Below, one piece after another: positions 1 through 64,000 of a stretch of 64,000 nt of DNA. Made by a program: the position numbers and the translations under genes. Below the pieces are notes generated by a model. The model saw nothing but the letters and a program-made list of their open reading frames with translations, was not told the origin of the DNA and ran no database searches. Origin of the DNA: Ramlibacter sp. 2FC (GTDB lineage Bacteria; Pseudomonadota; Gammaproteobacteria; Burkholderiales; Burkholderiaceae_C). Every line of letters begins with the position of its first letter. Within the stretch, counting starts at the first letter, position 1. The stretch spans positions 49,689 to 113,688 of the forward strand of contig CALROG020000005.1 of the NCBI GenBank assembly GCA_943369755.1, in the 5' to 3' direction.

Positions 1-99
1 GACGACCACCTGCGCGCCATTGGCCACTGCTTTGCGCAGCAGTCGGCAGGCATAGGACAGCTTGTCGGGCGCGTTGAAATGGAAGGCGACTTCGGTCAT
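1..99 (-). CDS. holC: DNA polymerase III chi subunit, first 33 codons only (gene runs off the left edge)
   Basis: Reverse-strand ATG at 99 reads MTEVAFHFNAPDKLSYACRLLRKAVANGAQVVV, a chi-like N-terminus. It lies immediately downstream of pepA, a common arrangement. Confidence 0.6.
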   Translation of the reverse strand, partial: MTEVAFHFNAPDKLSYACRLLRKAVANGAQVVV

Positions 100-130
100 C
101 AGTTGGATTGCGCGCGGGGCCGCAAATAGC

Positions 131-1633
131 CTACTTTCGAGCTATTTTTTTGGCGGGCTTTTTTGCGCTGGCTTTCGCGGCCGGCTTGGCCGACTCCGCC
201 AGCGCCGCGATATAGCCCAGCAGCAAGCCCACAGGCCGCCCCGTGGAACCCTTGGCCGCCCCGCTCTTCCAGGCCGTGCCGGCAATGTCCAGATGCGCCC
301 AGGGCATCTTGGCTACAAAGCGCTGCAAAAACTTGGCCGCGGTGATCGCGCCTCCCGCGCGGCCCGCCACGTTGGCCACATCGGCAAAATGGGTTTTGAG
401 GCCTTCAGCGTAGTCGTCGTCCAGCGGCATGCGCCAGCACGGGTCCAGCGCCCGCTCGCCCGCAGCCTGCAGCGCTACCGCGAGTGCGTCGTTTGACGCA
501 AACAAGCCACTGCGCACGCCGCCCAATGCAATCACGCAGGCCCCGGTGAGCGTTGCAATGTCAATTACCGCGCGCGGCTTGAAGCGCTCGGCATAGGTGA
601 GTGCATCGCATAGGATCAACCGGCCCTCGGCATCGGTGTTCAAAATCTCGATGGTCTGGCCGCTCATGCTGGTGACCACATCACCAGGCTTGATGGCCTT
701 GCCGTCGGGCATGTTCTCGCAGGTCGGGATCAGGCCCACCACGTTGACGGCGGGCCGCAACTCTGCCAGCGCGGCAAAAACGCCCAGCACACTGGCTGCG
801 CCGCACATGTCGAACTTCATTTCGTCCATCTCGGGTGCCGGCTTGATCGAGATGCCGCCGGTGTCAAAGGTGATGCCCTTGCCCACCAGCACCACCGGAG
901 CCTCTGCCTTGGCTGCGCCCTGGTACTTGAGCACGATAAAGCGCAATGGCTCGGCCGAGCCCTGAGCGACGGCCATGAACGAGCCCATGCCCAACGCGGC
1001 GACTTCCCTGGGGCCCAACACCTCGCACTTGACCGGCCCCCCAGCCAGGCCGCGTGCGGCATCGGCCAGATGGCTGGGTGTGGCATGGTTCGGCGGACGG
1101 TTGCCCCACTCCTTGGCTGTTTCAATGCCGGTAACGGCGGCCGTGCCATGGGCAAAGGCACCGCGTAACGCGCCCACATCAGCAGCCGCCACCCCAAAGA
1201 CCACCTGGCGCAGCTTGCGCGCGTCAGCCTTGGGTTTGGTGGTGGTGTAAACATAGCTGGCATCAGCCACGCCCAGCACGGCTGCCTGAAGCGTAGCGCC
1301 GCTGGCAGCCGCCGCAAAGCACAAAACCAGCCGTTTGACCGGTGTGGTCTTCAGCGTACCCACCGCGGCCAGCACGGCCGAACGAACCGCCTTGGCCGAG
1401 CCATCGCCACTGCCGGCCAGCAACACACGTGCAGCGGCGAAGCCTTCAGGCTTGTACAGCGCCAGCAGTTTGCCTGCCTTGGCCTCAAAGTCGCCAGCCT
1501 TTTGCGCTGCCGCGATGACGCGTGACAGCGCATCGCGGCCCGGCTTGAAGGCTTCAGGCACCAGCACGACCAGCGCGTCACACTTTTCAGCGGCCGCTCC
1601 TGCGAGGTCAAGGGTTTTGAGTTGGAAGTCCAT
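131..1633 (-). CDS. pepA: Leucyl aminopeptidase (M17)
   Basis: 500 aa ORF with the M17 signature NTDAEGRLILCDALTY and metal-site context VGKGITFDTGG. Confidence 0.95.
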   Translation of the reverse strand: MDFQLKTLDLAGAAAEKCDALVVLVPEAFKPGRDALSRVIAAAQKAGDFEAKAGKLLALYKPEGFAAARVLLAGSGDGSAKAVRSAVLAAVGTLKTTPVKRLVLCFAAAASGATLQAAVLGVADASYVYTTTKPKADARKLRQVVFGVAAADVGALRGAFAHGTAAVTGIETAKEWGNRPPNHATPSHLADAARGLAGGPVKCEVLGPREVAALGMGSFMAVAQGSAEPLRFIVLKYQGAAKAEAPVVLVGKGITFDTGGISIKPAPEMDEMKFDMCGAASVLGVFAALAELRPAVNVVGLIPTCENMPDGKAIKPGDVVTSMSGQTIEILNTDAEGRLILCDALTYAERFKPRAVIDIATLTGACVIALGGVRSGLFASNDALAVALQAAGERALDPCWRMPLDDDYAEGLKTHFADVANVAGRAGGAITAAKFLQRFVAKMPWAHLDIAGTAWKSGAAKGSTGRPVGLLLGYIAALAESAKPAAKASAKKPAKKIARK

Positions 1634-1674
1634 AATTCAGGCTTTGCTGCGAACCGCGCAGATTTGTCCGACCA

Positions 1675-2784
1675 ATGTTATTCCATTCCTCCATCCGCAA
1701 GGAGCTGGCCCGCAGTTTTGGTGCGTCGCTGGTGGTGCTGGTCACCATCGTGATGACCATGACACTGATCCGCACGCTGGGCCAGGCCACGCGCGGCAGC
1801 GTCAACCCGCAAGAAGTGCTGATGGTGATGGGCTATACCGTGTTGGGCTACCTGCCGCCCATCCTGACACTTTGCCTCTTCATCGCCATCGTCGGCACCA
1901 TCTCGCGCATGTACCGCGACAGCGAAATGGTGATCTGGTTCGCCAGCGGGCGCGGGTTGGCAGGGTTTCTGGGGCCGCTGTTCCGGTTCGCCTGGCCCGT
2001 GCTGCTGGTGATCGTGGTGCTGGCGCTGGGCATCTGGCCCTGGGCCAACCAGCAAACCCAGGACCTGAAAGACCGCTACGGCCGCCGTGGCGACCTGGAG
2101 CGGGTGACACCCGGGCAGTTTCAGGAGTCGGCCAGCGGCAGCCGGGTTTTCTTTCTGGACAAAGACACGCCCGACAACCGCTCAGGCAAAAACATCTTCA
2201 TCTCTACCAACGAGCGCGGCAAGGAAACCGTGACCTCGGCCCGTGCCGGGCGGGTCGAAATCGTGCGTGACCAGCAATTCCTGCTGCTGCTCAACGGTCA
2301 GCGGCTGGAGAGCACGGGCAACGGTTCAGAGCTGAAGATCAGCGAGTTCGAGGAATACGGCAACCGGGTGGGCAGTACCAAGCTGGGCGACGTCAACAAC
2401 TCGCCCGCCAAGACCCGCTCCACCCTCACCTTGCTGCTGGAACCGACCCGCCTGCACCTTGGCGAACTGGCCTGGCGCATCGGCCTGGCGCTGGCCGCGC
2501 TCAACTTTGTCGTGATGGCGGTCACCGTGTCCAACGTCAACCCACGCGCCGGGCGCAGTGGCAACCTGGTGTTCGCCCTGTTCGCTTTCATCGTTTATTA
2601 CAACCTGCTCAACCTGGGCCAAAGCTGGATCAGTTCGGGCAAAGCTGAATTTGCAGAATTCTTGCTGGCAGTGCATGGCGGCGTGCTGGCGCTTGGCCTG
2701 CTGTGGCTGGCCAAGCAGCACAACAACTGGACCTGGCGGGTGCTGCTGCGCCGCCGCGCCAGCCGCGCCAAGGTTGCGCCGTGA
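1675..2784 (+). CDS. lptF: LPS export ABC permease LptF (YjgP/YjgQ family)
   Basis: 369 aa multi-TM ORF with N-terminus MLFHSSIRKELARSF typical of LptF. Divergent from pepA and followed by lptG, the canonical arrangement. Confidence 0.9.
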   Translation: MLFHSSIRKELARSFGASLVVLVTIVMTMTLIRTLGQATRGSVNPQEVLMVMGYTVLGYLPPILTLCLFIAIVGTISRMYRDSEMVIWFASGRGLAGFLGPLFRFAWPVLLVIVVLALGIWPWANQQTQDLKDRYGRRGDLERVTPGQFQESASGSRVFFLDKDTPDNRSGKNIFISTNERGKETVTSARAGRVEIVRDQQFLLLLNGQRLESTGNGSELKISEFEEYGNRVGSTKLGDVNNSPAKTRSTLTLLLEPTRLHLGELAWRIGLALAALNFVVMAVTVSNVNPRAGRSGNLVFALFAFIVYYNLLNLGQSWISSGKAEFAEFLLAVHGGVLALGLLWLAKQHNNWTWRVLLRRRASRAKVAP

Positions 2785-3887
2785 AGACCATCCGCCGGTT
2801 GATCTACACCGAAGTGCTGGGCTCGGTGCTGTTTGTGACCCTCGGATTTCTGGCGCTTTTCTTCTTTTTTGACTTTGTCGACGAGCTGCCCAATGTGGGC
2901 AAGAGCGGGGACGACGGCTACCAGGTCACGCATGCACTGGCCTACGTGGCGCTGCTGTTGCCCAGCCATTTGTACGAGCTGCTGCCTATTGCGGTGCTGA
3001 TTGGCACCATTTTTGTGATGGCGCGGCTGGCCCAAAGCTCCGAATACACCATTCTGCGCACCAGCGGCCTGGGGCCCTGGCGTGCCTTGCGCATGCTGCT
3101 GAGCCTTGGCCTGGTGTTCGTGCTGCTGACCTTTGCCACCGGCGACTACCTGGCCCCAGCGGCCGACCGCACCGCGCAGTTACTCAAAACCCGCTACCAG
3201 GGCCGGATCACCATCGGCCAGACCGGCGCATGGATCAAAGAGCGCCAGGGCGACAACGCCTACACCGTGAACGTGGGCGCGCTGGCCGCCGACGGTGCCC
3301 TGCTGGGCGTGCGAATTTTTGAGTTTGATGCCCGTGGCGCGCTGGTGTCGCAGACTCAGGCCAAGCGTGCCAGCTTTGGCACTGACGCCTCCTGGACGCT
3401 TGAAAGTGCCGAGCGCAGCGAATTCCGCACCCAGGGCACGCAAGGCGTGAAAGTGGAACACCGCAGCCTGCCGAGCTTGCGCTGGCCGACAGAAATAAGC
3501 CCCGAAATGGTATCGGTAGCGCTGCTCAAACCTGACCGCATGAGCGCAATTGACCTGTTCCAGTACATCCGCCACCTGGAGGCCAACAGCCAGACCTCGC
3601 AGCGCTATGAAATCGAGTTCTGGCGCAAAGTGTTCTACCCCCTTAGTTGCCTGGTAATGGTGGTGCTGGCCCTGCCTTTTGCCTACCTGCACTTTCGCAG
3701 CGGCAGCATCACCACCTACGTATTTGGCGGCGTGCTGATCGGCATCAGCTTCTTCCTGCTGAACAACGTGTTTGGCTACATTGGCAACCTGCAAAGCTGG
3801 TGGCCCTGGCTCACCGCCGCCGCGCCCGGGCTGATCTACAGCGTGCTGTCCCTGGGTGCGTTTGGCTGGCTGGTGTTGCGGAGGTAG
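2781..3887 (+). CDS. lptG: LPS export ABC permease LptG
   Basis: In-frame GTG at 2781 overlaps the lptF TGA (GTGA). The product starts VKTIRRLIYTEVLGSVLF, a typical LptG N-terminus. The ORF-track ATG at 2703 would overlap lptF by 80 nt. Confidence 0.9.
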   Translation: MKTIRRLIYTEVLGSVLFVTLGFLALFFFFDFVDELPNVGKSGDDGYQVTHALAYVALLLPSHLYELLPIAVLIGTIFVMARLAQSSEYTILRTSGLGPWRALRMLLSLGLVFVLLTFATGDYLAPAADRTAQLLKTRYQGRITIGQTGAWIKERQGDNAYTVNVGALAADGALLGVRIFEFDARGALVSQTQAKRASFGTDASWTLESAERSEFRTQGTQGVKVEHRSLPSLRWPTEISPEMVSVALLKPDRMSAIDLFQYIRHLEANSQTSQRYEIEFWRKVFYPLSCLVMVVLALPFAYLHFRSGSITTYVFGGVLIGISFFLLNNVFGYIGNLQSWWPWLTAAAPGLIYSVLSLGAFGWLVLRR

Positions 3888-3892
3888 CGGCT

Positions 3893-4249
3893 GTGCTTGG
3901 CGTTATTTTGTTTGCCCATGGTTCGCGTGACCCGCTGTGGCGCAAGCCCATTGAAGCGGTGGCCGAGCGCATCCGCGCCAGTGCGCCGACGGTGCCTGTG
4001 CGTTGCGCCTACCTGGAGCTCAGCACCCCTGATCTCCCCACTTCCGCTACTGATTTAATAGCGGCTGGCGCAACACTGGTGCGGGTTACACCGCTTTTTC
4101 TGGGTACCGGAAAGCATGCCCGGGAAGACTTGCCCTTGCTGATGGAGCAGCTCCGTGCCACCCACCCGGCCATACAGTTCGAACTGCAACAAGCCGTGGG
4201 AGAAGACCCGCGGCTCACCGCACTGATGGCCGAAATAGCCCTGGGCTGA
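3893..4249 (+). CDS. cbiX: Small CbiX-type sirohydrochlorin chelatase
   Basis: In-frame GTG at 3893 just after the lptG stop. ILFAHGSRDPLW and VTPLFLGTGKH are CbiX/SirB motifs. The upstream part of the ORF-track frame overlaps lptG. Confidence 0.75.
   Translation: MLGVILFAHGSRDPLWRKPIEAVAERIRASAPTVPVRCAYLELSTPDLPTSATDLIAAGATLVRVTPLFLGTGKHAREDLPLLMEQLRATHPAIQFELQQAVGEDPRLTALMAEIALG
4044..4092 (+). repeat. Family-A interspersed repeat, copy 1 (divergent, inside cbiX)
   Basis: ccGCTACtgaTTTAATAGCGGCTggCGCAacactggtGCGGGTTaCAcc matches the family consensus. It introduces TTA and ATA codons into a high-GC ORF. Confidence 0.7.
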
Positions 4250-4304
4250 CGTTCTCATAGACCTGATCGGTCATAATGAACCCTTGTCTTAGTAGACATT
4301 CAAT

Positions 4305-5249
4305 ATGAACCTGCATCAGTTCCGTTTTGTCCAGGAGGCGGCCCGGCGCAACCTGAACCTGACCGAGGCCGCCAAAGCCTTGCACACCTCCCAGCCCGGC
4401 GTCTCCAAGGCCATCATTGAGCTGGAAGAAGAACTGGGCGTTGAGATTTTTGCCCGCCACGGCAAGCGCCTCAAACGCATCACCGAGCCAGGCCAGCATG
4501 TGCTGAAAAGCATTGAACTGATCATGCGTGAGGTCAGCAACCTCAAGCGCATCGGTGAGCAGTTCAGCGCCGAGGACAGCGGCACGCTGTCCATTGCCAC
4601 CACCCACACCCAGGCCCGCTACGTGCTGCCGGTGCCCGTGGTCAAGCTGCGCGAGGCCTACCCCAAGGTCAACGTCAGCCTGCACCAGGGTACGCCCGAC
4701 CAGGTGGCCCGCATGGTGCTGGACGAAGTGGCCGAGATCGGCATTGCCACCGAGTCGCTGGCAAACTACCCCGAGCTGGTAACCCTGCCCTGCTACGAAT
4801 GGCAGCACATGCTGGTGCTGCCTCCAACCCACGCATTGGCAAAAAAAGAACGGCTGTCACTGGACGACCTGGCAACCGAACCGATCATTACCTACCACCC
4901 GTCTTTCACCGGCCGTACCCGCATCGACAACGCCTTTGCCACAAAAAAGCTCACGCCGCGAATTGCGCTGGAAGCAATTGACTCAGACGTCATCAAAACC
5001 TATGTGCGCCTGGGTCTGGGCATTGGCATCGTGGCCGAGATGGCGGTGCGGGATGACGGCAGCAACGCCGACCTGGTGGTGCGCCCGCTTGGCCACCTGT
5101 TTGGCCAGAACGTGGCGCGCGTGGCCTTCAAACGCAGCGCCTACCTGCGCAACTTTGTCTACAAGTTTGCCGAGTTGCTAAGCGACCGGCTCGACCGCAA
5201 CCTGATCGCCAGGGCCATGACCGGCCATGTGAATGACTATGAGCTCTGA
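4305..5249 (+). CDS. cysB: LysR-family regulator, CysB/Cbl type
   Basis: N-terminus MNLHQFRFVQEAARRNLNLTEAAKALHTSQPGVSKAIIELEEELG is close to the CysB HTH. 314 aa. Confidence 0.8.
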   Translation: MNLHQFRFVQEAARRNLNLTEAAKALHTSQPGVSKAIIELEEELGVEIFARHGKRLKRITEPGQHVLKSIELIMREVSNLKRIGEQFSAEDSGTLSIATTHTQARYVLPVPVVKLREAYPKVNVSLHQGTPDQVARMVLDEVAEIGIATESLANYPELVTLPCYEWQHMLVLPPTHALAKKERLSLDDLATEPIITYHPSFTGRTRIDNAFATKKLTPRIALEAIDSDVIKTYVRLGLGIGIVAEMAVRDDGSNADLVVRPLGHLFGQNVARVAFKRSAYLRNFVYKFAELLSDRLDRNLIARAMTGHVNDYEL

Positions 5250-6423
5250 CACCACCATCGACCGCACGCCGCTCCTGCAAACCAAGCTGCCCGCAGTAGG
5301 CACCACCATCTTTACCGTCATGTCGGGGCTGGCCGCCGAAAAGGGAGCGGTGAACCTGGGCCAGGGCTTCCCCGACTTTGACTGCGACCCACAGCTTGTG
5401 AACGCCGTCACCGACGCGATGGGCAAGGGCCTGAACCAGTACCCCCCCATGCCAGGCGTGCCGGTGTTGCGCGAAGCCATATCGCAAAAGATTCAGGCCA
5501 TGTACGGCCGCCATTACGACGCCGCGACCGAAATTACCGTCACCGCGGGGGCCACGCAGGCCATCATCACCATCATCCTGGCGGTGGTTCGACCTGGGGA
5601 CGAAGTGATTGTGCTGGAACCCTGCTATGACAGCTATGTACCCAATATTGAACTGGCTGGCGGCAGCGTGGTTCGCGTGCCGCTCACGCCCGGCACCTTC
5701 CGGCCCGACTTCGACAAAATCGCGGCGGCCATCACGCCCAAAACCCGTGCCATCCTGATCAACAGCCCGCACAACCCCAGCGCCACCGTCTGGACGCGGG
5801 ACGACATGCTCAAGCTGCAGGAACTGCTGGCCCCCACGGACGTGCTGCTGATCAGCGACGAGGTGTACGAACACATGGTGTACGACGGGCAAGACCACCA
5901 GAGCGCCGCCCGTTTTCCCGGCCTGGCGGCACGGGCCTTCATCGTCAGCAGCTTTGGCAAGACCTATCACGTGACGGGCTGGAAAATCGGCTACGTGGCC
6001 GCGCCCGCGCCGTTCACGGTTGAATTTCGCAAGGTGCACCAGTTCAACGTGTTCACCGTGAACACGCCGATGCAGTACGGCCTGGCCAGTTTCATGGCAA
6101 ACCCCCAGCCGCACCTGCAACTGCCCGCCTTCTACCAGCGCAAGCGCGATTTGTTCCGCGATGGCCTCGAGGCCACCAAGTTCAAGCTGCTGCCCAATGA
6201 GGGCAGCTACTTTCAGTGCGTGGACATCTCAGGCCTGGCCGTGCCCGAGCGCAACCTGCCCGATGGCGAGTTCTGCAAGTGGCTCACTACCGAGGTGGGC
6301 GTGGCAGCCATTCCGCTTTCAGCCTTCTATGGCAACGGCTTCGACCAGCGCGTGGTGCGCTTTTGCTACGCCAAGAAGGACGAAACGCTACACGCTGCGC
6401 TGGGGCGGCTGGCACGGCTTTAG
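5233..6423 (+). CDS. PLP-dependent aminotransferase class I (YbdL/methionine aminotransferase-like)
   Basis: 396 aa with NLGQGFPDF, INSPHNPSA and the Lys motif SSFGKTYHVTGWKIGY. The start may be ATG 5239 instead of 5233. Confidence 0.85.
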   Translation: MTMSSDTTIDRTPLLQTKLPAVGTTIFTVMSGLAAEKGAVNLGQGFPDFDCDPQLVNAVTDAMGKGLNQYPPMPGVPVLREAISQKIQAMYGRHYDAATEITVTAGATQAIITIILAVVRPGDEVIVLEPCYDSYVPNIELAGGSVVRVPLTPGTFRPDFDKIAAAITPKTRAILINSPHNPSATVWTRDDMLKLQELLAPTDVLLISDEVYEHMVYDGQDHQSAARFPGLAARAFIVSSFGKTYHVTGWKIGYVAAPAPFTVEFRKVHQFNVFTVNTPMQYGLASFMANPQPHLQLPAFYQRKRDLFRDGLEATKFKLLPNEGSYFQCVDISGLAVPERNLPDGEFCKWLTTEVGVAAIPLSAFYGNGFDQRVVRFCYAKKDETLHAALGRLARL

Positions 6424-6486
6424 CCAGCCGCCGTACATGATGGCGTCGGCCATCGCCAGTGAATGTATCTGCGATAGCGCACGCTG

Positions 6487-7167
6487 CTACCGCGCCACCC
6501 AGCCCCCGCAAACCGGGAACACTTGGCCGACAAAGCAGTCTGCGGCACTGCTGCACAGGTAGGCGGCAAACATTGCGTCTTCCTGTGCCGCCACCAGGCG
6601 GCCCAGTGGCACTTCGCGTGCCAGGCGCTCCTGAAAGCGCGGATTGGCCTGCACCTCTGGCGGGAAATACGTGGGGTTGTCCACAAAATTCTGTGCAATG
6701 GCGTTGACCTGCACGTTGTGCGGTGCAAGCTCCACCCCCACCGCCTGCACCCAAGCCAGCTGGGCACCGCGCGCGGCGCTGTAGGTCGAGGCGCGCTTCA
6801 TGCCGCGCAGCGCTGACGCGCTGCCCACCACCAGCACCTTGCCCGAGCGGCGCGCCACCATGGCCGGTGCGGCGGCACGCAGCAGCCCGGGCAGCGGGTC
6901 GACCAGCGCTGCAAACACCTGCCGCCATTCGTCCTGCGTCACGTCCGCAGCTGCGGTGGACGGTGCCTTGAGCGCCAGGTTGGCGACCAGCACGTCAATC
7001 GCGCCCGCCGCCTGAACCACCCGTTCAGCCGCGCCCGGCTCAGCCAGCGCCTGGGCATCTGCCACGACCTGAGCACCTTGCTGCGCGAACACCTCGCACA
7101 GCGTTGGCCCCATGAATTCGGTGCACTGGGTGATCAGGACACGCTTGCCCACCAGGATGTTTTGCAT
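6487..7167 (-). CDS. Atypical short-chain dehydrogenase/reductase family protein
   Basis: ATG at 7167 is preceded by GGAGCC. Rossmann-like N-terminus KRVLITQCTEFMGP and YSAAR in place of YxxxK. The longer ORF-track start would reach the hrpA stop. Confidence 0.7.
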   Translation of the reverse strand: MQNILVGKRVLITQCTEFMGPTLCEVFAQQGAQVVADAQALAEPGAAERVVQAAGAIDVLVANLALKAPSTAAADVTQDEWRQVFAALVDPLPGLLRAAAPAMVARRSGKVLVVGSASALRGMKRASTYSAARGAQLAWVQAVGVELAPHNVQVNAIAQNFVDNPTYFPPEVQANPRFQERLAREVPLGRLVAAQEDAMFAAYLCSSAADCFVGQVFPVCGGWVAR

Positions 7168-7223
7168 GTTGGCTCCAGTCAGAAAACCATTGATATTAGT
7201 TTGGACTTTGGCCACCTGCGCGT

Positions 7224-10200
7224 CTACTGATTCAACTGCCCCCATACCTTGTCCAGCCGCTTGATGCTCACTGGCTGCGGGGTGCGCAGCTCCTGGGCGA
7301 AGAAGCTCACCCGCAGCTCTTCCAGCAGCCAGCGCAATTCGCTCATGCGGTCATCCACGCTGCCCTTGCGCTCGGCCACAAGACGCCAGTAGCGCTGTTC
7401 CTGCGGGCGCAGCTCGGCCAGCTTTTGGGCGTCGCGTGCCGGGTCAGTGCGCAGCTTGTCCAGCCGCAGGGTAATGGCCTTCAGGTAGCGGGCAAAGTGC
7501 TGTAGCTGGGCCCAGGGGGTGTTGGCCACAAAGCGTTTGGGCATCAGGCGTTGGAGCTGCTGGGCCACGTCGGCTGTGGCGTCAGGCTGGTTTTTGGTGT
7601 CTTTCAGCTTGCGCGTGGCACCGGCGTATTCCAGCAAAATCAGGCCCGCCAGCCGTGCCACTTCATTGGCGATCAGGGTCAGCCGCCCCCTGCCCTCGTC
7701 CACCCGGCGCTTGAAGTCCAATTCGTTCTTGGGCAACGGCTCCAGCAAAAAGGCGCGCTCCAGCGCCAGGTCGATGATCTGGTCGCGCAGCTCTTCCTGG
7801 GTCCCCAGGGGCATGAAGGCCACGGCCATTTTTTGCAGCTCGGGGATGTTCTTTTCCAGGTACTTCAGCGCGTCTTTTATCTGCAATGCAAACAGGCGGC
7901 GCAGGCCCGCGCGGTGCTTGGCGGCGGCCACCTCGGGCTCGTCAAACACCTCAATGCTCACCGCGTCTACACCGTCGATCAGCGCCGGAAAACCAATCAA
8001 GGTTTGCCCGCCTTTTCGGATTTCCATCAGCTCGGGCAGCTCACCGAAGCGCCAGGCGGTGTAGCGCTGGTCAGTCGCCTGCGCCGCGCTTGCTACACTT
8101 TTTATAGTGGCTCCCGCAGCATCTACGCGGGCTACAGCCTGATTCGTTGCTTTTTCAGGGCTGGCGGCGGTCACCGCCCCTTTCATTGCGGCCAGCGCCT
8201 GGAAGGCACCGCGCGCCTGTGCGCCCAACTCGGCCTTGAGCGCGCCCAGGTTGCGTCCGGTGCCGAGCTGGCGGCCATGCTCGTCGACCACGCGGAAGTT
8301 CATGAACAAGTGCGGTGCCAGCATGTCGAGCTTGAAGTCGGCTCGCTTGACGTCCAGGCTGGTTTCGTCGCGCACAAGTTTCAGCAACGCGTCGGTCAGG
8401 CTGCCGCCGCCCCAGGCTTGTGGCGTGCTCAAGGCCGCAGCCAGCCGCGCGGCCGACTCCGGCAGCGGCACAAAGCGCGAGCGCGGGCGCTGTGGCAGGC
8501 TTTTCAGCAACGCCTGTACCTTGTCCTTCAGGATGCCGGGCACCAGCCATTCGGCGCGCTCGTCGCTGACCTGGTTCAGCACAAACAGCGGCACTGCCAC
8601 TGTCAGGCCGTCGCGCGGGTCGCCGGGCTCATGCAGGTAGCTGGCGGCGCAGTCCACGCCGCCCATGCGAATCGTCTTGGGGAAGGCGTTGGTGGTGATG
8701 CCCGCTGCCTCATGGCGCATCAGTTCGTCGCGGGTGAGCTTGAGCAGCTCGGGCTGCTTGCGCGCCTCTTCGCGGTACCACTGCTCAAAGCCCAGGCCAC
8801 TGCAAATGTCGGGCGGCAGCTGCTGGTCGTAAAAGGCAAAGATCAGTTCGTCGTCCACCAGCACGTCTTGCCGGCGGGCCTTGTGCTCCAGCTCTTCCAC
8901 CTGGCCAATGAGCTTGTGGTTGGCCGCCAGGAAGGGCAATTTGGTTTCCCAATGGCCGGCAACGAGCGCCTCGCGGATGAAGACTTCGCGGGCGGCGTGC
9001 ATGTCCACCCGGCCAAAATTCACCCGCCGACCGCTGTACACCACCAGGCCGTAGAGCGTGGCGCGCTCCAGCGCCATCACTTCGGCGGCCTTTTTTTCCC
9101 AGTGCGGGTCCAGCAACTGTTTTTTGAGTAGATGGCCGGCTACCTGCTCGATCCATTGCGGCTCGATGTTGGCAAGGCCGCGGCCAAACAGGCGCGTGGT
9201 TTCCACCAGCTCGGCCGCCACGATCCAGCGGCCCGGCTTCTTGCTCAGGTGCGCGCCGGGGTGGCGATGAAACTTGATGCCGCGGGCCCCCAGGTATTCC
9301 GACTGCCCGGAGCCGCTTGTCCTGGGCCCGGTCGACGGGTTCGAGGCGGCTTCTTCCAGCTTGTAGCCAATATTGCCCAGCAGGCCGGCCAGCATCGACT
9401 TGTGCAGCTCTTCGTAGCTGGCGGGCAGCGTGTTCAGCCGCCACTGGTGCTCGGCCACCACGGTATGGAGCTGGGTGTGAATGTCGCGCCACTCGCGCAC
9501 CCGGCGCACGCTGACAAAGTTCTGCCGCAATAGCTGCTCGTACTGGCGGTTGCTGAGCTTGTGCGCCTGGTTGTGGCCGCCGCGCGCGTCGTTGATCCAC
9601 TTCCACAGCTTCAAATAGCCGCTGAACTCGCTTTTTTCGTCGTCAAATTTGGCATGGGCCTGGTCGGCCTGTTGCTGCGCGTCCATGGGGCGGTCGCGCA
9701 CATCCTGCACGCTCAGGGCGGCGGCAATCACCAGCACCTCGTCCAGCGCGCCACGGCTGCGCGCCTCCAGAATCATGCGCCCGACCCGTGGGTCAAGGGG
9801 CAGCTTGGCCAGCTCCCGGCCCGTGGGCGTCAGCTCGTTGGCGTCGTCCACCGCGCCCAGTTCGTTGAGCAACTGGTAGCCATCGGCAATGGCGCGGCCA
9901 GAAGGCGGCTCGATAAACGGGAACTGCGCGACATCGCCCAGGCGCAGCGACTTCATTCGCAAGATCACCCCAGCCAACGAGCTGCGCAGGATCTCCGGGT
10001 CGGTAAAGCGCGGACGGGCGTTGAAGTCTTTTTCTTCGTAAAGCCGGATGCAAATGCCATCGGCCAGGCGGCCGCAGCGGCCTGCGCGCTGGTTGGCGGC
10101 GGCCTGGCTGATCGGTTCCACCAGCAACTGCTCGACCTTGCTGCGAAAACTGTAGCGCTTAACCCGCGCCGTGCCGGCGTCGACCACAAAACGGATGCCG

Positions 10201-11222
10201 GGCACCGTGAGCGAGGTTTCGGCCACATTGGTGGCCAGCACTATGCGGCGGGCGCTGTGGCTGTCGAAAATCTGGTCTTGCTCGGCCTGGCTCAGCCGCG
10301 CAAACAGCGGCAGCACCTCGGCGTTGCGCGTCAGTGGGCTGTGCGACAGGTGGCGGCGCAGGTGGTCGGCGGCCTCGCGGATTTCGCGCTCGCCGGGCAA
10401 AAACACCAGAATGTCACCGCTGGCGTTACCTGCCCAAAGTTCGTCCACCGCGTCGGCAATGGCGTCATTCAGGTCGTGCTCGCGGCTTTCCTCGAAGGGC
10501 CGCCAGCGTTGCTCCACCGGGAACATGCGCCCCGAGACCATGATCACGGGAGCAGGCAGCCACTCGCCCCCACGCTCCCCCACTACGTGTGGGTCGCTGC
10601 CCCCCGAGGGGGCCTCGCCCGCCTTGGGGCGGCCCGGCGGCGGGCGACGCGACGCAAAATGCCGGGCAAACCGGTCGGCATCAATCGTGGCGGACGTAAC
10701 GATCACCTTCAGGTCAGGCCGGCGCGGCAGTATCTCGCGCAGGTAGCCCAGCAAAAAGTCGATGTTCAGGCTGCGCTCATGGGCCTCGTCAATGATGATG
10801 GTGTCGTAGGCCTTCAGCAGCGGGTCGGTCTGGGTCTCGGCCAGCAAAATGCCGTCGGTCATGAGCTTGACGGACGCGTCACGGCTCAGCCGGTCCTGAA
10901 AGCGCACCTTGAAACCCACCACCTCACCCAGCGGCGTGTCCAGCTCCTGCGCAATGCGTTTGGCCACGCTGCTGGCCGCAATGCGGCGCGGCTGGGTGTG
11001 GCCAATCAGCTGGCCCTTTTGGCCGGGCGCTGCATTGAGCTTGCCGCGCCCCATCGCCAGCGCAATTTTTGGCAACTGGGTGGTTTTGCCCGAGCCGGTT
11101 TCACCGCAGACGATCACCACCTGGTGCGCCGCAATGGCGGCCATGATCTCGTCGCGCTTGCCCGAGACCGGCAGTGATTCAGGGAAGGTAATGCTCAGTT
11201 GCGCCAAGGCTCGATAACTCAA
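7224..11222 (-). CDS. hrpA: ATP-dependent RNA helicase HrpA (DEAH box)
   Basis: 1332 aa with GETGSGKTTQ, DEAHERS and TSAT motifs and a long HrpA C-terminal region. The start is TTG at 11222. It carries two repeat-derived in-frame insertions (see findings). Confidence 0.95.
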   Translation of the reverse strand: MSYRALAQLSITFPESLPVSGKRDEIMAAIAAHQVVIVCGETGSGKTTQLPKIALAMGRGKLNAAPGQKGQLIGHTQPRRIAASSVAKRIAQELDTPLGEVVGFKVRFQDRLSRDASVKLMTDGILLAETQTDPLLKAYDTIIIDEAHERSLNIDFLLGYLREILPRRPDLKVIVTSATIDADRFARHFASRRPPPGRPKAGEAPSGGSDPHVVGERGGEWLPAPVIMVSGRMFPVEQRWRPFEESREHDLNDAIADAVDELWAGNASGDILVFLPGEREIREAADHLRRHLSHSPLTRNAEVLPLFARLSQAEQDQIFDSHSARRIVLATNVAETSLTVPGIRFVVDAGTARVKRYSFRSKVEQLLVEPISQAAANQRAGRCGRLADGICIRLYEEKDFNARPRFTDPEILRSSLAGVILRMKSLRLGDVAQFPFIEPPSGRAIADGYQLLNELGAVDDANELTPTGRELAKLPLDPRVGRMILEARSRGALDEVLVIAAALSVQDVRDRPMDAQQQADQAHAKFDDEKSEFSGYLKLWKWINDARGGHNQAHKLSNRQYEQLLRQNFVSVRRVREWRDIHTQLHTVVAEHQWRLNTLPASYEELHKSMLAGLLGNIGYKLEEAASNPSTGPRTSGSGQSEYLGARGIKFHRHPGAHLSKKPGRWIVAAELVETTRLFGRGLANIEPQWIEQVAGHLLKKQLLDPHWEKKAAEVMALERATLYGLVVYSGRRVNFGRVDMHAAREVFIREALVAGHWETKLPFLAANHKLIGQVEELEHKARRQDVLVDDELIFAFYDQQLPPDICSGLGFEQWYREEARKQPELLKLTRDELMRHEAAGITTNAFPKTIRMGGVDCAASYLHEPGDPRDGLTVAVPLFVLNQVSDERAEWLVPGILKDKVQALLKSLPQRPRSRFVPLPESAARLAAALSTPQAWGGGSLTDALLKLVRDETSLDVKRADFKLDMLAPHLFMNFRVVDEHGRQLGTGRNLGALKAELGAQARGAFQALAAMKGAVTAASPEKATNQAVARVDAAGATIKSVASAAQATDQRYTAWRFGELPELMEIRKGGQTLIGFPALIDGVDAVSIEVFDEPEVAAAKHRAGLRRLFALQIKDALKYLEKNIPELQKMAVAFMPLGTQEELRDQIIDLALERAFLLEPLPKNELDFKRRVDEGRGRLTLIANEVARLAGLILLEYAGATRKLKDTKNQPDATADVAQQLQRLMPKRFVANTPWAQLQHFARYLKAITLRLDKLRTDPARDAQKLAELRPQEQRYWRLVAERKGSVDDRMSELRWLLEELRVSFFAQELRTPQPVSIKRLDKVWGQLNQ
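8090..8141 (+). repeat. Family-A interspersed repeat, copy 2 (inside hrpA, antisense to the gene)
   Basis: ttGCTACacTTTTTATAGTGGCTccCGCAgcatctacGCGGGCTaCAGCCtg. hrpA translates it as AVARVDAAGATIKSVASAAQ. Confidence 0.9.
10572..10646 (+). repeat. Family-B GC-rich repeat, copy 1 (inside hrpA helicase core)
   Basis: Shares the identical blocks TCGCTGCCCCCCGAGGGGGC and GGGGCGGCCCGGCGGCG with the copy at 46060-46130. hrpA reads it as RRPPPGRPKAGEAPSGGSDPHVVGERGGEW. Confidence 0.85.
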
Positions 11223-11255
11223 AGCCCGTGATTATCGGCGCTTGGCCATCGGGGG

Positions 11256-12479
11256 CTAGATCGGGTCGCCGGCCGGCAGCTCGGCAATTTGCCCCGCTGA
11301 CCGGTCAAACCACGCCAACCGGCTCGGGTAGGCCATGGCGCTGCGCGACATGGCGCGCGCCATGGCCACGGCACTGGCGGCGCGAATGTCGGGGTGCGCG
11401 GCCGCCAACACACCAACGCCGAGGTCAGCCACCCAGTGGGTTTCGCCCTCGTCGGTAATGGCCGACTCGCGGCTGGTATTCAATGCCACCGGGCGGCTCA
11501 GGCGTTGGGCAATCGATCGGGCGAGCTGCACCAACTGGTCGTGGCTGCGCAGATTGCGCAGCAGCAGCAAGAAGCCGTCGTCGCCCAGACGGCCCATCTC
11601 CACCTGGGTACTGACCGCGCGGCGCAACCGCCCGGCACAGACAAACAGCGCGTGGTTAACGGCGGCGCGGCCATGCAGCTTCTCAAGTGCGTAAAGGTTG
11701 CTGATCGACACCGCCACCACGCCCACAGACAACAGCTCGCCTTCATGCCGATAAAAAGCAGCACCCACCATTTGCCCGGTTTCGGCGTGCGAGCGCATCC
11801 GCGTGACCGGGTCATAGGCGGGGCCATACGCCATCACCTGGCGCAGCTCGATGAGATACGAATACCGCCCCCACAGAACAACCGCAACCACGCCCAGGTA
11901 AGCAATGGCGGCCACCGCACACACCGCATGCAGCGCCCAATGCACCTGGCCGCGCACCACCGCTGCCCAGCTCAGGCCACACAGGGCCAGCAGCATGAAG
12001 AACACGGCTGAAACCGCCGCCCAGGTCAGGCGGTCACCGCGCTGCGCGCTGCGCACCGCCACGCCCAGCGCCAGCAGGCCGACCAAGCAGGTGACGACCG
12101 AGCTCAACACCAGGGCCTGCTGAGGTTTCAGGGCCCAGCCCACCAGCAGCACCCCAGCCGCCAGCGCGCCCAGCGCCACACGTGCACGCTGCGCCACCAC
12201 CCGGCGGCGCAGCAGGCCCAGCATGAACAGCAGCATGTAAGCCAGCAAGGTGGCGGTCATCATGGCCACATGGGCCAGCAGGCGGTCGTGCGCGTCGATG
12301 TCGGCGATGGGCAGCCAGCCCAGGTAGGCCACCACAAAAAACACCGACGCCAGCGCGGAAATGGCCGCATTGCCGGCCACCCGGCGCAGACCGCGCGTCC
12401 AGGCGTACACCGAACCGGCCAGCATCAGTGCCGCGGTGCCAAAGTAGCCTCCCCAAAAACCCACCGCAATTGTTTCCAT
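11256..12479 (-). CDS. Multi-pass membrane protein with a degenerate GGDEF domain
   Basis: ATG at 12479 (METIAVGFWGG). About 7 predicted TM helices, then a GGDEF-like fold in which GGDEF is replaced by GDDGF (RLGDDGFLLLL). The longer ORF-track start would overlap argA. Confidence 0.7.
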   Translation of the reverse strand: METIAVGFWGGYFGTAALMLAGSVYAWTRGLRRVAGNAAISALASVFFVVAYLGWLPIADIDAHDRLLAHVAMMTATLLAYMLLFMLGLLRRRVVAQRARVALGALAAGVLLVGWALKPQQALVLSSVVTCLVGLLALGVAVRSAQRGDRLTWAAVSAVFFMLLALCGLSWAAVVRGQVHWALHAVCAVAAIAYLGVVAVVLWGRYSYLIELRQVMAYGPAYDPVTRMRSHAETGQMVGAAFYRHEGELLSVGVVAVSISNLYALEKLHGRAAVNHALFVCAGRLRRAVSTQVEMGRLGDDGFLLLLRNLRSHDQLVQLARSIAQRLSRPVALNTSRESAITDEGETHWVADLGVGVLAAAHPDIRAASAVAMARAMSRSAMAYPSRLAWFDRSAGQIAELPAGDPI

Positions 12480-12626
12480 GCCCTGCGCGACTCTCTTGTA
12501 TTGGCCTGACTGTAGTGGCTGCCAACGGCGAACGCAATTCGCGGCAAAGCCAACTACACTCCATGCGCAATACAGCACCGCCCACAACGGCCCAAAGTCA
12601 CAAGAACCGCTCACTGCTACCGCGCC

Positions 12627-13976
12627 ATGTCCGCCGTCTTCAACTTCACCTTCGTCCCGTGGTTTCGCTCGGTCGCCCCGTACATCCATACCCATCGCGG
12701 CAAAACCTTTGTGGTGGGCATTTGTGGTGAGGCCATTGCGGCGGGCAAGCTGCAGCATCTGGCGCAAGACCTGGCCCTGATCCAGAGCATGGGCGTGAAG
12801 GTGGTGCTGGTGCACGGCTTTCGACCCCAGGTCAACGAACAGCTCAAGGCCAAGGGCCACGAGGCCAGGTACTCACACGGCATGCGCATCACGGACGAGG
12901 TGGCACTGGACTGCGCCCAGGAGGCGGCAGGCCAGTTGCGCTACGAGATTGAGGCCGCCTTCAGCCAGGGCCTGCCCAACACCCCCATGGCCGGCTCTAC
13001 CGTGCGCGTTATTTCCGGCAACTTCATCACCGCACGGCCAGTGGGCGTGCTGGATGGGGTGGACTTCCAGCACAGCGGCCTGGTGCGCAAGGTAGACGTG
13101 GCGGGCATCACCCGCACGCTTGACTTTGGTGCCATGGTGCTGCTGTCGCCGTTTGGCTTTTCACCCACCGGCGAGGCCTTCAACCTGACCATGGAAGAGG
13201 TGGCCACCAGCGTGGCCATTGCGCTGCAAGCCGACAAGCTGATTTTTGTGACCGAAATCCCCGGCATACGCACCGCGCCCGACCAGCCCGAGAGCGAAGA
13301 CAACCCGATTGACACCGAGCTGCCGCTGGCCGCCGCCGAGGCCCTGCTGGCCCAGGTGCCCGCCGGCCAGCACCCGACTGACACCGCGTTTTACTTGCAG
13401 CACTGCGTCAAGGCCTGCAAGGCCGGTGTTGAGCGCAGCCACATCTTGCCGTTTGCGCTGGACGGCGCGTTGCTGCTGGAGATTTATGTGCACGACGGCG
13501 TGGGCACGATGATCATTGACGAAAAGCTGGAAAACCTGCGCGAGGCCACGGCTGACGATGTGGGCGGCATCCTGCAATTGATCGAGCCGTTTGAGAAAGA
13601 CGGCACGCTGGTCAAACGCAGCCGCACTGAAATAGAGCGCGACGCCGCCAACTACAGCGTGATCGAGCACGACGGCGTGATCTTCGCCTGCGCCGCGCTG
13701 TACCCCTACCCCGAATCAAAAACCGCCGAGATGGCGGCACTCACCGTGTCGCCGCAAGCCCAAGGCCAGGGCGACGGCGAGAAGGTGCTCAAACGCATCG
13801 AACAACGCGCCCGCGCCAAAGGGCTGGAAAGCATCTTTGTGCTGACCACGCGCACCATGCACTGGTTTTTGAAGCGCGGCTTCGTGCAGGTAGATGCAGA
13901 CTGGCTGCCCGACGCCCGCAAGCGCAAGTACAACTGGGACCGCAAGAGCCTGGTGCTGGTCAAGAAACTGGCCTGA
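12627..13976 (+). CDS. argA: Amino-acid N-acetyltransferase (N-acetylglutamate synthase)
   Basis: 449 aa with an amino-acid kinase fold N-terminus (FVPWFRSVAPYIHTHRGKTFVV) and a C-terminal GNAT motif (QGQGDGEKVLKRIEQRA). Confidence 0.92.
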   Translation: MSAVFNFTFVPWFRSVAPYIHTHRGKTFVVGICGEAIAAGKLQHLAQDLALIQSMGVKVVLVHGFRPQVNEQLKAKGHEARYSHGMRITDEVALDCAQEAAGQLRYEIEAAFSQGLPNTPMAGSTVRVISGNFITARPVGVLDGVDFQHSGLVRKVDVAGITRTLDFGAMVLLSPFGFSPTGEAFNLTMEEVATSVAIALQADKLIFVTEIPGIRTAPDQPESEDNPIDTELPLAAAEALLAQVPAGQHPTDTAFYLQHCVKACKAGVERSHILPFALDGALLLEIYVHDGVGTMIIDEKLENLREATADDVGGILQLIEPFEKDGTLVKRSRTEIERDAANYSVIEHDGVIFACAALYPYPESKTAEMAALTVSPQAQGQGDGEKVLKRIEQRARAKGLESIFVLTTRTMHWFLKRGFVQVDADWLPDARKRKYNWDRKSLVLVKKLA

Positions 13977-13978
13977 TC

Positions 13979-14578
13979 ATGGCCGCCGCGGGCGACCTGC
14001 CAGACAACGCTGTCCAGCCAGCGGACCGCATGGCCTGGCGCACCTGGCTTGAGCAACACCACACACGCCCCCATGGAGTGTGGCTTGTGACTTTCAAGAA
14101 AGGCAGTGGCCACCCGGTCCTGGGCTACGACGACGCCGTCCGGGAGGCTCTTTGTTTCGGCTGGGTGGACAGCAAGCCGCGCAAACTCGACACGTTGCGC
14201 ACCATGCTGTGGTTTGCCCCGCGCAAGGCCGGCAGCGGCTGGTCTGCCTTGAACAAGGCAAGGATCCAGGCGCTGCTGGCGGCAGGCCGCATGGCACCTG
14301 CCGGTTTGGCCAAGCTCAACGCCGCGCAGGCCGATGGGTCATGGAACGCGCTCGATGCTGTGGACGCTCTCGAAGAGCCCGCCGACTTGCAGGCCGCGCT
14401 CAGCCGCCATCCGGGTGCCGCAACCAACTTCGCAGCATTCCCCCGCTCGGCGCGGCGCGGCATTCTGGAATGGATCAGTAACGCGAAGCGCCCGCACACC
14501 CGGGCCAGGCGGGTCGAAGAAACGGCGGAGCTGGCAGCGCGCAACATCCGCGCCAACCAGTGGCAACCCAAGGCCTAA
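13979..14578 (+). CDS. YdeI/OmpD-associated family protein
   Basis: WRTWLEQHH...VWLVTFKK...YDDAVREALCFGWVDSKPRKLD and the C-terminal ...RRGILEWISNAKRPHTRARRV are characteristic of this family. Confidence 0.7.
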   Translation: MAAAGDLPDNAVQPADRMAWRTWLEQHHTRPHGVWLVTFKKGSGHPVLGYDDAVREALCFGWVDSKPRKLDTLRTMLWFAPRKAGSGWSALNKARIQALLAAGRMAPAGLAKLNAAQADGSWNALDAVDALEEPADLQAALSRHPGAATNFAAFPRSARRGILEWISNAKRPHTRARRVEETAELAARNIRANQWQPKA

Positions 14579-15090
14579 CTTCGCAGCGGCCGCAGCAGAC
14601 GCACCAGCAGCGCAGCAAACACCACGCCGAAAATCGCAAACCACACAAACGACCAGTTGGCGATCGACAGGCCCAGAAAGGTCCAGTCGATCTTGGTGCA
14701 GTCGCCACTGCCCTTGAAGATCATCGGCACGGCGCGTTTGAGCGGGAAGGTTTCGATCATCCCGTAGAAGTCGCGCCCGCAGGACACGATCTCGGGCGGG
14801 TACCACTGCAACCAGCTCTGGCGCGCAGCCACAAAGGCGCCGAACCCGGCAAACAGCAAGGCCAGCGCGCCGCCGCCGATTTGCAAGCCTTTTCGGCCTG
14901 TAGCCCCCGCCAATGCTGCGCAGAGTGCTACCAGAATAAGAGCGTACCGCTGCACGATGCACATCGGGCAGGGCTCCAGCCCCACCCCGTGCTGCAAATA
15001 CAGGCCAAAGGCCAGCATGGCCACGCAGACCGCGGCCACCGCGCCAAATACCCGGCGCGGGTAGGCGTCAAACCAGTTCAGAGAAGTCAA
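14575..15090 (-). CDS. dsbB: Disulfide bond formation protein B
   Basis: 171 aa, 4 TM, first-loop CPMC motif ([12 protein letters not shown]) and a second periplasmic Cys pair. Confidence 0.85.
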
Positions 15091-15221
15091 TCGTTCATCT
15101 CCACATTGATGGGGGCTTATTGTCAGGCGGTTTGGTGAATGAACCCACTATAAGTTCCGGGCCGGGGAATCTTGATAAAGTCGCCAGTCATTCATCACAC
15201 CCTACCAAGACAAGGCGCCCC

Positions 15222-15494
15222 ATGGCACGTACCGTCAACTGCATCAAGCTCGGCCAGGAGGCCGAAGGCCTGGACTTCCCGCCTTACCCCGGCGAGCTGG
15301 GCAAGCGCATCTGGGAAAACGTCAGCAAACAGGCCTGGGCCGACTGGCTCAAGCAGCAAACCATGCTGCTCAACGAGAACCGCCTGAACCTGGCCGACCA
15401 GCGCGCCCGCGACTACCTGAAGCGCCAGATGGAAAACCATTTCTTCGGCAGTGGCGCCGACGTGGCCCAGGGCTACGTGCCGCCCAGCGCGTAA
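15222..15494 (+). CDS. yggX: Fe(2+)-trafficking protein YggX
   Basis: ATG 15222. [52 protein letters not shown] is near-canonical YggX. 90 aa. Confidence 0.9.
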
Positions 15495-15515
15495 CTGGCG
15501 CTGCCCCCCGCTTCA

Positions 15516-16664
15516 GTGTCGCAAGGCCCGCCCGGGCCTTGCGTCGTTGTGGGCGGCGGCATTGCCGGTGCTGCGGTGGCAGCCAGCCTGGCGCGGCGCG
15601 GCTGGCAGGTGCAGGTGCTGGACGCAGCGGCCGAGCCGGCCAGCGGTGCCTCGGCCTTGCCGGTGGGTTTGTTTGCGCCACATGTCTCGCACGACGATGC
15701 CATCCTCTCTCGCCTGACGCGTGCTGGCGTGCAGGCCACACTGGCGCAGGCGCGCGCACTGCTGCGCGAGGGGCAGGACTGGCAGCTCACCGGCGCGCTG
15801 GAGCACGGTATCAAGCCTGCGGCGCGCGAGCGGCGGCAACGGCCAGCCAGCGCAGCGCAACTTCAGGGCTCGCGGCCAGCCACGGCCAGTGAATTGCAGC
15901 GCGCCGGCCTGCCGGCGGATGCGCCTGCACTGTGGCACGCGCAGGCCGGCTGGCTCAAGCCCGCAACCCTGGTCAACGCGCTGCTGGCGCAGCCGGGCAT
16001 TGAGTGGCGCGGCAACACCGCCGTGGGTGGGCTGGTGCGCGACGCCAGCGCCTGGCAGGTGCTGGACGCCCAAGGCGCGCTGCTGGCCCGGGCCGCGCTG
16101 GTGGTAGTGGCGGCCGGGCCCGCCAGCAATGCCCTGCTGGGCGACTGCTTGCCGCTGCAACCGCTGCGCGGCCAGATTGCGTGGGCGCCGCATGCACCGG
16201 GCTTGGAGGGGCTGCCGCCCTTCCCCGTGAATGGCCACGGCAGCCTGGTGGCCGGCATTCCGCACGGCGGCACCCCAGCCTGGTTCATGGGCTCGACCTT
16301 CGAGCGCGACAGCCTGGACACCACAGTGCGTGAGGCCGACCACACGGCCAACCTGGCACGCCTGCAAACGCTGCTGCCAGCCGCAGCCAGCGCGTTGGAG
16401 GGCGAATTTGCCGAAGGCCGGGTGCAGGGCTGGGCCGGTGTACGCGCCACCCTGCCCGACCGGCTGCCCGCCGTGGGGGCACTGGACCCGCTGAATGCCC
16501 CCGGGCTACAGGCCTGCACCGGCATGGGCGCGCGCGGCCTGACGCTGGCGGTGCTGTGCGGCGAGCTGCTGGCGGCCTGGCTGCATGGCGAGCCATTGCC
16601 ACTGGAGGCGGCGCTGGCCCGGGCATTGGCCGCCAGCCGCTTTGGGCCTTCAAATACAAGGTAA
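15516..16664 (+). CDS. FAD-dependent oxidoreductase resembling the stand-alone C-terminal (oxidase) domain of MnmC
   Basis: GTG start, dinucleotide motif VVVGGGIAGAAVAASLARRGWQVQVLD, about 380 aa DAO-type fold. The MnmC-type assignment is from memory, not a search. Confidence 0.55.
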   Translation: MSQGPPGPCVVVGGGIAGAAVAASLARRGWQVQVLDAAAEPASGASALPVGLFAPHVSHDDAILSRLTRAGVQATLAQARALLREGQDWQLTGALEHGIKPAARERRQRPASAAQLQGSRPATASELQRAGLPADAPALWHAQAGWLKPATLVNALLAQPGIEWRGNTAVGGLVRDASAWQVLDAQGALLARAALVVVAAGPASNALLGDCLPLQPLRGQIAWAPHAPGLEGLPPFPVNGHGSLVAGIPHGGTPAWFMGSTFERDSLDTTVREADHTANLARLQTLLPAAASALEGEFAEGRVQGWAGVRATLPDRLPAVGALDPLNAPGLQACTGMGARGLTLAVLCGELLAAWLHGEPLPLEAALARALAASRFGPSNTR

Positions 16665-16667
16665 ATC

Positions 16668-16717
16668 GGCGCTAGCCCGCGTGTGTATTGCGGTAGCCAC
16701 TATATTTTTTGTAGCAA
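16668..16717 (-). repeat. Family-A interspersed repeat, copy 3 (reverse orientation, between convergent genes)
   Basis: The reverse complement reads ttGCTACaaAAAATATAGTGGCTacCGCAatacacacGCGGGCTaGCGCC. Its TAG is the stop codon of the 16700-17446 gene. Confidence 0.9.
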
Positions 16718-17446
16718 ACTTTGTAGCTGCGCGGGGTCAAAGGGTTTGGCCAGACAGGCCTTTGCGCCGGCCTGGCGGGCGCGCAGCCCCGCCAACAATG
16801 TGCCACCCGCGGTGGTAAGCCAAACCGTGCCCACCTCGGGTCGAACCGCGCGCAACTCGCGCAGCAACTGCCAGCCGTCGCGGTCCGGCAACGCCAGGTC
16901 CAGCAGCACCAGGCTGTAGGGCTGGGCCGTGACCAGCGCCAGGGCGTCGGCGGCGGTGGCCGCTTCATCCATAAACACCAGGCCGGCCAGCGCCAGCCGC
17001 GCCCGCAGGTAGAGGCACTCGTCGCGACTGGTGTTGACCACCAGAGCCCGACGCCCGGGTGCGTCCAGCTCTGGCGGCTGGGTGTCGGGGCCGGCGTCAA
17101 AGCCAAGGTCAAAGTCCAGCTCCGGCGGCGGGCCAAACAAGCTGTCCATGGCCTGCACCACATTGGGCCAGTGCATTGGCCGGTCGAAGCTGCGCCAGGC
17201 ACGCGGCGACGGATGGCTGCCAACCCAGATCAGCTTGATGCTGTCGTCAAGGCCCTGGGTTTCCAGTTCCATCACGGCCTGGTAGCTGTCGCCATCAACC
17301 AGCGCGAGCGCGGGCGACCGGGGGGCGTCAGCGGCCCAGAGCTGGTAGTGAATGGCTTGGTCGGCCGACAGGCGAAAGACACTGTTGAGCGCGTGCCGCT
17401 CAACATCGGAAAAGCCCATCACCTTAACGAAAATCGGTTCAGCCAT
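16700..17446 (-). CDS. Response regulator with a C-terminal receiver domain and an N-terminal receiver-like (degenerate) domain, no recognisable output domain
   Basis: The C-terminal half has receiver landmarks: LVLLDLALPDRDG (phospho-Asp), VWLTT, CLAKPF. The N-terminal ~120 aa is only receiver-like (LALVDGDS). Confidence 0.7.
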   Translation of the reverse strand: MAEPIFVKVMGFSDVERHALNSVFRLSADQAIHYQLWAADAPRSPALALVDGDSYQAVMELETQGLDDSIKLIWVGSHPSPRAWRSFDRPMHWPNVVQAMDSLFGPPPELDFDLGFDAGPDTQPPELDAPGRRALVVNTSRDECLYLRARLALAGLVFMDEAATAADALALVTAQPYSLVLLDLALPDRDGWQLLRELRAVRPEVGTVWLTTAGGTLLAGLRARQAGAKACLAKPFDPAQLQSLLQKI

Positions 17447-17601
17447 GTTGCGGATTTTGCGTTTGCACGATGAGGCGCATTATCCGGGTCATCCCAGAGA
17501 ATTAGAACGAAAAGTTACGGCACGCAGGCGCAAGTGTTGCAACAGCGCCCGCCCTGTTTTGCCCGGCCTCGCTGCCCGCAAAGCCTTACCGGCATTGACG
17601 C

Positions 17602-17646
17602 ATAAGCTTATCCGCATAAGACCCGAACCAAAATGTAGTTTGGTTC
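17602..17646. promoter_or_regulatory. Two perfect palindromes upstream of the sulfur operon (candidate operator sites)
   Basis: ATAAGCTTAT at 17602-17611 and GAACCAAA-N6-TTTGGTTC at 17625-17646, 30-70 nt upstream of the tauE-like start. The motif CATAAG recurs three times. Confidence 0.35.
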
Positions 17647-17674
17647 CATAAGCGGCCCCCGTACATTGCCGCTC

Positions 17675-18466
17675 ATGCATGAATTGGCGTTTGTCTTTGC
17701 GGGGTTTGTGGTCGGCACCATCGTCGGGCTCACCGGTGTGGGTGGCGGCTCGCTGATGACACCGCTGCTGATCTTTGTTTTTGGTGTCAAGCCGTATATG
17801 GCGATCGGCACCGACCTGTTGTTCGCCGCCTTCACCAAAGGCGGCGGCGCGCTGGCACTGGCCCGCGCCAGGCTGATTGACTGGCCGGTGGTGGGCCTGC
17901 TGTCCGCGGGCAGCATTCCGGCGGCACTGGCCACCGTCTGGGCGCTGCACCAACTGGGCCCGGCCAACCCGGAGGTTCAACACCTCATGACCTCAACCCT
18001 GGGCGTGGCGCTGCTGTTGACGGCCGCCGCCACGCTGTACAAGGCCGTCAAAGGCAAAACCACACCGCGTCACATTGAGCCTGCGCAACTTAAGCAGGCA
18101 GCGCGCCCACGCCATTGGGCGCTGCCAGTCCTGTTTGGTGCGGCCATCGGCACGCTGGTGTCGCTTACCTCGGTAGGTGCTGGCGCAATTGGCGTGATGG
18201 CGCTGATGCTGCTGTACCCGGCGCTGCCGCTGCCGCGCATTGTGGCCGCCGACATTGCCTACGCCGTACCGCTGACGCTGGTGGCAGGCCTGGGCCATGC
18301 CTCTATTGGCTCGGTGGACTGGCCGCTGCTGGGCCTGTTGCTCACCGGCTCGTTGCCTGGCATCTGGCTGGGCGCGCGGCTCATGACCCGAACCCCTGAC
18401 CGGGTGATCCGCTCCCTGCTTTCCGTGTTGCTGGCCTATGCCGGCACCAAGCTGATCTTGCTCTGA
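17675..18466 (+). CDS. TauE/SafE-family anion (sulfite/sulfate) transporter
   Basis: Multi-TM protein with VGLTGVGGGSLMTPLL and a repeated C-terminal half, typical of TauE/SafE. First ATG at 17675 (the ORF-track start 17666 is TTG). Confidence 0.85.
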   Translation: MHELAFVFAGFVVGTIVGLTGVGGGSLMTPLLIFVFGVKPYMAIGTDLLFAAFTKGGGALALARARLIDWPVVGLLSAGSIPAALATVWALHQLGPANPEVQHLMTSTLGVALLLTAAATLYKAVKGKTTPRHIEPAQLKQAARPRHWALPVLFGAAIGTLVSLTSVGAGAIGVMALMLLYPALPLPRIVAADIAYAVPLTLVAGLGHASIGSVDWPLLGLLLTGSLPGIWLGARLMTRTPDRVIRSLLSVLLAYAGTKLILL

Positions 18467-18481
18467 CCTGCAACCCCCAAG

Positions 18482-20314
18482 ATGTACCAATACACAGAAT
18501 TCGACCAACAGTTCGTTCACCAGCGCGCCGCGCAATACCGCGACCAGTTGCAGCGCCACCTGGCGGGCCAGCTAGGCGAGGAAGAGTTTCGCCCGCTACG
18601 CCTGCAAAACGGCTGGTATGTGCAGCGTTACGCGCCCATGCTGCGGGTGGCCGTGCCCTATGGCGAGCTGTCCAGCGCCCAGCTTCGGGTGCTGGCCAAA
18701 ATCGCCCGCGAGTATGACCAGCCCAGTGCCGCGTTGTTTGCCCAGGCCCGCGCCACCCAGGACGCATTGGGTCCGGTGCCAATGCCGCGCAGCCACCCGG
18801 CGGGCGGTACGGTGCATTCACGCCTGACCACGGGCTACGGCCACTTCACCACCCGCCAGAACGTGCAGTTCAACTGGATCCCGCTGGACAAGAGCGCCGA
18901 CGTGATGGACCTGCTGGCCAGCGTCAACATGCATGGCATCCAGACCAGCGGCAACTGCATCCGCAACATCACCAGCGACGAGCGCGCGGGAATCGCAATA
19001 GACGAAATCGCCGACCCCCGGCCGTTTGCCGAAATCCTGCGCCAGTGGAGCACGCTGCACCCCGAGTTCGCCTTCTTGCCGCGCAAGTTCAAGATCGCCA
19101 TTACCGGCGCGCTGGAAGACCGCGCGGCCGTGGCCTGGCACGACGTGGGGCTGCATGTGATCCGGTCCAGCGCTGGCGAAGTCGGCTTCAAGGTGCTGGT
19201 GGGCGGCGGCATGGGTCGCACGCCGGTGATTGCCAGCACCATCCGCGAGTTTTTGCCCTGGAACCAGATCCTGAACTACCTGGAAGCGGTGGTGCGCGTG
19301 TACAACCGCTGGGGTCGGCGCGACAACAAGTACAAGGCCCGCATCAAAATCCTGGTGAAGGCCGAGGGCCAGCGTTACGTGGACGAGGTAGAGGCCGAAT
19401 ACCGCGAGATTCTGGAAAAAGACGGCGCACCCCACACCATTACCCAGGCCGAGCTGGACCGGGTAGCGGCGTCGTTTGTGCCGCCTAACCTGCAGTGCGA
19501 CCGCAAGACCGCCGACGCCAAGATTGCCAATATCCTGCGCGCCGCCGCCGAAGACGACATTGAGTTTGCGCGTTGGTTGCAGCAAAACGTGGCACCGCAC
19601 AAAAACCCCGACCTGCGCGCGGTCACGCTGTCGTTCAAGCGCCTGGGCCAGGCCCCCGGCGACGCCACAGCCGACCAGCTGGACCTCGCCGCCGAACTGG
19701 CCGAGCAGTTCAGCGCCGGAGAGGCCCGCGTTACACATGACCAGAACCTGGTGCTGCCCTGGGTGCGTTGTGACGCCCTGCCCGAACTCTGGCGCGCGGC
19801 CCGCAAAGCCGGCATGGCCCGCCCCAACATCCGCCTGCTGACCGACATGATTGCCTGCCCCGGCGGTGACTTTTGCTCGCTGGCCAACGCCCGTTCGCTG
19901 CCGCTGGCCGACGCCATCACCGAGCGCTACCAGGACCTGGACGAACTGCACGACCTGGGCGAGATTGACCTGCATATCAGTGGCTGCATCAACAGTTGCG
20001 GTCACCACCACAGCGGCCACATCGGCATCTTGGGCGTCGATAAAGACGGCAAGGAGTGGTACCAGGTCACCCTGGGCGGCTCCGACGGCTCGGCCCTGAG
20101 CGGCGCGCCGATGGCGGGCAAGGTGGTCGGCCCGTCGTTCAGCGCCGCCGAGGTGCCTGAAGTGATCGAGGCGGTGTTGGACACCTACCGCGCCCAGCGC
20201 CAGCACAGGGGTGAGCGCGCCGAGACCTTCATCGCCACGCTCAAGCGCGTGGGGCTGGAGCCGTTCAAGGCAGCCGCCAACAGCGCACGGCTGGCCAACC
20301 TGCAACCCGCCTGA
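18482..20314 (+). CDS. cysI: Assimilatory sulfite reductase hemoprotein (nitrite/sulfite reductase family)
   Basis: 610 aa with siroheme/4Fe-4S cysteine clusters CPGGDFCSLA and SGCINSCGHHH. No cysJ is adjacent. Confidence 0.9.
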   Translation: MYQYTEFDQQFVHQRAAQYRDQLQRHLAGQLGEEEFRPLRLQNGWYVQRYAPMLRVAVPYGELSSAQLRVLAKIAREYDQPSAALFAQARATQDALGPVPMPRSHPAGGTVHSRLTTGYGHFTTRQNVQFNWIPLDKSADVMDLLASVNMHGIQTSGNCIRNITSDERAGIAIDEIADPRPFAEILRQWSTLHPEFAFLPRKFKIAITGALEDRAAVAWHDVGLHVIRSSAGEVGFKVLVGGGMGRTPVIASTIREFLPWNQILNYLEAVVRVYNRWGRRDNKYKARIKILVKAEGQRYVDEVEAEYREILEKDGAPHTITQAELDRVAASFVPPNLQCDRKTADAKIANILRAAAEDDIEFARWLQQNVAPHKNPDLRAVTLSFKRLGQAPGDATADQLDLAAELAEQFSAGEARVTHDQNLVLPWVRCDALPELWRAARKAGMARPNIRLLTDMIACPGGDFCSLANARSLPLADAITERYQDLDELHDLGEIDLHISGCINSCGHHHSGHIGILGVDKDGKEWYQVTLGGSDGSALSGAPMAGKVVGPSFSAAEVPEVIEAVLDTYRAQRQHRGERAETFIATLKRVGLEPFKAAANSARLANLQPA

Positions 20315-20320
20315 ACAGGA

Positions 20321-20372
20321 CTTACTATGAAATTGATAGTGGCTCACGCAGATTCCACGCGGGCTAGCGGCC
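20321..20372 (+). repeat. Family-A interspersed repeat, copy 4 (spans the start of the DUF934 gene)
   Basis: cttACtatgaaaTTGATAGTGGCTcaCGCAgattccacGCGGGCTaGCGGCC. It contains the ATG at 20327 and encodes MKLIVAHADSTRASG. Confidence 0.85.
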
Positions 20373-20707
20373 AAAACGTTCTTGTTCTTGGCAACGATGT
20401 CGACCCCCGCAGCGTGGCGCTGACAGGGGTGGACTGCATTGAACTGAGCTTCCCCGCCTTCACCGATGGCCGGGCCTTCAGCCAGGCTTTTTTGCTGCGC
20501 CGCCGCCTGGGCTTTACAGGCGACATTTGCGCCACCGGCGACGTGTTGGTGGACCAGCTGGCGCAGATGCAACGCAGCGGCTTTTCCAGCGCGGTACTGC
20601 GGGCTGACCAGGACGCTACGACCGGCGAGCGCCTGCTGCGGCACTACCCGGCCTTCTACCAGGGCGATGCGGTCACACCCGCGCCTGTTTTTGCCAGGGC
20701 GGCTTGA
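20327..20707 (+). CDS. DUF934-family protein (sulfite-reductase-associated), apparently N-terminally short
   Basis: FPAFTDGRAFSQAFLLRRRLGFTGDICATGDVLVDQLAQMQRSGFSS matches the DUF934 core as I recall it. The position between cysI and cysH is the usual one. Confidence 0.75.
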   Translation: MKLIVAHADSTRASGQNVLVLGNDVDPRSVALTGVDCIELSFPAFTDGRAFSQAFLLRRRLGFTGDICATGDVLVDQLAQMQRSGFSSAVLRADQDATTGERLLRHYPAFYQGDAVTPAPVFARAA

Positions 20708-20708
20708 A

Positions 20709-21503
20709 ATGAGTGCCGCTGAACTCCACGCCAGGGCCTCCAAAGATTTCGATGTCAAGCTGGCCGAAACCAAAGCCTTGCTGCGCCGCGCCGCCAGCGT
20801 CTACGCCCCGGTAACCCAGGCGTCCAGCCTGGGTGCCGAAGACGTCGTCATCACCCACCTGATCAACAGCCTGGCGCTGGACATCCCGGTGTTTGTTCTG
20901 GACACCGGCATGCTGCATGCCCAGACACTGGCGCTGCTGGCCGATACCCGGGCAAATTCCCGCGCTGCGGTCACGGTGTACCAGCCGGTGCTTCAGCAGG
21001 TGGTGCAGTTCGTGGCCCGCGAGGGCAATGAGCCGATGTACAAAAGCATTGAGCTGCGCAAAGCCTGCTGCCATATCCGCAAGATCGAGCCGCTGGAGCG
21101 GGCGCTCAACGGCCAGCGCGCCTGGATTACCGGGCTGCGCAAAGAGCAGTCGCAGGCCCGCGCCGAGGTGCCCCTGATCGACACCAGCGACGAAGGCAAA
21201 ACCGGCCGCATCAAGTTCAACCCGCTCGCGGCCTGGACATGGGGCGACGTATGGCACTACATCCAGCAGCACAGCGTGGCCTACAACCCGCTGCACGACG
21301 AGTTTTTCCCCAGCATTGGCTGCGCGCCTTGTACCCGCGCCATCAGCCTGGGCGAGGACTTCCGCGCCGGGCGCTGGTGGTGGGAAGACGAAGCCGCCAA
21401 GGAATGCGGCCTGCACGTGAAAGAAAACGTCTCCGTTCGGGCTGAGCCTGTCGAAGCCCTTCGACAAGCTCAGGGCGAACGGGCCACAGGAGCACTGGCA
21501 TGA
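20709..21503 (+). CDS. cysH: Adenylylsulfate (APS)-type assimilatory reductase CysH with a repeat-derived C-terminal extension
   Basis: ATG 20709. It has the CC...CxxC Fe-S motifs (KACCHIRK, GCAPCTR) and ECGLH. 29 further residues after ECGLH are read from a palindromic element. Confidence 0.9.
   Translation: MSAAELHARASKDFDVKLAETKALLRRAASVYAPVTQASSLGAEDVVITHLINSLALDIPVFVLDTGMLHAQTLALLADTRANSRAAVTVYQPVLQQVVQFVAREGNEPMYKSIELRKACCHIRKIEPLERALNGQRAWITGLRKEQSQARAEVPLIDTSDEGKTGRIKFNPLAAWTWGDVWHYIQQHSVAYNPLHDEFFPSIGCAPCTRAISLGEDFRAGRWWWEDEAAKECGLHVKENVSVRAEPVEALRQAQGERATGALA
21435..21480. repeat. Palindromic REP-like element (arms GTTCGGGCTGAGCCTGTCGAAG / CTTCGACAAGCTCAGGGCGAAC)
   Basis: 19 of 22 positions are complementary between the arms. 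Translates as ...AEPVEALRQAQGER... on one strand and LSLSKGFDRLSPNG on the other, a peptide signature I recall from repeat-derived ORFs in many proteobacteria. Confidence 0.8.
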
Positions 21504-22432
21504 ACGCAAGAACCGAACCCCAACTGCTGGCCCAGCTAAGCAACCGCCACCTGGACGCACTGGAGGAAGAAACCATCTTCATCCTGCGCGAGGTGGCTGC
21601 CACCTTTGAGCGCCCTGCTCTGCTGTTTTCAGGCGGCAAGGACTCTTTGGTGTTGCTGAAATGCGCCGAAAAGGCTTTTGGCGTGGGGCGCATCCCCTAC
21701 CCATTGTTGATGATCGATACCGGCCACAACTTCCCCGAGGTCACCGACTTTCGCGACCTGCGCGCCAGGGAACTGGGCGCTGAGCTCATCGTGCGCAGCG
21801 TCGAAGACTCCATGAAGCGCGGCACGGTGCGCCTGGCCCACCCCGGCGAGAGCCGCAATGTGCACCAGTCGGTGACGTTGCTGGAATCCATTGAAGAATT
21901 CCGCTTTGATGCACTGATTGGCGGGGCCCGCCGCGACGAAGAAAAGGCCCGCGCCAAGGAGCGCATTTTTTCGCACCGCGACAGCTTTGGCCAATGGCAA
22001 CCCAAGGCCCAGCGCCCCGAGCTGTGGACGCTGTTCAACACCCGGCTGCAGCCCGGCGAGCACTTCCGGGTGTTCCCGATTTCCAACTGGACTGAGCTGG
22101 ACGTGTGGCAGTACATCGAGCGCGAGCAAATTGCCTTGCCCTCGATCTACTACGCCCACCCGCGCCAGGTGGTACAGCGCAAGGGTCTGCTGGTGCCGGT
22201 GACTGAACTCACCCCGCCGCGTGACGGCGAAGAGGTGCAAACCCGCACCGTGCGCTTTCGCACTGTGGGCGACATCACCTGCACTTGCCCGGTGGACAGC
22301 CCGGCCGCCACGGCTGCCGAGATCGTGATCGAAACCCTGGCCGCCGACGTGAGCGAGCGCGGCGCCACCCGCATGGACGACAAAACCTCTGACGCTTCGA
22401 TGGAAAAGCGCAAAAAAGACGGGTATTTCTAG
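21500..22432 (+). CDS. cysD: Sulfate adenylyltransferase subunit 2
   Basis: 310 aa with the PP-loop LLFSGGKDS. Its ATG overlaps the cysH stop (ATGA). Confidence 0.95.
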   Translation: MNARTEPQLLAQLSNRHLDALEEETIFILREVAATFERPALLFSGGKDSLVLLKCAEKAFGVGRIPYPLLMIDTGHNFPEVTDFRDLRARELGAELIVRSVEDSMKRGTVRLAHPGESRNVHQSVTLLESIEEFRFDALIGGARRDEEKARAKERIFSHRDSFGQWQPKAQRPELWTLFNTRLQPGEHFRVFPISNWTELDVWQYIEREQIALPSIYYAHPRQVVQRKGLLVPVTELTPPRDGEEVQTRTVRFRTVGDITCTCPVDSPAATAAEIVIETLAADVSERGATRMDDKTSDASMEKRKKDGYF

Positions 22433-22448
22433 GCACACCCCCAGGCTT

Positions 22449-22515
22449 CGCGCACCTTGTGCGCTTCGCCTCCCCCCTTGCAGGGGGCAACACCAGCGGC
22501 CCGGCAAAGCCGGTT
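22449..22515 (+). repeat. Family-B GC-rich repeat, copy 3 (divergent, between cysD and cysN)
   Basis: gcgcaccttgtgcgcTTCGCCTCCCCCCttgcaGGGGGCaacaccAGCGGCCCGGCaaagccgg has the same hairpin layout as copies 1 and 2. Confidence 0.6.
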
Positions 22516-22545
22516 CCGCGGTGTTCATCAGAATGGAGAATCACT

Positions 22546-23862
22546 TTGACTGCTCATGTAACTGAACGACCCGCCGCCACCCTGCTGGACACCAGCACTG
22601 CCCTGCGCTTCATCACCTGCGGCAGCGTGGACGACGGCAAAAGCACGCTGATCGGCCGCTTGCTGGTGGACAGCAAGTCAGTGCTGCAAGACCAATTGGC
22701 CGGTGTTCAACGCTCCGGCGAAACCGACCTGGCCCTGCTGACCGACGGGCTGAGCGCCGAGCGCGAACAGGGCATCACCATCGACGTGGCCTACCGCTAC
22801 TTCGCCACGCCGGGGCGCAAGTTCGTCATTGGCGATACCCCGGGCCACGAGCAATACACCCGCAACATGGTCACCGCCGCCTCCAGCGCCGACGCCGCCG
22901 TGGTGCTGGTCGATGCCACCAAGCTGGACTGGGCCAGCCCCCAGCTGGAGCTGCTGGTGCAAACCCGTCGCCATTCGCTGCTGGTCAATTTGCTGCGGGT
23001 GCCGTCCATCGTGTTCGCGGTGAACAAACTCGACGCTGTGGCCGACCCCACCCTGGCGTTCAGCCATATCAGCGCGGCACTGCAAGCCTTTGCCCTGGCG
23101 GCCGGCATCACGGTGCGGGCCATCGTGCCGATCTCGGCGCTCAAGGGCCACAACGTGGTGGCGGCGCAACCCGGCTGGTGCGGCTATCAAGGCCTGTCGC
23201 TGCTGGCGCTGCTGGAACAACTGCCCACGACCCCGGCCGAGACCACTGAAGCCTTTGCCTTCCCGGTGCAGTGGGTCGAAAAATTCTCGTCTTCGTCTGA
23301 CACCGCGCAAGGCCGCAGGGTGGTCTGGGGCCGGGTGGCCACGGGCGGCGTGCAGCCGGGCCAGAGCGTCACCGTGCTGCCCGGTGGCCAGACCGCCAGG
23401 GTGGCCCAGGTGCTTGACCATGCGCGCCAGCCCCACGCGGTGCTGGCCGGGCACAGCGCAGGCATCGTGCTGGACCGTGAAGTCGACGTCTCGCGTGGTG
23501 ACTGGTTGCTGGCCGCCCCCGTCGATGGCCTGGCAGAGGCACCGTTGCAACCAGTGCGCGAGATCAGGGCCACCATTGCCTGGCTGGACGACCAAGCCCT
23601 GGTGGCCGGCCGGGTGTACTGGGCGCTGCATGGGCACCGCTGGGTCAAGGCCAAGGTGACCCGTATCGTGCACCGGCTCAACGTCAACACACTGGCCGAA
23701 GAAGACGCTACCCAGCTCGAACCCAACGCCATCGGCCATGTCGAACTGACGCTGCAAGAGCCACTGGCCACCCTGCCCTACGCCCGTTCGCGCGTTCTCG
23801 GGTCGTTGATTCTGGTGGACACCGCCAGCCACAAAACCTCGGGTGCAGTGCTGATCCTCTGA
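22546..23862 (+). CDS. cysN: Sulfate adenylyltransferase subunit 1 (GTPase), no fused APS kinase domain
   Basis: G-domain motifs [24 protein letters not shown] and NKLD. TTG at 22546 lies 6 nt after GGAGAA. An in-frame GTG at 22459 would read through the repeat. Confidence 0.9.
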
Positions 23863-23963
23863 GCTGCGTCAATTCGACCCCTGGGTCAGCAGGCCTACAC
23901 GGCCGGGTCGCACCACGAAACGCCATAAAATCAAGGGTTTTCCCCCAAAGCCCACAAACTCAC

Positions 23964-24293
23964 ATGACCCACGTCGTCACCGAATCCTGTATCCGTTGCA
24001 AGTACACCGACTGTGTGGACGTCTGCCCGGTGGACTGCTTCCGCGAAGGCCCGAACATGCTGGTGATCGACCCGGACGAGTGCATTGACTGCGCGGTCTG
24101 CATCCCCGAGTGCCCGGTCAACGCGATCTACGCCGAAGAAGACGTGCCCGCGGATCAAATGGCCTTCATCAAGCTCAACGTCGAGCTGAGCCAGCAGGCG
24201 GGCTGGAAGAGCATCACCAAACGCAAGCCCGCGCTGCCTGACGCGGATGACTGGAAAGACACCCCCGGAAAGATTTCCGAGCTGGTGCGCTAA
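23964..24293 (+). CDS. fdxA: 7Fe ferredoxin (3Fe-4S + 4Fe-4S), FdxA type
   Basis: [26 protein letters not shown]...[12 protein letters not shown] is the classic Azotobacter-type ferredoxin I pattern. Confidence 0.92.
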
Positions 24294-24300
24294 AGGAATC

Positions 24301-25404
24301 ATGGAACCTCAACTCAAACAAGAAGTGATTGACACCGCTGCAACCTACGACGGCCCGATAGAAACCGACGCTGTGATCATCGGGGCCGGCCCTGTGGGCC
24401 TGTTCCAGGTGTTCGAGCTCGGCCTGCTCGAAATCAAGGCCCACGTGATTGACTCCCTGGCCTATCCGGGCGGCCAGCCGGTAGAGCTGTACCCCGACAA
24501 GCCGATCTACGACATACCCGCCATTCCGGTGTGCACTGGCCAGGGCCTGACCGACGCCCTGCTCAAGCAGATTGAGCCGTTTGGAGCCACCTTCCACCTG
24601 GGCCAGACGGTCACGACCGTGCAAAAGCAGGACGATGGCCGCTTTTTTGTCGAGACCTCCCGCGGCGCACAGTTCCTGACCAAGACCATCTTCATCGCCG
24701 CCGGTGTTGGGGCCTTTGAGCCGCGCTTGCTCAAGCTCGATGGCCTGGCAAAGTTTGAAGGCTCGCAGCTCTTTTACCGGGTCAAGAACCCCGCCGACTT
24801 TGCTGACAAAAACATCGTCATCGTGGGCGGCGGCGACTCTGCCCTGGACTGGGCCCTGAACTTCGTCAACGAGGGTCCGCACAAAGCCGAAAGCGTCATC
24901 CTGATTCACCGGCGCGACGGCTTCAAGGCCGCGCCGGCAAGTGTGGCCAAGATGAAAGCGCTGTGCGACGCCTACGAAATGCAGTTCATCGTGGGCCAGA
25001 TCACCGGCTACGACGAAACCGATGGCAAGCTCACCGGTGCCAAAGTGACCGGTGCCGACGGCGTAACCCGCGTGGTGCCGCTGGACATGCTGCTGGTTTT
25101 CTTTGGCCTTTCCCCCAAGCTCGGGCCCATTGCCGACTGGGGCCTGCAAATCGAGCGCAAGCAACTGGTGGTGGACACTGAAAAGTTTTCCACCAGCGTG
25201 CCCGGCATTTTTGCGGTGGGCGACATCAACACCTACCCGGGCAAGAAGAAGCTGATTTTGAGCGGCTTCCATGAGTGCGCACTGGCCGCCTTTGGTGCTG
25301 CGGCCCTGATCTTCCCCGAGAAGGGCAAGATTCATTTGCAGTACACCACCACCTCACCCAAGCTGCACAAAGTTTTGGGGGTGGAGAGCCCGGTGTTCGA
25401 CTAA
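24301..25404 (+). CDS. Thioredoxin-reductase-like ferredoxin-NADP(+) reductase
   Basis: ATG 24301 (8 nt after the fdxA stop), FAD motif [12 protein letters not shown] and NADPH motif [14 protein letters not shown]. Confidence 0.85.
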
Positions 25405-25425
25405 AACCCGCGCCACGCGCCAGCC

Positions 25426-25456
25426 AAAAAAGCCCGCACTGGTGCGGGCTTTTTTG
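25426..25456 (+). terminator. Rho-independent terminator after the ferredoxin-NADP reductase gene
   Basis: aaaaaAGCCCGCactggtGCGGGCTtttttg: GC stem followed by a T-run. Confidence 0.85.
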
Positions 25457-25582
25457 CGCCTGCGCATTGCACTAAAGAGCCCGGCAACGAAGTCTGGCAG
25501 CGCGTGGGGCCATCACCGGCCTTAATCGAACTGTCACACAGCGGCCATAACCTGCCTTCTTTTGTTGTTGCGGAAAGAAGCC

Positions 25583-27625
25583 ATGCTTGCAGACCTGCTG
25601 AACCCCTTCGTCGCCTCCAGAACCCGTCGCAAGATGCTGTTGGCCGGCTCGCTCACCGCGGCCGCGCTGCTGCTGGCAGCGTGCGGCGGCTCTGATGCGG
25701 AGCCACCGGCATTTACCTTGCAATTGCTGCATGTGGCAGACGCCGACGGCAGCGACACCACCGCCCTGGGCAGCGTTGCCAACCTTTCGGGCCTGGTGTC
25801 ACGCTTCCGGGCTGAGTTGCCCAACAACACCATGGTGGTCAGCTCGGGCGACAACTACATTCCGGGCCCGCGCTTCAATGCCTCGGGCGACCCGGCGCTG
25901 GCCTCCCTGCTGGGTGTGCCAGACGTCGGCAGGGCCGATATCGCCTTGCTTAACGCCATGGGTATTCAGGCCTCTGCGCTGGGTAACCACGAACTCGACC
26001 TGGGGCCGCTGCAGTTCAACAACATCATCAACTCAGCGACCAGTGGCACCAACCGCTGGGAAGGCGCGCAGTTTCCGTATCTGGCCTACAACGTCAACTT
26101 TGCGGCCGACTCCACAGTGGCGGCCCGTGTCGCGCCCAATGGCGGCAACGTCACGACCCTGGCCAACCGGGTCAGCGGCTGGGCCCGAATCACGGTGGGC
26201 AGTGAAACGATTGGTGTGATCGGGGCCAGTTCGCCCGTGTTCACCACCATCGCCACCACCGGCAACCTGGGCTTCACACCCGCACAAACCGGTGGCGGCA
26301 ACTTCGATGTGGCGGCACTGGCGGCCAACCTGCAAGCAGGCGTGAACGAAATGCGCGCTGCGGGCATCAACAAGATCGTGCTGCTGGCCCACATGCAGAC
26401 CATTTCAGTGGAACGCCAGCTCGCCACGCTGCTGGACGGGGTGGACATCATCGTGGCCGGCGGCTCCAACACCCTGCTGAGCGACTCCACCGACACCCTG
26501 CGCGCAGGCGACCAGTCGGCCGGGACTTACCCGATCTTGCTGAACTCGCGCAGCAACGAGCCGGTGGTGGTGGTGAACGTGGACGCCGACTACAAATACC
26601 TTGGCCGGTTGATTGCGCCGTTTGATGCGCAGGGCCGGTTGATGCCGGCGCTGTTCGACACCGCGCGCAGCGGTGCCCAGGTCACCAGCCAGGCCAGCGA
26701 CACGGCCGGCAGCGTAACCCCAAATCCGCGCGTGGTTCAGATCCGCGACGCGCTGAACGGCGTGATCCGTGCGCAAGACGGCAACGTACAAGGCAGCACC
26801 AGCGTCTTTCTGGACGGCCGCCGGGCCTCGGTACGCAATCAGGAAACCAACTTTGGCAACCTGACGGCCGATGCCAACCTGGCCTATGCACAGGCAATTG
26901 ACCCGACGGTGCGCATCTCGCTGAAAAACGGTGGCGGCATCCGCTCCGAGATCGGCGAGATCACCGCCCCGGCTGGCTCCATCGACACCAGCCAGGCCAT
27001 CCTGTCGCCGCCCAAGGCCAACCCTGACGCGAACCGGGCCGCTGGAGAGATATCGCAGCTCGCCATTGCGTCATCCCTGCGTTTCAACAACAGCCTGGCC
27101 ACCCTGGACGTTACCGCCGCCCGCCTCAAGGAACTGCTGGAGCATGGCGTGGCAGTACTCGGCTCGCAAGGCCGGTTCCCGCAAATTGGCGGCATGGCCT
27201 TCAGCTACGACCCGGCCGCCACGGCCCAGGTGGTCAGCACTGCGGGTGCTGTCACAACGGCGGGCAGCCGTATCCGTTCGCTCAGCGTTGGCACCGATGT
27301 GGTGGTTCGCAACGGCGTGGTGCAGGGCGACCCGAGTCGGGTGTTCCGGCTGGTGACGCTGGGCTTTCTGGCCGATGGCGGCGACGGCTACCCGTTTGGC
27401 GCAGTAGCCAGCCAGACCAACCGGGTGAACCTGAACACCGTGGCCACCGCTGCAACCGCAGGCGGGCGCTCAAGCTTCGCAGCGCCAGGCACCGAGCAAG
27501 ATGCACTGGGCGAATTTTTGCAGTCGCGCTTTCGCACGACTCCGTTTGCTCTGGCGGAAACTGCCGAGGCGCTGGACACCCGGATTCAAAACATCGCTCG
27601 GCGCACCGATACCGTGTTGCCCTGA
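25583..27625 (+). CDS. Secreted bifunctional metallophosphatase/5'-nucleotidase-family lipoprotein
   Basis: Tat-like plus lipobox N-terminus SRTRRKMLLAGSLTAAALLLAACGG. Calcineurin-like motifs HVADADGS and GNHELD, plus a 5'-nucleotidase C-terminal domain. Start taken at the ATG at 25583. Confidence 0.8.
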   Translation: MLADLLNPFVASRTRRKMLLAGSLTAAALLLAACGGSDAEPPAFTLQLLHVADADGSDTTALGSVANLSGLVSRFRAELPNNTMVVSSGDNYIPGPRFNASGDPALASLLGVPDVGRADIALLNAMGIQASALGNHELDLGPLQFNNIINSATSGTNRWEGAQFPYLAYNVNFAADSTVAARVAPNGGNVTTLANRVSGWARITVGSETIGVIGASSPVFTTIATTGNLGFTPAQTGGGNFDVAALAANLQAGVNEMRAAGINKIVLLAHMQTISVERQLATLLDGVDIIVAGGSNTLLSDSTDTLRAGDQSAGTYPILLNSRSNEPVVVVNVDADYKYLGRLIAPFDAQGRLMPALFDTARSGAQVTSQASDTAGSVTPNPRVVQIRDALNGVIRAQDGNVQGSTSVFLDGRRASVRNQETNFGNLTADANLAYAQAIDPTVRISLKNGGGIRSEIGEITAPAGSIDTSQAILSPPKANPDANRAAGEISQLAIASSLRFNNSLATLDVTAARLKELLEHGVAVLGSQGRFPQIGGMAFSYDPAATAQVVSTAGAVTTAGSRIRSLSVGTDVVVRNGVVQGDPSRVFRLVTLGFLADGGDGYPFGAVASQTNRVNLNTVATAATAGGRSSFAAPGTEQDALGEFLQSRFRTTPFALAETAEALDTRIQNIARRTDTVLP

Positions 27626-27661
27626 CGCGCCGGGGGCGTTAGGCCCCCTGCCAATCGCCGG

Positions 27662-27691
27662 AAAAGCCGCTGCCACTGCAGCGGCTTTTTT
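27662..27691 (+). terminator. Rho-independent terminator after the 5'-nucleotidase gene
   Basis: aaaaGCCGCTGCcactGCAGCGGCtttttt. Confidence 0.85.
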
Positions 27692-27737
27692 CATTCCGCG
27701 CCCGCTTTACAATACGCGCTGCACTCGCAAGGGTGCA

Positions 27738-27835
27738 ACTCGCTAGGGGTGTTGCCGCGCTGCAAATTTGCAGTGGGGCGACTGAGAAAGTCCCTTTGAA
27801 CCTGATTGAGGTAATCCTCGCGCAGGGAAGCAAGC
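27738..27835 (+). promoter_or_regulatory. TPP (thiamine pyrophosphate) riboswitch aptamer
   Basis: CTAGGGGTG...(P3 hairpin CTGCAAATTTGCAG)...ACTGAGAAAGTCCCTTTGAACCTGATTGAGGTAATCCTCGCGCAGGGAAGC matches all conserved THI-box blocks (GGGGUG, CUGAGA, CCUUUGAACCUGAU, GCG.AGGGAA). Confidence 0.9.
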
Positions 27836-27841
27836 TCCAAG

Positions 27842-27870
27842 GTGGTGCCCTCTTCTCCCGGGCACTTTTC
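27842..27870 (+). terminator. Intrinsic terminator forming the riboswitch expression platform
   Basis: GGTGGTGCCCtcttctccCGGGCACTTTTCCACC lies directly after the aptamer and 45 nt before the receptor start. Confidence 0.6.
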
Positions 27871-27914
27871 CACCAAAGCAAGCCGACCTGCCATTGCGTT
27901 GAAAGACAAACGTC

Positions 27915-30086
27915 ATGGCAAAACAACCGCCTTTTCATCCCGTTTTCAAGCCAAACTGGCCTCTAGCCCGCATGGGTACTGCGCTAGCCACTACTATTTT
28001 TATAGCAAGCCTGGCGCAAGCCCAGCAAGGCGCAACGCTAAAACCCGTCACCGTCAATGACCGCAGCGCCGCCCCGCAAGCCGACCTGACCGGCTTTGGC
28101 GACCTGCCGCTCAAGGATGTGCCGATCTCGGCCACGGTGGTCGGCCGCGACCAGTTGCAGCAAAGCGGCGCCCGCCGCCTGGCGGACCTGACCCAGTTTG
28201 ACGCGTCCGTCACCGACGCCTACAACGCCCCCGGCTACTGGGACTACCTGAGCATCCGTGGCTTCACGCTGGACAACCGTTTCAACTACCGCCGTGAGGG
28301 CCTGCCCATCAGCGCCGAGACCTCGATCCCGCTGGACAACAAAGAGCGCATTGAAATCCTCAAGGGCACCAGCGGCATCCAGGCCGGCACCAGTGCGCCT
28401 GGGGGGCTGGTGAACTATGTTGTCAAACGCCCCACGCAACAGGATTTGCGTGAAGCAAGGCTTGAATACACAAGCCGCGCAAGCCTGCTGACGGCGCTGG
28501 ACCTGGGCGGGCGCCTGGGCCCAGACAAAGCCTTCGGCTACCGCCTCAATCTGGCCACCGAGCGCTTGCGCCCCACCACGCGTTCGCTGGACGGGGAACG
28601 GCAGCTGCTGGCGCTGGCCGCAGACTGGCGCGTCAACAAAGACACAGTGCTGGAAGCCGAGCTTGAATGGAGCCACAAACAGCAACCCAGCCAGGCCGCC
28701 TTCAGCCTCCTGGGCAGCCGCCTTCCCGCCGCCGTAGACCCACGCCTGAACCTGAACAACCAGGCCTGGTCAAAAGGCTCGGTGTTTGACGCGCTGACCG
28801 GTACGCTTCGGTTCGAGCAAGCCCTGAACAGCGAGTGGCGCTGGAGCGCCCAAATGGGCGGCCAGAAGCTCAAGACTGACGACCGGTTGGCCTACGCCTT
28901 TGGCTGCAGTGCCGAGGGCAACTTTGACCGCTATTGCAGCGACGGCAGCTTCGATTTTTATGACTTTCGCTCGGAAAACGAGCGCCGCAACCAGCAGGCC
29001 GCCGGGCTCAGCCTCAAGGGGAAGCTCAGCACCGGCGGCGTGGCGCATGATCTGTCTTTTGGGCTCATCAACAGCCGCGTGCGCAACCGCTTTGACCGCC
29101 AGGCCTTCAACTATGTGGGCAGCGGCAACGTGCAGGGCACGGCCCTGGTGCCAGCCGACCCGGCGCTGACCGACGAGAACACCCAGCGCGATGAAAAGTC
29201 GCTGGAGTTCTCGGTACAAGACGCGGTCCGCTGGAGCCCGCGCCTTACCACCTGGCTGGGCCTGCGCCACACCCAGCTTGAGCGCCGCAGTGTGCGCACC
29301 GATGGCTCGCGCGCCACCGGCTACCGCGACGCCCTGACCACGCCCTGGCTGGCCGCCAGCTACCAGTTCAGCCCGGCGCTGATGGGCTACGCCAGCTACG
29401 GCGAAGGCGTGGAGTCGCAGGTGGTGCCCAACCGCACCGCGCAGTACAGCAACGCCGGTGTCGGCCTGCCGGCGCTGAAGTCCAGGCAATGGGAGCTGGG
29501 GGTGCGCGGCGGCGACGCGGCCTTTAGCTGGCAGGCGGCCTGGTTCCAGATTGAGCGGCCCATGAGCAACCTGGACGCCTGTGGGCGCTTGGGGCTGTCG
29601 CCGTGCACCGGCCGCTATGACGGTGACGCGCAGCACCGGGGCCTGGAAGCCAGCGCCCAGTGGACCAGCGGCCCCTGGCGCGCAGGCGGCGGCGTGACGC
29701 TGCTGGACGCCAAGCGCCGTGGCAGCACCGCCGAGCCCGCCGTCAACGGCAAACGCCCCACCAACGTGCCCAGCAACGTAGTGCGTGCCAATGCCGCCTG
29801 GAAGGTGCCCGGCGTTGCCGGGCTGGAACTGCAAGGCCAGCTATCGCACGAAGGACGGCGCGCAGTCACCCCCGATGAGGCCATCATGCTGCCGGCCTGG
29901 ACCCGCCTGGACGCCGCGCTGCGCTACGACACCAGGTGGAATGGTGCAAAAACAAGCTGGACGCTGGGCATCGAGAACCTGGCCAACAGGCGCTACTGGA
30001 AAGAAGCACCCTACCAGTTTGGCCATGTCTACCTGTACCCCGGTGCCACGCGCACGTTTCGCCTGTCGTTCACGGCTGCACTGTGA
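27915..30086 (+). CDS. TonB-dependent outer-membrane receptor
   Basis: 723 aa with a signal peptide ending ASLAQA-QQ, plug motifs (ERIEILKGTSGIQAGTSAPGGLVNYVVKRP) and a beta-barrel C-terminus. Controlled by the TPP riboswitch upstream. Confidence 0.9.
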   Translation: MAKQPPFHPVFKPNWPLARMGTALATTIFIASLAQAQQGATLKPVTVNDRSAAPQADLTGFGDLPLKDVPISATVVGRDQLQQSGARRLADLTQFDASVTDAYNAPGYWDYLSIRGFTLDNRFNYRREGLPISAETSIPLDNKERIEILKGTSGIQAGTSAPGGLVNYVVKRPTQQDLREARLEYTSRASLLTALDLGGRLGPDKAFGYRLNLATERLRPTTRSLDGERQLLALAADWRVNKDTVLEAELEWSHKQQPSQAAFSLLGSRLPAAVDPRLNLNNQAWSKGSVFDALTGTLRFEQALNSEWRWSAQMGGQKLKTDDRLAYAFGCSAEGNFDRYCSDGSFDFYDFRSENERRNQQAAGLSLKGKLSTGGVAHDLSFGLINSRVRNRFDRQAFNYVGSGNVQGTALVPADPALTDENTQRDEKSLEFSVQDAVRWSPRLTTWLGLRHTQLERRSVRTDGSRATGYRDALTTPWLAASYQFSPALMGYASYGEGVESQVVPNRTAQYSNAGVGLPALKSRQWELGVRGGDAAFSWQAAWFQIERPMSNLDACGRLGLSPCTGRYDGDAQHRGLEASAQWTSGPWRAGGGVTLLDAKRRGSTAEPAVNGKRPTNVPSNVVRANAAWKVPGVAGLELQGQLSHEGRRAVTPDEAIMLPAWTRLDAALRYDTRWNGAKTSWTLGIENLANRRYWKEAPYQFGHVYLYPGATRTFRLSFTAAL
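27963..28008 (-). repeat. Family-A interspersed repeat, copy 5 (reverse orientation, inside the receptor signal-peptide region)
   Basis: The reverse complement reads ttGCTAtaaAAATAGTAGTGGCTagCGCAgtacccatGCGGGCTaG. Translated as LARMGTALATTIFIAS. Confidence 0.75.
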
Positions 30087-30123
30087 AAGGCAGGGGAAAA
30101 ATGACGCTATAATTTGAGGCTGT

Positions 30124-30199
30124 TCCTCGATAGCTCAGTCGGTAGAGCGCCGGACTGTTAATCCGTAGGTCCCTGGTTCGAGCCCAGGTCGAGGAGCCA
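30124..30199 (+). tRNA. tRNA-Asn (anticodon GTT), CCA encoded
   Basis: Acceptor stem TCCTCGA/TCGAGGA, D-arm TAGCTCAGTCGGTAGAGC, anticodon loop CTGTTAA, T-arm GGTTCGAGCCC, 3' GCCA. Confidence 0.95.
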
Positions 30200-30206
30200 C
30201 CACAAT

Positions 30207-30241
30207 AAAGGCCTGCAACGATGTCGTTGCAGGCCTTTTTA
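30207..30241 (+). terminator. Rho-independent terminator after tRNA-Asn
   Basis: aaAGGCCTGCAACGatgtCGTTGCAGGCCTtttta. Confidence 0.85.
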
Positions 30242-30250
30242 CTTGTGCCC

Positions 30251-30991
30251 ATGCAGAAACTGCCCTGGCTTGAACCCGGTGAACCTTTCCCCGACGCGGC
30301 GCGCGCCTGGGGCCCAAATGCGCCTGCGCCGGGCCTGCTGGCCGCCGGGGGTGCTCTGGACGTGGCCACCTTGCAGCGCGCCTACAGCGCGGCCATCTTT
30401 CCGTGGTTCAGTGACGGGCAACCGATTTTGTGGTGGAGCCCCGACCCGCGCATGGTGCTGCACCCCGCTGAATTCAATTTGCACCGTTCACTGCGCAAAA
30501 CACTGGCACGTTTTGCCATCAACCCTGACTGCGAGGTGCGGTTTGACTCAGCGTTCGCGCAGGTTATCGGTGCTTGCGCGAAGAGCCCGCGGCCAGGCCA
30601 GTCTGGCACCTGGATCGTGCCGCCCATGGTGGCTGCGTATACCGGGCTTCACCAGGCGGGCATTGCCCACAGTGTGGAAACCTGGATCGACGGCGAACTC
30701 GCCGGGGGGCTGTATTGCGTCAGCCTGGGCCATGCGGTGTTTGGCGAGTCGATGTTCACGCGGGTGCCCGACGCGTCCAAGATTGCGCTGGCGGCACTGG
30801 TGGCCTTTTGTCGCGCCCAGGGGGTGACCATGATCGACTGCCAGCAGAACACACCACACCTGGCCTCAATGGGCGCGCGCGAGCTTGCACGCGCCAGCTT
30901 TGGGCAGCATGTGGCAGCGGCAGCCCGTTTGCCGGGCCTGCCATGGCGTTTTGAGCCCGTATACTGGAATCACCTTCTGCCGCCCATGTAG
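30251..30991 (+). CDS. aat: Leucyl/phenylalanyl-tRNA--protein transferase
   Basis: ATG 30251. MQKLPWLEPGEPFP...AYSAAIFPWFSDGQPILWWSPDPR is canonical Aat. Confidence 0.9.
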   Translation: MQKLPWLEPGEPFPDAARAWGPNAPAPGLLAAGGALDVATLQRAYSAAIFPWFSDGQPILWWSPDPRMVLHPAEFNLHRSLRKTLARFAINPDCEVRFDSAFAQVIGACAKSPRPGQSGTWIVPPMVAAYTGLHQAGIAHSVETWIDGELAGGLYCVSLGHAVFGESMFTRVPDASKIALAALVAFCRAQGVTMIDCQQNTPHLASMGARELARASFGQHVAAAARLPGLPWRFEPVYWNHLLPPM

Positions 30992-30997
30992 CACAGC

Positions 30998-31756
30998 GTG
31001 ACGCACCTCAAGGACCTACCGCTCCAGACCTTGCAGTTTTATGCAACGGCACCCTACCAGTGCAGCTACCTGCCGGGCAGGCAGGCGCGGTCGCAGGTGG
31101 CCACGCCCAGCCACCTGATCCACAACGACACCTACTCCGACCTGGTGACCAGCGGCTTCCGGCGCAGCGGCATGTTCACCTACCGCCCCTACTGCGATGG
31201 TTGCCGTGCCTGCGTGCCGCTGCGGGTTCTGGTGAATGACTTCAAACCCGACCGCAGCCAGCGCCGCGCGTCGCGCCAACACCAGGGCCTGCAGGCGCGG
31301 GTGCTCAAGCTGTGTTTTGTGCCCGAGCACTACCATTTGTACCTGCGCTACCAGACCGGGCGCCATGCCGGGGGGGGCATGGACCACGACAGCATCGACC
31401 AGTACACACAGTTTCTGCTGCAAAGCAGGGTCAATTCACGGCTGGTGGAGTTTCGCGACGCCACCACCGACGGCACGCCGGGCCCGCTGCGCATGGTGTC
31501 GATACTTGACGTGCTGAATGACGGCATTTCAGCGGTGTACACCTTCTACGAGCCTGAGCCTTCGGCCAGCTATGGCACTTACAGCGTGTTATGGCAGATT
31601 GACCAGGCCAAGCGCATGCAGTTGCCCCATGTTTACCTTGGCTACTGGATCGGCCAAAGTCCGAAAATGAGCTACAAGGCCCGCTTTGTGCCAAATGAAA
31701 CGCTGCTGGACGGCGACTGGGGCCCCGGCAGTGCGGTTGCGTCACACAACTATTGA
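30998..31756 (+). CDS. bpt: Arginyl-tRNA-protein transferase family (aspartate/glutamate leucyltransferase Bpt)
   Basis: GTG start. [24 protein letters not shown] and YLGYWI motifs of the bacterial ATE/Bpt family. Paired with aat (N-degron pathway). Confidence 0.88.
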
Positions 31757-31758
31757 TT

Positions 31759-31776
31759 TCACAAGATAAAATGTGA
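31759..31776. promoter_or_regulatory. Inverted repeat TCACA-N8-TGTGA upstream of the IclR-family gene (candidate operator)
   Basis: Lies in an AT-rich 44-nt intergenic region 25 nt before the ATG at 31801. Confidence 0.3.
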
Positions 31777-31800
31777 GCTCATTCAGTTTCTGGGGATCCC

Positions 31801-32589
31801 ATGAGAAAAACAGACCCCAACGTCGTCGCGACACCAACCGTCCAGGTCATTGAGCGCATGTTTACGCTGATCGATGTCCTCGCGTCACGCGAGGAAGCGA
31901 TTTCGCTCAAGGAAATCAGCGAGAAAACCGGCCTGCATCCGTCTACCGCGCACCGCATCCTGAACGATCTGGCCACAGGGCGCTTTGTGGACCGGCCCGA
32001 GGCCGGCAACTACCGCCTGGGCATGCGCCTGCTGGAGCTGGGCAACCTGGTCAAGGGCCGCCTGAACGTGCGCGACGCTGCGTTGGCACCCATGCGGGAG
32101 CTGCACAAGCTGATCCAGCAGCCGGTGAACCTGAGCATGCGTCAGGGCGACGAGATCGTGTACATCGAACGGGCCTACAGCGAGCGTTCGGGTATGCAAG
32201 TGGTGCGCGCCATCGGCGGCCGCGCGCCACTGCACCTTACCTCCACCGGCAAGCTGTTTTTGGCCGTGGACGAGCCCCAACGTGTACGTGCCTATGCCAC
32301 CCGCACCGGCCTGGCGGGCCACACCAAAAACAGCATTACGCAGCTTGCGGTGCTGGAGCGCGAGCTGGCCAAAGCCCGCCAATACGGCATGGCACGCGAC
32401 AACGAGGAGCTGGAGCTTGGGGTGCGCTGCATGGCTGCGGGCATCTATGACGACCAGAACAAGCTGATTGCAGGGCTGTCCATTTCGGCACCGGCCGACC
32501 GCCTGGACGATGGCTGGCTGCCCAAGCTGCAAGCCACGGCACGCGAAATTTCAGCCTCCCTGGGCTCCAAAACAGAAGCGGGCCGTTAG
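31801..32589 (+). CDS. IclR-family transcriptional regulator
   Basis: 262 aa with the wHTH ISLKEISEKTGLHPSTAHRILNDL and an IclR effector domain. Confidence 0.9.
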   Translation: MRKTDPNVVATPTVQVIERMFTLIDVLASREEAISLKEISEKTGLHPSTAHRILNDLATGRFVDRPEAGNYRLGMRLLELGNLVKGRLNVRDAALAPMRELHKLIQQPVNLSMRQGDEIVYIERAYSERSGMQVVRAIGGRAPLHLTSTGKLFLAVDEPQRVRAYATRTGLAGHTKNSITQLAVLERELAKARQYGMARDNEELELGVRCMAAGIYDDQNKLIAGLSISAPADRLDDGWLPKLQATAREISASLGSKTEAGR

Positions 32590-32598
32590 GCCCGCTCT

Positions 32599-33651
32599 TT
32601 AGCTGCTGACCTGGCGTATCAAGGTGCTGGGCGCTTCAGCCGGCGCAGATTCAACCCAGCGGCGAACCCGCTCGGCGTCGCCCAGGCGGCTGAGCTTGCC
32701 CGCGGAATCCAGAAACACCATGATCAGCTTGCGCCCGGCAATCTTGGTCTGCATCACCAGGCACTGACCGGCTTCAGAGATGTAGCCGGTTTTCTGCAAA
32801 CCAATGTCCCATTGCGGGTTTTTCACCAAACGGTTGGTGTTGTTGTATTGCAGGGTGCGCTTGCCCACGGCGACCTGGAAGCCCGGCGAGGTTGAGAGTT
32901 CGCGCAGCAGCACGTCGTTGTAGGAGACCGCCACCAGGGTGGCAAGGTCCTTGGCGCTGGACTGGTTGCGGCTGGACAAGCCGGTGGGCTCCACGTAAGC
33001 GGTGTCACGCATTCCAAGCGCACGGGCCTTGCTGTTCATTTGTGCCACAAAGGCGCTCAAGCCACCCGGATAGGTGCGTCCCAACGCGTGCGCAGCGCGG
33101 TTTTCGCTGGACATCAGTGCCAGGTGCAGCAACTCACCACGGGTGAGCTCGGTGCCCACGCGCAGGCGCGAGGTGCTGCCTTTTTCGGTGTCTACATCGT
33201 CCTGGGTAATGGTGATCAACTGATCCATCGGGAGGCGAGCTTCACTGATCAGCAAGCCGGTCATCAACTTGGTGAGCGACGCAATGGGCAACACGGCGGA
33301 GTCATTTTTGCTGAACAAGACTTCACGGGTGTCTTGATCAATCACCAAGGCCACGCTGGACTTGAGGTCAAGGTCGTCCTGCGTGCCATGCAAACCTGCA
33401 CGTTGACCATGCGACGGTCGTGCGGGTGCTGAAACACGAACCGCCGGTTTACGCTTGGCTGCCGGTTGGGCGCGAACAGCCTTGCGTTTGACTGCATTGC
33501 CAGGCTTGCTTTTTCCGACGGCAGCGCCTTCATTGGCAGCAAAAACCGGTGCCGCAGGCAGCGCAAGAAGGCCGCCAACGAGGAATATTGAAAGAGTGTG
33601 TAGGAGACGATTCAAAACTTTGCTCTGCATTGGGGCGTCATGGCGGGTCAT
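32599..33651 (-). CDS. pbpG: D-alanyl-D-alanine endopeptidase / S11 serine peptidase (PbpG-like)
   Basis: SxxK (ASLTKLM), SxN (SSENRA) and KTG (QKTGYI) motifs plus a signal peptide. Start chosen at 33651 (alternative 33630) because the longer ORF overlaps the leuA terminator. Confidence 0.8.
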   Translation of the reverse strand: MTRHDAPMQSKVLNRLLHTLSIFLVGGLLALPAAPVFAANEGAAVGKSKPGNAVKRKAVRAQPAAKRKPAVRVSAPARPSHGQRAGLHGTQDDLDLKSSVALVIDQDTREVLFSKNDSAVLPIASLTKLMTGLLISEARLPMDQLITITQDDVDTEKGSTSRLRVGTELTRGELLHLALMSSENRAAHALGRTYPGGLSAFVAQMNSKARALGMRDTAYVEPTGLSSRNQSSAKDLATLVAVSYNDVLLRELSTSPGFQVAVGKRTLQYNNTNRLVKNPQWDIGLQKTGYISEAGQCLVMQTKIAGRKLIMVFLDSAGKLSRLGDAERVRRWVESAPAEAPSTLIRQVSS

Positions 33652-33696
33652 TGAACGAAACTCCTGAGCGCGGCGGCGATGAGGAAGTGTACAAGA

Positions 33697-33736
33697 CCAA
33701 AAAAAATCACGCAAGATCAAAGACTTGCGTGATTCT
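33697..33736 (-). terminator. Rho-independent terminator downstream of leuA
   Basis: Minus strand: AATCACGCAAGtctttgatCTTGCGTGATTTTTTTTT. Confidence 0.85.
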
Positions 33737-33769
33737 CTTAAACCACACCGTCAATACATGGTATTTACC

Positions 33770-35308
33770 CTAGCCCTGAGCCGCCACCCGGTCAGCTTTA
33801 CTTTGCAATTTGTTGAGGGCACTGAGGTAGGCCTTTGCCGAGGCCACCACGATATCGGGGTCTGCACCAACGCCGTTGACCACGCGCCCCGAGTTCTGCA
33901 GGCGCACCGTGACTTCACCCTGGCTCTCGGTGGAGCCGCTGATGGCGTTAACGGAATAAAGCACCATTTCGGCACCGCTTTTGACGTGCGTTTCGATGGC
34001 CTTGAGCGACGCGTCAACCGGACCGTTGCCGTCAGACTCGCCCCGAACCTCTTTGCCGTCCACAGTGAACACGATGGTCGCGTGTGGCCGCTCGCCGGTT
34101 TCGCTGTGTTGTGACAGCGACACGAAACCGTATTGCTCCTTGTCATGGGTGACGCTCTCGTCGCTGACCAACGCCAGGATGTCTTCGTCAAAAATCTCGC
34201 TTTTGCGGTCGGCCAGCTCCTTGAAGCGGGCAAACGCCGTGTTGACGTCGCCTTCGCTTTCCATTGAAACGCCGAGTTCCTGGAGTCGCTGTTTGAAGGC
34301 GTTGCGACCGCTGAGTTTGCCCAACACGATCTTGTTGGCGCTCCAGCCCACGTCTTCAGCCCGCATGATTTCGTAGGTGTCGCGCGCCTTGAGCACGCCA
34401 TCCTGATGGATTCCACTGGCGTGGGCGAACGCGTTGGCACCAACCACCGCCTTGTTGGGTTGCACCACAAAGCCCGTGGTCTGACTCACCATTCGGCTCG
34501 CCGCCACGATGTGGACCGGGTCAATGTTCATGGTGAGGTTGAAGTAGTCCTTGCGGGTCTTCACGGCCATGACGATTTCTTCAAGTGAACAGTTGCCGGC
34601 ACGCTCACCCAAGCCGTTGATGGTGCACTCCACCTGGCGCGCGCCGCCAATCTTCACGCCGGCCAGTGAATTGGCCACCGCCATGCCCAGATCGTTGTGG
34701 CAATGCACCGACCACACCGCCTTGTCGCTGTTGGGTACCCGCTCGCGCAGCGTCTTGATAAATTGTCCGTAAAGCTCCGGCACCGCGTATCCCACAGTGT
34801 CGGGGACGTTGATGGTGGTCGCACCCTCAGCAATGACGGCCTCCAGCACCCGGCACAGGAAGTCCATTTCACTGCGGTAGCCGTCTTCCGGCGAGAACTC
34901 GATGTCGCCACACAGGTTGCGGGCAAAGCGCACCGACTGTTTGGCCTGCTCCAGTACCTGATCAGGCGTCATGCGCAGCTTTTTCTCCATGTGCAGGGGC
35001 GAAGTTGCAATGAAGGTATGGATGCGCGCGCGCGCCGCACCTTTCAGGGCCTCCGCGGCACGGGAGATGTCGCGATCATTGGCACGCGACAACGAGCAAA
35101 TGATGGAGTCCTTGATGGCGTTGGCAATCCCCTGCACGGCTTCGAAGTCGCCGTTGGAGCTGGCGGCAAATCCCGCCTCGATCACGTCGACCTTCAGGCG
35201 TTCAAGCTGGCGTGCAATTCGCAGCTTCTCATCCTTGGTCATGGACGCGCCGGGCGACTGCTCGCCATCACGCAAGGTGGTGTCAAAAATGATCAACTGG
35301 TCAGACAT
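33770..35308 (-). CDS. leuA: 2-isopropylmalate synthase
   Basis: 512 aa with [29 protein letters not shown] and a C-terminal LeuA dimerisation/regulatory domain. Confidence 0.97.
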
Positions 35309-35354
35309 TTGATTTCTCCTGATTCATGAAAAGCCGCAACATTCAATTTTTTGC

Positions 35355-35396
35355 GCACAAAACAAAAGGCCCGTTGCGGTTGCATACGGGCCTTTG
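35355..35396 (-). terminator. Attenuator terminator in the leuA leader
   Basis: Minus strand: AGGCCCGTatgcaaccgcaACGGGCCTTTTGTTTTG, located between the leader peptide stop and the leuA ATG. Confidence 0.7.
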
Positions 35397-35415
35397 GTGA
35401 AGGTGTGCGCGTGCG

Positions 35416-35469
35416 CTACCGTCTCCGCCCGTAGGGGGATAGCAGTAGTGCCAGCGAATAAATCTTCAT
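35416..35469 (-). CDS. Candidate leucine leader peptide MKIYSLALLLSPYGRRR
   Basis: 17-codon ORF with 4 Leu in 5 codons (CTG GCA CTA CTG CTA), two of them the rare CTA, followed by the terminator hairpin. No clear Shine-Dalgarno. Confidence 0.55.
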   Translation of the reverse strand: MKIYSLALLLSPYGRRR

Positions 35470-35509
35470 GGCTGCAAATATAGCACAGGCATTTGTGGCG
35501 CGGTGCGTG

Positions 35510-36319
35510 CTACTTGTGCAGGCCCCGCTCGTCGGGCTCGTCCGTGGACGTGCTGATGACGCTGACTTGCTGGCCCTTGGCCCGGCGCCAGCCATACAGG
35601 AAATATCCCGACAAACCATAGGTCACGAACAAACCGAACAACACAATGGGCGGATCAATGTTGATAACGGCAATGCCAAGGGCAATCAGCACAATCACCA
35701 CGAACGGCACGCTCTTTTTCATTTGCACGTCCTTGAAGCTGTAGAACGGCACATTTGTCACCATGGTCAGGCCCGAGTAAAGGGCCAACGCAAACATCGG
35801 CCAGGCCACCTCATGGCCCTTGACGCCGACATCGGTAGCAACCCAGATGAATCCGGCGACCAGTGCCGCAGCAGCAGGCGAAGGCAGGCCCTGAAAGTAG
35901 CGCTTGTCCACCACTGCGGTGTTGACGTTGAAACGCGCCAGACGCAACGCAGCGCAGGCGCAATAGACGAAAGCCGCGATCCAGCCCCAGCGGCCCAGCC
36001 CTTTCAGAGACCATTCATACGCAATCAACGCGGGGGCCGCACCGAATGACACCATGTCTGACAATGAGTCCATTTGTTCGCCAAACGCGCTTTGGGTGTT
36101 GGTCATGCGGGCAACGCGCCCGTCGAGGCTGTCGAGCACCATGGCGCAGAACACACCCGCTGCCGCCAGGTCAAAACGGCCGTTCATGGCCATCACGACG
36201 GCATAAAAGCCGCCGAAAAGCGCCGCCAACGTAAAAAGGTTGGGCAAGATGTAAATGCCCTTGCGGCGCTTTCGCACCACAACACCGTCAGTAGCCTCAG
36301 GCCCATGATCTGTGTTCAT
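35510..36319 (-). CDS. pssA: CDP-diacylglycerol--serine O-phosphatidyltransferase
   Basis: CDP-alcohol phosphatidyltransferase motif DSLDGRVARMTNTQSAFGEQMDSLSD. 269 aa membrane protein. Confidence 0.9.
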   Translation of the reverse strand: MNTDHGPEATDGVVVRKRRKGIYILPNLFTLAALFGGFYAVVMAMNGRFDLAAAGVFCAMVLDSLDGRVARMTNTQSAFGEQMDSLSDMVSFGAAPALIAYEWSLKGLGRWGWIAAFVYCACAALRLARFNVNTAVVDKRYFQGLPSPAAAALVAGFIWVATDVGVKGHEVAWPMFALALYSGLTMVTNVPFYSFKDVQMKKSVPFVVIVLIALGIAVINIDPPIVLFGLFVTYGLSGYFLYGWRRAKGQQVSVISTSTDEPDERGLHK

Positions 36320-36351
36320 GGGTCGAGTTTAAGGCAGCAGGCAGCCCAAAA

Positions 36352-36382
36352 TGTGAAAAGGCCACCGAAGTGGCCTTTTCTG
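36352..36382 (-). terminator. Rho-independent terminator downstream of ilvC
   Basis: Minus strand: gAAAAGGCCACttcgGTGGCCTTTTcacatttt. Confidence 0.8.
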
Positions 36383-36399
36383 CTGCCGGTAGGGGCAGA

Positions 36400-37943
<1,544 letters not shown>

Positions 37944-38082
37944 AAAGCGTGACTCCTCTTTTCAGTGCCCTCCCCCGCGCACGGTAATGCGCGGGCTTGG
38001 CAGCCAATAGATTCGTCCAAAGTTAGTTGACTGAATTAGGACAGAGCTTGCAGCCATGCCGCTGCGGTCTGCCCGGAAAATT

Positions 38083-39864
38083 TCACAAGTCCTCGGAACC
38101 CAGCAGCATCTCGGTGATACCCGCGCCGGCCTTGACCATGGGAAACACGTTCTCGGTCGGATCGGTGCGGAAGTCCATAAAAACAGTGCGATCTTTCAAC
38201 TTGCGAGCCTCGCGCAGTGCGGGCTCAACGTCCTGCGGGCGCTCAATCAGCATGCCAACGTGGCCATAGGCCTCAGCCAGCTTCACAAAGTTGGGCAGAG
38301 CATCCATGTAGCTGTGGCTGTAGCGGCCCTCGTAGTCAAGCTCCTGCCACTGGCGAACCATGCCCAGGTAGCGGTTGTTCAGGGCCACGATTTTGATGGG
38401 TGTGTTGTATTGCAGGCAGGTCGAAAGCTCCTGGATGCACATCTGCACCGAGCCCTCACCGGTGATGCAATACACCTCGCTGTCGGGCTTGGCGAGCTTG
38501 ATGCCCATGGCATAGGGAATGCCCACACCCATGGTGCCCAGGCCGCCCGAATTGATCCAGCGGCGGGGCTCGTCAAAGCGGTAGTACTGGGCCGCCCACA
38601 TCTGATGTTGACCCACGTCGGACGTGATGTAGGTGTCTGCATCCTTGGTCATGTTCCAAAGCGTTTCCACCACGTACTGGGGCTTGATGACGTCCTTGTT
38701 GTTGCGGTCGTATTTGAGGCAGTCACGCTTGCGCCAGCCTTCGATGGTCTCCCACCAGCTTCCCAGTGCGTTGGCGTCCGGCTTGACAGTCGACTCGCGC
38801 ACCATGGCAATCAGCTCACTGAGCACATCCTTCACGTCGCCAACAATCGGGATGTCAACCTTGACGCGCTTGGAGATGCTGGAAGGGTCAATGTCGATGT
38901 GGATGATCTTTCGCTCGTTCTGGGCGAAGTGCTTGGGATTGCCGATCACGCGGTCATCAAAGCGCGCACCGACGGCAAGCAGCACGTCGCAGTTTTGCAT
39001 CGCGTTGTTGGCTTCGATGGTGCCGTGCATTCCCAGCATACCGAGGAACTTGCGGTCACTGGCGGGATAGGCACCCAGGCCCATCAGCGTGTTGGTGCAG
39101 GGGTAGCCCAACATGTCCACCAGGGTACGCAGCTCCTGTGTGGCGTTACCCAGCAACACGCCGCCGCCGGTGTAAATATAGGGCCGCTTGGCGGCAAGTA
39201 ACAGCTGTAGTGCTTTGCGAATCTGACCGCCGTGGCCTTTGCGCACCGGGTTGTAGGATCGCATTTCCACTGAATCCGGATAGCCGGTGTATGCGGTCTT
39301 GTTGAACGACACATCTTTGGGGATGTCCACTACCACCGGGCCCGGGCGGCCACTGCGAGCGATGTGAAAGGCTTTCTTCATCACCATTGCCATGTCGCGC
39401 ACATCCTTCACCAGAAAGTTGTGCTTGACGATGGGGCGTGTGATGCCTACGGTGTCGCACTCCTGGAAGGCGTCCAGGCCAATCGCGTGAGTCGGCACCT
39501 GGCCGGTGATGATCACCATCGGGATGCTGTCCATATAGGCGGTGGCAATGCCGGTCACGGCATTGGTGACGCCTGGCCCCGAGGTGACCAGCGCCACGCC
39601 TACGTCGCCCGTGGCCCGCGCATAGCCGTCTGCCGCGTGCACGGCGGCCTGCTCGTGGCGCACAAGAATGTGCTGAATCGTGTCTTGCTTGTAGAACGCG
39701 TCGTAAATATGCAGCACCGCGCCACCGGGATAGCCCCAGACGAATTTCACGCTCTCGGCCTGAAGCGCCTTGACGAGAATTTCAGAGCCGCGCAGCTCTT
39801 GCGTGTGGGGGGATTGGTCGGCCGATGCCGCTGCTGCCGAAATTTCGGCTTTTGAGATTTCCAT
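38083..39864 (-). CDS. ilvI: Acetolactate synthase large subunit
   Basis: ATG 39864. GYPGGAVLHIYDA, TSGPGVTNAVTGIATAY and the TPP motif GGLGTMGVGIPYAMG. Confidence 0.95.
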   Translation of the reverse strand: MEISKAEISAAAASADQSPHTQELRGSEILVKALQAESVKFVWGYPGGAVLHIYDAFYKQDTIQHILVRHEQAAVHAADGYARATGDVGVALVTSGPGVTNAVTGIATAYMDSIPMVIITGQVPTHAIGLDAFQECDTVGITRPIVKHNFLVKDVRDMAMVMKKAFHIARSGRPGPVVVDIPKDVSFNKTAYTGYPDSVEMRSYNPVRKGHGGQIRKALQLLLAAKRPYIYTGGGVLLGNATQELRTLVDMLGYPCTNTLMGLGAYPASDRKFLGMLGMHGTIEANNAMQNCDVLLAVGARFDDRVIGNPKHFAQNERKIIHIDIDPSSISKRVKVDIPIVGDVKDVLSELIAMVRESTVKPDANALGSWWETIEGWRKRDCLKYDRNNKDVIKPQYVVETLWNMTKDADTYITSDVGQHQMWAAQYYRFDEPRRWINSGGLGTMGVGIPYAMGIKLAKPDSEVYCITGEGSVQMCIQELSTCLQYNTPIKIVALNNRYLGMVRQWQELDYEGRYSHSYMDALPNFVKLAEAYGHVGMLIERPQDVEPALREARKLKDRTVFMDFRTDPTENVFPMVKAGAGITEMLLGSEDL

Positions 39865-40155
39865 GTTCAACCTTTGTGAATTTCTCTGACGAAAAACCTT
39901 GGGTGCCCCTTCAACGGTCTCTTGTGGAGCCGGATCGGGACTTAGAACCCAAACCATGGGCGCGCTGCTTGCACCGCCGGGTCAGGGCTCGTTTGCCTTT
40001 TGACTTGCAGCCAAGATTATCGCACTGCAACACGCCCACAGCGGAAAAAGCGGTGTGCAGGGTGCCATAATTTCCGGTTTCGCCGCATCCGCGACCGGAA
40101 ACCGCCTCAAAAACGAGACAAAGCCTCCGGCAAAACCTTCCCTCGAACGTCTCTC

Positions 40156-40722
40156 TTGGCTACCGAACAAGAACTCTCCAGCTTTTTGAAAAGCGTCGAA
40201 AAGCGCGCGTTCAAGCGTTCGGTCTATCACGTTCGGGACGACGAGGCGGCGCTGGACATCGTGCAGGACAGCATGATGAAACTGGCCGAGCACTATGGGG
40301 ACAAGCCGGTGGAAGAGCTTCCAATGCTGTTCCAGCGAATTCTTTCCAACTGCATGCTGGACTGGTTTCGTCGCCAAAAAACCCGCAACGCACTGTTTTC
40401 CGACATGCGCGACTTCGAATCTGCGTCAGATGACGGTGATTTCGACTTATTGGAAACTTATTCCGGTCCGGAAGGCTCTCAGCAAGTAGAAAGCTCTGAG
40501 GATTCCCTCGGGCGGGCCCAAATATTGCGTCAGATTGAGACCGAGATACAACTGTTGCCAGGCCGTCAACGCGAAGCGTTCCTCATGCGTTACTGGGAGG
40601 AGATGGACGTGGCTGAAACAGCTGCGGCCATGGGCTGTTCTGAAGGCAGTGTCAAAACGCACTGTTCGCGGGCGGTCCAGGCCCTCAGTAAAGCGCTGAA
40701 GGCGAAGGGATTAAAAGTATGA
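40156..40722 (+). CDS. ECF-type RNA polymerase sigma-70 factor
   Basis: TTG start gives (M)ATEQELSSFLKSVEKRAFKRSVYHVRDDEAALDIVQDSMMKL. Region 2 (FQRILSNCMLDWFRRQ) and region 4 (REAFLMRYWEEMDVAETAAAMGCSEGSVKTHCSRA) are present. Confidence 0.85.
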   Translation: MATEQELSSFLKSVEKRAFKRSVYHVRDDEAALDIVQDSMMKLAEHYGDKPVEELPMLFQRILSNCMLDWFRRQKTRNALFSDMRDFESASDDGDFDLLETYSGPEGSQQVESSEDSLGRAQILRQIETEIQLLPGRQREAFLMRYWEEMDVAETAAAMGCSEGSVKTHCSRAVQALSKALKAKGLKV

Positions 40723-41156
40723 CCGAATCAAACCTCTATCAAGCACAAGTATCGCAAGACCTCTGGGGTCGGCGCATTGCAGCGCGTTTGTCGGCGGGCA
40801 CCTCTGACCTGCCTTACGAAATCTCCGAGCGGCTGCGCGCCGCACGCGTCCAGGCGGTTGCCCGGCGCAAATTTCTGGTCACCCGCAGCGCCGCTGTTGC
40901 CTCAATTTCTGGCGGCATGGCAACCTTGGGTTTTGACAACGACAGGCTCGGCTTCTGGGGCCGACTCGGTTCCGCTTTGCCTCTGGTTGCACTGGCCGCC
41001 GGGCTGATTGCCATCAATGTCGTGCAGAACGACTACCGGGCCCAGGAAGTTGCCGAAGTAGACGCTGCGCTGCTGACCGACGATCTACCCCCTGCGGCTT
41101 ATGCCGATCCGGGCTTTGTCCAGTTTCTCAAGGTCGGTGGCGACCGCCCCCAGTGA
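40719..41156 (+). CDS. DUF3619-family single-pass membrane protein (probable anti-sigma partner)
   Basis: Start overlaps the sigma gene stop (ATGA). One TM segment (LGSALPLVALAAGLIAINVV). The family call is from memory of the conserved Burkholderiales operon. Confidence 0.65.
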   Translation: MTESNLYQAQVSQDLWGRRIAARLSAGTSDLPYEISERLRAARVQAVARRKFLVTRSAAVASISGGMATLGFDNDRLGFWGRLGSALPLVALAAGLIAINVVQNDYRAQEVAEVDAALLTDDLPPAAYADPGFVQFLKVGGDRPQ

Positions 41157-41162
41157 ACCGGA

Positions 41163-41897
41163 ATGCATGGCGCAACAGTTTCCGCGCCCGCCGCCCTACC
41201 TGGCTGGAGGGTGATTCGGGCCGGTTTTCAAACCCTGGCAATGATGGCCTTGGGACTGTCGCTGGCTGGTTTCGCCCCGACGGTGCTGGCGCAACCCGCA
41301 ACACCCGCGGTCAAGGCCGCTGACGCCAAAGCGCTGCCCGCCGCACGCCCCGCATCAGCGGCACGCGCAATCAAAGCTTCAACTGGCCCGGCCTGGAGCG
41401 AACTCACTGCACCCCAGCAGCAGGCGCTGAAGCCGCTGGCGGCGCAGTGGACCACCATCAGTGAAGCCCAGAAACGCAAGTGGCTGGCGCTGTCCCAAAA
41501 TTACCCCAAGCTGCCGCCGGCCGAGCAGGCCAAACTGCACAGCCGGATGAGTGAATGGGTGGCGCTGAGTCCGCAAGAACGATCGGCTGCGCGGCTCAAT
41601 TTCGCTGCAACCAAGCAAATTACGCCGGATGACAAGAAGGCTAAATGGGAGGCCTATCAGTCCCTCAGCGACGAGGAAAAACGGCGCCTGGCCGAAAAAG
41701 CCAGCCCCAAGCCCGTGGGGGCGGCCACGGCCGTCAAGCCCGTGCCACCCCAGAAACTGGCCAATGTGAAGGGCAAAGCCGACCTCAAAGATCGCCCAAA
41801 GGCTGAGGCTGTGTCGCCGCTGGTGAATCAAAATACGCTTTTGCCCAACCAGCAGCAGTCGGCCGCGCCACTGCCTGCCGCGGTGCACCAAAACTGA
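41163..41897 (+). CDS. DUF3106-family secreted protein
   Basis: Signal-like N-terminus, then repeated W..L/(S/T)..Q modules (WSELTAPQQQALKPLAAQW, SEAQKRKWLAL, SPQERSAARLNF, KWEAYQSLSDEEKRRL). Confidence 0.65.
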   Translation: MHGATVSAPAALPGWRVIRAGFQTLAMMALGLSLAGFAPTVLAQPATPAVKAADAKALPAARPASAARAIKASTGPAWSELTAPQQQALKPLAAQWTTISEAQKRKWLALSQNYPKLPPAEQAKLHSRMSEWVALSPQERSAARLNFAATKQITPDDKKAKWEAYQSLSDEEKRRLAEKASPKPVGAATAVKPVPPQKLANVKGKADLKDRPKAEAVSPLVNQNTLLPNQQQSAAPLPAAVHQN

Positions 41898-41962
41898 GCC
41901 CTGCTGATTTTTCGATGACTGTTTTGTCCGACGGGGCTACAGCAGCGCAAGGCGCGGCGAAT

Positions 41963-42466
41963 ATGGCTCACCCCTTCAATCTCAACCCGCCATCCTTGAA
42001 GCGGCGGATGGCCTGTTGGCTGTATGAAGGCATGTTGCTGTTTGCGGTGGTGTTCGTGGCCGGCTGGCTGTTCATCACTTTGGGCCAGATGCGCAACGCG
42101 ATGGATGAACGCCGTCACCTCTTGCAGGCATTTTTGTTCATCATCTTCGGCATCTACTTCACCTGGTTCTGGGCACGTGGTCAGACTCTGGCCATGAAAA
42201 CCTGGAACCTGCGCATCGTGGACGTTGCCGGCCGCCCGATCAGCCAGCGACGCGCGCTGAGCCGGTACATCTTGAGCTGGCTTTGGTTCTTGCCGCCACT
42301 TGCGGTCATTGCGCCGTTCAAACTGTCAGCAGGTGCCTCAACACTGCTGGTCCTTGGTTGGATTGCGGTGTACGCACTGCTTTGCCGCTTCCACCCGCAG
42401 CGCCAGTTTTGGCATGATGCGCTCGCCGGAACGCGGCTGATTTCATCGCCGTCGCTGAGCCGGTAG
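41963..42466 (+). CDS. RDD-family membrane protein
   Basis: SLKRRMACWLYEGMLLF... with Arg/Asp spacing typical of RDD domains and 3 TM. The start is ambiguous (ATG 41915 or 41963). Confidence 0.65.
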   Translation: MAHPFNLNPPSLKRRMACWLYEGMLLFAVVFVAGWLFITLGQMRNAMDERRHLLQAFLFIIFGIYFTWFWARGQTLAMKTWNLRIVDVAGRPISQRRALSRYILSWLWFLPPLAVIAPFKLSAGASTLLVLGWIAVYALLCRFHPQRQFWHDALAGTRLISSPSLSR

Positions 42467-42497
42467 GCTTGTCACGCTGGTGCGCCACAATCACCGA

Positions 42498-42896
42498 ATG
42501 CCCTCCCCCGCCCCCAACGAAGTCAACCCCCAAAAAGCACGCACCGGCCTGAGCCGGGTCTGGCACGCCACCGGCTATTCAATGGAGGGGTTGCGCGCTG
42601 GCTGGGGTGAAACCGCTTTCCGCCAGGAAGCCATTGCCGCCCTGGTGCTGCTGCCGGCCTCGCTGTGGCTGGGCCGCAACTGGGTTGAAATAGCCTTGCT
42701 GGCAGGCTCGGTGCTGATCCTGATGATCGTCGAACTGCTCAACACCGGCATTGAGACCGCCATTGACCGCATCGGCCCTGAGTGGCACGACCTGTCCAAA
42801 CGCGCCAAGGACATGGGCAGTGCCGCCGTTTTGCTGAGCCTGCTGTTGTGCCTGGGTATCTGGGCGGCTGCGCTTTGGCACAGGTTTGCCGCATGA
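42498..42896 (+). CDS. dgkA: Diacylglycerol kinase
   Basis: GYSMEGLRAGWGETAFRQE...VELLNTGIETAIDRIG...SKRAKDMGSAAV, canonical DgkA. First ATG at 42498. Confidence 0.85.
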   Translation: MPSPAPNEVNPQKARTGLSRVWHATGYSMEGLRAGWGETAFRQEAIAALVLLPASLWLGRNWVEIALLAGSVLILMIVELLNTGIETAIDRIGPEWHDLSKRAKDMGSAAVLLSLLLCLGIWAAALWHRFAA

Positions 42897-43480
42897 CGCC
42901 TGCATTTTCGATTTGTGTTTACTGTGGCTCACGGCCTGGCAACGAGCCCGGTTTTTCCGAGCTGGCAACGGCGGTCGGCCAGTGGATTGGTGCGCACAAC
43001 GGCCAGCTTGTCTACGGCGGCGGCAACAATGGCTTGATGGGCCTGGTGGCCGATGCCACACTGGCCGCAGGCGGCCGGGTGGTCGGCATCATCCCCAAGG
43101 CACTGGTCGAACGTGAATGGGCCAAACTCGACTGCACCGAGCTGCACGTGGTGCAAACCATGCACGAGCGCAAAAGCATGATGGCCGAGCGAGCCGATGC
43201 CTTTTTGGCTTTGCCCGGCGGCATCGGCACGTTTGAGGAACTCTTCGAAGTCTGGACCTGGCGTCAACTGGCCTACCACGACAAGCCGGTCGGCCTGCTC
43301 AACGCCAACGGCTACTACGACGGCCTACTGACTTTTTTGCACAGTGCGGTGGGCCACGGCTTGATGAACGACTGGCAGATGAGCCTGCTGCAAGTAGGCA
43401 CCGACCCGGCCGAGTTGCTGCCTGCGCTGGTGCAGGCAGCAGGCCTGGGCGCCAACCGGGTGAACCTGAGCGAGATTTAG
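42893..43480 (+). CDS. LOG-family (TIGR00730) nucleotide phosphoribohydrolase
   Basis: ATG 42893 overlaps the dgkA stop. GGGNNGLMG and PGGIGTFEELFE motifs. Confidence 0.88.
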   Translation: MTPAFSICVYCGSRPGNEPGFSELATAVGQWIGAHNGQLVYGGGNNGLMGLVADATLAAGGRVVGIIPKALVEREWAKLDCTELHVVQTMHERKSMMAERADAFLALPGGIGTFEELFEVWTWRQLAYHDKPVGLLNANGYYDGLLTFLHSAVGHGLMNDWQMSLLQVGTDPAELLPALVQAAGLGANRVNLSEI

Positions 43481-43487
43481 CTGCGGT

Positions 43488-43838
<351 letters not shown>

Positions 43839-45500
43839 TCATAAAAATTTGCTGGTTATAGGATAGCGCCAATCTTTGCCAAAGCTGCGGTGGCTGACCC
43901 TGATGCCCACTGGTGCCTGGCGGCGCTTGTACTCATTGATCTTGATCAGCCGGGTCACCCGGTCAACGTCAGCGCGGGCGTAGCCGGCAGCAACGATCTC
44001 GTCGGCCGACTGGTCGTTTTCCATGTAGCGCTCCAAAATCGCGTCCAGCACCTCGTAGGGCGGCAGGCTGTCCTGGTCTTTCTGGTCGGGCCGCAGCTCG
44101 GCGCTGGGTGGGCGGGTGATGATGCGCTCGGGAATCGGGTTGGCACCCGTACCGTAGGGGTCGTTGGCATTGCGCCAGTGCGCCAGTCTGAATACCGTGG
44201 TCTTGAGCACGTCCTTGATCACCGCGAAGCCACCGGCCATGTCGCCATACAGCGTGCAGTAACCAGTGGCCATCTCACTCTTGTTGCCGGTGGTCAGCAC
44301 GATGCTGCCGAACTTGTTGCTCAGGGCCATCAGCAACGTGCCCCGGATGCGGGCCTGAATGTTCTCTTCGGTCGTGTCTTCGGCCCGGCCTGCGAACTCG
44401 CTGGCCAGCGCCGCCTTGAAGGCCTCGAACTGCGGCACGATTGAAATTTCGTCGTAGCGCACGCCCAGGCGCCGGGCCATCTCGCGCGCGTCGATCCAGG
44501 AAATGTCGGCGGTGTAGGGCGAAGGCATCATCACTGTACGCACCTTGTCGCGGCCCAGGGCGTCAACCGCGATGGCCAGCACCAGGGCTGAATCAATCCC
44601 GCCCGACAGGCCCAGAATCGCACCGGGAAAGCCGTTCTTGCCGATGTAGTCACGCACGCCCAGCACCAGCGCGTCCCACAAATCCGCCTCGACGCTGCGT
44701 TCGGGCACCGAATTCGCTATGATTTTTATAGCGGCTCCCGAACGCTCCACGCGGGCTGGAAACATGTTTTCTTCAAAACTCGGGGCCCGCCCGGCCAGAC
44801 TGGCGTCGGCGTTCACGGCGAATGAGTGCCCCTCAAAAACCACCTCGTCCTGGCCACCCACCAGGTGCGCATAAACCAGCGGCAGGCCGCAGGCGCGTAC
44901 CCGCTCAAGCATAGTCTGTTCGCGCTCGCTGCCCTTGCCGACGTGAAACGGCGAGGCATTGATCACCGCCAGCAGCTCGGCACCGGCGTCCTTGGCGGCC
45001 TGGGCGGGGGCCTGGAACCACGCGTCTTCACAGATCAGCAGGCCCACCTTGATGCCTTGCACCTCGAACACACAAGTGCCGGTGCCTGGCGTGAAGTAGC
45101 GGCGCTCGTCAAACACCTGGTAGTTGGGCAGCTCACGTTTGGCGTAACTGGCGATCACCGCGCCCTCGCGCAGCACACTGGCCGCGTTGTGGCGCTGCGT
45201 AATGGCCACACTGCGGGTGCGTTGGTCGCCGCCGGTCGGGTGGCCCACCACCACCGTCATGCCCTTTAACCCGGCCAATTCGCGGGCCACCCGCTTCACG
45301 GCATCATCACAGGCGGCAATGAAGGCCGGGCGAAGGAACAGGTCTTCCGCCGCATAGCCGCAAATCGAGAGTTCGGGTGTCAGCAACAGCCGGGCACCGT
45401 CCGCGTAAGCTGCATGGGCAGCCGCCACGATCTTGCTGGCGTTGCCCGGCATGTCGCCCACGACGAAATTGAGTTGGGCGACGCAAAGTTTGAGAGTCAT
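43839..45500 (-). CDS. nadE: Glutamine-dependent NAD(+) synthetase
   Basis: N-terminal CN-hydrolase domain (LICEDAW) and C-terminal PP-loop LGLSGGIDSALV. Carries a family-A repeat in the inter-domain region. Confidence 0.95.
   Translation of the reverse strand: MTLKLCVAQLNFVVGDMPGNASKIVAAAHAAYADGARLLLTPELSICGYAAEDLFLRPAFIAACDDAVKRVARELAGLKGMTVVVGHPTGGDQRTRSVAITQRHNAASVLREGAVIASYAKRELPNYQVFDERRYFTPGTGTCVFEVQGIKVGLLICEDAWFQAPAQAAKDAGAELLAVINASPFHVGKGSEREQTMLERVRACGLPLVYAHLVGGQDEVVFEGHSFAVNADASLAGRAPSFEENMFPARVERSGAAIKIIANSVPERSVEADLWDALVLGVRDYIGKNGFPGAILGLSGGIDSALVLAIAVDALGRDKVRTVMMPSPYTADISWIDAREMARRLGVRYDEISIVPQFEAFKAALASEFAGRAEDTTEENIQARIRGTLLMALSNKFGSIVLTTGNKSEMATGYCTLYGDMAGGFAVIKDVLKTTVFRLAHWRNANDPYGTGANPIPERIITRPPSAELRPDQKDQDSLPPYEVLDAILERYMENDQSADEIVAAGYARADVDRVTRLIKINEYKRRQAPVGIRVSHRSFGKDWRYPITSKFL
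44713..44760 (+). repeat. Family-A interspersed repeat, copy 6 (inside nadE, antisense to the gene)
   Basis: ttCGCTAtgaTTTTTATAGCGGCTccCGAAcgctccacGCGGGCTgGA. nadE reads it as FPARVERSGAAIKIIANS. Confidence 0.85.
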
Positions 45501-45507
45501 ACCAGCA

Positions 45508-46791
45508 GTGCAAAACAGTTCAAACGATTATGTCATCCGGGTTTTGGCTTCGCCGCTTGAGGTGAATGCTGCCGACTGGAACGCCCTGCACGCGCTGCAA
45601 GCCCACGCCAGCCCCTTCATGCGCCACGAATACCTGGCCGCCTTGCACGAAAGCGGCTGCGCCACACCCGCCACCGGCTGGACGCCGCGCTTTGTCACAC
45701 TGTGGCGCGCCGACCAATTGCAGGCCGCCTGTGCGCTCTACCTGAAGGCGCATTCGTACGGCGAGTACGTGTTTGACTGGGCCTGGGCCAACGCCTATGA
45801 GCAGCATGGCCTGGCCTACTACCCCAAGGCCACAGTGGCGGCACCGTTCACTCCGGTGCCTGGCGCGCGGCTGCTGGCGCGTGACGCGCCCGCCCGTTCC
45901 GCACTGGTGCAAGCGCTGGTGAGCTGGTGCAGCGCCCAGGGTCTGTCGTCGCTACACCTGCTGTTTGCGGCACCAGACGATGTGGCCGCCTGTGAGAAAG
46001 CAGGGCTCATGCTGCGACACACAGTCCAGTTCCACTGGAAGAACATGGCCCCCGCGCTCGGCACTGGCGTGTCCTCGCTGCCCCCCGAGGGGGCGAGTTT
46101 CGCCGTGGGGCGGCCCGGCGGCGAAACCGGCTATCCCGATTTCGACGCCTTCCTCGCCACCTTGAGCCAGGACAAGCGCAAAAAAATCCGCCAGGAGCGG
46201 CGCAAGGTGGCCGACGCGGGTGTGTGCTTTCGACACGCGCAGGGTCGCGACATCACACCAGCAGACTGGGACTTTTTTTACCGCTGCTACGAACGCACCT
46301 ACCTGGAGCATGGCAATGCGCCCTACCTGACGCGCGACTTCTTCCGGCGCATGGCCGACACCATGCCCGAGGCCTGGCTGCTTTTCACGGCGGAGCGCGC
46401 GGGCCAGCCAGTTGCTACAAGTTTAATAGCGCTTCACGCAACACCCATGCGCTCTGGTGGCCAATTTGGCTTGAAAGCGCAGGAAAAAGTAGCCTACGGC
46501 CGCTACTGGGGTGCACTGGAGCGGGTAGACTGCCTGCACTTTGAGGCCTGCTACTACCAGCCATTGCAGTGGTGCATTGCGCAGGGCTACGACCGCTTTG
46601 AAGGCGGCGCCCAGGGCGAACACAAGATGGCCCGCGCACTCATGCCGGTGCGCACCACCAGTGCCCACTGGCTGGCTCACCCCGCCTTTGCCGACGCCGT
46701 GCAGCGCTTTTTGGAGCGTGAAGGCCAGGGCATCGAAAACTATGTCGAGCACCTGGCGCAGCGCAGCCCGTTCAGGCACGAACCCGCTTGA
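45508..46791 (+). CDS. GNAT/FemAB-like protein of unknown function (COG3146-like)
   Basis: GTG 45508 lies just beyond the divergent nadE start. WNALH...SPFMRHEYLAALHESGCA...GWTPRF and C-terminal FEGGAQGEHKMARA are as in this family (recollection). Contains one family-A and one family-B repeat in frame. Confidence 0.7.
   Translation: MQNSSNDYVIRVLASPLEVNAADWNALHALQAHASPFMRHEYLAALHESGCATPATGWTPRFVTLWRADQLQAACALYLKAHSYGEYVFDWAWANAYEQHGLAYYPKATVAAPFTPVPGARLLARDAPARSALVQALVSWCSAQGLSSLHLLFAAPDDVAACEKAGLMLRHTVQFHWKNMAPALGTGVSSLPPEGASFAVGRPGGETGYPDFDAFLATLSQDKRKKIRQERRKVADAGVCFRHAQGRDITPADWDFFYRCYERTYLEHGNAPYLTRDFFRRMADTMPEAWLLFTAERAGQPVATSLIALHATPMRSGGQFGLKAQEKVAYGRYWGALERVDCLHFEACYYQPLQWCIAQGYDRFEGGAQGEHKMARALMPVRTTSAHWLAHPAFADAVQRFLEREGQGIENYVEHLAQRSPFRHEPA
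46060..46130 (+). repeat. Family-B GC-rich repeat, copy 2 (in frame in the 45508-46791 ORF)
   Basis: ggcactggcgtgtccTCGCTGCCCCCCGAGGGGGCgagtttcgccgtGGGGCGGCCCGGCGGCGaaaccgg. Translated as GTGVSSLPPEGASFAVGRPGGETG. Confidence 0.85.
46412..46462 (+). repeat. Family-A interspersed repeat, copy 7 (divergent, in frame in the 45508-46791 ORF)
   Basis: ttGCTACaagTTTAATAGCGCTTcaCGCAacacccatGCGCTCTgGTGGCC. Translated as VATSLIALHATPMRSGG. Confidence 0.75.
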
Positions 46792-47005
46792 AGTTGCGCA
46801 CCTGCATTCCACCTGCAATGCCATCGGACGAGAACAAAGTTGTACGTCATGGCACAGCCCTCGGTAGTAACCAGTACCACGGCGGTCGCCAAGGAGACGA
46901 AAAGCAGGAGCCGCCCCTCTAAAACGGCATCTTCCCCTACAGTGAAAAAGCCCAAAGCTGCTACCGTGCGTGCAGGCAAAACAACAACGGGAAAGAAGCC
47001 CCCAC

Positions 47006-47809
47006 ATGCTCATGGCAACGCAGCGACCCAAGCCCCCACAACACGACCTCGCGCCACCCAACCTCGCGCTGCTGGCGCTTGAATTCCGCGCCCCCTGGGA
47101 GTTTGGTGCCCTGCTGCCAGCCTGGCCGATGCTGCAACGCGCGCCGGCCGGTGACGGCCACAGCGTGATGGTGTTCCCGGGTCTGAGCGCAAGTGACGCC
47201 TCCACCGTGCCGCTGCGCCGCTACCTCGATTCAATTGGGCATGACACCCACGGCTGGCGCCAAGGCTTCAACTTTGGCCCGCGCGCTGGCGTGCTGGACG
47301 CGGCCAAACGCGACATCAGCGAGCGCTGCGACGCGACCGGGCGCAAGGTCAGCCTGATCGGCTGGAGCCTGGGCGGCGTCTACGCACGCGAGCTTGCCAA
47401 AGAAATGCCGGAGTCAGTGCGCTGCGTCATCACACTGGGCACGCCCTTCGCCGGCCCGCCGAAGTCCACCAATGCCTGGCGCATTTACGAGCTGACCAGC
47501 GGACGCAACATCCACCGTGAGGCCGAGCGGTTTGAGCTGCACGAAGCGCCACCCGTGCCCACCACCAGCGTGTTTTCGCGCACCGACGGCATCGTGGCCT
47601 GGCAAGGCAGCATTCAGCAGGAATCAAAGCACAACCCGCACACCGAAAACATTGAAGTGGTGGCCAGCCACATCGGCATTGGCCTGAACCCCAGCTCCTG
47701 GTGGGCCGTGGCCGACCGGCTGGGCCAGCCCGAGGGCCAGTGGCGGCCGTTTGACCGCCAGGGGCTGCGCGGGTTGAAAGGGCTGATCTACCCCGACCCG
47801 CACCGCTGA
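47006..47809 (+). CDS. Alpha/beta-fold hydrolase
   Basis: Nucleophile elbow IGWSLGG, about 265 aa. The start is uncertain (ATG 47006/47012 or GTG 46970). Confidence 0.75.
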   Translation: MLMATQRPKPPQHDLAPPNLALLALEFRAPWEFGALLPAWPMLQRAPAGDGHSVMVFPGLSASDASTVPLRRYLDSIGHDTHGWRQGFNFGPRAGVLDAAKRDISERCDATGRKVSLIGWSLGGVYARELAKEMPESVRCVITLGTPFAGPPKSTNAWRIYELTSGRNIHREAERFELHEAPPVPTTSVFSRTDGIVAWQGSIQQESKHNPHTENIEVVASHIGIGLNPSSWWAVADRLGQPEGQWRPFDRQGLRGLKGLIYPDPHR

Positions 47810-47857
47810 GGCACACACTTTTGGGTATATTGTCGCCAGCCCACCCTGGAGACACCC

Positions 47858-48316
47858 ATGGACCGCGCTGCTGGCGACCCCGCCGATCTCTACAGCCTGC
47901 TCTATTGCAGCCGCGCCACCGCCCTGATGACGCCGGAAGAGTTGCCGCACATCATGGGCAGCGCCTGGCGCCACAACCGACCCATGGCCGTCACCGGCCT
48001 GTTGGTTCTGGGCGGCGGCCTGTTCTTGCAATGGCTGGAAGGGCCGCGCGCCAATGTGCGCGAACTCATGGGGCGGCTGCTGAAAGACCCCCGGCACGAT
48101 TGCCTGACCGAGCTGCACGCCTACGCACATGCACCGGGTACAACGCGCCTCTATCCGTCCTGGAGCATGCAGTACGTCAGCCCGATGGAGATTCTGGGCG
48201 TGCTCGAACAAGAGCGGCGCAAGTCGCCGCACCAGAGTCATGCGCACGCGATCAACCTGCTGATGGATCTTCTGCAGGCCGGTAGCGGGCCGCTGGCCGG
48301 GCTGCGTCAGGCCTGA
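47858..48316 (+). CDS. Short BLUF-domain blue-light FAD sensor protein
   Basis: LYSLLYCSRA...MTPEELPHIMGSAWRHNRPMAVTGLLVLGGGLFLQWLEG has the BLUF Tyr, Gln and Trp/Met landmarks. 152 aa with no output domain. Confidence 0.85.
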   Translation: MDRAAGDPADLYSLLYCSRATALMTPEELPHIMGSAWRHNRPMAVTGLLVLGGGLFLQWLEGPRANVRELMGRLLKDPRHDCLTELHAYAHAPGTTRLYPSWSMQYVSPMEILGVLEQERRKSPHQSHAHAINLLMDLLQAGSGPLAGLRQA

Positions 48317-48336
48317 CGCATCGTCCGCTCGCCCCC

Positions 48337-48876
48337 TCAGGCCGGGTTGGCCTTGGTGTAGTTGGCAATGCCGTCCAGGATTTCTTTCTTGGCGGCCTCG
48401 GGGCCTTCCCAGCCCAGAATCTTGACCCACTTGCCTTCTTCGAGATCTTTGTAGTGCTCAAAAAAGTGCGCAATGGTCTTCAGTCGCACCGGGTTCAGGT
48501 CTTCAGGCTTTTGCCATTGGGTGTAAATGCCCAGAATCTTGTCGGTGGGAACAGCCAGAACCTTGCCGTCTTCACCGGCCTCATCTTCCATTTTCAGGAT
48601 GCCAATAGGCCGGCAAGTCACTACCACGCCAGGAATCAGCGGCACCGGCGTGATGACCAGCACGTCAACCGGATCGCCGTCACCGCTGATGGTCTTGGGC
48701 ACATAGCCGTAATTGGTGGGGTAGTGCATGGACGTGCTCATGAAGCGGTCCACAAAAATCGCGCCGGACTCTTTGTCCACTTCGTACTTCACCGGGTCGG
48801 CGTTCATCGGGATTTCGATGATCACGTTGAACGAGTCAGGAACATTCTTGCCGGGGGAAACTTTGTCTAGTGCCAT
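48337..48876 (-). CDS. ppa: Soluble inorganic pyrophosphatase (family I)
   Basis: 179 aa with [11 protein letters not shown] and DGDPVDVLV. Confidence 0.95.
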
Positions 48877-49103
48877 GGTTTTTTCTGCGGGAAACTAAGG
48901 AGAAGGGAATATCAGGATTAACCCTGATTTTACTTTCGCCAGCCTTGCTTTGCGTGTGATGGCCACGGAAACGTCACGGTTTGCGCTTATATTCCGCCCG
49001 TTGGCCAATCGTCTCCGCCAGTTGGGAGCGACGAGGAAGCAACGCAGCGGGGGTACCGCTTGCGTGGCACCCCCTCCAAGCGAAACAACGTAGGAGATTA
49101 AAC

Positions 49104-51200
49104 ATGACAGGCAACTCAGCGCTGATTCTGGCGCTCGTCTGCGGGCTTATTGCTGTTGCATACGGCATTTGGGCACGCGGCTGGATTCTTTCCCAGGACG
49201 CAGGCAACCCCCGCATGCAAGAAATTGCGGCGGCCATTCAGGCCGGCGCAGCCGCCTACCTGGCACGGCAATACAAAACCATTGCCATCGTTGGCGTGGT
49301 GTTGGCCGTGCTGATCGGGCTGTTCCTTGACGTCAAGACATCGATCGGCTTTGTGATTGGCGCGGTGCTCTCGGGTGCTTGCGGCTTCATTGGCATGAAC
49401 GTCTCGGTACGTGCCAACGTACGCACCGCGCAGGCCGCCACCCGCGGCATTGGCCCGGCACTGGATGTGGCCTTTCGCGGCGGTGCCATCACCGGCATGC
49501 TGGTGGTGGGACTGGGCCTTTTGGGCGTTGCCGGTTTTTACTGGTACCTCACGGCCGGTGGCATTCCGGCCGACGGCAAGGCTTTTGCCACGCTGCTCAA
49601 CCCCTTGATCGGCTTTGCCTTCGGTTCGTCGCTGATCTCGATCTTTGCCCGCCTGGGCGGCGGCATCTTCACCAAGGGTGCTGACGTCGGCGCTGACCTG
49701 GTGGGCAAGGTGGAGGCCGGCATCCCCGAAGACGACCCGCGCAACCCCGCGGTGATCGCCGACAACGTGGGCGACAACGTGGGCGACTGCGCCGGTATGG
49801 CCGCCGACCTGTTTGAAACCTACGCCGTGACGCTGATCGCCACCATGGTGCTGGGCGCGTTGCTTGTGGCTGCGGCCCCGGTCAATGCGGTGCTGTACCC
49901 GCTGGCGCTGGGCGCGGTGTCCATCGTTGCGTCCATCATCGGTTGCTTCTTCGTCAAGGCCTCGCCCGGCATGAAGAACGTGATGCCGGCCCTGTACAAG
50001 GGCCTGGCGGTGGCCGGTGTGCTGTCGCTGATCGCGTTTTACTTCGTGACCCAAAGCCTGTTCCCGGCCCCGATCAAGCTCGAAGGTGGCGTGATTCTGT
50101 CCAGCACCAACCTGTTTGGTGCCTGCTTTGTCGGCCTGGCCCTGACCGCAGCACTGGTGTGGATCACCGAGTTCTATACCGGCACCCAGTACTCACCGGT
50201 GCGCCACATCGCACAAGCCTCCACCACGGGCCATGGCACCAACATCATTGCGGGCCTGGGCGTGTCGATGCGCTCCACCGCCTGGCCGGTGGTGTTTGTG
50301 TGTATCGCGATCATGGCCTCGTTCAAGCTGGCTGGCCTGTACGGCATTGCCATCGCCGCCACTTCCATGCTGAGCATGGCCGGTATCGTGGTGGCACTTG
50401 ACGCCTACGGCCCCATCACCGACAACGCCGGTGGCATTGCTGAAATGGCCGAACTGCCCGCCAGCGTGCGCGACGTGACCGACCCGCTGGACGCAGTGGG
50501 TAACACCACCAAGGCCGTCACCAAAGGCTACGCCATTGGCTCGGCGGGCCTGGCCGCACTGGTGCTGTTTGCCGACTACACCCACAAGCTGGAAACTTAC
50601 GGCAAGGCCATCAGCTTTGACCTGAGCGACCCGATGGTGATCGTGGGCCTGTTCATTGGCGGCTTGATCCCCTACCTGTTCGGTGCCATGGCCATGGAGG
50701 CCGTGGGCCGCGCCGCCGGTGCCGTGGTGGTTGAAGTGCGCCGCCAGTTCCGCGAGATCAAGGGCATCATGGAAGGCACGGCCAAGCCTGAATACGGCAA
50801 GGCCGTAGACATGCTGACCACAGCCGCCATCAAGGAAATGATCGTGCCGTCGCTGCTGCCGGTGGTGGTGCCAATTGTTGTGGGCCTGGTACTTGGCCCC
50901 AAGGCGCTGGGTGGTTTGCTGATGGGCACCATCGTCACCGGCCTGTTCGTGGCCATTTCGATGTGTACCGGTGGCGGTGCCTGGGACAACGCCAAGAAGC
51001 TGATTGAAGACGACTTTGTCGACAAAGACGGCGTGACCCACAAAAAGGGCGGCGAAACCCACAAGGCCGCCGTCACCGGCGACACCGTGGGCGACCCCTA
51101 CAAGGACACTGCCGGCCCGGCCATCAACCCGCTGATCAAGATCATCAACATTGTGGCGCTGCTGATCGTGCCGCTGGTGGTGAAGTTCCACGGCGGCTGA
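49104..51200 (+). CDS. hppA: Membrane H(+)-translocating pyrophosphatase, K(+)-independent type
   Basis: ATG 49104 after [47 protein letters not shown] and GNTTKA (Lys form). Confidence 0.95.
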
Positions 51201-51218
51201 TTTCCCTGCTCCCAAATG

Positions 51219-51250
51219 CAAAAGGCCCGCAGTTGCGGGCCTTTTGCTTT
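51219..51250. terminator. Bidirectional-looking rho-independent terminator between hppA and the convergent acyl-CoA ligase gene
   Basis: caAAAGGCCCGCagttGCGGGCCTTTTgctttg. Confidence 0.85.
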
Positions 51251-51300
51251 GCTACACTTTTTATAGTGGCTAACGCAGCCCCTATGCGGGCTGCAGCCTG
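51249..51300 (+). repeat. Family-A interspersed repeat, copy 8 (intergenic)
   Basis: ttGCTACacTTTTTATAGTGGCTaaCGCAgcccctatGCGGGCTgCAGCCtg. Confidence 0.9.
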
Positions 51301-51302
51301 TT

Positions 51303-52982
51303 TTATGCCCAAACCACCGGGCCTTTGGCGGCGTACCACTTCTCGGTTTGCTCGCCTACCACTGCCTCAATCTTGTTGCGCTTGATCTTCATGGTGGGCG
51401 TCAGGCAGCCGTTTTCAATCGACCAGGGCTCACGCGCCACCACGATCATGCGCAGTTGCTCGTAGTCGGGTACCCGGGCGTTAACGCGCTTGAGCACGGC
51501 GGCCAGTTCAGCCTCAAACTCGGCCTTGAATGCCGCGTCAGCCAGCTTCGGGCGCACGCCCTCGGCGGGCACCACGATGGCATAGGCGGCCTGTTGGCCG
51601 ACCCCGGAAACCAGTGACAGCTCGACCATGGGGCACTCGTTGATCATGTTTTCGATCGGTGCGGGGGCCACGTACTTGCCCTTGCCGGTCTTGAACAGTT
51701 CTTTTTTGCGCCCGGTCAACTTGAGCTGGCCGCCTGCGCCGATTTCGCCCAGGTCGCCCGTGCGAAAGAAGCCGTCGGCAGTGAAAGACTCGGCGTCCAG
51801 GTCGGGCCGCTTGTAGTAGCCCACCAGCGTGCCAAGCGACTTGATCAGCACTTCACCGTCTTCCTCGAGCCGACGCTCCACGCCGGGGAACGGAATACCC
51901 ACGTAGCCCGGGTCTTTCAGCACCTTGGTGGTGGTATGTGAGAAGGCAAAGTCTTCGGTCATGCCGTAGCCTTCGACCAGATGCAGCCCAAGGCGGCGAT
52001 ACCAGGCAATCAGCGCGGGCGGAATCGGTGCAGAGCCGCTGCCGGCCTGGATCACTTCATTCAGCCCCAGCTTGGTCAGCACCTTTTTGGCAACGATCTT
52101 GCCCAGAATCGGGATTGACAGCAGCCGGTCCAGCTTCTTTTGCGGCATGTTGGCAAACACGCCCTGCTGGAACTTGAGCCAAAGCCGGGGCACCGAAATG
52201 AACACGGTGGGCCGCGCACGCTGCATGTCTTGCACAAAGGTGTCGAGCGACTCGGCAAAGAAAATATGGCCGCGACCCAATACCAGGCCCGCACATTCCA
52301 CCCAGGCGCGCTCAAAAATATGCGCCAGCGGCAAATACGACAGCACGCGGTAGGTAAAGCCCTGGCCCAGCTCCTTTTCCTGGTAGGCCACGATGCCTTC
52401 GCTGGCCCGACTGGCGCGCTCGAAACTGTGCATCACGCCCTTGGGCGTGCCAGTCGAACCCGATGTGTACATCAGCAATGCAATGTCTTTGCCGTCGCGC
52501 GCAGGCTTGCCCGCCAGCGGTTCGGACTTGGCAACGATGCTGTCCCAGGTTTCGTAGCTGTTCTTGGGCGACAGGGGCAGCGCAATGCAAGGCAGCCCTG
52601 GCGGAATGCCACCGACTTGCTGGTCAAAGGTGTCGAGCTTTCCAACAAACAGCAGGCTTGCACCGCTGTGCTCCAGCACGTACTTGACGGTGTCAGCCGA
52701 CTCGGTGGGGAAAATCGCCACCGTGGTGCCACCTGCCATCCAGATCGCCAGCTCGGTCATCATGAAATGCGCGGTGTTCTTGGACAGAATTGCAATCCGC
52801 GCGCCGGGCTCGAAGCCGCGGCCCTTGAGGTGCGTGGCCATGCGACGGGCCTGGTCCATCATCTGGCCCCAGGTGTAGTCCACCACCATGCCGCCGCCTA
52901 TTGGCTGGGTCAGGTAGATTTGATCGGCACGCGCGGCTTCGTGTTCGTATACGTAGTCAAGAATCAGTTTCTGGCTGGGCAT
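51303..52982 (-). CDS. AMP-dependent acyl-CoA synthetase (long-chain fatty-acid-CoA ligase-like)
   Basis: 559 aa with AMP-binding motif LMYTSGSTGTPKGV, plus GYGMTE and TGDLG motifs. Confidence 0.9.
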   Translation of the reverse strand: MPSQKLILDYVYEHEAARADQIYLTQPIGGGMVVDYTWGQMMDQARRMATHLKGRGFEPGARIAILSKNTAHFMMTELAIWMAGGTTVAIFPTESADTVKYVLEHSGASLLFVGKLDTFDQQVGGIPPGLPCIALPLSPKNSYETWDSIVAKSEPLAGKPARDGKDIALLMYTSGSTGTPKGVMHSFERASRASEGIVAYQEKELGQGFTYRVLSYLPLAHIFERAWVECAGLVLGRGHIFFAESLDTFVQDMQRARPTVFISVPRLWLKFQQGVFANMPQKKLDRLLSIPILGKIVAKKVLTKLGLNEVIQAGSGSAPIPPALIAWYRRLGLHLVEGYGMTEDFAFSHTTTKVLKDPGYVGIPFPGVERRLEEDGEVLIKSLGTLVGYYKRPDLDAESFTADGFFRTGDLGEIGAGGQLKLTGRKKELFKTGKGKYVAPAPIENMINECPMVELSLVSGVGQQAAYAIVVPAEGVRPKLADAAFKAEFEAELAAVLKRVNARVPDYEQLRMIVVAREPWSIENGCLTPTMKIKRNKIEAVVGEQTEKWYAAKGPVVWA

Positions 52983-53150
52983 GGATTTATTCCTTGGGGT
53001 TAAACGGACGTACGAAGCCAGAGGCCGCGTCCTGCCCGCAGGCTAAGGCCTGTCGTTGCCCAAGACAACCGGGGAAATGCTCATCGCTTTTTGAGGTGTG
53101 TCCCTAAAAAGACAGGCCTGTTCGGCTATCGGGTTTTCCCCGCCACAGCC

Positions 53151-53729
53151 TCAGCGGGCGGCGGTGGCGGCGCGCACCAGCGCACTGGCCGGGCTGACCA
53201 ACGCACTCAAGTCGCCTGCCCGATCGGACTCAATGGCCTGCAACACCAGCTCGTGAATGCCCCCCACCACGGCCATGGCCATCTCGGGGCTGATTTGCTG
53301 CGCCCCTGCGGCATTGACCACTCCCAGCATGAAGGCGGCGATCTCCTGATTCATGCGCCGCCGCGCCGCCAGACCGGGTGCGCCCAAGCCGAGTATTTCA
53401 ATAAACAAGGTTCGCAACAGCACCGGGTCGAGCGCCAGGCAGCCAAGGTAAGCGGTCATGGCCTGCTCCACCTGGGTCTGCCAGCTGCGCTGGGGGTCGA
53501 TGGCGCTGCGCAAAACCTTCAGCGCGTTGTGGCTGGCCGCCTCATACAAGGCAATCAGGCAGTCAGCCTTGGTGCCGAAGTGCTCGTAAAAGGTACGACG
53601 CGACACCGCTGCCTCACGCACGATGTCGGCAATGGTGGTCTCGGCGTAACCCTTGGCGGCCACGGCACGGCACATGCCGTCCAGCAAGCGGTGGCGGTGG
53701 TCGGGGACTTCGGTATCGGGGGCGACCAT
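53151..53729 (-). CDS. TetR-family transcriptional regulator
   Basis: ATG 53729. HTH ETTIADIVREAAVSRRTFYEHFGTK. Confidence 0.85.
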   Translation of the reverse strand: MVAPDTEVPDHRHRLLDGMCRAVAAKGYAETTIADIVREAAVSRRTFYEHFGTKADCLIALYEAASHNALKVLRSAIDPQRSWQTQVEQAMTAYLGCLALDPVLLRTLFIEILGLGAPGLAARRRMNQEIAAFMLGVVNAAGAQQISPEMAMAVVGGIHELVLQAIESDRAGDLSALVSPASALVRAATAAR

Positions 53730-53765
53730 GGTGCGATTTTGGGGTGCCTGTGCTGAATCAGTCGG

Positions 53766-53827
53766 TTGGTACTTGACAGTACCAAGCATACACTTCAGCA
53801 TTCACGCCATCGGTACCGATGCGTACC
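53766..53827. promoter_or_regulatory. Candidate TetR operators sharing the half-site GTACCAA
   Basis: Perfect palindrome TTGGTACT-tgac-AGTACCAA (53766-53785) and GGTAC-N6-GTACCAA (53812-53829), in the divergent TetR/hydrolase intergenic region. Confidence 0.45.
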
Positions 53828-53846
53828 AAACTCCTGGAAGTCCGCC

Positions 53847-54665
53847 ATGTCTGATCTCGTTGTGCGCCGGTTGCTGATTGACCTTGAGGCCCCGTTCGAG
53901 CGCCACTGGTGCGGGGGCGACGCGTTTCGCAGTGCGCTGTTCAACGCCCTGTCGATGAGTTTTCCGGTGGGCGAGCAATTTTTTATTGATTCTGTGCGCA
54001 ACGGTCACAAGGCCCTGCCGGTCGAGCTCCAGGAGAAATTCAAGGCCGAAGTCCAGGGCTTCATTGGCCAGGAGGCCACCCATCGGCGCATTCACGCGCT
54101 GTTCAACGGTCATTTGGAAAAGCAAGGCCTGGTGAATGACTGGGAGCCGCGAGCCCGCGAACGAATGAAGATGATGGACGGGCTGGACCCGCGCCATCAC
54201 CTGGGCGTGACCGCTGCCAATGAGCACTTCACCGCCATCCTGGCCGACTGGATGCTGGCCAACCCGGACCTGATGGCCACCCGCGACGAGCGCCTGCGCA
54301 CGCTGTGGCTGTGGCACAGCGCCGAAGAATCCGAACACAAGAGCACCGCGTTTGACCTGTATCAGGCGCTGGGTGGCAGCCACGAATGGCGAATTACCTG
54401 GTTCAGGCGCATCACCACGGTGTTCCTGATTGACACCCTGCGCCAGACCGTCAACAACTTGCGCCGCGACGGCACGCTGTGGCAGTGGCGAACCTGGCGC
54501 AGCGCCGCCAGCTACCTGTTCGGCACACGGGGCCTGGTTCGCCTGACTTACAAGCCCTGGCGCGAATACAAGCGAGTTGATTTTCATCCGCGCCAGCTTG
54601 AAAGCGATTTGTCCACGCGCTGGCTCGCCGACAACCGCGAGCGCTATACGCCGGTGGGTGCCTGA
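53847..54665 (+). CDS. Predicted metal-dependent hydrolase family protein (PF10118-like)
   Basis: ATG 53847. ...ALSMSFPVGEQFFIDSV...FIGQEATHRRIH...WLWHSAEESEHKSTAFDLY histidine/glutamate-rich helices as in this family (recollection). Confidence 0.65.
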   Translation: MSDLVVRRLLIDLEAPFERHWCGGDAFRSALFNALSMSFPVGEQFFIDSVRNGHKALPVELQEKFKAEVQGFIGQEATHRRIHALFNGHLEKQGLVNDWEPRARERMKMMDGLDPRHHLGVTAANEHFTAILADWMLANPDLMATRDERLRTLWLWHSAEESEHKSTAFDLYQALGGSHEWRITWFRRITTVFLIDTLRQTVNNLRRDGTLWQWRTWRSAASYLFGTRGLVRLTYKPWREYKRVDFHPRQLESDLSTRWLADNRERYTPVGA

Positions 54666-54678
54666 ACGGGTTGGCCGG

Positions 54679-55413
54679 TCATTGCGCCGGCCCGGCAATC
54701 TGCTGCAAGCTGGCCAGGTCCACAATTTCCAGCCCGCCGCGGTTCAAGCGCAGCACGCCACGCGCCTCCAGCGCCTTCAGGTTCTGGTTGATGGTCTGGC
54801 GCGACACCGCCAGCATCATGGCCAACTGCTCCTGAGACACCGCAATGGCGCGCCGGTGCACACCCGGGTGTGCGTCGCGCCGCGCGCCATAGCCGTCGGC
54901 CATCAGTACCAGCCGACGTGCCAGACGCTGCGCCACCGGCAGTGAGCCCGCCTCTTCCAGCGCCACAAACGCCAGCCGCAGCTTGTGGCTCATCAACAGC
55001 CCCAACTCACGCCAGCGCGTGGGTTCATCGGCCAGCAGTTGCGCCAATGCCGGCTGCGCCACCTGCAACAAGGTGGTGGCACCTTCAGCATAGGCATCAT
55101 GGGTGCGCGGCGCACCGTCAAACAGCGAGACTTCACCAAACCAGTGGGGCGGCTCCAGCAACGTCAGCAGCACTTCGTGGCTGTTCTGGCTGGCACCGCC
55201 AGTGCCCGAAATACGCACCGCGCCTTCGAGCACAGCGTACAGGCCGCAAGGGGCATCACCACGGTGAAACAAGGCTTCACCCGGTGCCAGCCGACGCACC
55301 CGCGCCGCCGCCAGCAGCCCATCGCGCAGCCGCGATGACAAGCCCGCAAACCATGCACCCGCCTCCAGCAGCCTGAGCCAGTGAGCAGGGTTGGTTGCGG
55401 GTTGGTGATGCAT
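54679..55413 (-). CDS. Crp/Fnr-family transcriptional regulator
   Basis: ATG 55413. cNMP-binding domain (FHRGDAPCGLYAVLEGAVRI) and HTH VSQEQLAMMLAVSRQTINQNLKALE. No FNR-type Cys cluster. Confidence 0.85.
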   Translation of the reverse strand: MHHQPATNPAHWLRLLEAGAWFAGLSSRLRDGLLAAARVRRLAPGEALFHRGDAPCGLYAVLEGAVRISGTGGASQNSHEVLLTLLEPPHWFGEVSLFDGAPRTHDAYAEGATTLLQVAQPALAQLLADEPTRWRELGLLMSHKLRLAFVALEEAGSLPVAQRLARRLVLMADGYGARRDAHPGVHRRAIAVSQEQLAMMLAVSRQTINQNLKALEARGVLRLNRGGLEIVDLASLQQIAGPAQ

Positions 55414-55511
55414 GAAAAGCAGTGCAGACTTGCAGTTGTGTCGGCCACCCGACAGACTGGCCGGGCGCACAGCCCGAGAATTCTGTGCACGCGATCAAAA
55501 AGGAGCCGCCC

Positions 55512-56042
55512 GTGAAAACCCTGACCGACCAGCTAGCGAAGTACGCAGCCTATCACCGTGACCCGCGCAACATTGCCAGCCACTTCATCGGAATACCGAT
55601 GATCGTGCTGGCTGTGGCAGTACTGTTGGCACGCCCAGCCTGGGGCAGCATGGGTGGCGTTGCCCTGACCCCGGCATTGCTGCTGACTGCCGTCACGGTG
55701 CTGTATTACCTGCGGCTTGACCTGCGCCTGGGCCTGTTGATGGGCCTGCTGATGGCGCTGAACCTGTACGCAGCGCAATGGTTCGCCGTGCAGTCCACCA
55801 GTTTCTGGCTGGGCTCAGGAGTCGGCCTGTTTGTGGCCGGCTGGTTGATCCAGTTCATCGGCCACTACTACGAGGGCAAGAAGCCCGCGTTTGTGGACGA
55901 CATCATGGGCTTGATCATCGGCCCGCTGTTTGTGGTGGCCGAAGCAGTGTTTGCGCTTGGCCTGCGCGGGCCCTTGTTGCGTGAAATTGAGGCCCGCGTT
56001 GGCCCGGTGCGCAAACGTGACATCAGCGCCAGTGCCACGTAA
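55512..56042 (+). CDS. DUF962 (Mpo1/YGL010w-like) membrane protein
   Basis: GTG 55512, 6 nt after AGGAG. YAAYHRDPRNIASHFIGIP...FIGHYYEGKKPAFVDD matches the family core. Confidence 0.75.
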   Translation: MKTLTDQLAKYAAYHRDPRNIASHFIGIPMIVLAVAVLLARPAWGSMGGVALTPALLLTAVTVLYYLRLDLRLGLLMGLLMALNLYAAQWFAVQSTSFWLGSGVGLFVAGWLIQFIGHYYEGKKPAFVDDIMGLIIGPLFVVAEAVFALGLRGPLLREIEARVGPVRKRDISASAT

Positions 56043-56068
56043 CTAATTTCACTCAATTCGAACCTGGT

Positions 56069-56120
56069 TTGCTATTATTTTTATAGTGGCTCACGCATTC
56101 TGTATGCGGGCTGCAGCCTG
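56069..56120 (+). repeat. Family-A interspersed repeat, copy 9 (intergenic)
   Basis: ttGCTAttaTTTTTATAGTGGCTcaCGCAttctgtatGCGGGCTgCAGCCtg. Confidence 0.9.
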
Positions 56121-56170
56121 AATTGGCTTGAACAAAGGCGGTGCGGCGGCTTTGGAGCAAAATCGCTGGC

Positions 56171-57604
56171 ATGCAATTGAATTACATCGCCAACGCTTGC
56201 GTGCCGTCTTCATCCGGGCGCACGATTCCCGTGATCGATCCGTCCGACGGCCAGCCATTTGACGAACTGCAGCGCAGCAACGCGCACGACATCGATGCCG
56301 CCGTGCACGCCGCGCGCCAGTGTCAGGACGCGGTGTGGAGCAAGCTCAGCGCCGCCGAGCGCGGCCGCCTGCTGATGAAGCTGTCCGCCAAAGTGGCCGA
56401 GCATGCTGATGAGCTGGCCGCGCTGGAGCAACGCGACTGCGGCAAACCCACCAAGCAGGCCAGAGCCGACGCCGTGGCGCTGGTGCGCTATTTCGAGTAT
56501 TACGCCGGTGCCTGCGACAAGCTGCATGGCCACACCATTCCCTACCTGGACGGCTACAGCGTGCTGACCTGGCGCGAGCCCTTTGGCGTCGTGGGCAGCA
56601 TCATTCCCTGGAACTACCCGATGCAGATCTTTGGCCGCAGCGTGGGCGGTGCGCTGGCCGCGGGAAATGTCTGCGTGGTCAAGCCCGCAGAAGACGCCTG
56701 CCTGAGCCTGCTGCGGGTGGCTCAACTGGCCGCCGAGGTCGGGTTCCCGGCGGGGGCCATCAATATCGTGACCGGCTATGGCCACGAGGTCGGTGACGCG
56801 CTGGCCCGCCACCCGGGGATTGACCACATCAGCTTCACCGGCAGCCCCAAGGTCGGCACCCTGATTGCGCAAGTCGCCGCTGAGCGGCATTGCCCGGTGA
56901 CGCTGGAGCTGGGTGGCAAAAGTCCGCAAATCATTTTTGCCGACGCTGACCTCGATGCGGCCCTTCCAATGGTCATCAACGCCATCGTGCAAAACGCCGG
57001 TCAGACCTGTAGCGCCGGCTCGCGCCTGCTGGTGGAGCAAGCCATTTACGAGCCGCTGCTGGAACGGCTGGCCACGGCCTTTGAGAACCTGCGCGTCGGC
57101 CCTGCCGCCATGGACCTGGACCTGGGCCCGCTGATCCGCCAGAGCCAGCAGCAGCGCGTTTGGGACTTTTTGAGCGACGCCCAGGTAGCCAGCATCCCGA
57201 TGGTGGCACAGGGGCAAGTGGTGGAAGACGCGCCCGAGACCGGCTTTTACCAGGCCCCTACCCTGCTGCGCGATGTGCCGGTAGACCACCGGATTGCGCA
57301 AGAAGAAGTGTTTGGCCCGGTGTTGGCGGCCATGAGCTTCAAGGACGAAGACCATGCCGTGCAACTGGCCAACGCCACCCAGTTCGGCCTGGTGGCCGGC
57401 ATCTGGACGCGCGACGGTGGCCGGCAACTGCGCATGGCCAGGCGGGTGAAAAGCGGCCAGGTGTTCATCAACAACTACGGCGCCGGTGGCGGCGTGGAGC
57501 TGCCCTTTGGCGGCGTCAAGTCATCCGGCTATGGCCGCGAAAAAGGCTTTGAGGCGCTGTATGGCTTCACCACGGTGAAGACCGTGGCGATCAAACACGG
57601 ATAA
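56171..57604 (+). CDS. NAD(P)-dependent aldehyde dehydrogenase
   Basis: ATG 56171. ELGGKSP, catalytic Cys GQTCSAGSR and EEVFGPV motifs. Confidence 0.92.
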   Translation: MQLNYIANACVPSSSGRTIPVIDPSDGQPFDELQRSNAHDIDAAVHAARQCQDAVWSKLSAAERGRLLMKLSAKVAEHADELAALEQRDCGKPTKQARADAVALVRYFEYYAGACDKLHGHTIPYLDGYSVLTWREPFGVVGSIIPWNYPMQIFGRSVGGALAAGNVCVVKPAEDACLSLLRVAQLAAEVGFPAGAINIVTGYGHEVGDALARHPGIDHISFTGSPKVGTLIAQVAAERHCPVTLELGGKSPQIIFADADLDAALPMVINAIVQNAGQTCSAGSRLLVEQAIYEPLLERLATAFENLRVGPAAMDLDLGPLIRQSQQQRVWDFLSDAQVASIPMVAQGQVVEDAPETGFYQAPTLLRDVPVDHRIAQEEVFGPVLAAMSFKDEDHAVQLANATQFGLVAGIWTRDGGRQLRMARRVKSGQVFINNYGAGGGVELPFGGVKSSGYGREKGFEALYGFTTVKTVAIKHG

Positions 57605-57623
57605 CAACACGAGGCACACACCC

Positions 57624-58385
57624 ATGCGAGTCAAAGACAAATCCATCATCGTTACCGGCTCCGGTGGCGGCATTGGCGAAGGCATTGCCAAGCGTCTGGC
57701 CGAACAGGGCGCGAAGGTCATCGTGAATGACATCAACACTGCCCTGGGCGAAAAGGTGGCGGCCGAGATTACGGCGGCGGGTGGCACCGCGTTCTTCTTT
57801 GCCGCTGACGTCACGAAGACGGCCGACGTGAAGGCGCTGGTAGACGCCGCCGTGCAGCGCTTTGGCACGCTGGACGTGATGGTCAACAACGCGGGCTGGA
57901 CCCACCGCAACCGCCCCGCGCTGGAGGTTTCAGAGGACGAATTCGACAAGTGCTACGCAGTCAACATGAAAAGCATCTACCTGGCGACCGTTCACGCGGT
58001 GCCGGTGTTCCGCGCCAACAAGGGCGGCAGCTTCATCAACATTGCGTCCACCGCTGGCGTGCGGCCGCGCCCCGGCCTGACCTGGTACAACGGCTCCAAG
58101 GGTGCTGTCATCACCACCAGCAAGTCGCTGGCGGCCGAGCTGGGGCCCGACAACATCCGCGTGAACTGCATCAACCCGGTGTTCAACCCTGATACAGGGC
58201 TGAGCGCCGAGTTTGCCGGCGGCCCGGTGGACGAAGCCCGGCGCACCAAATTTCTGTCCACCATCCCGCTGGGGCGCTTTTCCACCGCGCTGGACGTGGC
58301 CAACGCCTGCCTGTACCTGTCCAGCGACGAGGCCGCGTTCATCAGCGGCGTGTGCATCGAGGTGGACGGGGCGCGCTGCGTTTGA
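57624..58385 (+). CDS. Classical short-chain dehydrogenase/reductase
   Basis: TGSGGGIGEGIA, NNAG and YNGSKGAV (YxxxK). Confidence 0.9.
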   Translation: MRVKDKSIIVTGSGGGIGEGIAKRLAEQGAKVIVNDINTALGEKVAAEITAAGGTAFFFAADVTKTADVKALVDAAVQRFGTLDVMVNNAGWTHRNRPALEVSEDEFDKCYAVNMKSIYLATVHAVPVFRANKGGSFINIASTAGVRPRPGLTWYNGSKGAVITTSKSLAAELGPDNIRVNCINPVFNPDTGLSAEFAGGPVDEARRTKFLSTIPLGRFSTALDVANACLYLSSDEAAFISGVCIEVDGARCV

Positions 58386-58403
58386 CACAGCACAATCAGC
58401 CCA

Positions 58404-59540
58404 ATGGCAGAACGCATCATTCCCCTGATTGACCAGCGCACCCGTGCGCTGCCGGTTGCCGTGCCTGCGCAGCCGACGGCCGCCACGGGCCTGCTGGGCG
58501 ACGCGCTCGGGCGGCCGTTGCGCGACTTGCGGATCAGCGTCACTGACCGCTGCAACTTTCGTTGCAGCTACTGCATGCCCAAGGAAGTGTTCGACAAGGA
58601 CTACCCGTACCTGCCCCATGCGTCGCTGCTCACCTTTGAAGAAATCACCCGCGTCGCCAGGCAGTTTGTGGCGCACGGCGTGCGCAAGATTCGCCTGACG
58701 GGCGGCGAGCCGCTGTTGCGCAAGAACATTGAGGTGCTGATTGAGCAACTGGCCGCACTGCGCACGCTGGACGGTGAGCCGCTGGACCTGACGCTCACTA
58801 CCAATGGCTCGCTGCTGGCACGCAAGGCCCTGGCCCTCAAGGCCGCCGGGCTTCAGCGCGTCACAGTCAGCCTGGACGGGCTGGACGACACCGTGTTTCG
58901 CGCCATGAACGATGTGGACTTTCCGGTGGCCGATGTACTGCGCGGCATAGAAGCGGCGCGCCAGGCGGGGCTGGGGCCGATCAAGGTCAACATGGTTGTG
59001 AAGCGCGGCACCAATGACCACGAAATCCTGCCCATGGCGCGCCACTTCCGCGGCAGCGGCATTGTGCTGCGCTTCATCGAATACATGGATGTCGGGGCCA
59101 CCAACGGCTGGCGCATGGACCAGGTGATGCCGTCTGCCGAGGTGGTGCAGCGCATCCATGGCGAACTGCCTTTGGTGCAGCTTGTACCCAGCGCTGCGGG
59201 CGAGACCGCCGAGCGCTGGGGCTATGCCGACGAAGATGGCCAGCACGCGGTGCATGCCGGAGAAATTGGCGTGATCAGCAGCGTGACGCAGGCATTCTGC
59301 GCCGACTGCAACCGCGCCCGCCTGTCTACCGAAGGCCAGCTTTACCTGTGCCTGTTTGCCAGCCAGGGCCACGACCTGCGCAGCCTGGTGCGCAGCGGCG
59401 CCTCCGACCAAGCCCTCGCATCGGCCATCGCCCACATCTGGCAAGGCCGCAGCGACCGCTATTCCGAGCTGCGCAGTTCGATGGCACCGGACATCGGCGG
59501 CGGCGCGCGCCGCGTCGAAATGAGCTACATCGGGGGTTGA
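58404..59540 (+). CDS. moaA: GTP 3',8-cyclase (molybdenum cofactor biosynthesis protein A)
   Basis: Radical-SAM [10 protein letters not shown], plus the C-terminal cluster [21 protein letters not shown]. Confidence 0.95.
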
Positions 59541-59571
59541 TCTGATTCCGTCGGCTGAAATCACCGGCCTG

Positions 59572-60150
59572 GTGCTGGCCGGCGGCCTTGGCTCCCGCAT
59601 GGGCGGCGCAGACAAAGGTTTGCAGGACTTTCGTGGCGCGCCACTGGCGCAGCACGCGCTTGCCCGGCTGACCGCGCAAACCCGCAGCGTGATGATCAGC
59701 GCCAACCGTAACCTGGCGTCTTATGCCGCCTTCGGTGTGCCGGTGTTGGCAGACACTCAAGCAGACTTCGCCGGGCCGTTGGCCGGCCTGCTGACGGGCT
59801 TGCTGGCCTGCCCCACGCCGTGGCTGGCCATGGTGCCGTGCGACGCGCCCTGGCTTCCGCCAGATCTTGTGCAATGCCTGGCTGACCGCGCCGACGCAGC
59901 GAGCGCTTTGGCAGCGGTCGCCAGCACTCGGGGCAACGATGGGGTGCCCCGGTTGCAGCCGGTTTTTTGCCTGGTGAATGTGGCCCTGGCCCCCGCGCTG
60001 CGGGCCTGGCTGGCCGCCGGTGGGCGCAAGGCTGGTGAATGGTTTGCCGAACAGTCCGCCGCAAACGTCGTTTTTGACGGTCCCAACGCAAGCCAGGCCT
60101 TCATGAACATCAACACGCTGGCGGAGTTGGCCCAGGCTACAAAAGCCTGA
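59572..60150 (+). CDS. mobA: Molybdenum cofactor guanylyltransferase
   Basis: LAGGLGSRMGGADKGL motif. Conserved residues (AEITGLV) continue upstream of the first canonical start (GTG 59572), so the true start may be non-canonical (CTG 59542). Confidence 0.85.
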   Translation: MLAGGLGSRMGGADKGLQDFRGAPLAQHALARLTAQTRSVMISANRNLASYAAFGVPVLADTQADFAGPLAGLLTGLLACPTPWLAMVPCDAPWLPPDLVQCLADRADAASALAAVASTRGNDGVPRLQPVFCLVNVALAPALRAWLAAGGRKAGEWFAEQSAANVVFDGPNASQAFMNINTLAELAQATKA

Positions 60151-60162
60151 GCCAGTCGTAGG

Positions 60163-63100
60163 CTACTTGGCCGGGATCGCGTCCTGGCCCAGGCCGGGCT
60201 CCGCATGGTAGGCGGGTTGCTCGTTGGCCTCACTCTTGTTGGCACCGGGCACCTTGCCGCGGGCAAACAGCGAGTACATGGTTGGCACCACAAAGATGGT
60301 CAACAGCGTACCCAGCGACATGCCCCCCACAATCACCCAGCCAATCTGCTGGCGGCTCTCGGCACCAGCGCCACTGGCCAGTGCCAGAGGCAGCGCGCCC
60401 AGCACCATGGCACCGGTGGTCATGAGAATCGGGCGCAGGCGCTGCGACGAGGCCTTGATCAATGCATCAACCGTTGCCATGCCGTCTTGACGCAGCTGGT
60501 TGGTGAACTCCACGATCAAAATGCCGTGCTTGGTAATCAACCCCACAAGCGTGATCAACCCGATCTGTGAATAGACGTTGAGCGAGCCCCCGCTCCACTT
60601 CAGCGCCAGCAGCGCGCCGATCATTGACAGCGGCACCGACAGCATGATCACGAGCGGATCGACAAAGCTCTCGAACTGCGCCGCCAGCACCAGGAAGATG
60701 AACAACAGCGCCAGCACGAACACAATCGCCAGCGCACCCTGCGAGTTGCGGAACTCGCGCGAGGTGCCGTTCAGATCGGTGCTGTAGCCGGTCTTGAGCA
60801 CCCTGGCGGCCGTCTGGTCCAGGAACACCAGCGCCTGGCCCAGCGAATAGTCGGGCGCGAGGTTGGCCGTAATGGAGACAGACCGGCGCTGGCCAAAGTG
60901 GTTAAGCTCGCGCGGGCTCACGCTTTCACGGGTCTTGACCAGTGCTGACAGCGGGATCATGGTGTCATTGCGGCCACGCACATAAATGCTGTCAATGTCT
61001 TCAGGCGTGTTGCGGCCTGTTGCCTGGGTCTGCACGATCACGTCGTACTGCTCGGCGTCGCGCTTGTAGCGCGTGACCTGACGGCCGCCCAACATGGTTT
61101 CCAGGGCTTTGGCCACCACGTCAACGCCGACGCCAAGATCGGCCGCCTTCTCGCGATTGACCTCAATCCGCAGCTCGGGCTTGTTCAGCCGCAGGTCTAC
61201 GTCGGGCGAGATGATGCCCGGGTTTTTGGCAATCTCTTCCAGCATCTGGCGCGTCACACGGTTCAGGTTCTCGTAGCTGTCCGAGGTCTGGATCACAAAG
61301 TTCACCGGCCGGTCGCGAAAGCCCTGGCCCAGCGAAGGTGGCGTGATGGTGAAGGCATTGACCCCGGGCAGGCTATTGAACTTGGGCTGCAGCTCACGCG
61401 CCAGCTCCAGCGTGGTTCGCTTGCGGTCTTCCCAGTCAACCGTGCGATACACCACAGTGGCCTGCGCCACCGTGGGGTTGCCAACGTTGGCAAAAATCCG
61501 GTCGAATTCCTTGTAGGGCTGGCCCATGCGCTCCAGTGCCTGGGCATAGCGGTTGGTGTACTCAAGCGTGGAGCCGTCGGGCGCGTTCACTGTGGCCAGA
61601 ATCGTGCCCCGGTCTTCCAGCGGCGACAGCTCCGACTTCATGTTCGGGTACACCCAGCCAATTGCAACGCCGCTGGCCAGCATCACGGCAATCACAATCC
61701 AGCGCGCCTGGGGCACCAGAATGCCCCAGCCGCTGGCCGCTGGCTTGACCGCGCCGCCAATCCGCGCCGTCACTACCCAGCGCAGCCAACGCCCGTACGC
61801 ATCAGACAACGCGGTGAGCCAGCGTTCCATGTTGCGGTCAAACCAGTTGGGCTTGGGGTTGTGCTTGAGTAGCTGCGAACACATCATGGGGGTGAGCGTC
61901 AGCGCCACAAAACCCGACACCACCACCGCCCCCGCCAACGCCAACGCAAACTCGGCAAACAACCGCCCGGTGCGCCCCGGCGTAAATGCCAGCGGTGCGT
62001 ACACCGCCACCAGCGTCATGGTCATGGTGATCACGGCAAACCCGATTTCCCGCGCGCCCTTGATTGCCGCCGAGAATGGGTCGAGCCCTTCCTCAATGTG
62101 GCGGTAAATGTTCTCCAGCATCACGATGGCGTCGTCCACTACCAGGCCAATCGCCAGTACCAGCGCCAGCAATGTCAGCGTGTTGATGGTGAAGCCCGCC
62201 AGCGCCATCATGGCGAAGGTTCCAATCAGGCTCACCGGTATCGTCACGATGGGAATGATGGACGCCCGGAACGTACGCAAGAACACAAAAATCACCAGCG
62301 CCACCAGCACGATGGCCTCCACGATGGTTCTATAGACGTTCTTGACCGAGCGGTCGATAAAGACTGAGTTGTCGTTGGCAATATCGATCGTGATATCGGC
62401 CGGCAAGTCTGCCTTGAGCTTGGGGATCATGTCGCGCACACCCTGCGACAACGTCAGCGGGTTGGCAGTGGCCTGGCGAATCACACCGGCTGAAATCGCC
62501 TGCCTGCCGTTCAACCGCACCGAGCTGCGCTCTTCGGCAGCACCCTCCTGCACCCGCGCCACATCGCGCAACTTCACCGGGAAACCGTTCACGTTCTTGA
62601 TGACGATTTCGCCAAACTGCGCCGGGCGCACCAAGTCGGTCTGCGTGGTAACGCTGAACTCGCGTTGCTGCGATTCAATGCGCCCGGCCGGCAACTCCAG
62701 GTTGCTGCGCCGGATGGCGTCTTCCACGTCCTGCGTGGTGAGCCGATAGCCCGCCAGCTTCGCCGGGTCAAGCCAGACCCGCATGGCGTATTTGCGTTCA
62801 CCAAAAATGCGTACGTCGGCCACGCCAGAAACCGTCTGCAGCCGCGACTTGACGACCCGGTTGATCAGGTCATTGATCTGCAGCGGGCTCAACGTGTCGC
62901 TGGTGAAGGCCAGCCAGATCACCGGGAAGGCATCGGCCTCGACCTTGGCAATCACCGGCTCGTCGATGGCCGCTGGCAAACGGTTGCGAACCCGAGAGGT
63001 GCGGTCGCGCACCTCGGCGGCGGCGGCATCGGCGTCTTTCTCAAGCCGAAAGCGCACGGTAATCTGGCTCTGCTCGGCGCGGCTGATCGAGGTGATGACG

Positions 63101-63333
63101 TCCACCGCATCGATGCCGGCAATTGAATCTTCCAGCGGCTTGGTCACCTGAGATTCAATCACCTCGGCCGAAGCGCCGGGGTAGCGCACGCTCACCGTCA
63201 CCACGGGCTCGTCGATCTTGGGATACTCACGCACCGACAAGCGGGTAAAGCTCACCGCGCCGATCAGCAGCACCAGCAGCGACAACACGGTGGCAAATAC
63301 CGGGCGGCGGATCGAGATTTCAGCGAGTTGCAT
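60163..63333 (-). CDS. RND-family efflux transporter, inner-membrane permease (AcrB/MdtB-like)
   Basis: 1056 aa, 12-TM AcrB architecture, N-terminus MQLAEISIRRPVFATVLSLLVLLIG. Confidence 0.95.
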   Translation of the reverse strand: MQLAEISIRRPVFATVLSLLVLLIGAVSFTRLSVREYPKIDEPVVTVSVRYPGASAEVIESQVTKPLEDSIAGIDAVDVITSISRAEQSQITVRFRLEKDADAAAAEVRDRTSRVRNRLPAAIDEPVIAKVEADAFPVIWLAFTSDTLSPLQINDLINRVVKSRLQTVSGVADVRIFGERKYAMRVWLDPAKLAGYRLTTQDVEDAIRRSNLELPAGRIESQQREFSVTTQTDLVRPAQFGEIVIKNVNGFPVKLRDVARVQEGAAEERSSVRLNGRQAISAGVIRQATANPLTLSQGVRDMIPKLKADLPADITIDIANDNSVFIDRSVKNVYRTIVEAIVLVALVIFVFLRTFRASIIPIVTIPVSLIGTFAMMALAGFTINTLTLLALVLAIGLVVDDAIVMLENIYRHIEEGLDPFSAAIKGAREIGFAVITMTMTLVAVYAPLAFTPGRTGRLFAEFALALAGAVVVSGFVALTLTPMMCSQLLKHNPKPNWFDRNMERWLTALSDAYGRWLRWVVTARIGGAVKPAASGWGILVPQARWIVIAVMLASGVAIGWVYPNMKSELSPLEDRGTILATVNAPDGSTLEYTNRYAQALERMGQPYKEFDRIFANVGNPTVAQATVVYRTVDWEDRKRTTLELARELQPKFNSLPGVNAFTITPPSLGQGFRDRPVNFVIQTSDSYENLNRVTRQMLEEIAKNPGIISPDVDLRLNKPELRIEVNREKAADLGVGVDVVAKALETMLGGRQVTRYKRDAEQYDVIVQTQATGRNTPEDIDSIYVRGRNDTMIPLSALVKTRESVSPRELNHFGQRRSVSITANLAPDYSLGQALVFLDQTAARVLKTGYSTDLNGTSREFRNSQGALAIVFVLALLFIFLVLAAQFESFVDPLVIMLSVPLSMIGALLALKWSGGSLNVYSQIGLITLVGLITKHGILIVEFTNQLRQDGMATVDALIKASSQRLRPILMTTGAMVLGALPLALASGAGAESRQQIGWVIVGGMSLGTLLTIFVVPTMYSLFARGKVPGANKSEANEQPAYHAEPGLGQDAIPAK

Positions 63334-63345
63334 GGGCTTTCTCCG

Positions 63346-64000
63346 TCAAGGCTTGGCCGGGCGACGCGGGGCCTCGGCAGACGCGGTGGCGGCGCAAGGG
63401 TTCGGGCCATCGAATTTTGCGGGCGGCAATTTGGCCATTGCTGCGGGCCCTGCGATCGCAGGGTAAGCAGGTGCACCCACCGGCGGTTGGCCTGCTACCT
63501 GTGCACCCGTCGGCGCGGCAGCCAACGGTGCCGGGGCAGGCCCGCCAGGCGGGCCGCCTTGCGGCCCCCCTTGCGGCGCGGCACCTGGGCGACCACCACC
63601 GCCGGTGCCCTGGCGCGACATGTCCACCACACGCACGGCCATGCCGTCACGCTGGATCCGCTGGTGACCGGCGGTCACCACCACATCGCCGGGCTGAAGG
63701 CCTTCGGTGATTTCCACGCGACCAGGGCGGCGAATGCCCACCTTGACCTCCACGCGCTGGGCAATCTTGGTGTCGGCATCGGGGCCGTCCGTCAGTTTGA
63801 TGACGGTCTGGCGCCCGCCTTGCGGCACGATAGCTTCTTCAGGAATGACCCGGGCGTTGTCGCGCTCGCCAAACACAACGTTAACGCGGGCAAACATGCC
63901 GGGGCGCAGTTGCAAGCTGCGGTTGTCTATGCAACCGCGCACACCGACCGAGCGGCCATTGGCGTCCAGCAGCGGGTCAATTGCCTGCACCAGTGCGGTG
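63346..64000 (-). CDS. RND efflux periplasmic adaptor (membrane fusion protein), C-terminal part. The gene continues beyond the window
   Basis: Beta-barrel/MP-proximal region (RPGMFARVNVVFGERDNARVIPEEAIV...VEITEGLQPGDVVVTAGHQRIQ) followed by a ~90 aa Pro/Gly/Ala-rich tail. Immediately upstream of the RND pump. Confidence 0.85.
   Translation of the reverse strand, partial: TALVQAIDPLLDANGRSVGVRGCIDNRSLQLRPGMFARVNVVFGERDNARVIPEEAIVPQGGRQTVIKLTDGPDADTKIAQRVEVKVGIRRPGRVEITEGLQPGDVVVTAGHQRIQRDGMAVRVVDMSRQGTGGGGRPGAAPQGGPQGGPPGGPAPAPLAAAPTGAQVAGQPPVGAPAYPAIAGPAAMAKLPPAKFDGPNPCAATASAEAPRRPAKP

What the first reader, a model, noticed from the sequence alone, without database searches (positions are those of the whole stretch)
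4044..56120. About 50-bp interspersed repeat family with a conserved AT-rich core and a hypervariable 8-nt block, at least 9 copies in 64 kb
Nine loci align to one consensus: TTGCTAC-N2-3-TTTTTATAGTGGCT-NN-CGCA-N8-GCGGGCT-N-CAGCC. The loci are 4044, 8090, 16668(rc), 20321, 27963(rc), 44713, 46412, 51249 and 56069. The flanks are nearly invariant, but the 8 nt between CGCA and GCGGGCT differ in every copy (acactggt, gcatctac, atacacac, gattccac, gtacccat, cgctccac, acacccat, gcccctat, ttctgtat). That pattern fits a hairpin loop: CGC(A)/(T)GCG and GGCT/AGCC can pair, and GGCTGCAGCC is itself a palindrome. The TTTTTATAG core is conspicuous in this high-GC DNA. No transposase, TIRs or target duplications are visible, so this looks like a REP/RPE-like non-autonomous element or a protein/RNA recognition site. 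I do not recognise it as a named family. Nine copies in this window is a high density. If that density were uniform, the genome would hold several hundred copies (extrapolation).
Basis: seen in the sequence. Interest (0 to 1): 0.7.

Follow-up and report, generated by a model that had tools for sequence, protein, structure and literature searches.

The report
Coding-embedded interspersed repeat of Comamonadaceae
A real repeat of about 75 bases, found across a whole bacterial family, sits mostly inside working genes in this window, often written over the native coding sequence without changing its length, and is actively kept alike across species, so it is more unusual than an ordinary intergenic repeat.

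Summary
All nine loci are real: each is recovered by a model built from the other eight (E 5e-5 to 2e-15). There is a tenth copy at 14871-14945(-). The unit is about 75 nt, not 50: TTGCTAY-N7-RTAGC / GCGCA / variable 8-9 nt / GGGCT-RGRGCC / ATTT-GGCTTGAAA.

It is not extragenic. Six window copies lie in frame inside genes (cbiX-like, hrpA, dsbB, TonB-receptor N-terminus, nadE, FemAB-like). One supplies a start codon, two contain stop codons, and one is purely intergenic.

The family occurs across Comamonadaceae at the same gene positions. In nadE and dsbB the copy is collinear with element-free orthologues, with no length change. In a moeA-like gene, the FemAB-like gene and the ilvB-ilvH spacer it is a net insertion. 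Synonymous sites inside the nadE copy are nearly invariant across 45 genomes. Copies within one genome share lineage-specific variants. Whole lineages lose the sequence at several sites together.

Evidence for a hairpin is weak. Rfam has no match, and BRE is a different element. A 2017 motif survey flagged parts of this family without characterising it.

Best reading: an ancient RPE-like repeat homogenised by gene conversion. The main rival is a recognition site for a lineage-specific trans-acting factor.

The parts
4044..4118 (+). Copy 1, the most divergent. It lies in frame inside a CbiX-like gene and encodes ATDLIAAGATLVRVTPLFLGTGKH.
   Evidence: nhmmer. Pfam CbiX profile positions 1-105 are matched by residues 91-195 of ORF 3647-4249, so there is no insertion.
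8090..8164 (+). Copy 2. It is read on the opposite strand, in frame, inside hrpA (7224-11222, -), in a hypervariable linker of the DUF3418 region. It encodes ..AVARVDAAGATIKSVAS.
   Evidence: Many HrpA orthologues carry the same ..AIK[SN].. peptide at this spot and others lack it.
14871..14945 (-). It lies in frame inside dsbB (14575-15090, -) and encodes transmembrane helix 2 plus the following loop ([22 protein letters not shown]).
   Evidence: It is collinear, without gaps, with 80 DsbB orthologues, of which 22 are detectably element-like and the rest use GC-rich codons.
16643..16717 (-). Copy 3. It spans the gap between two convergent genes and contains both stop codons: TAG at 16702-16700 (response regulator) and TAA at 16662-16664 (FAD oxidoreductase).
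20322..20396 (+). Copy 4. It starts just after the cysI stop codon and contains ATG 20327 and roughly the first 22 codons of a DUF934 gene (MKLIVAHADSTRASGQNVLVLG..).
   Evidence: the DUF934 profile starts at residue 23.
27934..28008 (-). Copy 5. It is read on the opposite strand as the N-terminus and signal-peptide core (..FKPNWPLARMGTALATTIFIASLAQAQQ) of a TonB-dependent receptor, downstream of a TPP riboswitch.
44714..44788 (+). Copy 6. It is read on the opposite strand, in frame, inside nadE (43839-45500, -) and encodes SFEENMFPARVERSGAAIKIIAN at the end of the CN-hydrolase domain. There is no net length change.
   Evidence: (alignment to PDB 4f4h and 5kha).
46412..46486 (+). Copy 7. It lies in frame inside a FemAB-like gene (45433-46791, +). 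Its 5' box encodes the universally conserved VATSLIA, and the rest is a net insertion of about 33-45 nt.
51249..51323 (+). Copy 8. It follows the terminator hairpin of the H+-pyrophosphatase gene, and its ATTT box contains the TAA stop (51303-51305) of the convergent AMP-binding-enzyme gene.
   Evidence: Its first 23 nt are identical to those of copy 2.
56069..56143 (+). Copy 9, the only purely intergenic copy. It lies between an Mpo1-like gene and an aldehyde dehydrogenase gene.
38028..38040 (+). Possible remnant (CCTAATTCAGTC on the gene strand) of a copy that 13 relatives carry between the ilvB stop codon and the ilvH RNA motif. Low confidence.

Best explanation
This is an ancient dispersed repeat specific to Comamonadaceae. 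It is about 75 nt long and conserved mainly as primary sequence: a GCTAY-N7-RTAGC box, GCGCA, a free 8-9 nt block, GGGCT-RGRGCC, and ATTT-GGCTTGAAA. It behaves like the Rickettsia palindromic elements: it has open reading frames on both strands and is tolerated inside genes.

Shown:
- Copies arose at least partly by insertion.
- They sit at the same positions across genera.
- Their sequence is actively maintained against the GC-rich background.
- Paralogous copies in one genome share derived variants.

Inferred:
- The maintaining force is ectopic gene conversion among the many copies (concerted evolution). Conversion also pulls partly similar native coding stretches (A-x-x-[LI]-[IV]-A strands, helices and signal peptides) towards the repeat consensus without changing their length.
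- When copy number or the conversion process collapses in a lineage, all copies drift to GC-rich sequence.
- The 'hypervariable' 8 nt is simply the least constrained segment, lying at the apex of a weak GC hairpin.
- No dedicated cellular function is required.
For: Reality and breadth:
- There are 155 hits in the window plus 80 orthologous loci from Rhodoferax, Polaromonas, Curvibacter, Ramlibacter and related MAGs.
- Among 72,556 plasmids, only Comamonadaceae plasmids match.

Insertion:
- Filled and empty sites exist in the ilvB-ilvH spacer.
- The moeA-like gene gains 66 nt in frame.
- The FemAB-like gene gains 33-45 nt.

Collinear overlay:
- nadE versus PDB 4f4h/5kha and versus 33 orthologues in which the model detects no copy.
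- dsbB versus 80 orthologues.
- cbiX versus the Pfam profile.

Active maintenance:
- Third codon positions inside the nadE copy are nearly fixed across 45 genomes (GCT 98%, xxA 100%, AGT 91%, GAA 96%) against a GC3 of about 0.8.
- Copies hold 0.97% of window codons but 21% of ATA and 13% of TTA codons.
- The Polaromonas JS666 clade keeps the extra length in the FemAB-like gene, but as GC-rich sequence.

Concerted evolution:
- Non-orthologous copies are more alike within a genome (0.58-0.62) than between genomes (0.53-0.55), p<1e-6.
- The variant TAG[TC]GGCT occurs in 8 of 10 window copies, including the anciently placed nadE and hrpA copies. Their orthologues have TAGCTGCT.
- Copies 2 and 8 share an identical 23-nt stretch that includes the variable loop.
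- The clade L011/L014/L015/L018/L028 shares the variant GAGGGCT (mostly ACGAGGGCT) in many of its nadE, fem and intergenic copies; L011's copies read GGGGGCT instead.

Joint loss:
- nadE and fem states are concordant in 61 of 71 genomes (Fisher 1e-9).
- Other copies occur at 0.68 per 10 kb where nadE carries the element and 0.09 per 10 kb where it does not.
- GC content does not explain this.
- At least 16-17 state changes are needed on the NadE tree.
Against: - No conversion tract has been caught between close strains. Conversion is inferred from shared variants.
- Native nadE and dsbB sequences are only about 50-65% identical to the repeat, which is poor substrate for RecA-dependent conversion, so the first step of an overlay is unexplained.
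- The within-genome similarity excess is small, and the pairs compared are not independent.
- A co-evolving binding factor would give the same dialects, the same joint loss and the same synonymous-site conservation.
- In the dsbB loci, 6 of 10 contigs with flanking copies have an element-free dsbB, so joint presence is not absolute.
- The mechanism that seeds new copies is unknown: there are no terminal inverted repeats, only an ambiguous TCAACT flank in L065, and no transposase in the window.
Confidence: 0.45

Rival explanations
1. The element is a recognition site for a lineage-specific trans-acting factor. Candidates are a DNA- or RNA-binding protein, a domesticated HUH/RAYT-like enzyme, or an uptake-sequence-like drive system. 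Under this model the motif is built and kept in place by selection or molecular drive, as USS/DUS are, including inside genes. Genome-specific variants would be dialects that co-evolve with the factor, and losing the factor would let all sites decay.
For: - The overlays in nadE, dsbB and cbiX are collinear, with no length change.
- Synonymous sites are nearly invariant.
- TAGC of the 3' half-site is invariant or nearly so across genera, while other boxes vary by lineage.
- Genome-specific variants exist.
- Loss is joint at several loci and recurs on the tree.
- Both orientations occur.
- Conservation is of sequence rather than of base pairing.
Against: - No candidate factor is known or present in the window.
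- The motif is far longer and about six times sparser than known uptake sequences.
- Individual sites are lost often, for example the ilvB-ilvH site and nadE in 33 of 78 orthologues, so no single site is essential.
- Identical variable loops in copies 2 and 8 point to copying rather than to selection on a motif.
- Net insertions exist.
Confidence: 0.3
2. The element is a conventional mobile, non-autonomous REP- or MITE-type element. Under this model every copy, including those in genes, is an insertion, and similarity among copies reflects recent transposition.
For: - Filled and empty sites and in-frame net insertions exist.
- The family has a high copy number.
- A CTAC tetranucleotide lies next to a small hairpin, as in REPs.
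Against: - nadE, dsbB and cbiX show no added length.
- Copies are syntenic across genera rather than recently moved.
- There are no terminal inverted repeats, no inverted REPIN-type pairs and no transposase in the window.
- The hairpins are weak.
- Nine of ten window copies overlap coding sequence.
Confidence: 0.12
3. The element is a structured RNA: a small RNA family or a cis-regulatory, stabilising or terminating element.
For: - Most copies are transcribed as parts of mRNAs.
- Three short hairpins can be drawn.
- The arm-swap test favours native GC-hairpin arms.
- One syntenic class supplies a GGAGG Shine-Dalgarno sequence and start codon.
Against: - Rfam has no match, even at E up to 10.
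- There is no consensus fold on either strand.
- Covariation is not above shuffles.
- Copies lie in both orientations relative to transcription and inside genes.
Confidence: 0.05

Closest known systems
Rickettsia palindromic elements (RPE; my own knowledge: Ogata et al. 2000, Claverie and Ogata 2003)
   Same: Both are short interspersed repeats with no known transposase. Both are found in frame inside housekeeping genes on either strand, add or encode peptide segments that the protein tolerates, and are conserved at the same positions across species.
   Different: The sequence and host clade are unrelated. This element is shorter (about 75 nt against 100-150) and only weakly palindromic. Several copies here (nadE, dsbB, cbiX) replace native sequence collinearly instead of adding length, which to my knowledge has not been described for RPEs.
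Spaced motif pairs ATAGCT(N)22CAAAAG (Polaromonas naphthalenivorans CJ2) and GCTTAT(N)5AAGCG (Acidovorax ebreus TPSY), listed as 'potential novel motifs' in PMC5217627
   Same: Both motif pairs fall on members of this family in the fetched loci (L040, L114, L155, L107). The paper reports 125 and 114 copies, mostly intergenic and close to gene ends, with 14% of the CJ2 copies inside genes.
   Different: The paper reports only statistical motif pairs. It gives no unit, name, comparative analysis or mechanism.
BRE, the beta-proteobacterial repeat element (Hot et al. 2011, PMC3110155)
   Same: BRE is a repeat of about 90 bp found in Bordetella and in Polaromonas, Rhodoferax, Delftia and Acidovorax, and some copies lie inside coding sequences.
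   Different: It is a different sequence (TTTTTTGCCGCCGGGCGCCCAAGGCAAAAAGCCCCCTCGGGGGGCAGCAAGC...), with 69% GC and often in tandem. A BRE-like unit is nested inside the fem copy of L044.
REP/BIME and REPIN-RAYT systems; ERIC/IRU elements
   Same: These are also high-copy short repeats that are vertically persistent and have lineage-specific sequence variants. REPINs decay when their RAYT is lost. ERICs sit at conserved, transcribed positions.
   Different: Here most window copies are in coding sequence, the hairpins are weak, there are no inverted pairs, and no RAYT has been seen.
DNA uptake sequences (USS/DUS) and HIP1
   Same: Both are motifs that arise in place inside genes without length change. 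Both have genome-specific dialects and are present or absent as a whole among lineages.
   Different: Those motifs are 8-12 nt cores at about one per kb. This is a composite of about 75 nt at about one per 6 kb. No link to competence has been tested.

Membership tests
REP / REPIN (RAYT-associated) | Extragenic location | tested here: not met
   Nine of ten window copies overlap coding sequence, and six are fully in frame.
REP / REPIN (RAYT-associated) | Stable imperfect palindrome, usually as inverted pairs | tested here: not met
   Mean fold z is -1.1. The GC hairpin is only 54% paired. The window has no inverted pairs.
REP / REPIN (RAYT-associated) | Cognate RAYT (Y1 transposase) gene in the genome | not testable with these tools
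   Only 64 kb of the genome is available. None of the 38 window ORFs scanned against Pfam matched a transposase family.
MITE | Terminal inverted repeats | tested here: not met
   The 5' end (TTGCTAY..) and the reverse complement of the 3' end (TTTTCAAGCC..) do not match (consensus).
MITE | Target-site duplication | tested here: inconclusive
   A TCAACT direct repeat flanks the L065 copy, but the empty site in the window differs. TTAA-like flanks occur in L042 and L046.
MITE | Presence/absence polymorphism at orthologous sites | tested here: met
   The ilvB-ilvH spacer, the moeA-like gene and the fem-like gene all show it.
RPE-like in-frame repeats | In-frame copies inside intact conserved genes, on either strand | tested here: met
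   hrpA, nadE and the TonB receptor carry copies read on the opposite strand. cbiX, dsbB, fem and DUF934 carry copies read on the same strand.
RPE-like in-frame repeats | Each copy is a net insertion relative to orthologues | tested here: not met
   This holds for moeA (+66 nt) and fem (+33-45 nt) but not for nadE, dsbB or cbiX.
RPE-like in-frame repeats | Sequence homology to the Rickettsia RPE-1 to RPE-8 families | not tested
The host clade and length differ.
BRE (Hot et al. 2011) | Sequence similarity to the BRE consensus | tested here: not met
   The BRE sequences in the supplement share no boxes with this element.
Rfam RNA families | Covariance-model match | tested here: not met
   No match falls on any copy at the gathering threshold or at E up to 10.
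Uptake-signal-like motifs (USS/DUS) | Arises collinearly within genes, with lineage dialects | tested here: met
Uptake-signal-like motifs (USS/DUS) | Short core at about one per kb; dependence on competence machinery | tested here: not met
   The unit is about 75 nt, with ten copies in 64 kb. Dependence on competence was not testable.

The most novel reading that the evidence does not exclude
A long composite motif of about 75 nt is actively written over pre-existing coding sequence without changing its length. The overwritten stretches include a transmembrane helix of DsbB, beta strands of NadE and CbiX, and a signal peptide. It is held fixed at synonymous sites across genera, with genome-specific dialects and lineage-wide collapse. 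That would imply a so far unknown trans-acting maintenance or drive system: a new kind of genome-wide overlay repeat, neither a classical transposon nor a short uptake sequence.
Probability: 0.3. Interest if true: 0.85.

Novelty: new variant of a known kind. Interest (0 to 1): 0.72.

Why it matters
- It extends the RPE phenomenon (selfish repeats living inside protein-coding genes) to free-living, GC-rich Betaproteobacteria.
- It adds a feature not described for RPEs: collinear replacement of native codons. This forces rare codons and amino-acid changes (for example V to C, S or F in DsbB, and Q-A to G-A in NadE and HrpA) into essential proteins.
- It offers a tractable natural system for asking how dispersed repeats are homogenised or recognised. 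Sister lineages that keep or lose the family (for example Polaromonas with and without it) allow a phylogenetic-profile search for the responsible factor.
- Practically, these copies create local rare-codon clusters, alternative starts and stops, and ORF-fusion artefacts that can mislead annotation.

Tried and rejected
- Rfam at the gathering threshold and at E up to 10: nothing falls on the copies.
- BRE (Hot et al. 2011) looked like a named match but is a different, GC-rich sequence.
- Sigma-70 or sigma-54 promoter, IHF, Fis, FNR or tRNA-like readings of the boxes were checked by eye against the consensus. The spacings do not fit, and they were not pursued.
- RNAalifold consensus fold on 64 copies, both strands: none found.
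- Covariation counting on 59 copies: not above shuffles.
- The idea that the window's ilvB-ilvH spacer is a decayed full copy was rejected. Most of that spacer is a separate hairpin shared with L065, and only a short remnant of about 12 nt is left.
- The idea that GC content explains which genomes keep the family was rejected.
- Literature searches by sequence strings and by RAYT/REPIN plus genus names found nothing relevant.
- Exact-protein lookup of the source genome: not on record.
- The viral-contig pattern scan gave one hit (L081), which was not followed up.
- nadE as the progenitor of the family was considered. It does not explain the equally collinear dsbB, cbiX and fem copies.


Full report

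Yes. The exact AT-rich core occurs four times, against 0.06 expected in shuffles.

A profile built from the nine loci recovers all nine at E 5e-21 to 2e-15, with nothing else in the window below 0.01. In leave-one-out, each copy is found by a model of the other eight: E 5e-5 for the divergent 4044 copy, and 1e-8 to 2e-15 for the rest.

The unit is about 75 nt: TTGCTAY-N7-RTAGC, a few bases, GCGCA, a free block of 8-9 nt, GGGCT-RGRGCC, an ATTT box, and GGCTTGAAA.

Iterating the profile over the window plus related loci reveals a tenth window copy at 14871-14945(-). The 8-nt block is indeed the most variable segment, here and across the family.

**2. Where do the copies sit?**

I called genes by third-position GC and confirmed them with Pfam. 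The element is not extragenic.

Six copies are fully in frame inside genes:
- a CbiX-like gene (4044)
- hrpA (8090; read on the opposite strand)
- dsbB (14945)
- the N-terminus and signal peptide of a TonB-dependent receptor behind a TPP riboswitch (28008; opposite strand)
- nadE (44714; opposite strand)
- a FemAB-like gene (46412)

The other four are placed as follows:
- Copy 20322 contains the ATG and roughly the first 22 codons of a DUF934 gene.
- Copy 16717 contains the stop codons of both convergent neighbours.
- Copy 51249 contains the stop codon of the AMP-binding-enzyme gene.
- Only 56069 is purely intergenic.

Copies make up 0.97% of the window's codons but hold 21% of its ATA, 13% of its TTA and 12% of its CTA codons.

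**3. Is it a family beyond this genome?**

I fetched 80 loci around nadE orthologues from one-per-species genomes: Rhodoferax, Polaromonas, Curvibacter, Ramlibacter, Hydrogenophaga and unnamed Comamonadaceae MAGs. The closest has 87% NadE identity.

The iterated profile finds 155 copies in 1.41 Mb. A consensus query against 72,556 plasmids hits only Comamonadaceae plasmids, and one of those hits lies inside cobN. A pattern scan of viral contigs gives one hit.

Rfam has nothing at the copies, even at E up to 10.

Two papers are relevant:
- BRE (PMC3110155) occurs in the same taxa and sometimes inside genes, but its sequence is different and GC-rich.
- A motif survey (PMC5217627) listed ATAGCT(N)22CAAAAG (125 copies in P. 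naphthalenivorans, 14% of them in genes) and GCTTAT(N)5AAGCG (114 copies in A. ebreus) as potential novel motifs.

Both of those patterns fall on family members in my loci. So parts of this family have been seen before, but the element has not been named or characterised.

**4. Insertion or overlay? Both occur.**

Net insertions:
- The spacer between the ilvB stop codon and the Rfam ilvH motif is empty in many genomes. It holds a copy of 58-75 nt in the same orientation in 13 others. The window keeps at most a 12-nt remnant.
- A moeA-like gene in L021 and L005 carries an in-frame addition of 66 nt or more that is absent from L049 and L027.
- In the FemAB-like gene, the segment between the conserved IA[AST]SLIA and AYGRYWG is 45-63 nt without the element and 84-90 nt with it.
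- In HrpA the copy lies in a hypervariable linker, and many orthologues share it.

Collinear overlays, with no length change:
- The nadE copy aligns residue for residue with Burkholderia and Acinetobacter NadE structures. It also aligns with the 33 orthologues in which the model detects no copy, most of which use ordinary GC-rich codons for a similar peptide.
- The dsbB copy aligns without gaps with 80 orthologues. It encodes transmembrane helix 2, either in GC-rich codons or in element sequence.
- The cbiX copy matches the Pfam profile position for position.
- In the FemAB-like gene, the universally conserved peptide IA[AT]SLIA is encoded by ATCGCCGCCAGCCTGATCGCC in element-free genomes. In element-bearing ones it is encoded by the element's 5' box, ATTGCTACAAGTTTAATAGC.

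**5. Is the sequence actively maintained?**

Inside the nadE copy, third codon positions are nearly invariant across 45 genomes from several genera: GCT 98%, xxA 100%, AGT 91%, GAA 96%, AAT 84%. Flanking codons have GC3 near 0.8 and variable third positions.

In the Polaromonas JS666 clade, the FemAB-like gene keeps the extra length, but as GC-rich sequence. The nadE copy there is eroded. Sister Polaromonas keep both copies.

On a NadE tree built without the element region, the nadE and fem states need at least 16 and 17 changes, and they change together.
- The two states are concordant in 61 of 71 genomes (Fisher 1e-9).
- Other copies are 7.5 times denser in loci whose nadE carries the element.
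- GC content does not differ between the two groups.

The association is not absolute. In the dsbB loci, 6 of 10 contigs with flanking copies have an element-free dsbB.

**6. Do copies evolve in concert?**

Non-orthologous copies are more similar within a genome (0.58-0.62 identity) than between genomes (0.53-0.55). This holds for nadE against fem, nadE against other copies, fem against other copies, and other against other (p<1e-6, although the pairs are not independent).

Specific derived variants are shared across copy classes:
- Eight of ten window copies, including the anciently placed nadE and hrpA copies, read TAG[TC]GGCT where the orthologous copies in other genomes read TAGCTGCT. This changes Q-A to G-A in NadE.
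- Most copies in the clade L011/L014/L015/L018/L028, in nadE, fem and intergenic positions alike, share GAGGGCT (mostly ACGAGGGCT); L011's copies read GGGGGCT instead.
- Window copies 2 (hrpA) and 8 (intergenic) share 23 identical bases, including the otherwise variable loop.

**7. Is there a secondary structure?**

Three short hairpins can be drawn, but the support is weak.
- There is no RNAalifold consensus on either strand for 64 copies.
- Mean fold z is -1.1.
- On 59 copies, the AT box is 83% paired but almost invariant. The GC hairpin is 54% paired, and covariation does not exceed shuffles (44/500).
- Only an arm-swap test shows native GC-hairpin arms to be 1.0 kcal/mol more stable than chimeric ones (p=0.004).

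Conservation is therefore mainly of primary sequence. TAGC of the 3' half-site, G28, G41 and C44 are invariant or nearly so.

**8. Interpretation**

What is shown:
- This is a real, ancient, family-wide repeat.
- Most window copies are embedded in coding sequence.
- Both net insertions and length-neutral overlays occur.
- Nucleotide-level maintenance exists.
- Paralogues share derived variants.
- Loss is lineage-wide and recurrent.

What is inferred is the force behind these patterns.

I favour ectopic gene conversion among many copies (confidence 0.45). It explains the identical variable loops, the shared variants, the collapse when copies become few, and a directional pull on partly similar native sequence. 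Its weak point is how conversion starts on substrates that are only 50-65% identical.

The main rival (0.3) is a recognition site for a lineage-specific trans-acting factor, or a drive like that of uptake sequences. It explains the same patterns by co-evolution and selection. It needs a factor that I could not look for.

A conventional REP or MITE reading (0.12) fails for the collinear copies. A structured-RNA reading (0.05) lacks support.

**9. Comparison and novelty**

The closest analogue in behaviour is the Rickettsia palindromic element family. Membership is not claimed, because the requirement that every copy be a net insertion is not met and sequence relatedness was not tested.

The REP/REPIN criteria of extragenic location and stable palindromes are not met. 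The MITE criterion of terminal inverted repeats is not met, and target duplications are ambiguous.

I rate this a new variant of a known kind. Parts of the family were flagged statistically in 2017. The unit, its coding-embedded lifestyle, the collinear overlays, the synonymous-site conservation and the concerted evolution are new observations.

**10. Limits**

- Only 64 kb of the source genome is available, and the genome is not on record.
- The related loci were chosen around nadE and dsbB, so copy classes are ascertainment-biased.
- Gene starts are approximate.
- The 4044 copy and the 38-kb remnant are the least certain members.

Noticed in passing
window 37950-38017 (-): The Rfam ilvH RNA motif (RF02993, 84.8 bits) lies between ilvB and ilvH. 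In 13 relatives a copy of the repeat is inserted directly upstream of this motif, and in L001, L002, L009 and L010 the repeat's 5' arm merges with the start of the motif.
   Followed up: partly
window 27735-27845 (+) and 27915-30086 (+): A TPP riboswitch (58.8 bits) lies upstream of a TonB-dependent receptor rather than a thiamine biosynthesis gene. The receptor's N-terminus and signal peptide are encoded by the reverse strand of a repeat copy, and the true start codon (27915 or 27972) is uncertain.
   Followed up: partly
L044:3930-4106; L018 and L028 fem-like gene: There are nested insertions inside the fem-like gene's repeat copy. A BRE-like unit (GCTGCCCCCCGAAGGGGC) is nested in L044, and an unrelated in-frame block of about 96 nt is shared by L018 and L028. 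This loop of the protein appears to be a repeated landing site.
   Followed up: no
window 38040-38085 (gene strand) and L065:9940-9985: A GC-rich hairpin (GGGCAGACCGCAGCGGCATGGCTGCAAGCTCTGTCC) right after the ilvB stop codon is shared by the window and L065 but absent from most relatives. It may be a terminator or attenuator ahead of the ilvH motif.
   Followed up: no
L015:18737, L018:18770, L035:19606, L041:19873, L050:19817, L052:19689: In one syntenic class, downstream of ilvC, the repeat's 3' box (GGAGGCCAATTT or CAGGAGT...) provides the Shine-Dalgarno sequence and is followed directly by the ATG of a gene beginning MHDG[DE]. This is exaptation of the repeat as a translation initiation region.
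   Followed up: no
window 7224-11222 (-), 43839-45500 (-), 45433-46791 (+): Because the repeat has open frames, stop-to-stop ORF lists run straight through it. This can produce apparent fusions or overlaps, for example the nadE and fem-like ORFs overlapping at 45433-45500 with an unlikely TTG start. It is a caution for annotation.
   Followed up: partly
L081:4454-4494 (IMG/VR contig): This is the single viral-collection contig with an exact match to the family pattern. Whether it is a phage or a misassigned host fragment was not examined.
   Followed up: no
window 48337-48876 (-) and 48981-51200 (+): A soluble inorganic pyrophosphatase gene and a membrane H+-pyrophosphatase gene are encoded divergently side by side, with a BLUF photoreceptor gene next to them (47858-48316).
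   Followed up: no

Follow-up and report, generated by a model that had tools for sequence, protein, structure and literature searches.

Repeat copies and host genes in the window

The window, a 64,000-nucleotide stretch of the genome of Ramlibacter sp. 2FC (G000), carries nine copies of a repeat of about 60 bases, here termed family A, in and between genes that include cbiX, hrpA, nadE and those coding for a DUF934 protein, a TonB-dependent receptor and a FemAB-like protein. The initial annotation had picked out these nine copies from the sequence, and their reality is borne out by an nhmmer search seeded with them and iterated over the whole 3.65 Mb source genome, which recovers 421 matches (420 unique): all nine are significant members of this family of approximately 420 copies, with scores of 38–60 bits and genome-wide E values of 4.9e-16 to 2.5e-9. 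The peptides quoted for the in-gene copies were likewise reproduced, with the three sense-read copies sharing one frame and the three antisense-read copies sharing one frame. The copies, along with a weaker tenth match, are as follows:

4045..4099, plus strand: copy in cbiX, read in the sense frame as SATDLIAAGATLVRVTPLF (E 2.5e-9)
8090..8146, plus strand: copy in hrpA (gene 7224-11222, minus strand), antisense-read as AVARVDAAGATIKSVAS (E 4.8e-15)
14889..14943, minus strand: weak tenth copy of doubtful membership (E 1.5e-3, 19.6 bits), in frame in a minus-strand ORF by the flank test described below
16663..16718, minus strand: copy at the 3' terminus of the minus-strand ORF 16700-17446 (E 1.6e-11)
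20322..20377, plus strand: copy at the start of the DUF934 ORF 20327-20707, giving its ATG and first ~17 residues, MKLIVAHADSTRASGQN (E 1.8e-13)
27946..28009, minus strand: copy in the TonB-dependent receptor gene (27915-30086, plus strand), antisense-read as LARMGTALATTIFIASLAQA (E 2.2e-15)
44713..44775, plus strand: copy in nadE (gene 43839-45500, minus strand), antisense-read as NMFPARVERSGAAIKIIANS (E 7e-11)
46411..46474, plus strand: copy in the FemAB_like (PF04339) gene (45433-46791, plus strand), sense-read as VATSLIALHATPMRSGGQFGL (E 3.8e-10)
51249..51305, plus strand: intergenic copy between the convergent ORFs 48981-51200 (plus strand) and 51303-52982 (minus strand) (E 3e-14)
56068..56131, plus strand: intergenic copy between the co-oriented ORFs 55422-56042 and 56141-57604, the top-scoring copy of the window (E 4.9e-16)

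The consensus of family A in this genome is ATTTGCTATAAATTTTATAGTGGCTCACGCAGTATCCATGCGGGCTACAGCCCGATTTGGCTTTAA. Its members are AT-rich, measure about 55–66 nt, occur at a density of one per 4–9 kb and are about 0.72 identical to each other within the genome. A conserved AT-rich 5' box, TTGCTAT-N7-ATAG(T/C)GGCT, is separated by a variable middle from a conserved 3' box, GCGGGCT-ACAGCC-(N)-ATTT. The copies in the window stand singly, spaced by 1.6 kb or more, with neither tandem copies nor inverted doublets among them. The family is abundant in eight of the 25 genomes of its taxonomic family that were scanned, G000 included, and is lacking or degenerate in many relatives; a covariance model built from 70 G000 copies (R1) found it in none of 16 other families of Burkholderiales, and none of the copies reaches the gathering threshold of an Rfam family. 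The consensus sequences of three genomes (G000, G005 and G020) differ from one another, those of G000 and G020 at roughly ten or more positions.

Placement of the copies within genes and proteins

Six copies had been described as lying inside ORFs: this holds for those of cbiX, hrpA, nadE and the FemAB-like gene, which are internal, whereas those of the DUF934 and TonB-receptor genes form the N-termini of the encoded proteins. The question whether the copies map to surface loops or linkers is similarly divided in its outcome—the HrpA and NadE copies are in linkers, whereas CbiX carries its copy in a core helix and strand and the FemAB-like protein, as regards the 5' half, in a conserved strand. 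The HrpA copy encodes AVARVDAAGATIK in a hypervariable linker within DUF3418 that is missing from distant orders, and at least five other genera carry a copy there in matching orientation. The NadE copy, whose peptide includes ARVERSGAAIK, lies between the CN_hydrolase (7-253) and NAD_synthase (275-529) domains with a net gain of only 3–5 aa relative to orthologues, and weak copies are also present at this site in G002 and G022.

At the gene boundaries, the DUF934 copy begins a shortened protein, with the Pfam domain covering residues 23-122; the resulting short N-terminus, MK(L/I)I(A/V)..., is common to six genera, whereas that of more distant relatives is unrelated and longer. In the TonB-dependent receptor, the copy corresponds to residues 14-32, i.e., the hydrophobic core of the signal peptide upstream of a plug domain that starts at residue 66, and it aligns with signal peptides of similar lengths in the orthologues. 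The copy at 16663..16718, which had been singled out as being read in a third frame and running into the TAG of the element, indeed contributes the final five codons together with the TAG stop of ORF 16700-17446 (...PAQLQSLLQKI*, with the end reading ...LLQKI-TAG).

The copy in cbiX falls within the Pfam CbiX domain, which aligns over 1-105/106 with no surplus length, and spans a helix (56-65) and a strand (70-75) of the AlphaFold2 model (pLDDT 91.5), the peptide of this region being SATDLIAAGATLVR. Its alignment to 29 orthologues is gap-free, and these use GC-rich codons where the copy has TTA-ATA; element-like codons are also present at the Polaromonas loci L332, L344 and L346. The version in one Polaromonas MAG (L383) is about 10 aa longer and is possibly an intermediate of replacement. 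In a search for close relatives from before or after such a replacement, the best hit among 185,579 species genomes was only 70% identical. In the FemAB-like protein, the 5' half of the copy coincides with the conserved native strand PIAxSLIAL, whereas the 3' half adds 13–16 aa; the site is occupied in eight genera and a degenerate ninth, with an identical codon register throughout and the hairpin variant of its own genome in each.

Homologous residues encoded by unrelated, GC-rich DNA in the orthologues had been named as the observation that would mark the resemblance as native or convergent. Orthologues of cbiX have such residues, and those of the FemAB-like gene and nadE have them in part; that conclusion does not follow from them, because the DNA in the window is clearly element DNA. 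The view that in-gene copies are native coding sequence resembling the repeat by chance or convergence draws on precisely these residues in CbiX, the 5' half of the FemAB-like copy and part of NadE, and we regard it as very improbable: each copy in the window attains E <=2.5e-9 genome-wide, adjacent TTA-ATA codons occur only in this lineage and Polaromonas, with GC-rich codons in the other aligned orthologues, and the GC3 of in-frame copies is 0.44 as against at least 0.76 in the long ORFs used for training. The alignments instead indicate that the element has taken the place of native sequence in cbiX, with the net length unchanged, and partly also in the FemAB-like gene and nadE. Entry of the repeat as a block of ~16–17 aa, as had been proposed, is thus only a part of the picture: about ten in-gene copies of G020, a genome from another genus, face clean gaps of 11–17 aa in G000, i.e., of element length, whereas there is no length change in cbiX and the small one noted above in nadE.

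Reading frames and codons of the in-frame copies

A home-made codon-usage test on the flanks, used rather than curated gene models, places 79 of the 421 copies in G000 (~19%) in frame with coding sequence; for G020, the figure is 51 of 370. The codons attributed to the copies in the initial annotation are enriched across the 79 in-frame copies relative to the long ORFs, with ATA at 31.7 per 1000 codons (against 1.28), TTA at 6.7 (against 0.44) and AAA at 32.4 (against 9.85). Essential genes thereby come to contain stretches of the rare codons ATA and TTA.

The two reading frames that had been said to be always used are so within the window; genome-wide they account for 59 of the 79 in-frame copies of G000, and all six frames are represented. 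Random insertion with survival wherever a frame is open had been offered as sufficient to give the pattern, and this did not stand, as avoidance of stops does not account for the frame bias (chi2 = 219). Two frames that are open in 52–79% of intergenic copies are almost unused (2 uses each), whereas 16 uses fall on two frames that are closed in 97–99% of them. Open frames being shunned and mostly closed ones being used, the filter would be the encoded peptide and not the stop codon, the contrast being between peptides rich in Ala/Ile/Val/Thr and those rich in Cys/Tyr/His/Ser/Lys.

Sites shared between genera and genome-specific variants

The synteny comparison of G000 with 1.6 Mb (37%) of G020 shows that 28 of 125 syntenic G020 sites also carry a copy in G000, as against 3 of 191 (~1.6%) in a shifted control. 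The shared sites comprise 16 of 42 that are in frame and 12 of 79 others, and the orientation of the two copies agrees at 28/28, duplicate matches on both strands of the palindromic G020 variant having been removed before this count. At these same sites, the G000 copies score 48.7 bits with the model of their own genome and 7.5 with that of G020, while the G020 copies score 32.7 bits with their own and 10.9 with that of G000; the own-genome model wins at 28/28 sites in both directions, and shared copies match it as well as unshared ones do. The same diagonal pattern is seen across G000, G005 and G020 at individual genes, where the model of the own genome is the best for the copies of hrpA (G000: 56.4 bits versus 16.5 and <4 with foreign models), the FemAB-like gene (G000: 40.7 versus 18.4 and <5; own-model scores of 43.5 in G005 and 38.7 in G020) and DUF934 (G005: 38.2 versus 22.7 with the G000 model). 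In G006 and G009, which have few copies of the family, the orthologous in-gene copies are degenerate. In sum, orthologous in-gene copies each match the version of the repeat in their own genome, and native segments are sometimes replaced.

By these comparisons, the in-gene copies are old and common to several genera, rather than recent insertions. The comparisons could also be read as the work of a purely selfish mobile element with turnover, wherein each lineage independently acquired insertions of its own variant and the shared sites are permissive hot spots, a view that needs neither conversion nor maintenance. Such a scenario would accommodate the clean element-length indels between genera, the genome-specific variants, the missing or degenerate state of the family in many relatives and the hypervariability of the HrpA linker, where repeated hits would be tolerable. 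We nevertheless deem it improbable in the face of the uniform orientation at the shared sites, the proportion of in-frame sites that are shared, the sharing of intergenic sites well above the shifted control, the N-terminus of the DUF934 protein common to six genera and the exactly equal codon register over a conserved strand in the FemAB-like genes of eight genera, where the distribution of the insertion also tracks relatedness.

Orthologous pairs are 0.687 identical, random cross-genome pairs 0.666 (p = 0.02) and copies within a genome 0.72; a search for copy-specific ancestry in the orthologous pairs thus gave only a marginal excess of identity. This excess is non-discriminating, as synonymous positions have probably reached saturation at the distance of these genera, and the near-random identity cannot by itself separate conversion from selected change in place. 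The overall pattern fits concerted evolution, with conversion as the most likely mechanism on these comparisons; the roughly ten cases of element-length presence or absence speak in addition for genuine insertion or deletion.

Folding, ends and chromosomal placement

The G020 variant, with ATAG followed by a palindrome of ~17 bp, folds strongly (-17.1 kcal/mol, z -4.35), whereas for G000 and G005 the stability of the variant does not exceed that of shuffled sequence (z about -1.1 to -1.2). A conserved RNA or DNA structure was considered and rejected, as RNAalifold recovers only four pairs, without compensatory change; a two-hairpin structure drawn by hand also failed, its covariation not exceeding that of shuffles. 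The consensus ends of the family are not mutual inverted repeats, and the DNA of filled and empty sites is too diverged to show a target-site duplication or target motif. Along the chromosome, the copies are found mostly at the 3' ends of genes: the neighbors of intergenic copies are convergent, tandem and divergent in 26, 59 and 1 cases, respectively, against a baseline of 350, 1512 and 342 gene pairs. Orientation shows no clear bias relative to GC skew (82/115 versus 107/106) and none relative to co-oriented flanking genes (31 versus 28).

A link to RAYT (a REPtron) was rejected. The only RAYT-like gene in G000 is a single Y1_Tnp (C22:10850-11527), with ~4 kb separating it from the closest family A copy; the corresponding distances in G020 are 2.3 and 5 kb. 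It is bracketed by inverted repeats of its own, CTGACCCCAATT, and is present in 23 of 24 genomes of the taxonomic family, including those free of the element. That this single gene is unflanked by family A and occurs in element-free genomes counts against the account favored below.

Several of these features bear on another possibility, namely that the repeat is a maintained recognition signal for a trans-acting system, either uptake-like or chromosome-organizing, which is written over genes by the choice of codons and preserved either by selection or by a recombination-based drive, with changes in place as the specificity of the reader shifts, in the manner of the DUS dialects of Neisseriaceae. 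It is the boxes of the sequence that are conserved and not the hairpin, which only the G020 variant folds and which lacks covariation; sites are kept across genera while their variants shift together; the length of CbiX is unchanged; and copies avoid divergent promoter regions. Against this, the creation by point mutation of a motif of at least 50 nt at a site is implausible, the roughly ten or more differences between the G000 and G020 variants would demand parallel change at hundreds of sites, the element-length presence and absence together with the longer L383 form of CbiX speak for insertion followed by trimming, no polarity with GC skew is seen, and the reader protein is only hypothetical. 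We treat as tentative, and on the whole unlikely, both this view and the proposal that family A is a genome-wide DNA signal, written and updated by a hypothetical dedicated system at fixed chromosomal sites, core codons of housekeeping genes among them, rather than being mainly a jumping parasite. Were the latter true, the protein sequences of this bacterial family would be partly shaped by carriage of the signal, and the repeat would resemble the dialects of uptake sequences, at a length of 60 nt and with templated replacement of copies.

A scenario for the origin and upkeep of in-gene copies

The account that we favor, with moderate confidence as a whole, combines insertion, peptide filtering and homogenization to the variant of the genome, with family A being a Comamonadaceae-specific dispersed repeat of the REP/RPE-like kind. 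Copies would enter genes as element-length insertions and survive only where the translated peptide is tolerated, mainly in two frames with Ala/Ile/Val/Thr-rich peptides. The tolerated places would be linkers, as in HrpA and NadE, and N-termini or signal peptides, as in the DUF934 protein and the TonB receptor; a copy may also persist where, after trimming of length, its peptide substitutes for a similar native helix or strand, as in CbiX and the FemAB-like protein. Retained copies would then be repeatedly rewritten to the current variant of the family, with its other members serving as the source in gene conversion or copy replacement and with the possible involvement of a protein that recognizes the two boxes; the object of maintenance would be the DNA sequence and not the peptide. 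We infer conversion from the pattern alone, as neither a conversion tract nor a donor or enzyme came to light. The repeats, being short and only ~72% alike within a genome, would be a poor substrate for RecA-type ectopic conversion.

In-frame repeats are usually viewed as tolerated junk on surface loops. Here, one repeat accounts for a core helix and strand of CbiX, a conserved strand of the FemAB-like protein, a signal peptide, a start codon and a stop codon. If conversion or active maintenance operates on it, non-coding families could overwrite and direct the course of protein evolution throughout an entire bacterial family, and family A, given its hundreds of orthologous sites in numerous genomes, would offer a tractable system for ectopic conversion among short repeats. 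On a practical note, the copies cause errors in the annotation of start codons and gene boundaries.

Parallels with known repeats and signals

The sequence-specific uptake signals provide one parallel: the DUS of Neisseriaceae and USS of Pasteurellaceae have a core of 9–12 nt, occur about once per kb and direct preferential uptake in transformation, with the DUS variants of Neisseriaceae constituting species-specific "dialects". Like them, family A is frequent in genes, in preferred frames and without length change, and its sites are kept between species while the variants change in step; unlike them, it is five times longer, sparser and shows element-length indels. A MITE would have terminal inverted repeats and a target-site duplication; the ends of the family A consensus are not inverted copies of each other, and the divergence between filled and empty sites obscures any duplication.

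Another parallel is with the RPE, which the accounts cited here describe as short repeats in frame inside conserved Rickettsia genes, also at N-termini (Ogata et al. 2000; PMC10969869, PMC3733652). The RPE-like behavior claimed in the initial annotation is upheld: family A is dispersed, about a fifth of its G000 copies are in frame, conserved genes remain unbroken and peptide segments, N-termini included, are encoded. The likeness is one of behavior; family A is from a different phylum-level lineage and is shorter. It differs further in that several of its copies replace native core segments (the CbiX helix and strand and the FemAB-like strand) rather than to add surface loops, and in that copies common to different genera match the variant of their own genome.

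Intragenic repeats are also known among the GTAG/CGTC REPs of other taxa (Di Nocera et al. 2013, PMC3733652). With the REP/BIME/REPIN group (PMC8049555, PMC3733652), family A shares its abundance, its placement at 3' ends with convergent or co-oriented neighbors, an (A/G)TAG tetranucleotide heading the palindrome in the G020 variant, the presence of some copies in frame in genes and the long persistence of the family. It departs from them in having an additional conserved AT-rich 5' box and a palindrome that is weak in G000 and G005, and from REPIN-RAYT systems in that the copies in the window are singletons without inverted doublets and the RAYT-like gene is unflanked.

In the literature, family A was found only as uncharacterized motif pairs in one survey (PMC5217627). 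This reports ATAGCT(N)22CAAAAG in Polaromonas naphthalenivorans CJ2 (125 copies, of which 18 are genic and 34 lie between convergent genes) and, in Acidovorax ebreus, GCTTAT(N)5AAGCG (114 copies, 44 convergent and 4 divergent), listed as potentially novel without element boundaries, in-frame analysis, orthology or variant comparison. Judged from the published motifs, which resemble the ATAGCT box and GCGCTT..AAGCGC hairpin of the G020-type variant, these pairs are very probably family A. The remark that no such repeat had been seen described for this group is thus qualified, the family having been recorded in part as these motifs.

The BRE (Hot et al. 2011, PMC3110155) is a further repeat reported from Comamonadaceae, with 29 copies in Polaromonas sp. 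JS666 and some copies wholly within coding sequences, in which respect it resembles family A. It is 75–91 bp long, 69% GC, often in tandem and also present in Bordetella; family A, being AT-rich, 55–66 nt long, without tandem copies in the window and found in only one of the taxonomic families scanned, was rejected as a BRE. The description of the BRE fits instead a second, GC-rich family (family B), which forms tandem arrays in G005 and G020 and is represented in the window at 10594-10642 and 46075-46123.

Family A and its placement in genes

The segment at 8090–8141 is part of a set that comprises seven direct and two inverted copies in the window by plain repeat search. A profile seeded from these nine copies and iterated with nhmmer over the Ramlibacter genome (3.65 Mb, 60 contigs, 63% G+C) recovers 421 hits, 420 of them unique, of a dispersed 55–66 nt repeat, family A, with the consensus ATTTGCTATAAATTTTATAGTGGCTCACGCAGTATCCATGCGGGCTACAGCCCGATTTGGCTTTAA. 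Membership is strong for each of the nine window copies (38–60 bits, E 4.9e-16 to 2.5e-9), and no Rfam family matches any family-A copy. A weak tenth match may be either a decayed copy or a chance resemblance.

Family-A matches in window ORFs (domain placement from Pfam)
cbiX copy: inside the CbiX domain, which aligns over 1-105/106, with zero extra length
hrpA copy: inside DUF3418
nadE copy: between the CN_hydrolase and NAD_synthase domains
FemAB-like copy: ORF 45433-46791, inside a FemAB_like (PF04339) protein
DUF934 copy: the ORF start is an ATG within the copy
TonB-receptor copy: residues 14-32, N-terminal to the plug domain
16663-16718: third-frame copy, source of ...LLQKI and of the stop (TAG) in ORF 16700-17446
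14889-14943, minus strand: weak tenth match (19.6 bits), in-frame within a minus-strand ORF and encoding a hydrophobic peptide

Translation reproduces the peptides quoted in the initial annotation, and its account of the frames within the window is accurate: three copies share a sense frame, three others share an antisense frame, and a further copy is read in another frame, which ends at the element's TAG.

A covariance model built from 70 Ramlibacter copies (R1) was scanned against 25 genomes of the same family, including this one, and 16 other families of the order. Family A is abundant in 8 of the 25, with few or zero copies in the remainder, and no copies were found in the 16 other families. 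The family itself can be identified as Comamonadaceae, since the relatives of CbiX, at 70% identity or less, come from Ramlibacter, Rhodoferax, Acidovorax, Polaromonas and others.

The conserved parts of family A are sequence boxes, not a hairpin. Folding is good (−17.1 kcal/mol, z −4.35) in the variant of G020 alone; those of Ramlibacter and G005 (G005 and G020 being comparison genomes of other genera of the family) fold no better than shuffles, and no covariation was detected in the family. Only 1 of 86 non-genic copies lies at a divergent promoter region, against about 15% of gene pairs, these copies being found preferentially between convergent and co-oriented genes; no polarity of copies relative to GC skew was seen.

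Frame use is filtered through the encoded peptide

Frame use across the genome was assessed with a codon log-odds table trained on long high-GC3 ORFs, a copy counting as in-frame if its two 150-nt flanks had their highest scores on one and the same strand and phase, with no intervening stop. By this home-made test, as distinct from curated annotation, 79 of the 421 copies are in frame, distributed over the six frames relative to the element as sense-2 (32), antisense-1 (27), sense-0 (9), antisense-0 (7), sense-1 (2) and antisense-2 (2). The claim that copies always use the same two frames is thus too strong, as genome-wide only 75% of the in-frame copies fall in those two. Nor can the bias be ascribed, as had been proposed, to random insertion followed by survival in open frames: stop avoidance fails to account for it when the expectation is taken from 284 full-length non-genic copies (chi2 = 219). 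Antisense-2 is open in 79% and sense-1 in 52% of these copies, yet both are nearly unused in genes, whereas sense-0 and antisense-0, open in 3% and 1% respectively, contribute 16 uses in genes. Because open frames go nearly unused while mostly closed ones are used, the filter on in-gene frame use is the encoded peptide. The favoured frames give Ala/Ile/Val/Thr-rich peptides (AIxxIVAHAxxMRAT and AVARxDxAxATIKxIA), and the avoided open ones give CYKFNSGSRNLHAGYS and GSSPHAASASHYQKYS. The earlier observation that copies bring rare codons into genes holds genome-wide, with ATA 25-fold and TTA 15-fold over long ORFs in the in-frame copies and a GC3 of 0.44.

Element DNA in place of native protein segments

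Each host gene was aligned with 25–40 relatives, one per genus. In cbiX, SATDLIAAGATLVRVTPLF aligns gap-free and residue for residue with orthologues that use GC-rich codons, the Ramlibacter gene reading GCT ACT GAT TTA ATA GCG GCT ... at the copy. In an AlphaFold2 model (35 orthologues; pLDDT 91.5, pTM 0.85), the copy's residues form a helix (56–65), a turn and a strand (70–75), the last leading into the invariant P75-x-F77; the copy is predicted to encode core structure, not a loop. The element-like codons recur in three Polaromonas records, and the cbiX of a fourth, a Polaromonas MAG (L383:1501-1881), has at the same site an element-like stretch about 10 residues longer (TTEVIASHAVYQRANGISEALTIRIVPMF), which may represent a stage between insertion and the window's length-neutral form. 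In nadE, 21 element-encoded residues lie within the inter-domain segment and, as the orthologue segment is just 3–5 residues shorter, the native segment has been mostly replaced; weak copies occupy the same site in two genera. In the FemAB-like gene, the copy's 5' half (GCTACAAGTTTAATAGCG) gives ATSLIAL, a strand kept in all orthologues as (I/V)AxSL(I/V)A(L/I), and the added length, 13–16 residues, comes from the 3' half only. The element DNA keeps one codon register across eight genera and is degenerate in a ninth, and the addition is missing from more distant family members.

The remaining sites are of other kinds. The linker that holds the hrpA copy is hypervariable across the family and missing from distant orders, and a recognisable copy sits in the same place and orientation in at least five other genera. 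In DUF934 a shortened N-terminus common to six genera takes its ATG and about 17 residues from the copy, that of more distant relatives being longer and unrelated. The TonB receptor has a signal peptide of ordinary length whose hydrophobic core is encoded by the copy. Directly upstream of this receptor gene lies a TPP riboswitch (27735-27845, plus strand, 58.8 bits), and the receptor is therefore probably thiamine-regulated.

Homologous residues at the same positions are encoded by unrelated DNA in orthologues of cbiX and, in part, of nadE and the FemAB-like gene. The initial annotation would have concluded from this that the resemblance is native or convergent, which does not follow because E-values and codons mark these stretches as element DNA.

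Shared copies match the variant of their own genome

Profiles were also built on 400 kb of G005 and 1.6 Mb of G020, and the consensuses differ among the three genomes.

3'-part consensus of family A
Ramlibacter (G000): TAGTGGCTCaCGCAgtatccATGCGGGCTACAGCC
G005: TAGCTGCTTGCGCAttttcGGAAAGGGCTAGAGGCC
G020: TAGCTGCTcGCGCTTGccggaCAAGCGCTAGCGGC

The G020 sample (loci L202-L221 and L243-L302) averages one copy per 4.3 kb (370 unique copies in all), about twice the Ramlibacter density; its variant forms a strong palindrome some 17 bp long, and its profile searches therefore match both strands of one site. The G020 model finds just 18 sites in Ramlibacter, and the Ramlibacter model recovers 96 of 575 raw G020 hits. 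At the hrpA, FemAB-like and DUF934 sites, the own-genome model scores each genome's copy about 20 bits above the foreign one.

When the flanks of the 370 unique G020 copies were anchored in Ramlibacter by tblastx, 125 were anchored on both sides, and at 28 of these projected sites Ramlibacter has a copy (16/42 for in-frame copies, 12/79 for others), as against 3/191 in a shifted control run before duplicate hits were removed. All 28 shared pairs have the same orientation, and in all 28 the own model outscores the foreign one in both directions (48.7 vs 7.5 bits; 32.7 vs 10.9 bits). Independent insertion at hot spots, as an explanation of shared sites, is contradicted by this agreement in orientation and by the identical codon register across eight genera. 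Fit to the own consensus is as good for shared copies as for unshared ones; identity in orthologous pairs is 0.687, barely above that of random cross-genome pairs (0.666) and below that of within-genome pairs (0.72). Orthologous in-gene copies are degenerate in G006 and G009, two comparison genomes poor in family members. The pattern given by these comparisons is the one that marks concerted evolution. In the same synteny sample, about 10 in-frame G020 copies lie opposite clean gaps of 11–17 residues in Ramlibacter and about 11 opposite sequence of the same length, often with a faint element-like peptide; therefore insertion or deletion, and decay, occur too.

A possible mechanism and its main rival

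We infer a course of events in which family-A copies would enter genes as element-length insertions, might later be trimmed in length at sites where the element peptide mimics the native one, and, where retained, would be re-written from other family members. Such mimicry may be seen in the similarity of the sense-frame peptide (I/V)A(T/I)xx(I/L)(V/A)A to AxxL(I/V)A helix/strand motifs. The main rival is that family A might be a recognition signal, comparable to uptake sequences with their "dialects" specific to each species; this would account for site retention and step-wise variant change, but leaves unexplained both the element-length indels and the on-site origin of a motif of at least 50 nt.

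A RAYT-like Y1 transposase, encoded outside the window (G000:C22:10850-11527, locus L303), was considered as the agent and rejected: it is single-copy, kept in 23 of 24 family genomes irrespective of the element, and flanked by its own inverted CTGACCCCAATT, with no family-A copies there. The inverted flanks, CTGACCCCAATT / AATTGGGGTCAG, are found in Ramlibacter and G020.

Relation to known elements

In-frame intragenic REPs and Rickettsia palindromic elements (RPEs) have been reported in other taxa (PMC3733652, PMC10969869). The likening of family A to RPEs stands as an observation, the behaviour being real and RPE-like, while the interpretation first placed on it was partly right. The main interest lies rather in native protein segments that have been replaced and in orthologous in-gene copies that appear to evolve in concert. 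A 2017 motif survey listed, both uncharacterised, ATAGCT(N)22CAAAAG in Polaromonas naphthalenivorans (125 copies, 18 genic) and GCTTAT(N)5AAGCG in Acidovorax ebreus (PMC5217627); judged from the published motifs, both are very probably family A. No description of its boundaries, in-frame behaviour, cross-genus retention or variant-matching of shared copies was found in the literature.

The window also holds a second, GC-rich repeat (TCGCTGCCCCCCGAGGGGGC...GGGGCGGCCCGGCGGCG) at 10594-10642 in hrpA and 46075-46123 in the FemAB-like gene, in frame in both and encoding SLPPEGA..GRPGG. In the FemAB-like gene it forms 2–3 tandem units in G005 and G020, most relatives being without it. The BRE of Hot et al., a tandem element of 75–91 bp and 69% GC (PMC3110155), fits this repeat by its published description, and not family A. 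An ilvH RNA leader element (Rfam RF02993) lies at 37950-38017 on the minus strand (84.8 bits).

Follow-up and report, generated by a model that had tools for sequence, protein, structure and literature searches.

Why does the gene for a conserved RNA helicase carry, within its catalytic core, a G+C-rich, hairpin-forming segment that recurs in an unrelated gene of the same region? The 64,000-nucleotide stretch of Ramlibacter sp. 2FC analysed here (the window) contains two such loci, one in hrpA and one in a FemAB-like gene (Table 1). An earlier note on the window had reported two identical blocks at these loci, each pair preceded by a small hairpin of differing sequence. Both blocks were recovered, TCGCTGCCCCCCGAGGGGGC at 10594-10613 and 46075-46094 and GGGGCGGCCCGGCGGCG at 10626-10642 and 46107-46123, with 0.00 and 0.02 matches expected in shuffled windows, and the small hairpins are present at both loci.

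Table 1. Coordinates of the repeat copies, their structural parts and their host genes in the window.
Feature	Position	Strand	Remarks
hrpA	7224-11222	-	DEAH-box ATP-dependent RNA helicase, 1332 aa, intact; Pfam DEAD, Helicase_C, HA2, OB_NTP_bind, DUF3418
BRE copy 1	10564-10649	+ (sense strand)	inside hrpA, read antisense; nhmmer C5:60252-60334, E=2e-15
BRE copy 1, left block GCCCCCACGCT	10566-10576	+	
BRE copy 1, hairpin 1	10579-10593	+	CCCAC-tacgt-GTGGG
BRE copy 1, hairpin 2	10599-10613	+	GCCCCC-cga-GGGGGC
BRE copy 1, hairpin 3 arms	10615-10623 / 10639-10647	+	TCGCCCGCC / GGCGGGCGA
BRE copy 1, hairpin 3 constant loop	10624-10638	+	TTGGGGCGGCCCGGC
Sister-family repeat copy	22431-22528	+	intergenic; RNA fold z = -4.06
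FemAB-like (PF04339) / GNAT-type gene	45433-46791	+	PF04339 E=1e-132, two stretches split at insert
BRE copy 2	46045-46129	+	inside FemAB-like gene, read in sense; nhmmer C5:95731-95817, E=3e-13
BRE copy 2, 5' edge ATG	46045-46047	+	CATG precedes
BRE copy 2, hairpin 1	46060-46074	+	GGCAC-tggc-GTGTCC
BRE copy 2, hairpin 2	46080-46094	+	
BRE copy 2, hairpin 3 arms	46097-46104 / 46120-46127	+	GTTTCGCC / GGCGAAAC; loop 46105-46119

Its match to published sequences identifies the hrpA segment as the Beta-proteobacterial repeat element (BRE), named by Hot et al. 2011 (BMC Genomics 12:207; PMC3110155). The family is already in print and has been little studied; a literature search found no follow-up on BRE after its naming. 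Three Bordetella pertussis BRE sequences from supplementary list S1 of the paper score 33.6-36.8 bits (E ~1e-12) against an nhmmer profile derived from the genome of this window (G000), aligning to model positions 2-76, almost end to end. The paper describes units of 75-91 bp, arranged in tandem and separated by few bases or none; they are mostly intergenic, have ends that overlap ORFs by a few bases, and occur in Alcaligenaceae, Comamonadaceae and Rhodocyclaceae (Bordetella, Polaromonas, Rhodoferax, Acidovorax and others). [quoted passage not shown] In length, tandem arrays, gene placement and taxa the copies here are the same, as they are in the left block CCCCCACGCT, the variable hairpin, GCTGCCCCCCGAGGGGGC and the stem closing TTGGG(G)CGGCCCG. 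They show no difference of kind, although the hairpin-3 arms are G+C-rich in the copies here (80-83% G+C) and a T/A-run in B. pertussis. What goes beyond the published account, as far as its available text extends, is the covariation in the three-hairpin structure, the nested pattern of in-frame copies within HrpA, ValS, CobQ and other proteins, and the precise placement at stop/ATG junctions. No Rfam family reached its gathering threshold in the window, and the element itself gave only chance-level Rfam matches (E>1).

The element comprises a constant left block (GCCCCCACGCT) followed by three hairpins, is very G+C-rich, and occurs both dispersed and in tandem as units of 75-91 nt (~85 nt). 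Copies in this genome are 77-87 nt long; the two window copies measure 80-82 nt at 80-83% G+C, the hrpA copy having 83%. Across the 3.65-Mb assembly the nhmmer profile detected ~40 solid copies and ~6 weak ones, bearing out the expectation of further genomic copies. Tandem pairs are found on contigs C10, C16, C36, C24 and C25, and the copies at C23:6383 and C25:47998 share 76 nt without a mismatch. Of 121 genera sampled from the host family, 103 match a covariance model, with counts per genus from 0 to at least 37, and a pattern fixing 35 bases is matched exactly in more than 120 contigs from Comamonadaceae, Alcaligenaceae and other Burkholderiales. The unit is open in nearly all frames. Among 145 copies from other genera, every one of the six frames is open in at least 89%; in this genome, 20-22 of 22 copies are open in any given sense frame and 15-19 of 22 in any given antisense frame. 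Only a minority of copies (5 of 22 here and 17 of 145 from other genera) contain a complete in-frame ATG-to-stop mini-ORF, and the reading as a conserved mini-gene or MIRU-like ORF fits that minority alone.

A third, diverged copy had been proposed at 22449-22515. The three-hairpin layout is indeed the same, but membership of the BRE family did not hold, the profile giving only 5.4 bits. This repeat belongs to a sister family that shares the three-hairpin plan, with a differing third hairpin (ACACC-AGCGG-CCCGGC-aaa-GCCGG-ttCCGC-GGTGT); as a query it found three full-length and ~40 partial relatives in this genome.

In hrpA the element is read antisense as ...SRRPPPGRPKAGEAPSGGSDPHVVGERGGEWL..., and comparison with orthologues delimits the insertion as exactly 84 nt, or 28 codons (~residues 193-220). 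As the earlier note had held, this Pro/Gly-rich stretch falls after motif III (TSAT) and before motif IV (VFLPG) in the DEAH core and has no counterpart in the Escherichia coli enzyme. The alignment with E. coli HrpA (PDB entry 6ZWX, E=1e-165) is split at the insert (query residues 4-190 with chain residues 64-242, and 224-480 with 244-502), leaving a single residue, N243, opposite 33 query residues. The segment is also missing from 24 of 28 relatives, in which ...RFA.HFAS(xxG) runs straight into PAPVI.VSGR. The insertion is shared with other genera: a homologous copy occupies the same site in G005, G002 and G006, the three whose HrpA is most similar. The frame across it is intact in G000, G005 and G002; the assembled G006 gene is frameshifted within the G-run of the element, and the G005 copy carries an extra 33 nt that break hairpin 2 and amount to 11 further residues mid-insert. 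As judged from these orthologues, the copy was acquired by an ancestor of G000 and its three closest sampled genera, having landed in the stretch from motif III to the last strand of the RecA1 domain.

Because the element has essentially no stops in six frames and adds exactly 84 nt, the hrpA frame continues through it. HrpA would be made with an extra 28-residue Pro/Gly-rich loop that is tolerated rather than needed, translation of the insert being suggested by the conserved open frames. We consider it probable, with good confidence, that the hrpA segment is a BRE copy persisting as a tolerated in-frame insert, and that BRE is mobile now or was formerly. A removed intervening sequence, whether intron or intein-like, which would leave mature HrpA without the segment, is scarcely credible: at 84 nt it has no Rfam intron match and is far below intein size, other genes read their copies in the opposite orientation, and the frame stays open in orthologues. 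The segment could instead be a lineage-specific functional loop of the protein, for example a new interaction surface, its likeness to other loci being secondary. The frame kept across genera, intact in three, would fit such a role, but the same DNA occurs ~40 times, mostly intergenic, in both orientations and within different proteins, and G005 tolerates the additional residues mid-insert. Moreover, amino-acid identity between orthologous inserts is 0.32-0.77, against 0.74-0.89 in their flanks, which points to relaxed constraint on the peptide, and we regard a functional loop as very improbable.

Tolerated insertion would extend well beyond hrpA. At least ten copies in this genome lie inside coding sequences, hrpA included, with at least nine further genes affected. 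The FemAB-like gene reads the element in sense as MAPALGTGVSSLPPEGASFAVGRPGGETG, as the earlier note had reported; its second PF04339 stretch covers residues 232-449 (profile positions 167-369), and its true start is probably downstream of 45433. Among its orthologues the element is absent in G009, G016 and G002 and present in G006, while the G005 gene contains at least three in-frame tandem units. The insertions form a nested series: HrpA in G000, G005, G002 and G006; FemAB-like in G000, G005 and G006; ValS and CobQ in G000 and G005; and an aminotransferase in G000 only. The in-frame status of these five was established by orthologue alignment. In four further proteins Pfam domains run across the element, and the additional in-frame hosts include a HAD hydrolase, a receiver domain, PutA, Ldh_2 and a kinase. 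A built-in unit length divisible by three was rejected, as intergenic ATG-to-ATG distances spread evenly over the residues modulo 3; since intergenic lengths lack this bias, the in-frame copies are survivors of selection and not the outcome of a built-in property. The same passive filter could account for all in-frame copies, including those in ValS, CobQ, PutA and Ldh_2: an insert would have to be open in all frames, be a multiple of three in length and land in a permissive loop.

Most copies are intercistronic and occupy exactly the interval from a gene's stop codon to the ATG of the co-oriented gene that follows. The stop of a co-oriented upstream ORF falls between -6 and +4 nt from the start of the element in 20 of 39 copies. 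Orientation agrees with that of the flanking genes in 23 cases and opposes it in 8, a tally from a crude heuristic; the ORF/GC3 genic classification behind it over-calls, the element being open in all frames, and was used for this tally only.

The hairpins themselves have been preserved while their sequences changed. The covariation that had been noticed between the small hairpins of the two loci extends across 30 genomic copies, in which the outer pair of hairpin 1 is GC in 15, CG in 10 and UA in 3, and the next pair UA in 14 and CG in 8; none of 500 shuffles reaches the observed covariation score, and slid controls are lower. Hairpin 3 forms on average 6.5-6.8 consecutive pairs, compared with 3.7-4.3 when arms are swapped between copies, and its arms take 55 distinct sequences among the 154 copies from other genera. 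Of the three hairpins, 1 and 3 covary strongly. Orthologous hrpA copies differ by a compensatory C-G to G-C stem swap, and the hairpin-3 stems of the valS copies of G000 and G005 are wholly different yet self-complementary. Third-position identity exceeds that of the flanks in the hrpA (0.90 versus 0.67, P=0.003) and FemAB (0.79 versus 0.56, P=0.007) inserts, with no such excess in the valS and cobQ copies; for consistent nucleotide-level constraint across orthologous copies the result is mixed, two of four genes giving it. The stem changes and the third-position identity in those two genes hint at in-place constraint or gene conversion and not at a pure passenger.

These observations bear on the possibility that BRE is mainly a structured signal selected by the host, such as an intercistronic element for the stabilisation or processing of mRNA, a small RNA, or a site bound by a conserved protein. 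The genic copies would then be in dual use, their hairpins being preserved in place. The strong covariation, the compensatory changes in hrpA and valS, the third-position identity in hrpA and FemAB, the co-orientation tally (crude as it is) and the precise stop/start placement would all be expected of such a signal, and B. pertussis is reported to produce transcripts that contain BRE, the small RNAs bprJ1/J2 (PMC3110155). However, 18 of 121 genera have no match and counts range from 0 to at least 37, unlike a required signal; hairpin 2 is broken in the G005 hrpA copy; valS and cobQ lack the third-position excess; and the RNA fold z-scores of BRE are modest (-2.9 and -1.6). Propagation of subfamilies can yield the same covariation, and a mainly host-selected signal appears unlikely to us.

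Mobility of BRE, the other part of the favoured explanation, is suggested by its distribution, its near-identical copies and its lineage-specific insertions. The element would be, or have been, non-autonomous, and its spreading would need the hairpins, through recognition of the folded structure of single-stranded DNA or RNA, which would keep the hairpins intact; subfamilies with different but self-complementary stems would arise because of this proposed need. MITE-like terminal inverted repeats were not found, the ends GGCCCCCACGCT and ...GGCGGCGCTCA being non-complementary in the alignment (A1); only a flanking (C)ATG recurs. ATG-containing direct repeats of ~3-15 nt accompany some copies (CGATGACCCCC at C25:47998 and ATGAAG at C37:35765), with empty sites diverged or rearranged. 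No fixed-length target duplication could be defined from such sites, the orthologous junctions of the five nearest genera being rearranged (C37:35765) or too diverged (C25:47998 and C7:56617), and no transposase was found for BRE. REP/REPIN sequences, with their RAYT proteins, are G+C-rich hairpins recognised by structure, with covarying-stem subfamilies and an intergenic location. BRE resembles them in all but the recognition, for which the likeness is proposed above, and differs in its ~85-nt length, its three hairpins and a consensus in which no GTAG-type head was seen. A RAYT/REP link was considered and dropped: the sole PF01797 match, a RAYT-like Y1 transposase gene (C22:11162-11491), is flanked by 23-nt inverted repeats (TAATTGGGGTCAGATTCCAATTA) that differ from BRE, and no BRE lies nearby.

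The junction placement admits a further, tentative reading that we rate as rather doubtful, in which BRE seeks gene junctions: it would land at compact co-oriented stop/start junctions and duplicate the start codon, its hairpins being kept in place afterwards. The targets would be ATGA or TGA..ATG, with guidance by similarity to the 5' end of BRE (ATG-R-CCCCC), and selection or inter-copy conversion would hold the hairpins even inside the essential valS. Were this so, BRE would be a conserved structured signal accommodated by coding sequences and not a mere passenger.

In its behaviour, BRE is analogous to the Rickettsia palindromic elements (RPE). These are described in PMC10969869 and PMC3184786 (citing Ogata et al. 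2000) as short palindromic repeats inserted in frame in unrelated conserved genes, persisting as extra peptide segments read in few permissive frames. BRE is likewise in frame in the unrelated conserved HrpA, ValS, CobQ, FemAB-like protein and aminotransferase. The hosts differ, obligate intracellular Alphaproteobacteria for RPE and free-living Burkholderiales for BRE, as does length (~105-150 nt versus ~85 nt), and BRE lies mostly between cistrons and less often within genes. A second parallel is the MIRU (Supply et al. 1997, as presented in PMC3184786): units of 40-100 bp, tandem in variable number, which sit between the cistrons of operons, overlap the neighbouring stop and start codons at their ends and are traversed by ORFs. 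BRE shares the tandem and intercistronic arrangement, the ends at stop/start junctions and the open frames; MIRU, however, is actinobacterial and unrelated in sequence, and only a minority of BRE copies form a complete mini-ORF.

For annotation, peptides of the form LPPEGA...LGRPGG, or PGRPK.G.APSGGS when the element is read the other way, are to be recognised as repeat-derived, and the C6/G6 runs of the element are likely hot spots for frameshifts or sequencing errors, as in the G006 hrpA. With its covarying hairpins and its exact position at stop/ATG junctions, BRE lends itself to tests of how it is mobilised or what it does. An in-frame BRE is present in at least ten conserved proteins, including the essential valyl-tRNA synthetase, and some of these insertions persist across genus-level divergence; the inserts may serve as dated natural experiments on the tolerance of enzymes for Pro/Gly-rich loops of 27-28 residues.

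The repeat at the two window loci belongs to the Beta-proteobacterial repeat element (BRE) family, which was named by Hot et al. 2011 (PMC3110155), a paper reached through the review of Delihas 2011 (PMC3184786). In its passages on the element, that paper describes BRE as approximately 90 bp long (75–91), G+C-rich and tandem in variable number; most copies sit between genes and run into the neighbouring ORFs at their ends, and some lie wholly within coding sequence. The hosts it lists are Bordetella, Polaromonas JS666 (29 copies), Rhodoferax, Acidovorax, Delftia and Azoarcus; it places BRE in the B. pertussis bprJ1/J2 small-RNA region and leaves function and mobility open. The published B. pertussis sequences match positions 2–76 of a profile derived from the present genome (G000) with 34–37 bits. 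No matching Rfam family was found, the raw motifs had no match in the indexed paper texts, and no later papers on BRE appeared in the literature searched. More than 120 contigs from many Burkholderiales genera contain an exact pattern with 35 specified bases. Of the 121 family genera compared, counted by the genus labels assigned to the genomes, 103 have covariance-model matches, with 0 to at least 37 per genome. These scans give the same taxonomic picture as the published passages, on a larger scale. The observation in the earlier note is correct and well read, and rediscovers a published but obscure family, to which useful new detail is added.

The two loci share the blocks TCGCTGCCCCCCGAGGGGGC (10594–10613 and 46075–46094) and GGGGCGGCCCGGCGGCG (10626–10642 and 46107–46123), for which 0.00 and 0.02 chance matches, respectively, are expected from dinucleotide-preserving shuffles of the window. 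In the 3.65-Mb draft assembly (63% G+C), of which the window is C5:49689–113688, there are 36 instances of the core GCCCCCCGAGGGGGC allowing one mismatch, and an nhmmer profile built from core copies identifies 39 copies at E<1e-8, bearing out that further genomic copies exist, and 46 at E<0.01; tandem pairs lie on five contigs. In the aligned copies, the 5′ part often comprises (C)ATG and 1–4 nt, followed by the constant block GCCCCCACGCT. In hairpin 1 the outer pairs vary, a T is bulged and CAC/GTG is constant; hairpin 2, after CGCT, is the constant GCCCCC-cga-GGGGGC; hairpin 3 is a variable stem of 6–10 bp around the constant loop TTGGGGCGGCCCGGC. Two copies (C10:10393-10508 and C37:10897-10956) carry approximately 27 extra nt (GCAGCTAAAGGCTGCGCTTCGCTTGCC and similar) where the hairpin-3 loop normally begins (TTGGGG); a nested insertion or a variant subfamily might account for this.

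The variable stems covary, as the earlier note had read from a small hairpin that pairs despite sequence differences. Among 30 copies, the outer pairs of hairpin 1 are GC 15 / CG 10 / UA 3 and UA 14 / CG 8. Double changes are seen at 11 of 18 pairs; the covariation score is 0.256 versus 0.118 after shuffling, none of 500 shuffles reaches the observed score, and slid controls are all lower. For hairpin 3, the unbroken run of pairs counted from the constant loop outwards averages 6.5 for the G000 copies and 6.8 for 154 copies of other genera, versus 3.7 and 4.3 when arms are swapped between copies. At least eight consecutive pairs are found in 87 of these 154 copies (approximately 8.5 expected), whose arms comprise 55 distinct sequences. 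Single-sequence fold z-scores are modest (−2.9 and −1.6), in keeping with the 80% G+C content.

The hrpA copy is an insertion, as had been proposed. HrpA was searched in 30 relatives from other genera, and 24 of the 28 orthologues aligned lack the segment, reading ...RFA.HFAS-xxG-PAPVI.VSGR; in most relatives the match is interrupted at query residues 195 and 223, although their DNA is contiguous. The TSATIDA-to-VSGR distance is 171 nt in G000 versus 87 nt, exactly 84 nt extra. In the E. coli HrpA structures (6ZWX, 6ZWW), chain residues 64–242 correspond to G000 residues 4–190 and 244–502 to 224–480, and the Prp43 and DHX15 alignments split at the same place. The split puts the insert past the helix that follows motif III and ahead of the final RecA1 strand, at a point occupied in E. 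coli by one residue, N243. In the three genera whose HrpA is most similar (relatives G002, G005 and G006), a homologous copy occupies the same site, and one ancestral insertion is the most economical reading. The insert measures 84 nt in G002 and 117 nt in G005, where 33 extra nt interrupt hairpin 2. As assembled, hrpA of G006 (L013, G006:C1) has a frameshift within the BRE G-run (5 G versus 6 in G000 and G002), which is a true lesion or else a homopolymer error of assembly; within genes, indels are likely to concentrate in the C6/G6 runs. Separately, near G000 residue 552, a low-complexity insert of up to approximately 80 aa follows ...LKLWKW..ARGG in several other genera (L013, L014, L017, L018, L019, L006) and is absent from G000; this is a second permissive site in HrpA.

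Other genic candidates were taken as ORFs spanning BRE with coding-like flanks, followed by orthologue alignment. The FemAB-like insert is present in G000 and G006, absent in relatives G009 and G016, and ambiguous in G002 (NAAPGSDSGY). In G005, the closest relative, this gene (L155, G005:C4) carries at least three tandem in-frame units of 27 aa each, so tandem expansion occurs within coding sequence too. ValS has 84 extra nt in G000, with an orthologous copy in G005 and none in G002, G006, G016 or G009; the CobQ copy is confined to G000 and G005, and an aminotransferase has 81 extra nt in G000 only. The nesting HrpA > FemAB > ValS and CobQ > aminotransferase is in line with insertions recurring over a long period. 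Pfam domains continue across BRE in a HAD hydrolase, PutA (Pro_dh), an Ldh_2 enzyme and an APH-type kinase, and a receiver-domain match ends at the insert. Together, alignments and Pfam spans place at least 10 of the approximately 46 G000 copies within real genes.

The genic copies use one of two frames, a sense frame (..LPPEGA..LGRPGG..) or an antisense one (..PGRPK.G.APSGGS..), and the inserted peptides have amino-acid identities of 0.32–0.77, versus 0.74–0.89 in the flanks. Each of the six frames is open in at least 89% of 145 copies from other genera; in G000, 20–22 of 22 copies are open per sense frame and 15–19 of 22 per antisense frame. Around intergenic copies, the flanking ATG-to-ATG distance shows no multiple-of-three preference, which rules out in-frame fit as a design feature of BRE and, with the open frames, identifies the in-frame genic copies as survivors of selection.

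Intergenic copies often lie at gene junctions. A long co-oriented upstream ORF ends −6 to +4 nt from the first BRE position in 20 of 39 solid copies, and for many copies a co-oriented gene starts downstream within approximately 10 nt of the BRE end. An ATG stands 3–7 nt ahead of CCCCCACG in about half of the full set; ATG-G or ATG-A immediately precedes it in 19%, versus approximately 1% by chance, a rough estimate from base composition. Between co-directional genes, a crude tally gives 23 co-oriented and 8 opposite copies. ATG-containing direct repeats flank some copies (CGATGACCCCC at C25:47998, where the upstream stop overlaps the downstream start as ATGA; ATGAAG at C37:35765). In other genera, the corresponding junctions have been rearranged or have diverged too far to define a target duplication.

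The stretch at 22449–22515, which the earlier note counted as a diverged third copy, shares the three-hairpin plan of BRE but has a different third hairpin, and the BRE profile gives it only 5.4 bits; it is a member of a sister family that has the consensus ...CCCCCGAAGCGCCTTCGGCGCCTCCCCCTCAAGGGGGCGCCACCAGCGGCCCGGCAAAGCCGGTTCCGCGGTGGC... and three nested hairpins, and whose members usually begin directly after a stop codon, often as ATGA. The RAYT-like gene was rejected as BRE mobiliser because a different repeat flanks it, in perfect 23-nt inverted copies (TAATTGGGGTCAGATTCCAATTA). These resemble the AT-rich-core 'family A' repeat of the window, so the gene may be the mobiliser of family A.

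Features of the window and related loci
Feature	Location	Strand	Description
hrpA	7224-11222	-	1332-aa ORF, full HrpA-type DEAH helicase; Pfam DEAD, Helicase_C, HA2, OB_NTP_bind, DUF3418; hosts first BRE locus (10564-10649)
FemAB_like/GNAT ORF		+	hosts second BRE locus (46045-46129); Pfam match split at BRE
Sister repeat family	window 22431-22528; also e.g. C12:24616, C1:65453, C18:1959	+	3 full and ~40 partial relatives genome-wide
TPP riboswitch	window 27735-27845	+	Rfam match at gathering threshold
tRNA	window 30124-30196	+	Rfam match at gathering threshold
ilvH RNA	window 37950-38017	-	Rfam match at gathering threshold
RAYT-like Y1-transposase gene	G000:C22:11162-11491 (L151, ORF 1156-1866)	-	only such gene in genome

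A functional structured signal is an unlikely account of BRE. Three observations speak against a pure passenger. A compensated swap of C-G for G-C distinguishes the orthologous hrpA copies; the orthologous valS copies have hairpin 1 in common and entirely different yet self-complementary hairpin-3 stems; and identity at third positions is higher than in the flanks for hrpA (0.90 versus 0.67) and FemAB (0.79 versus 0.56), but not for valS and cobQ. These observations could be due to gene conversion among copies or to selection in place. We favour the reading that BRE acts, or once acted, as a non-autonomous mobile element, probably recognised by its structure, such that subfamilies would keep self-complementary stems. 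The genic copies, like Rickettsia palindromic elements (PMC10969869), would then be tolerated passengers in permissive loops.
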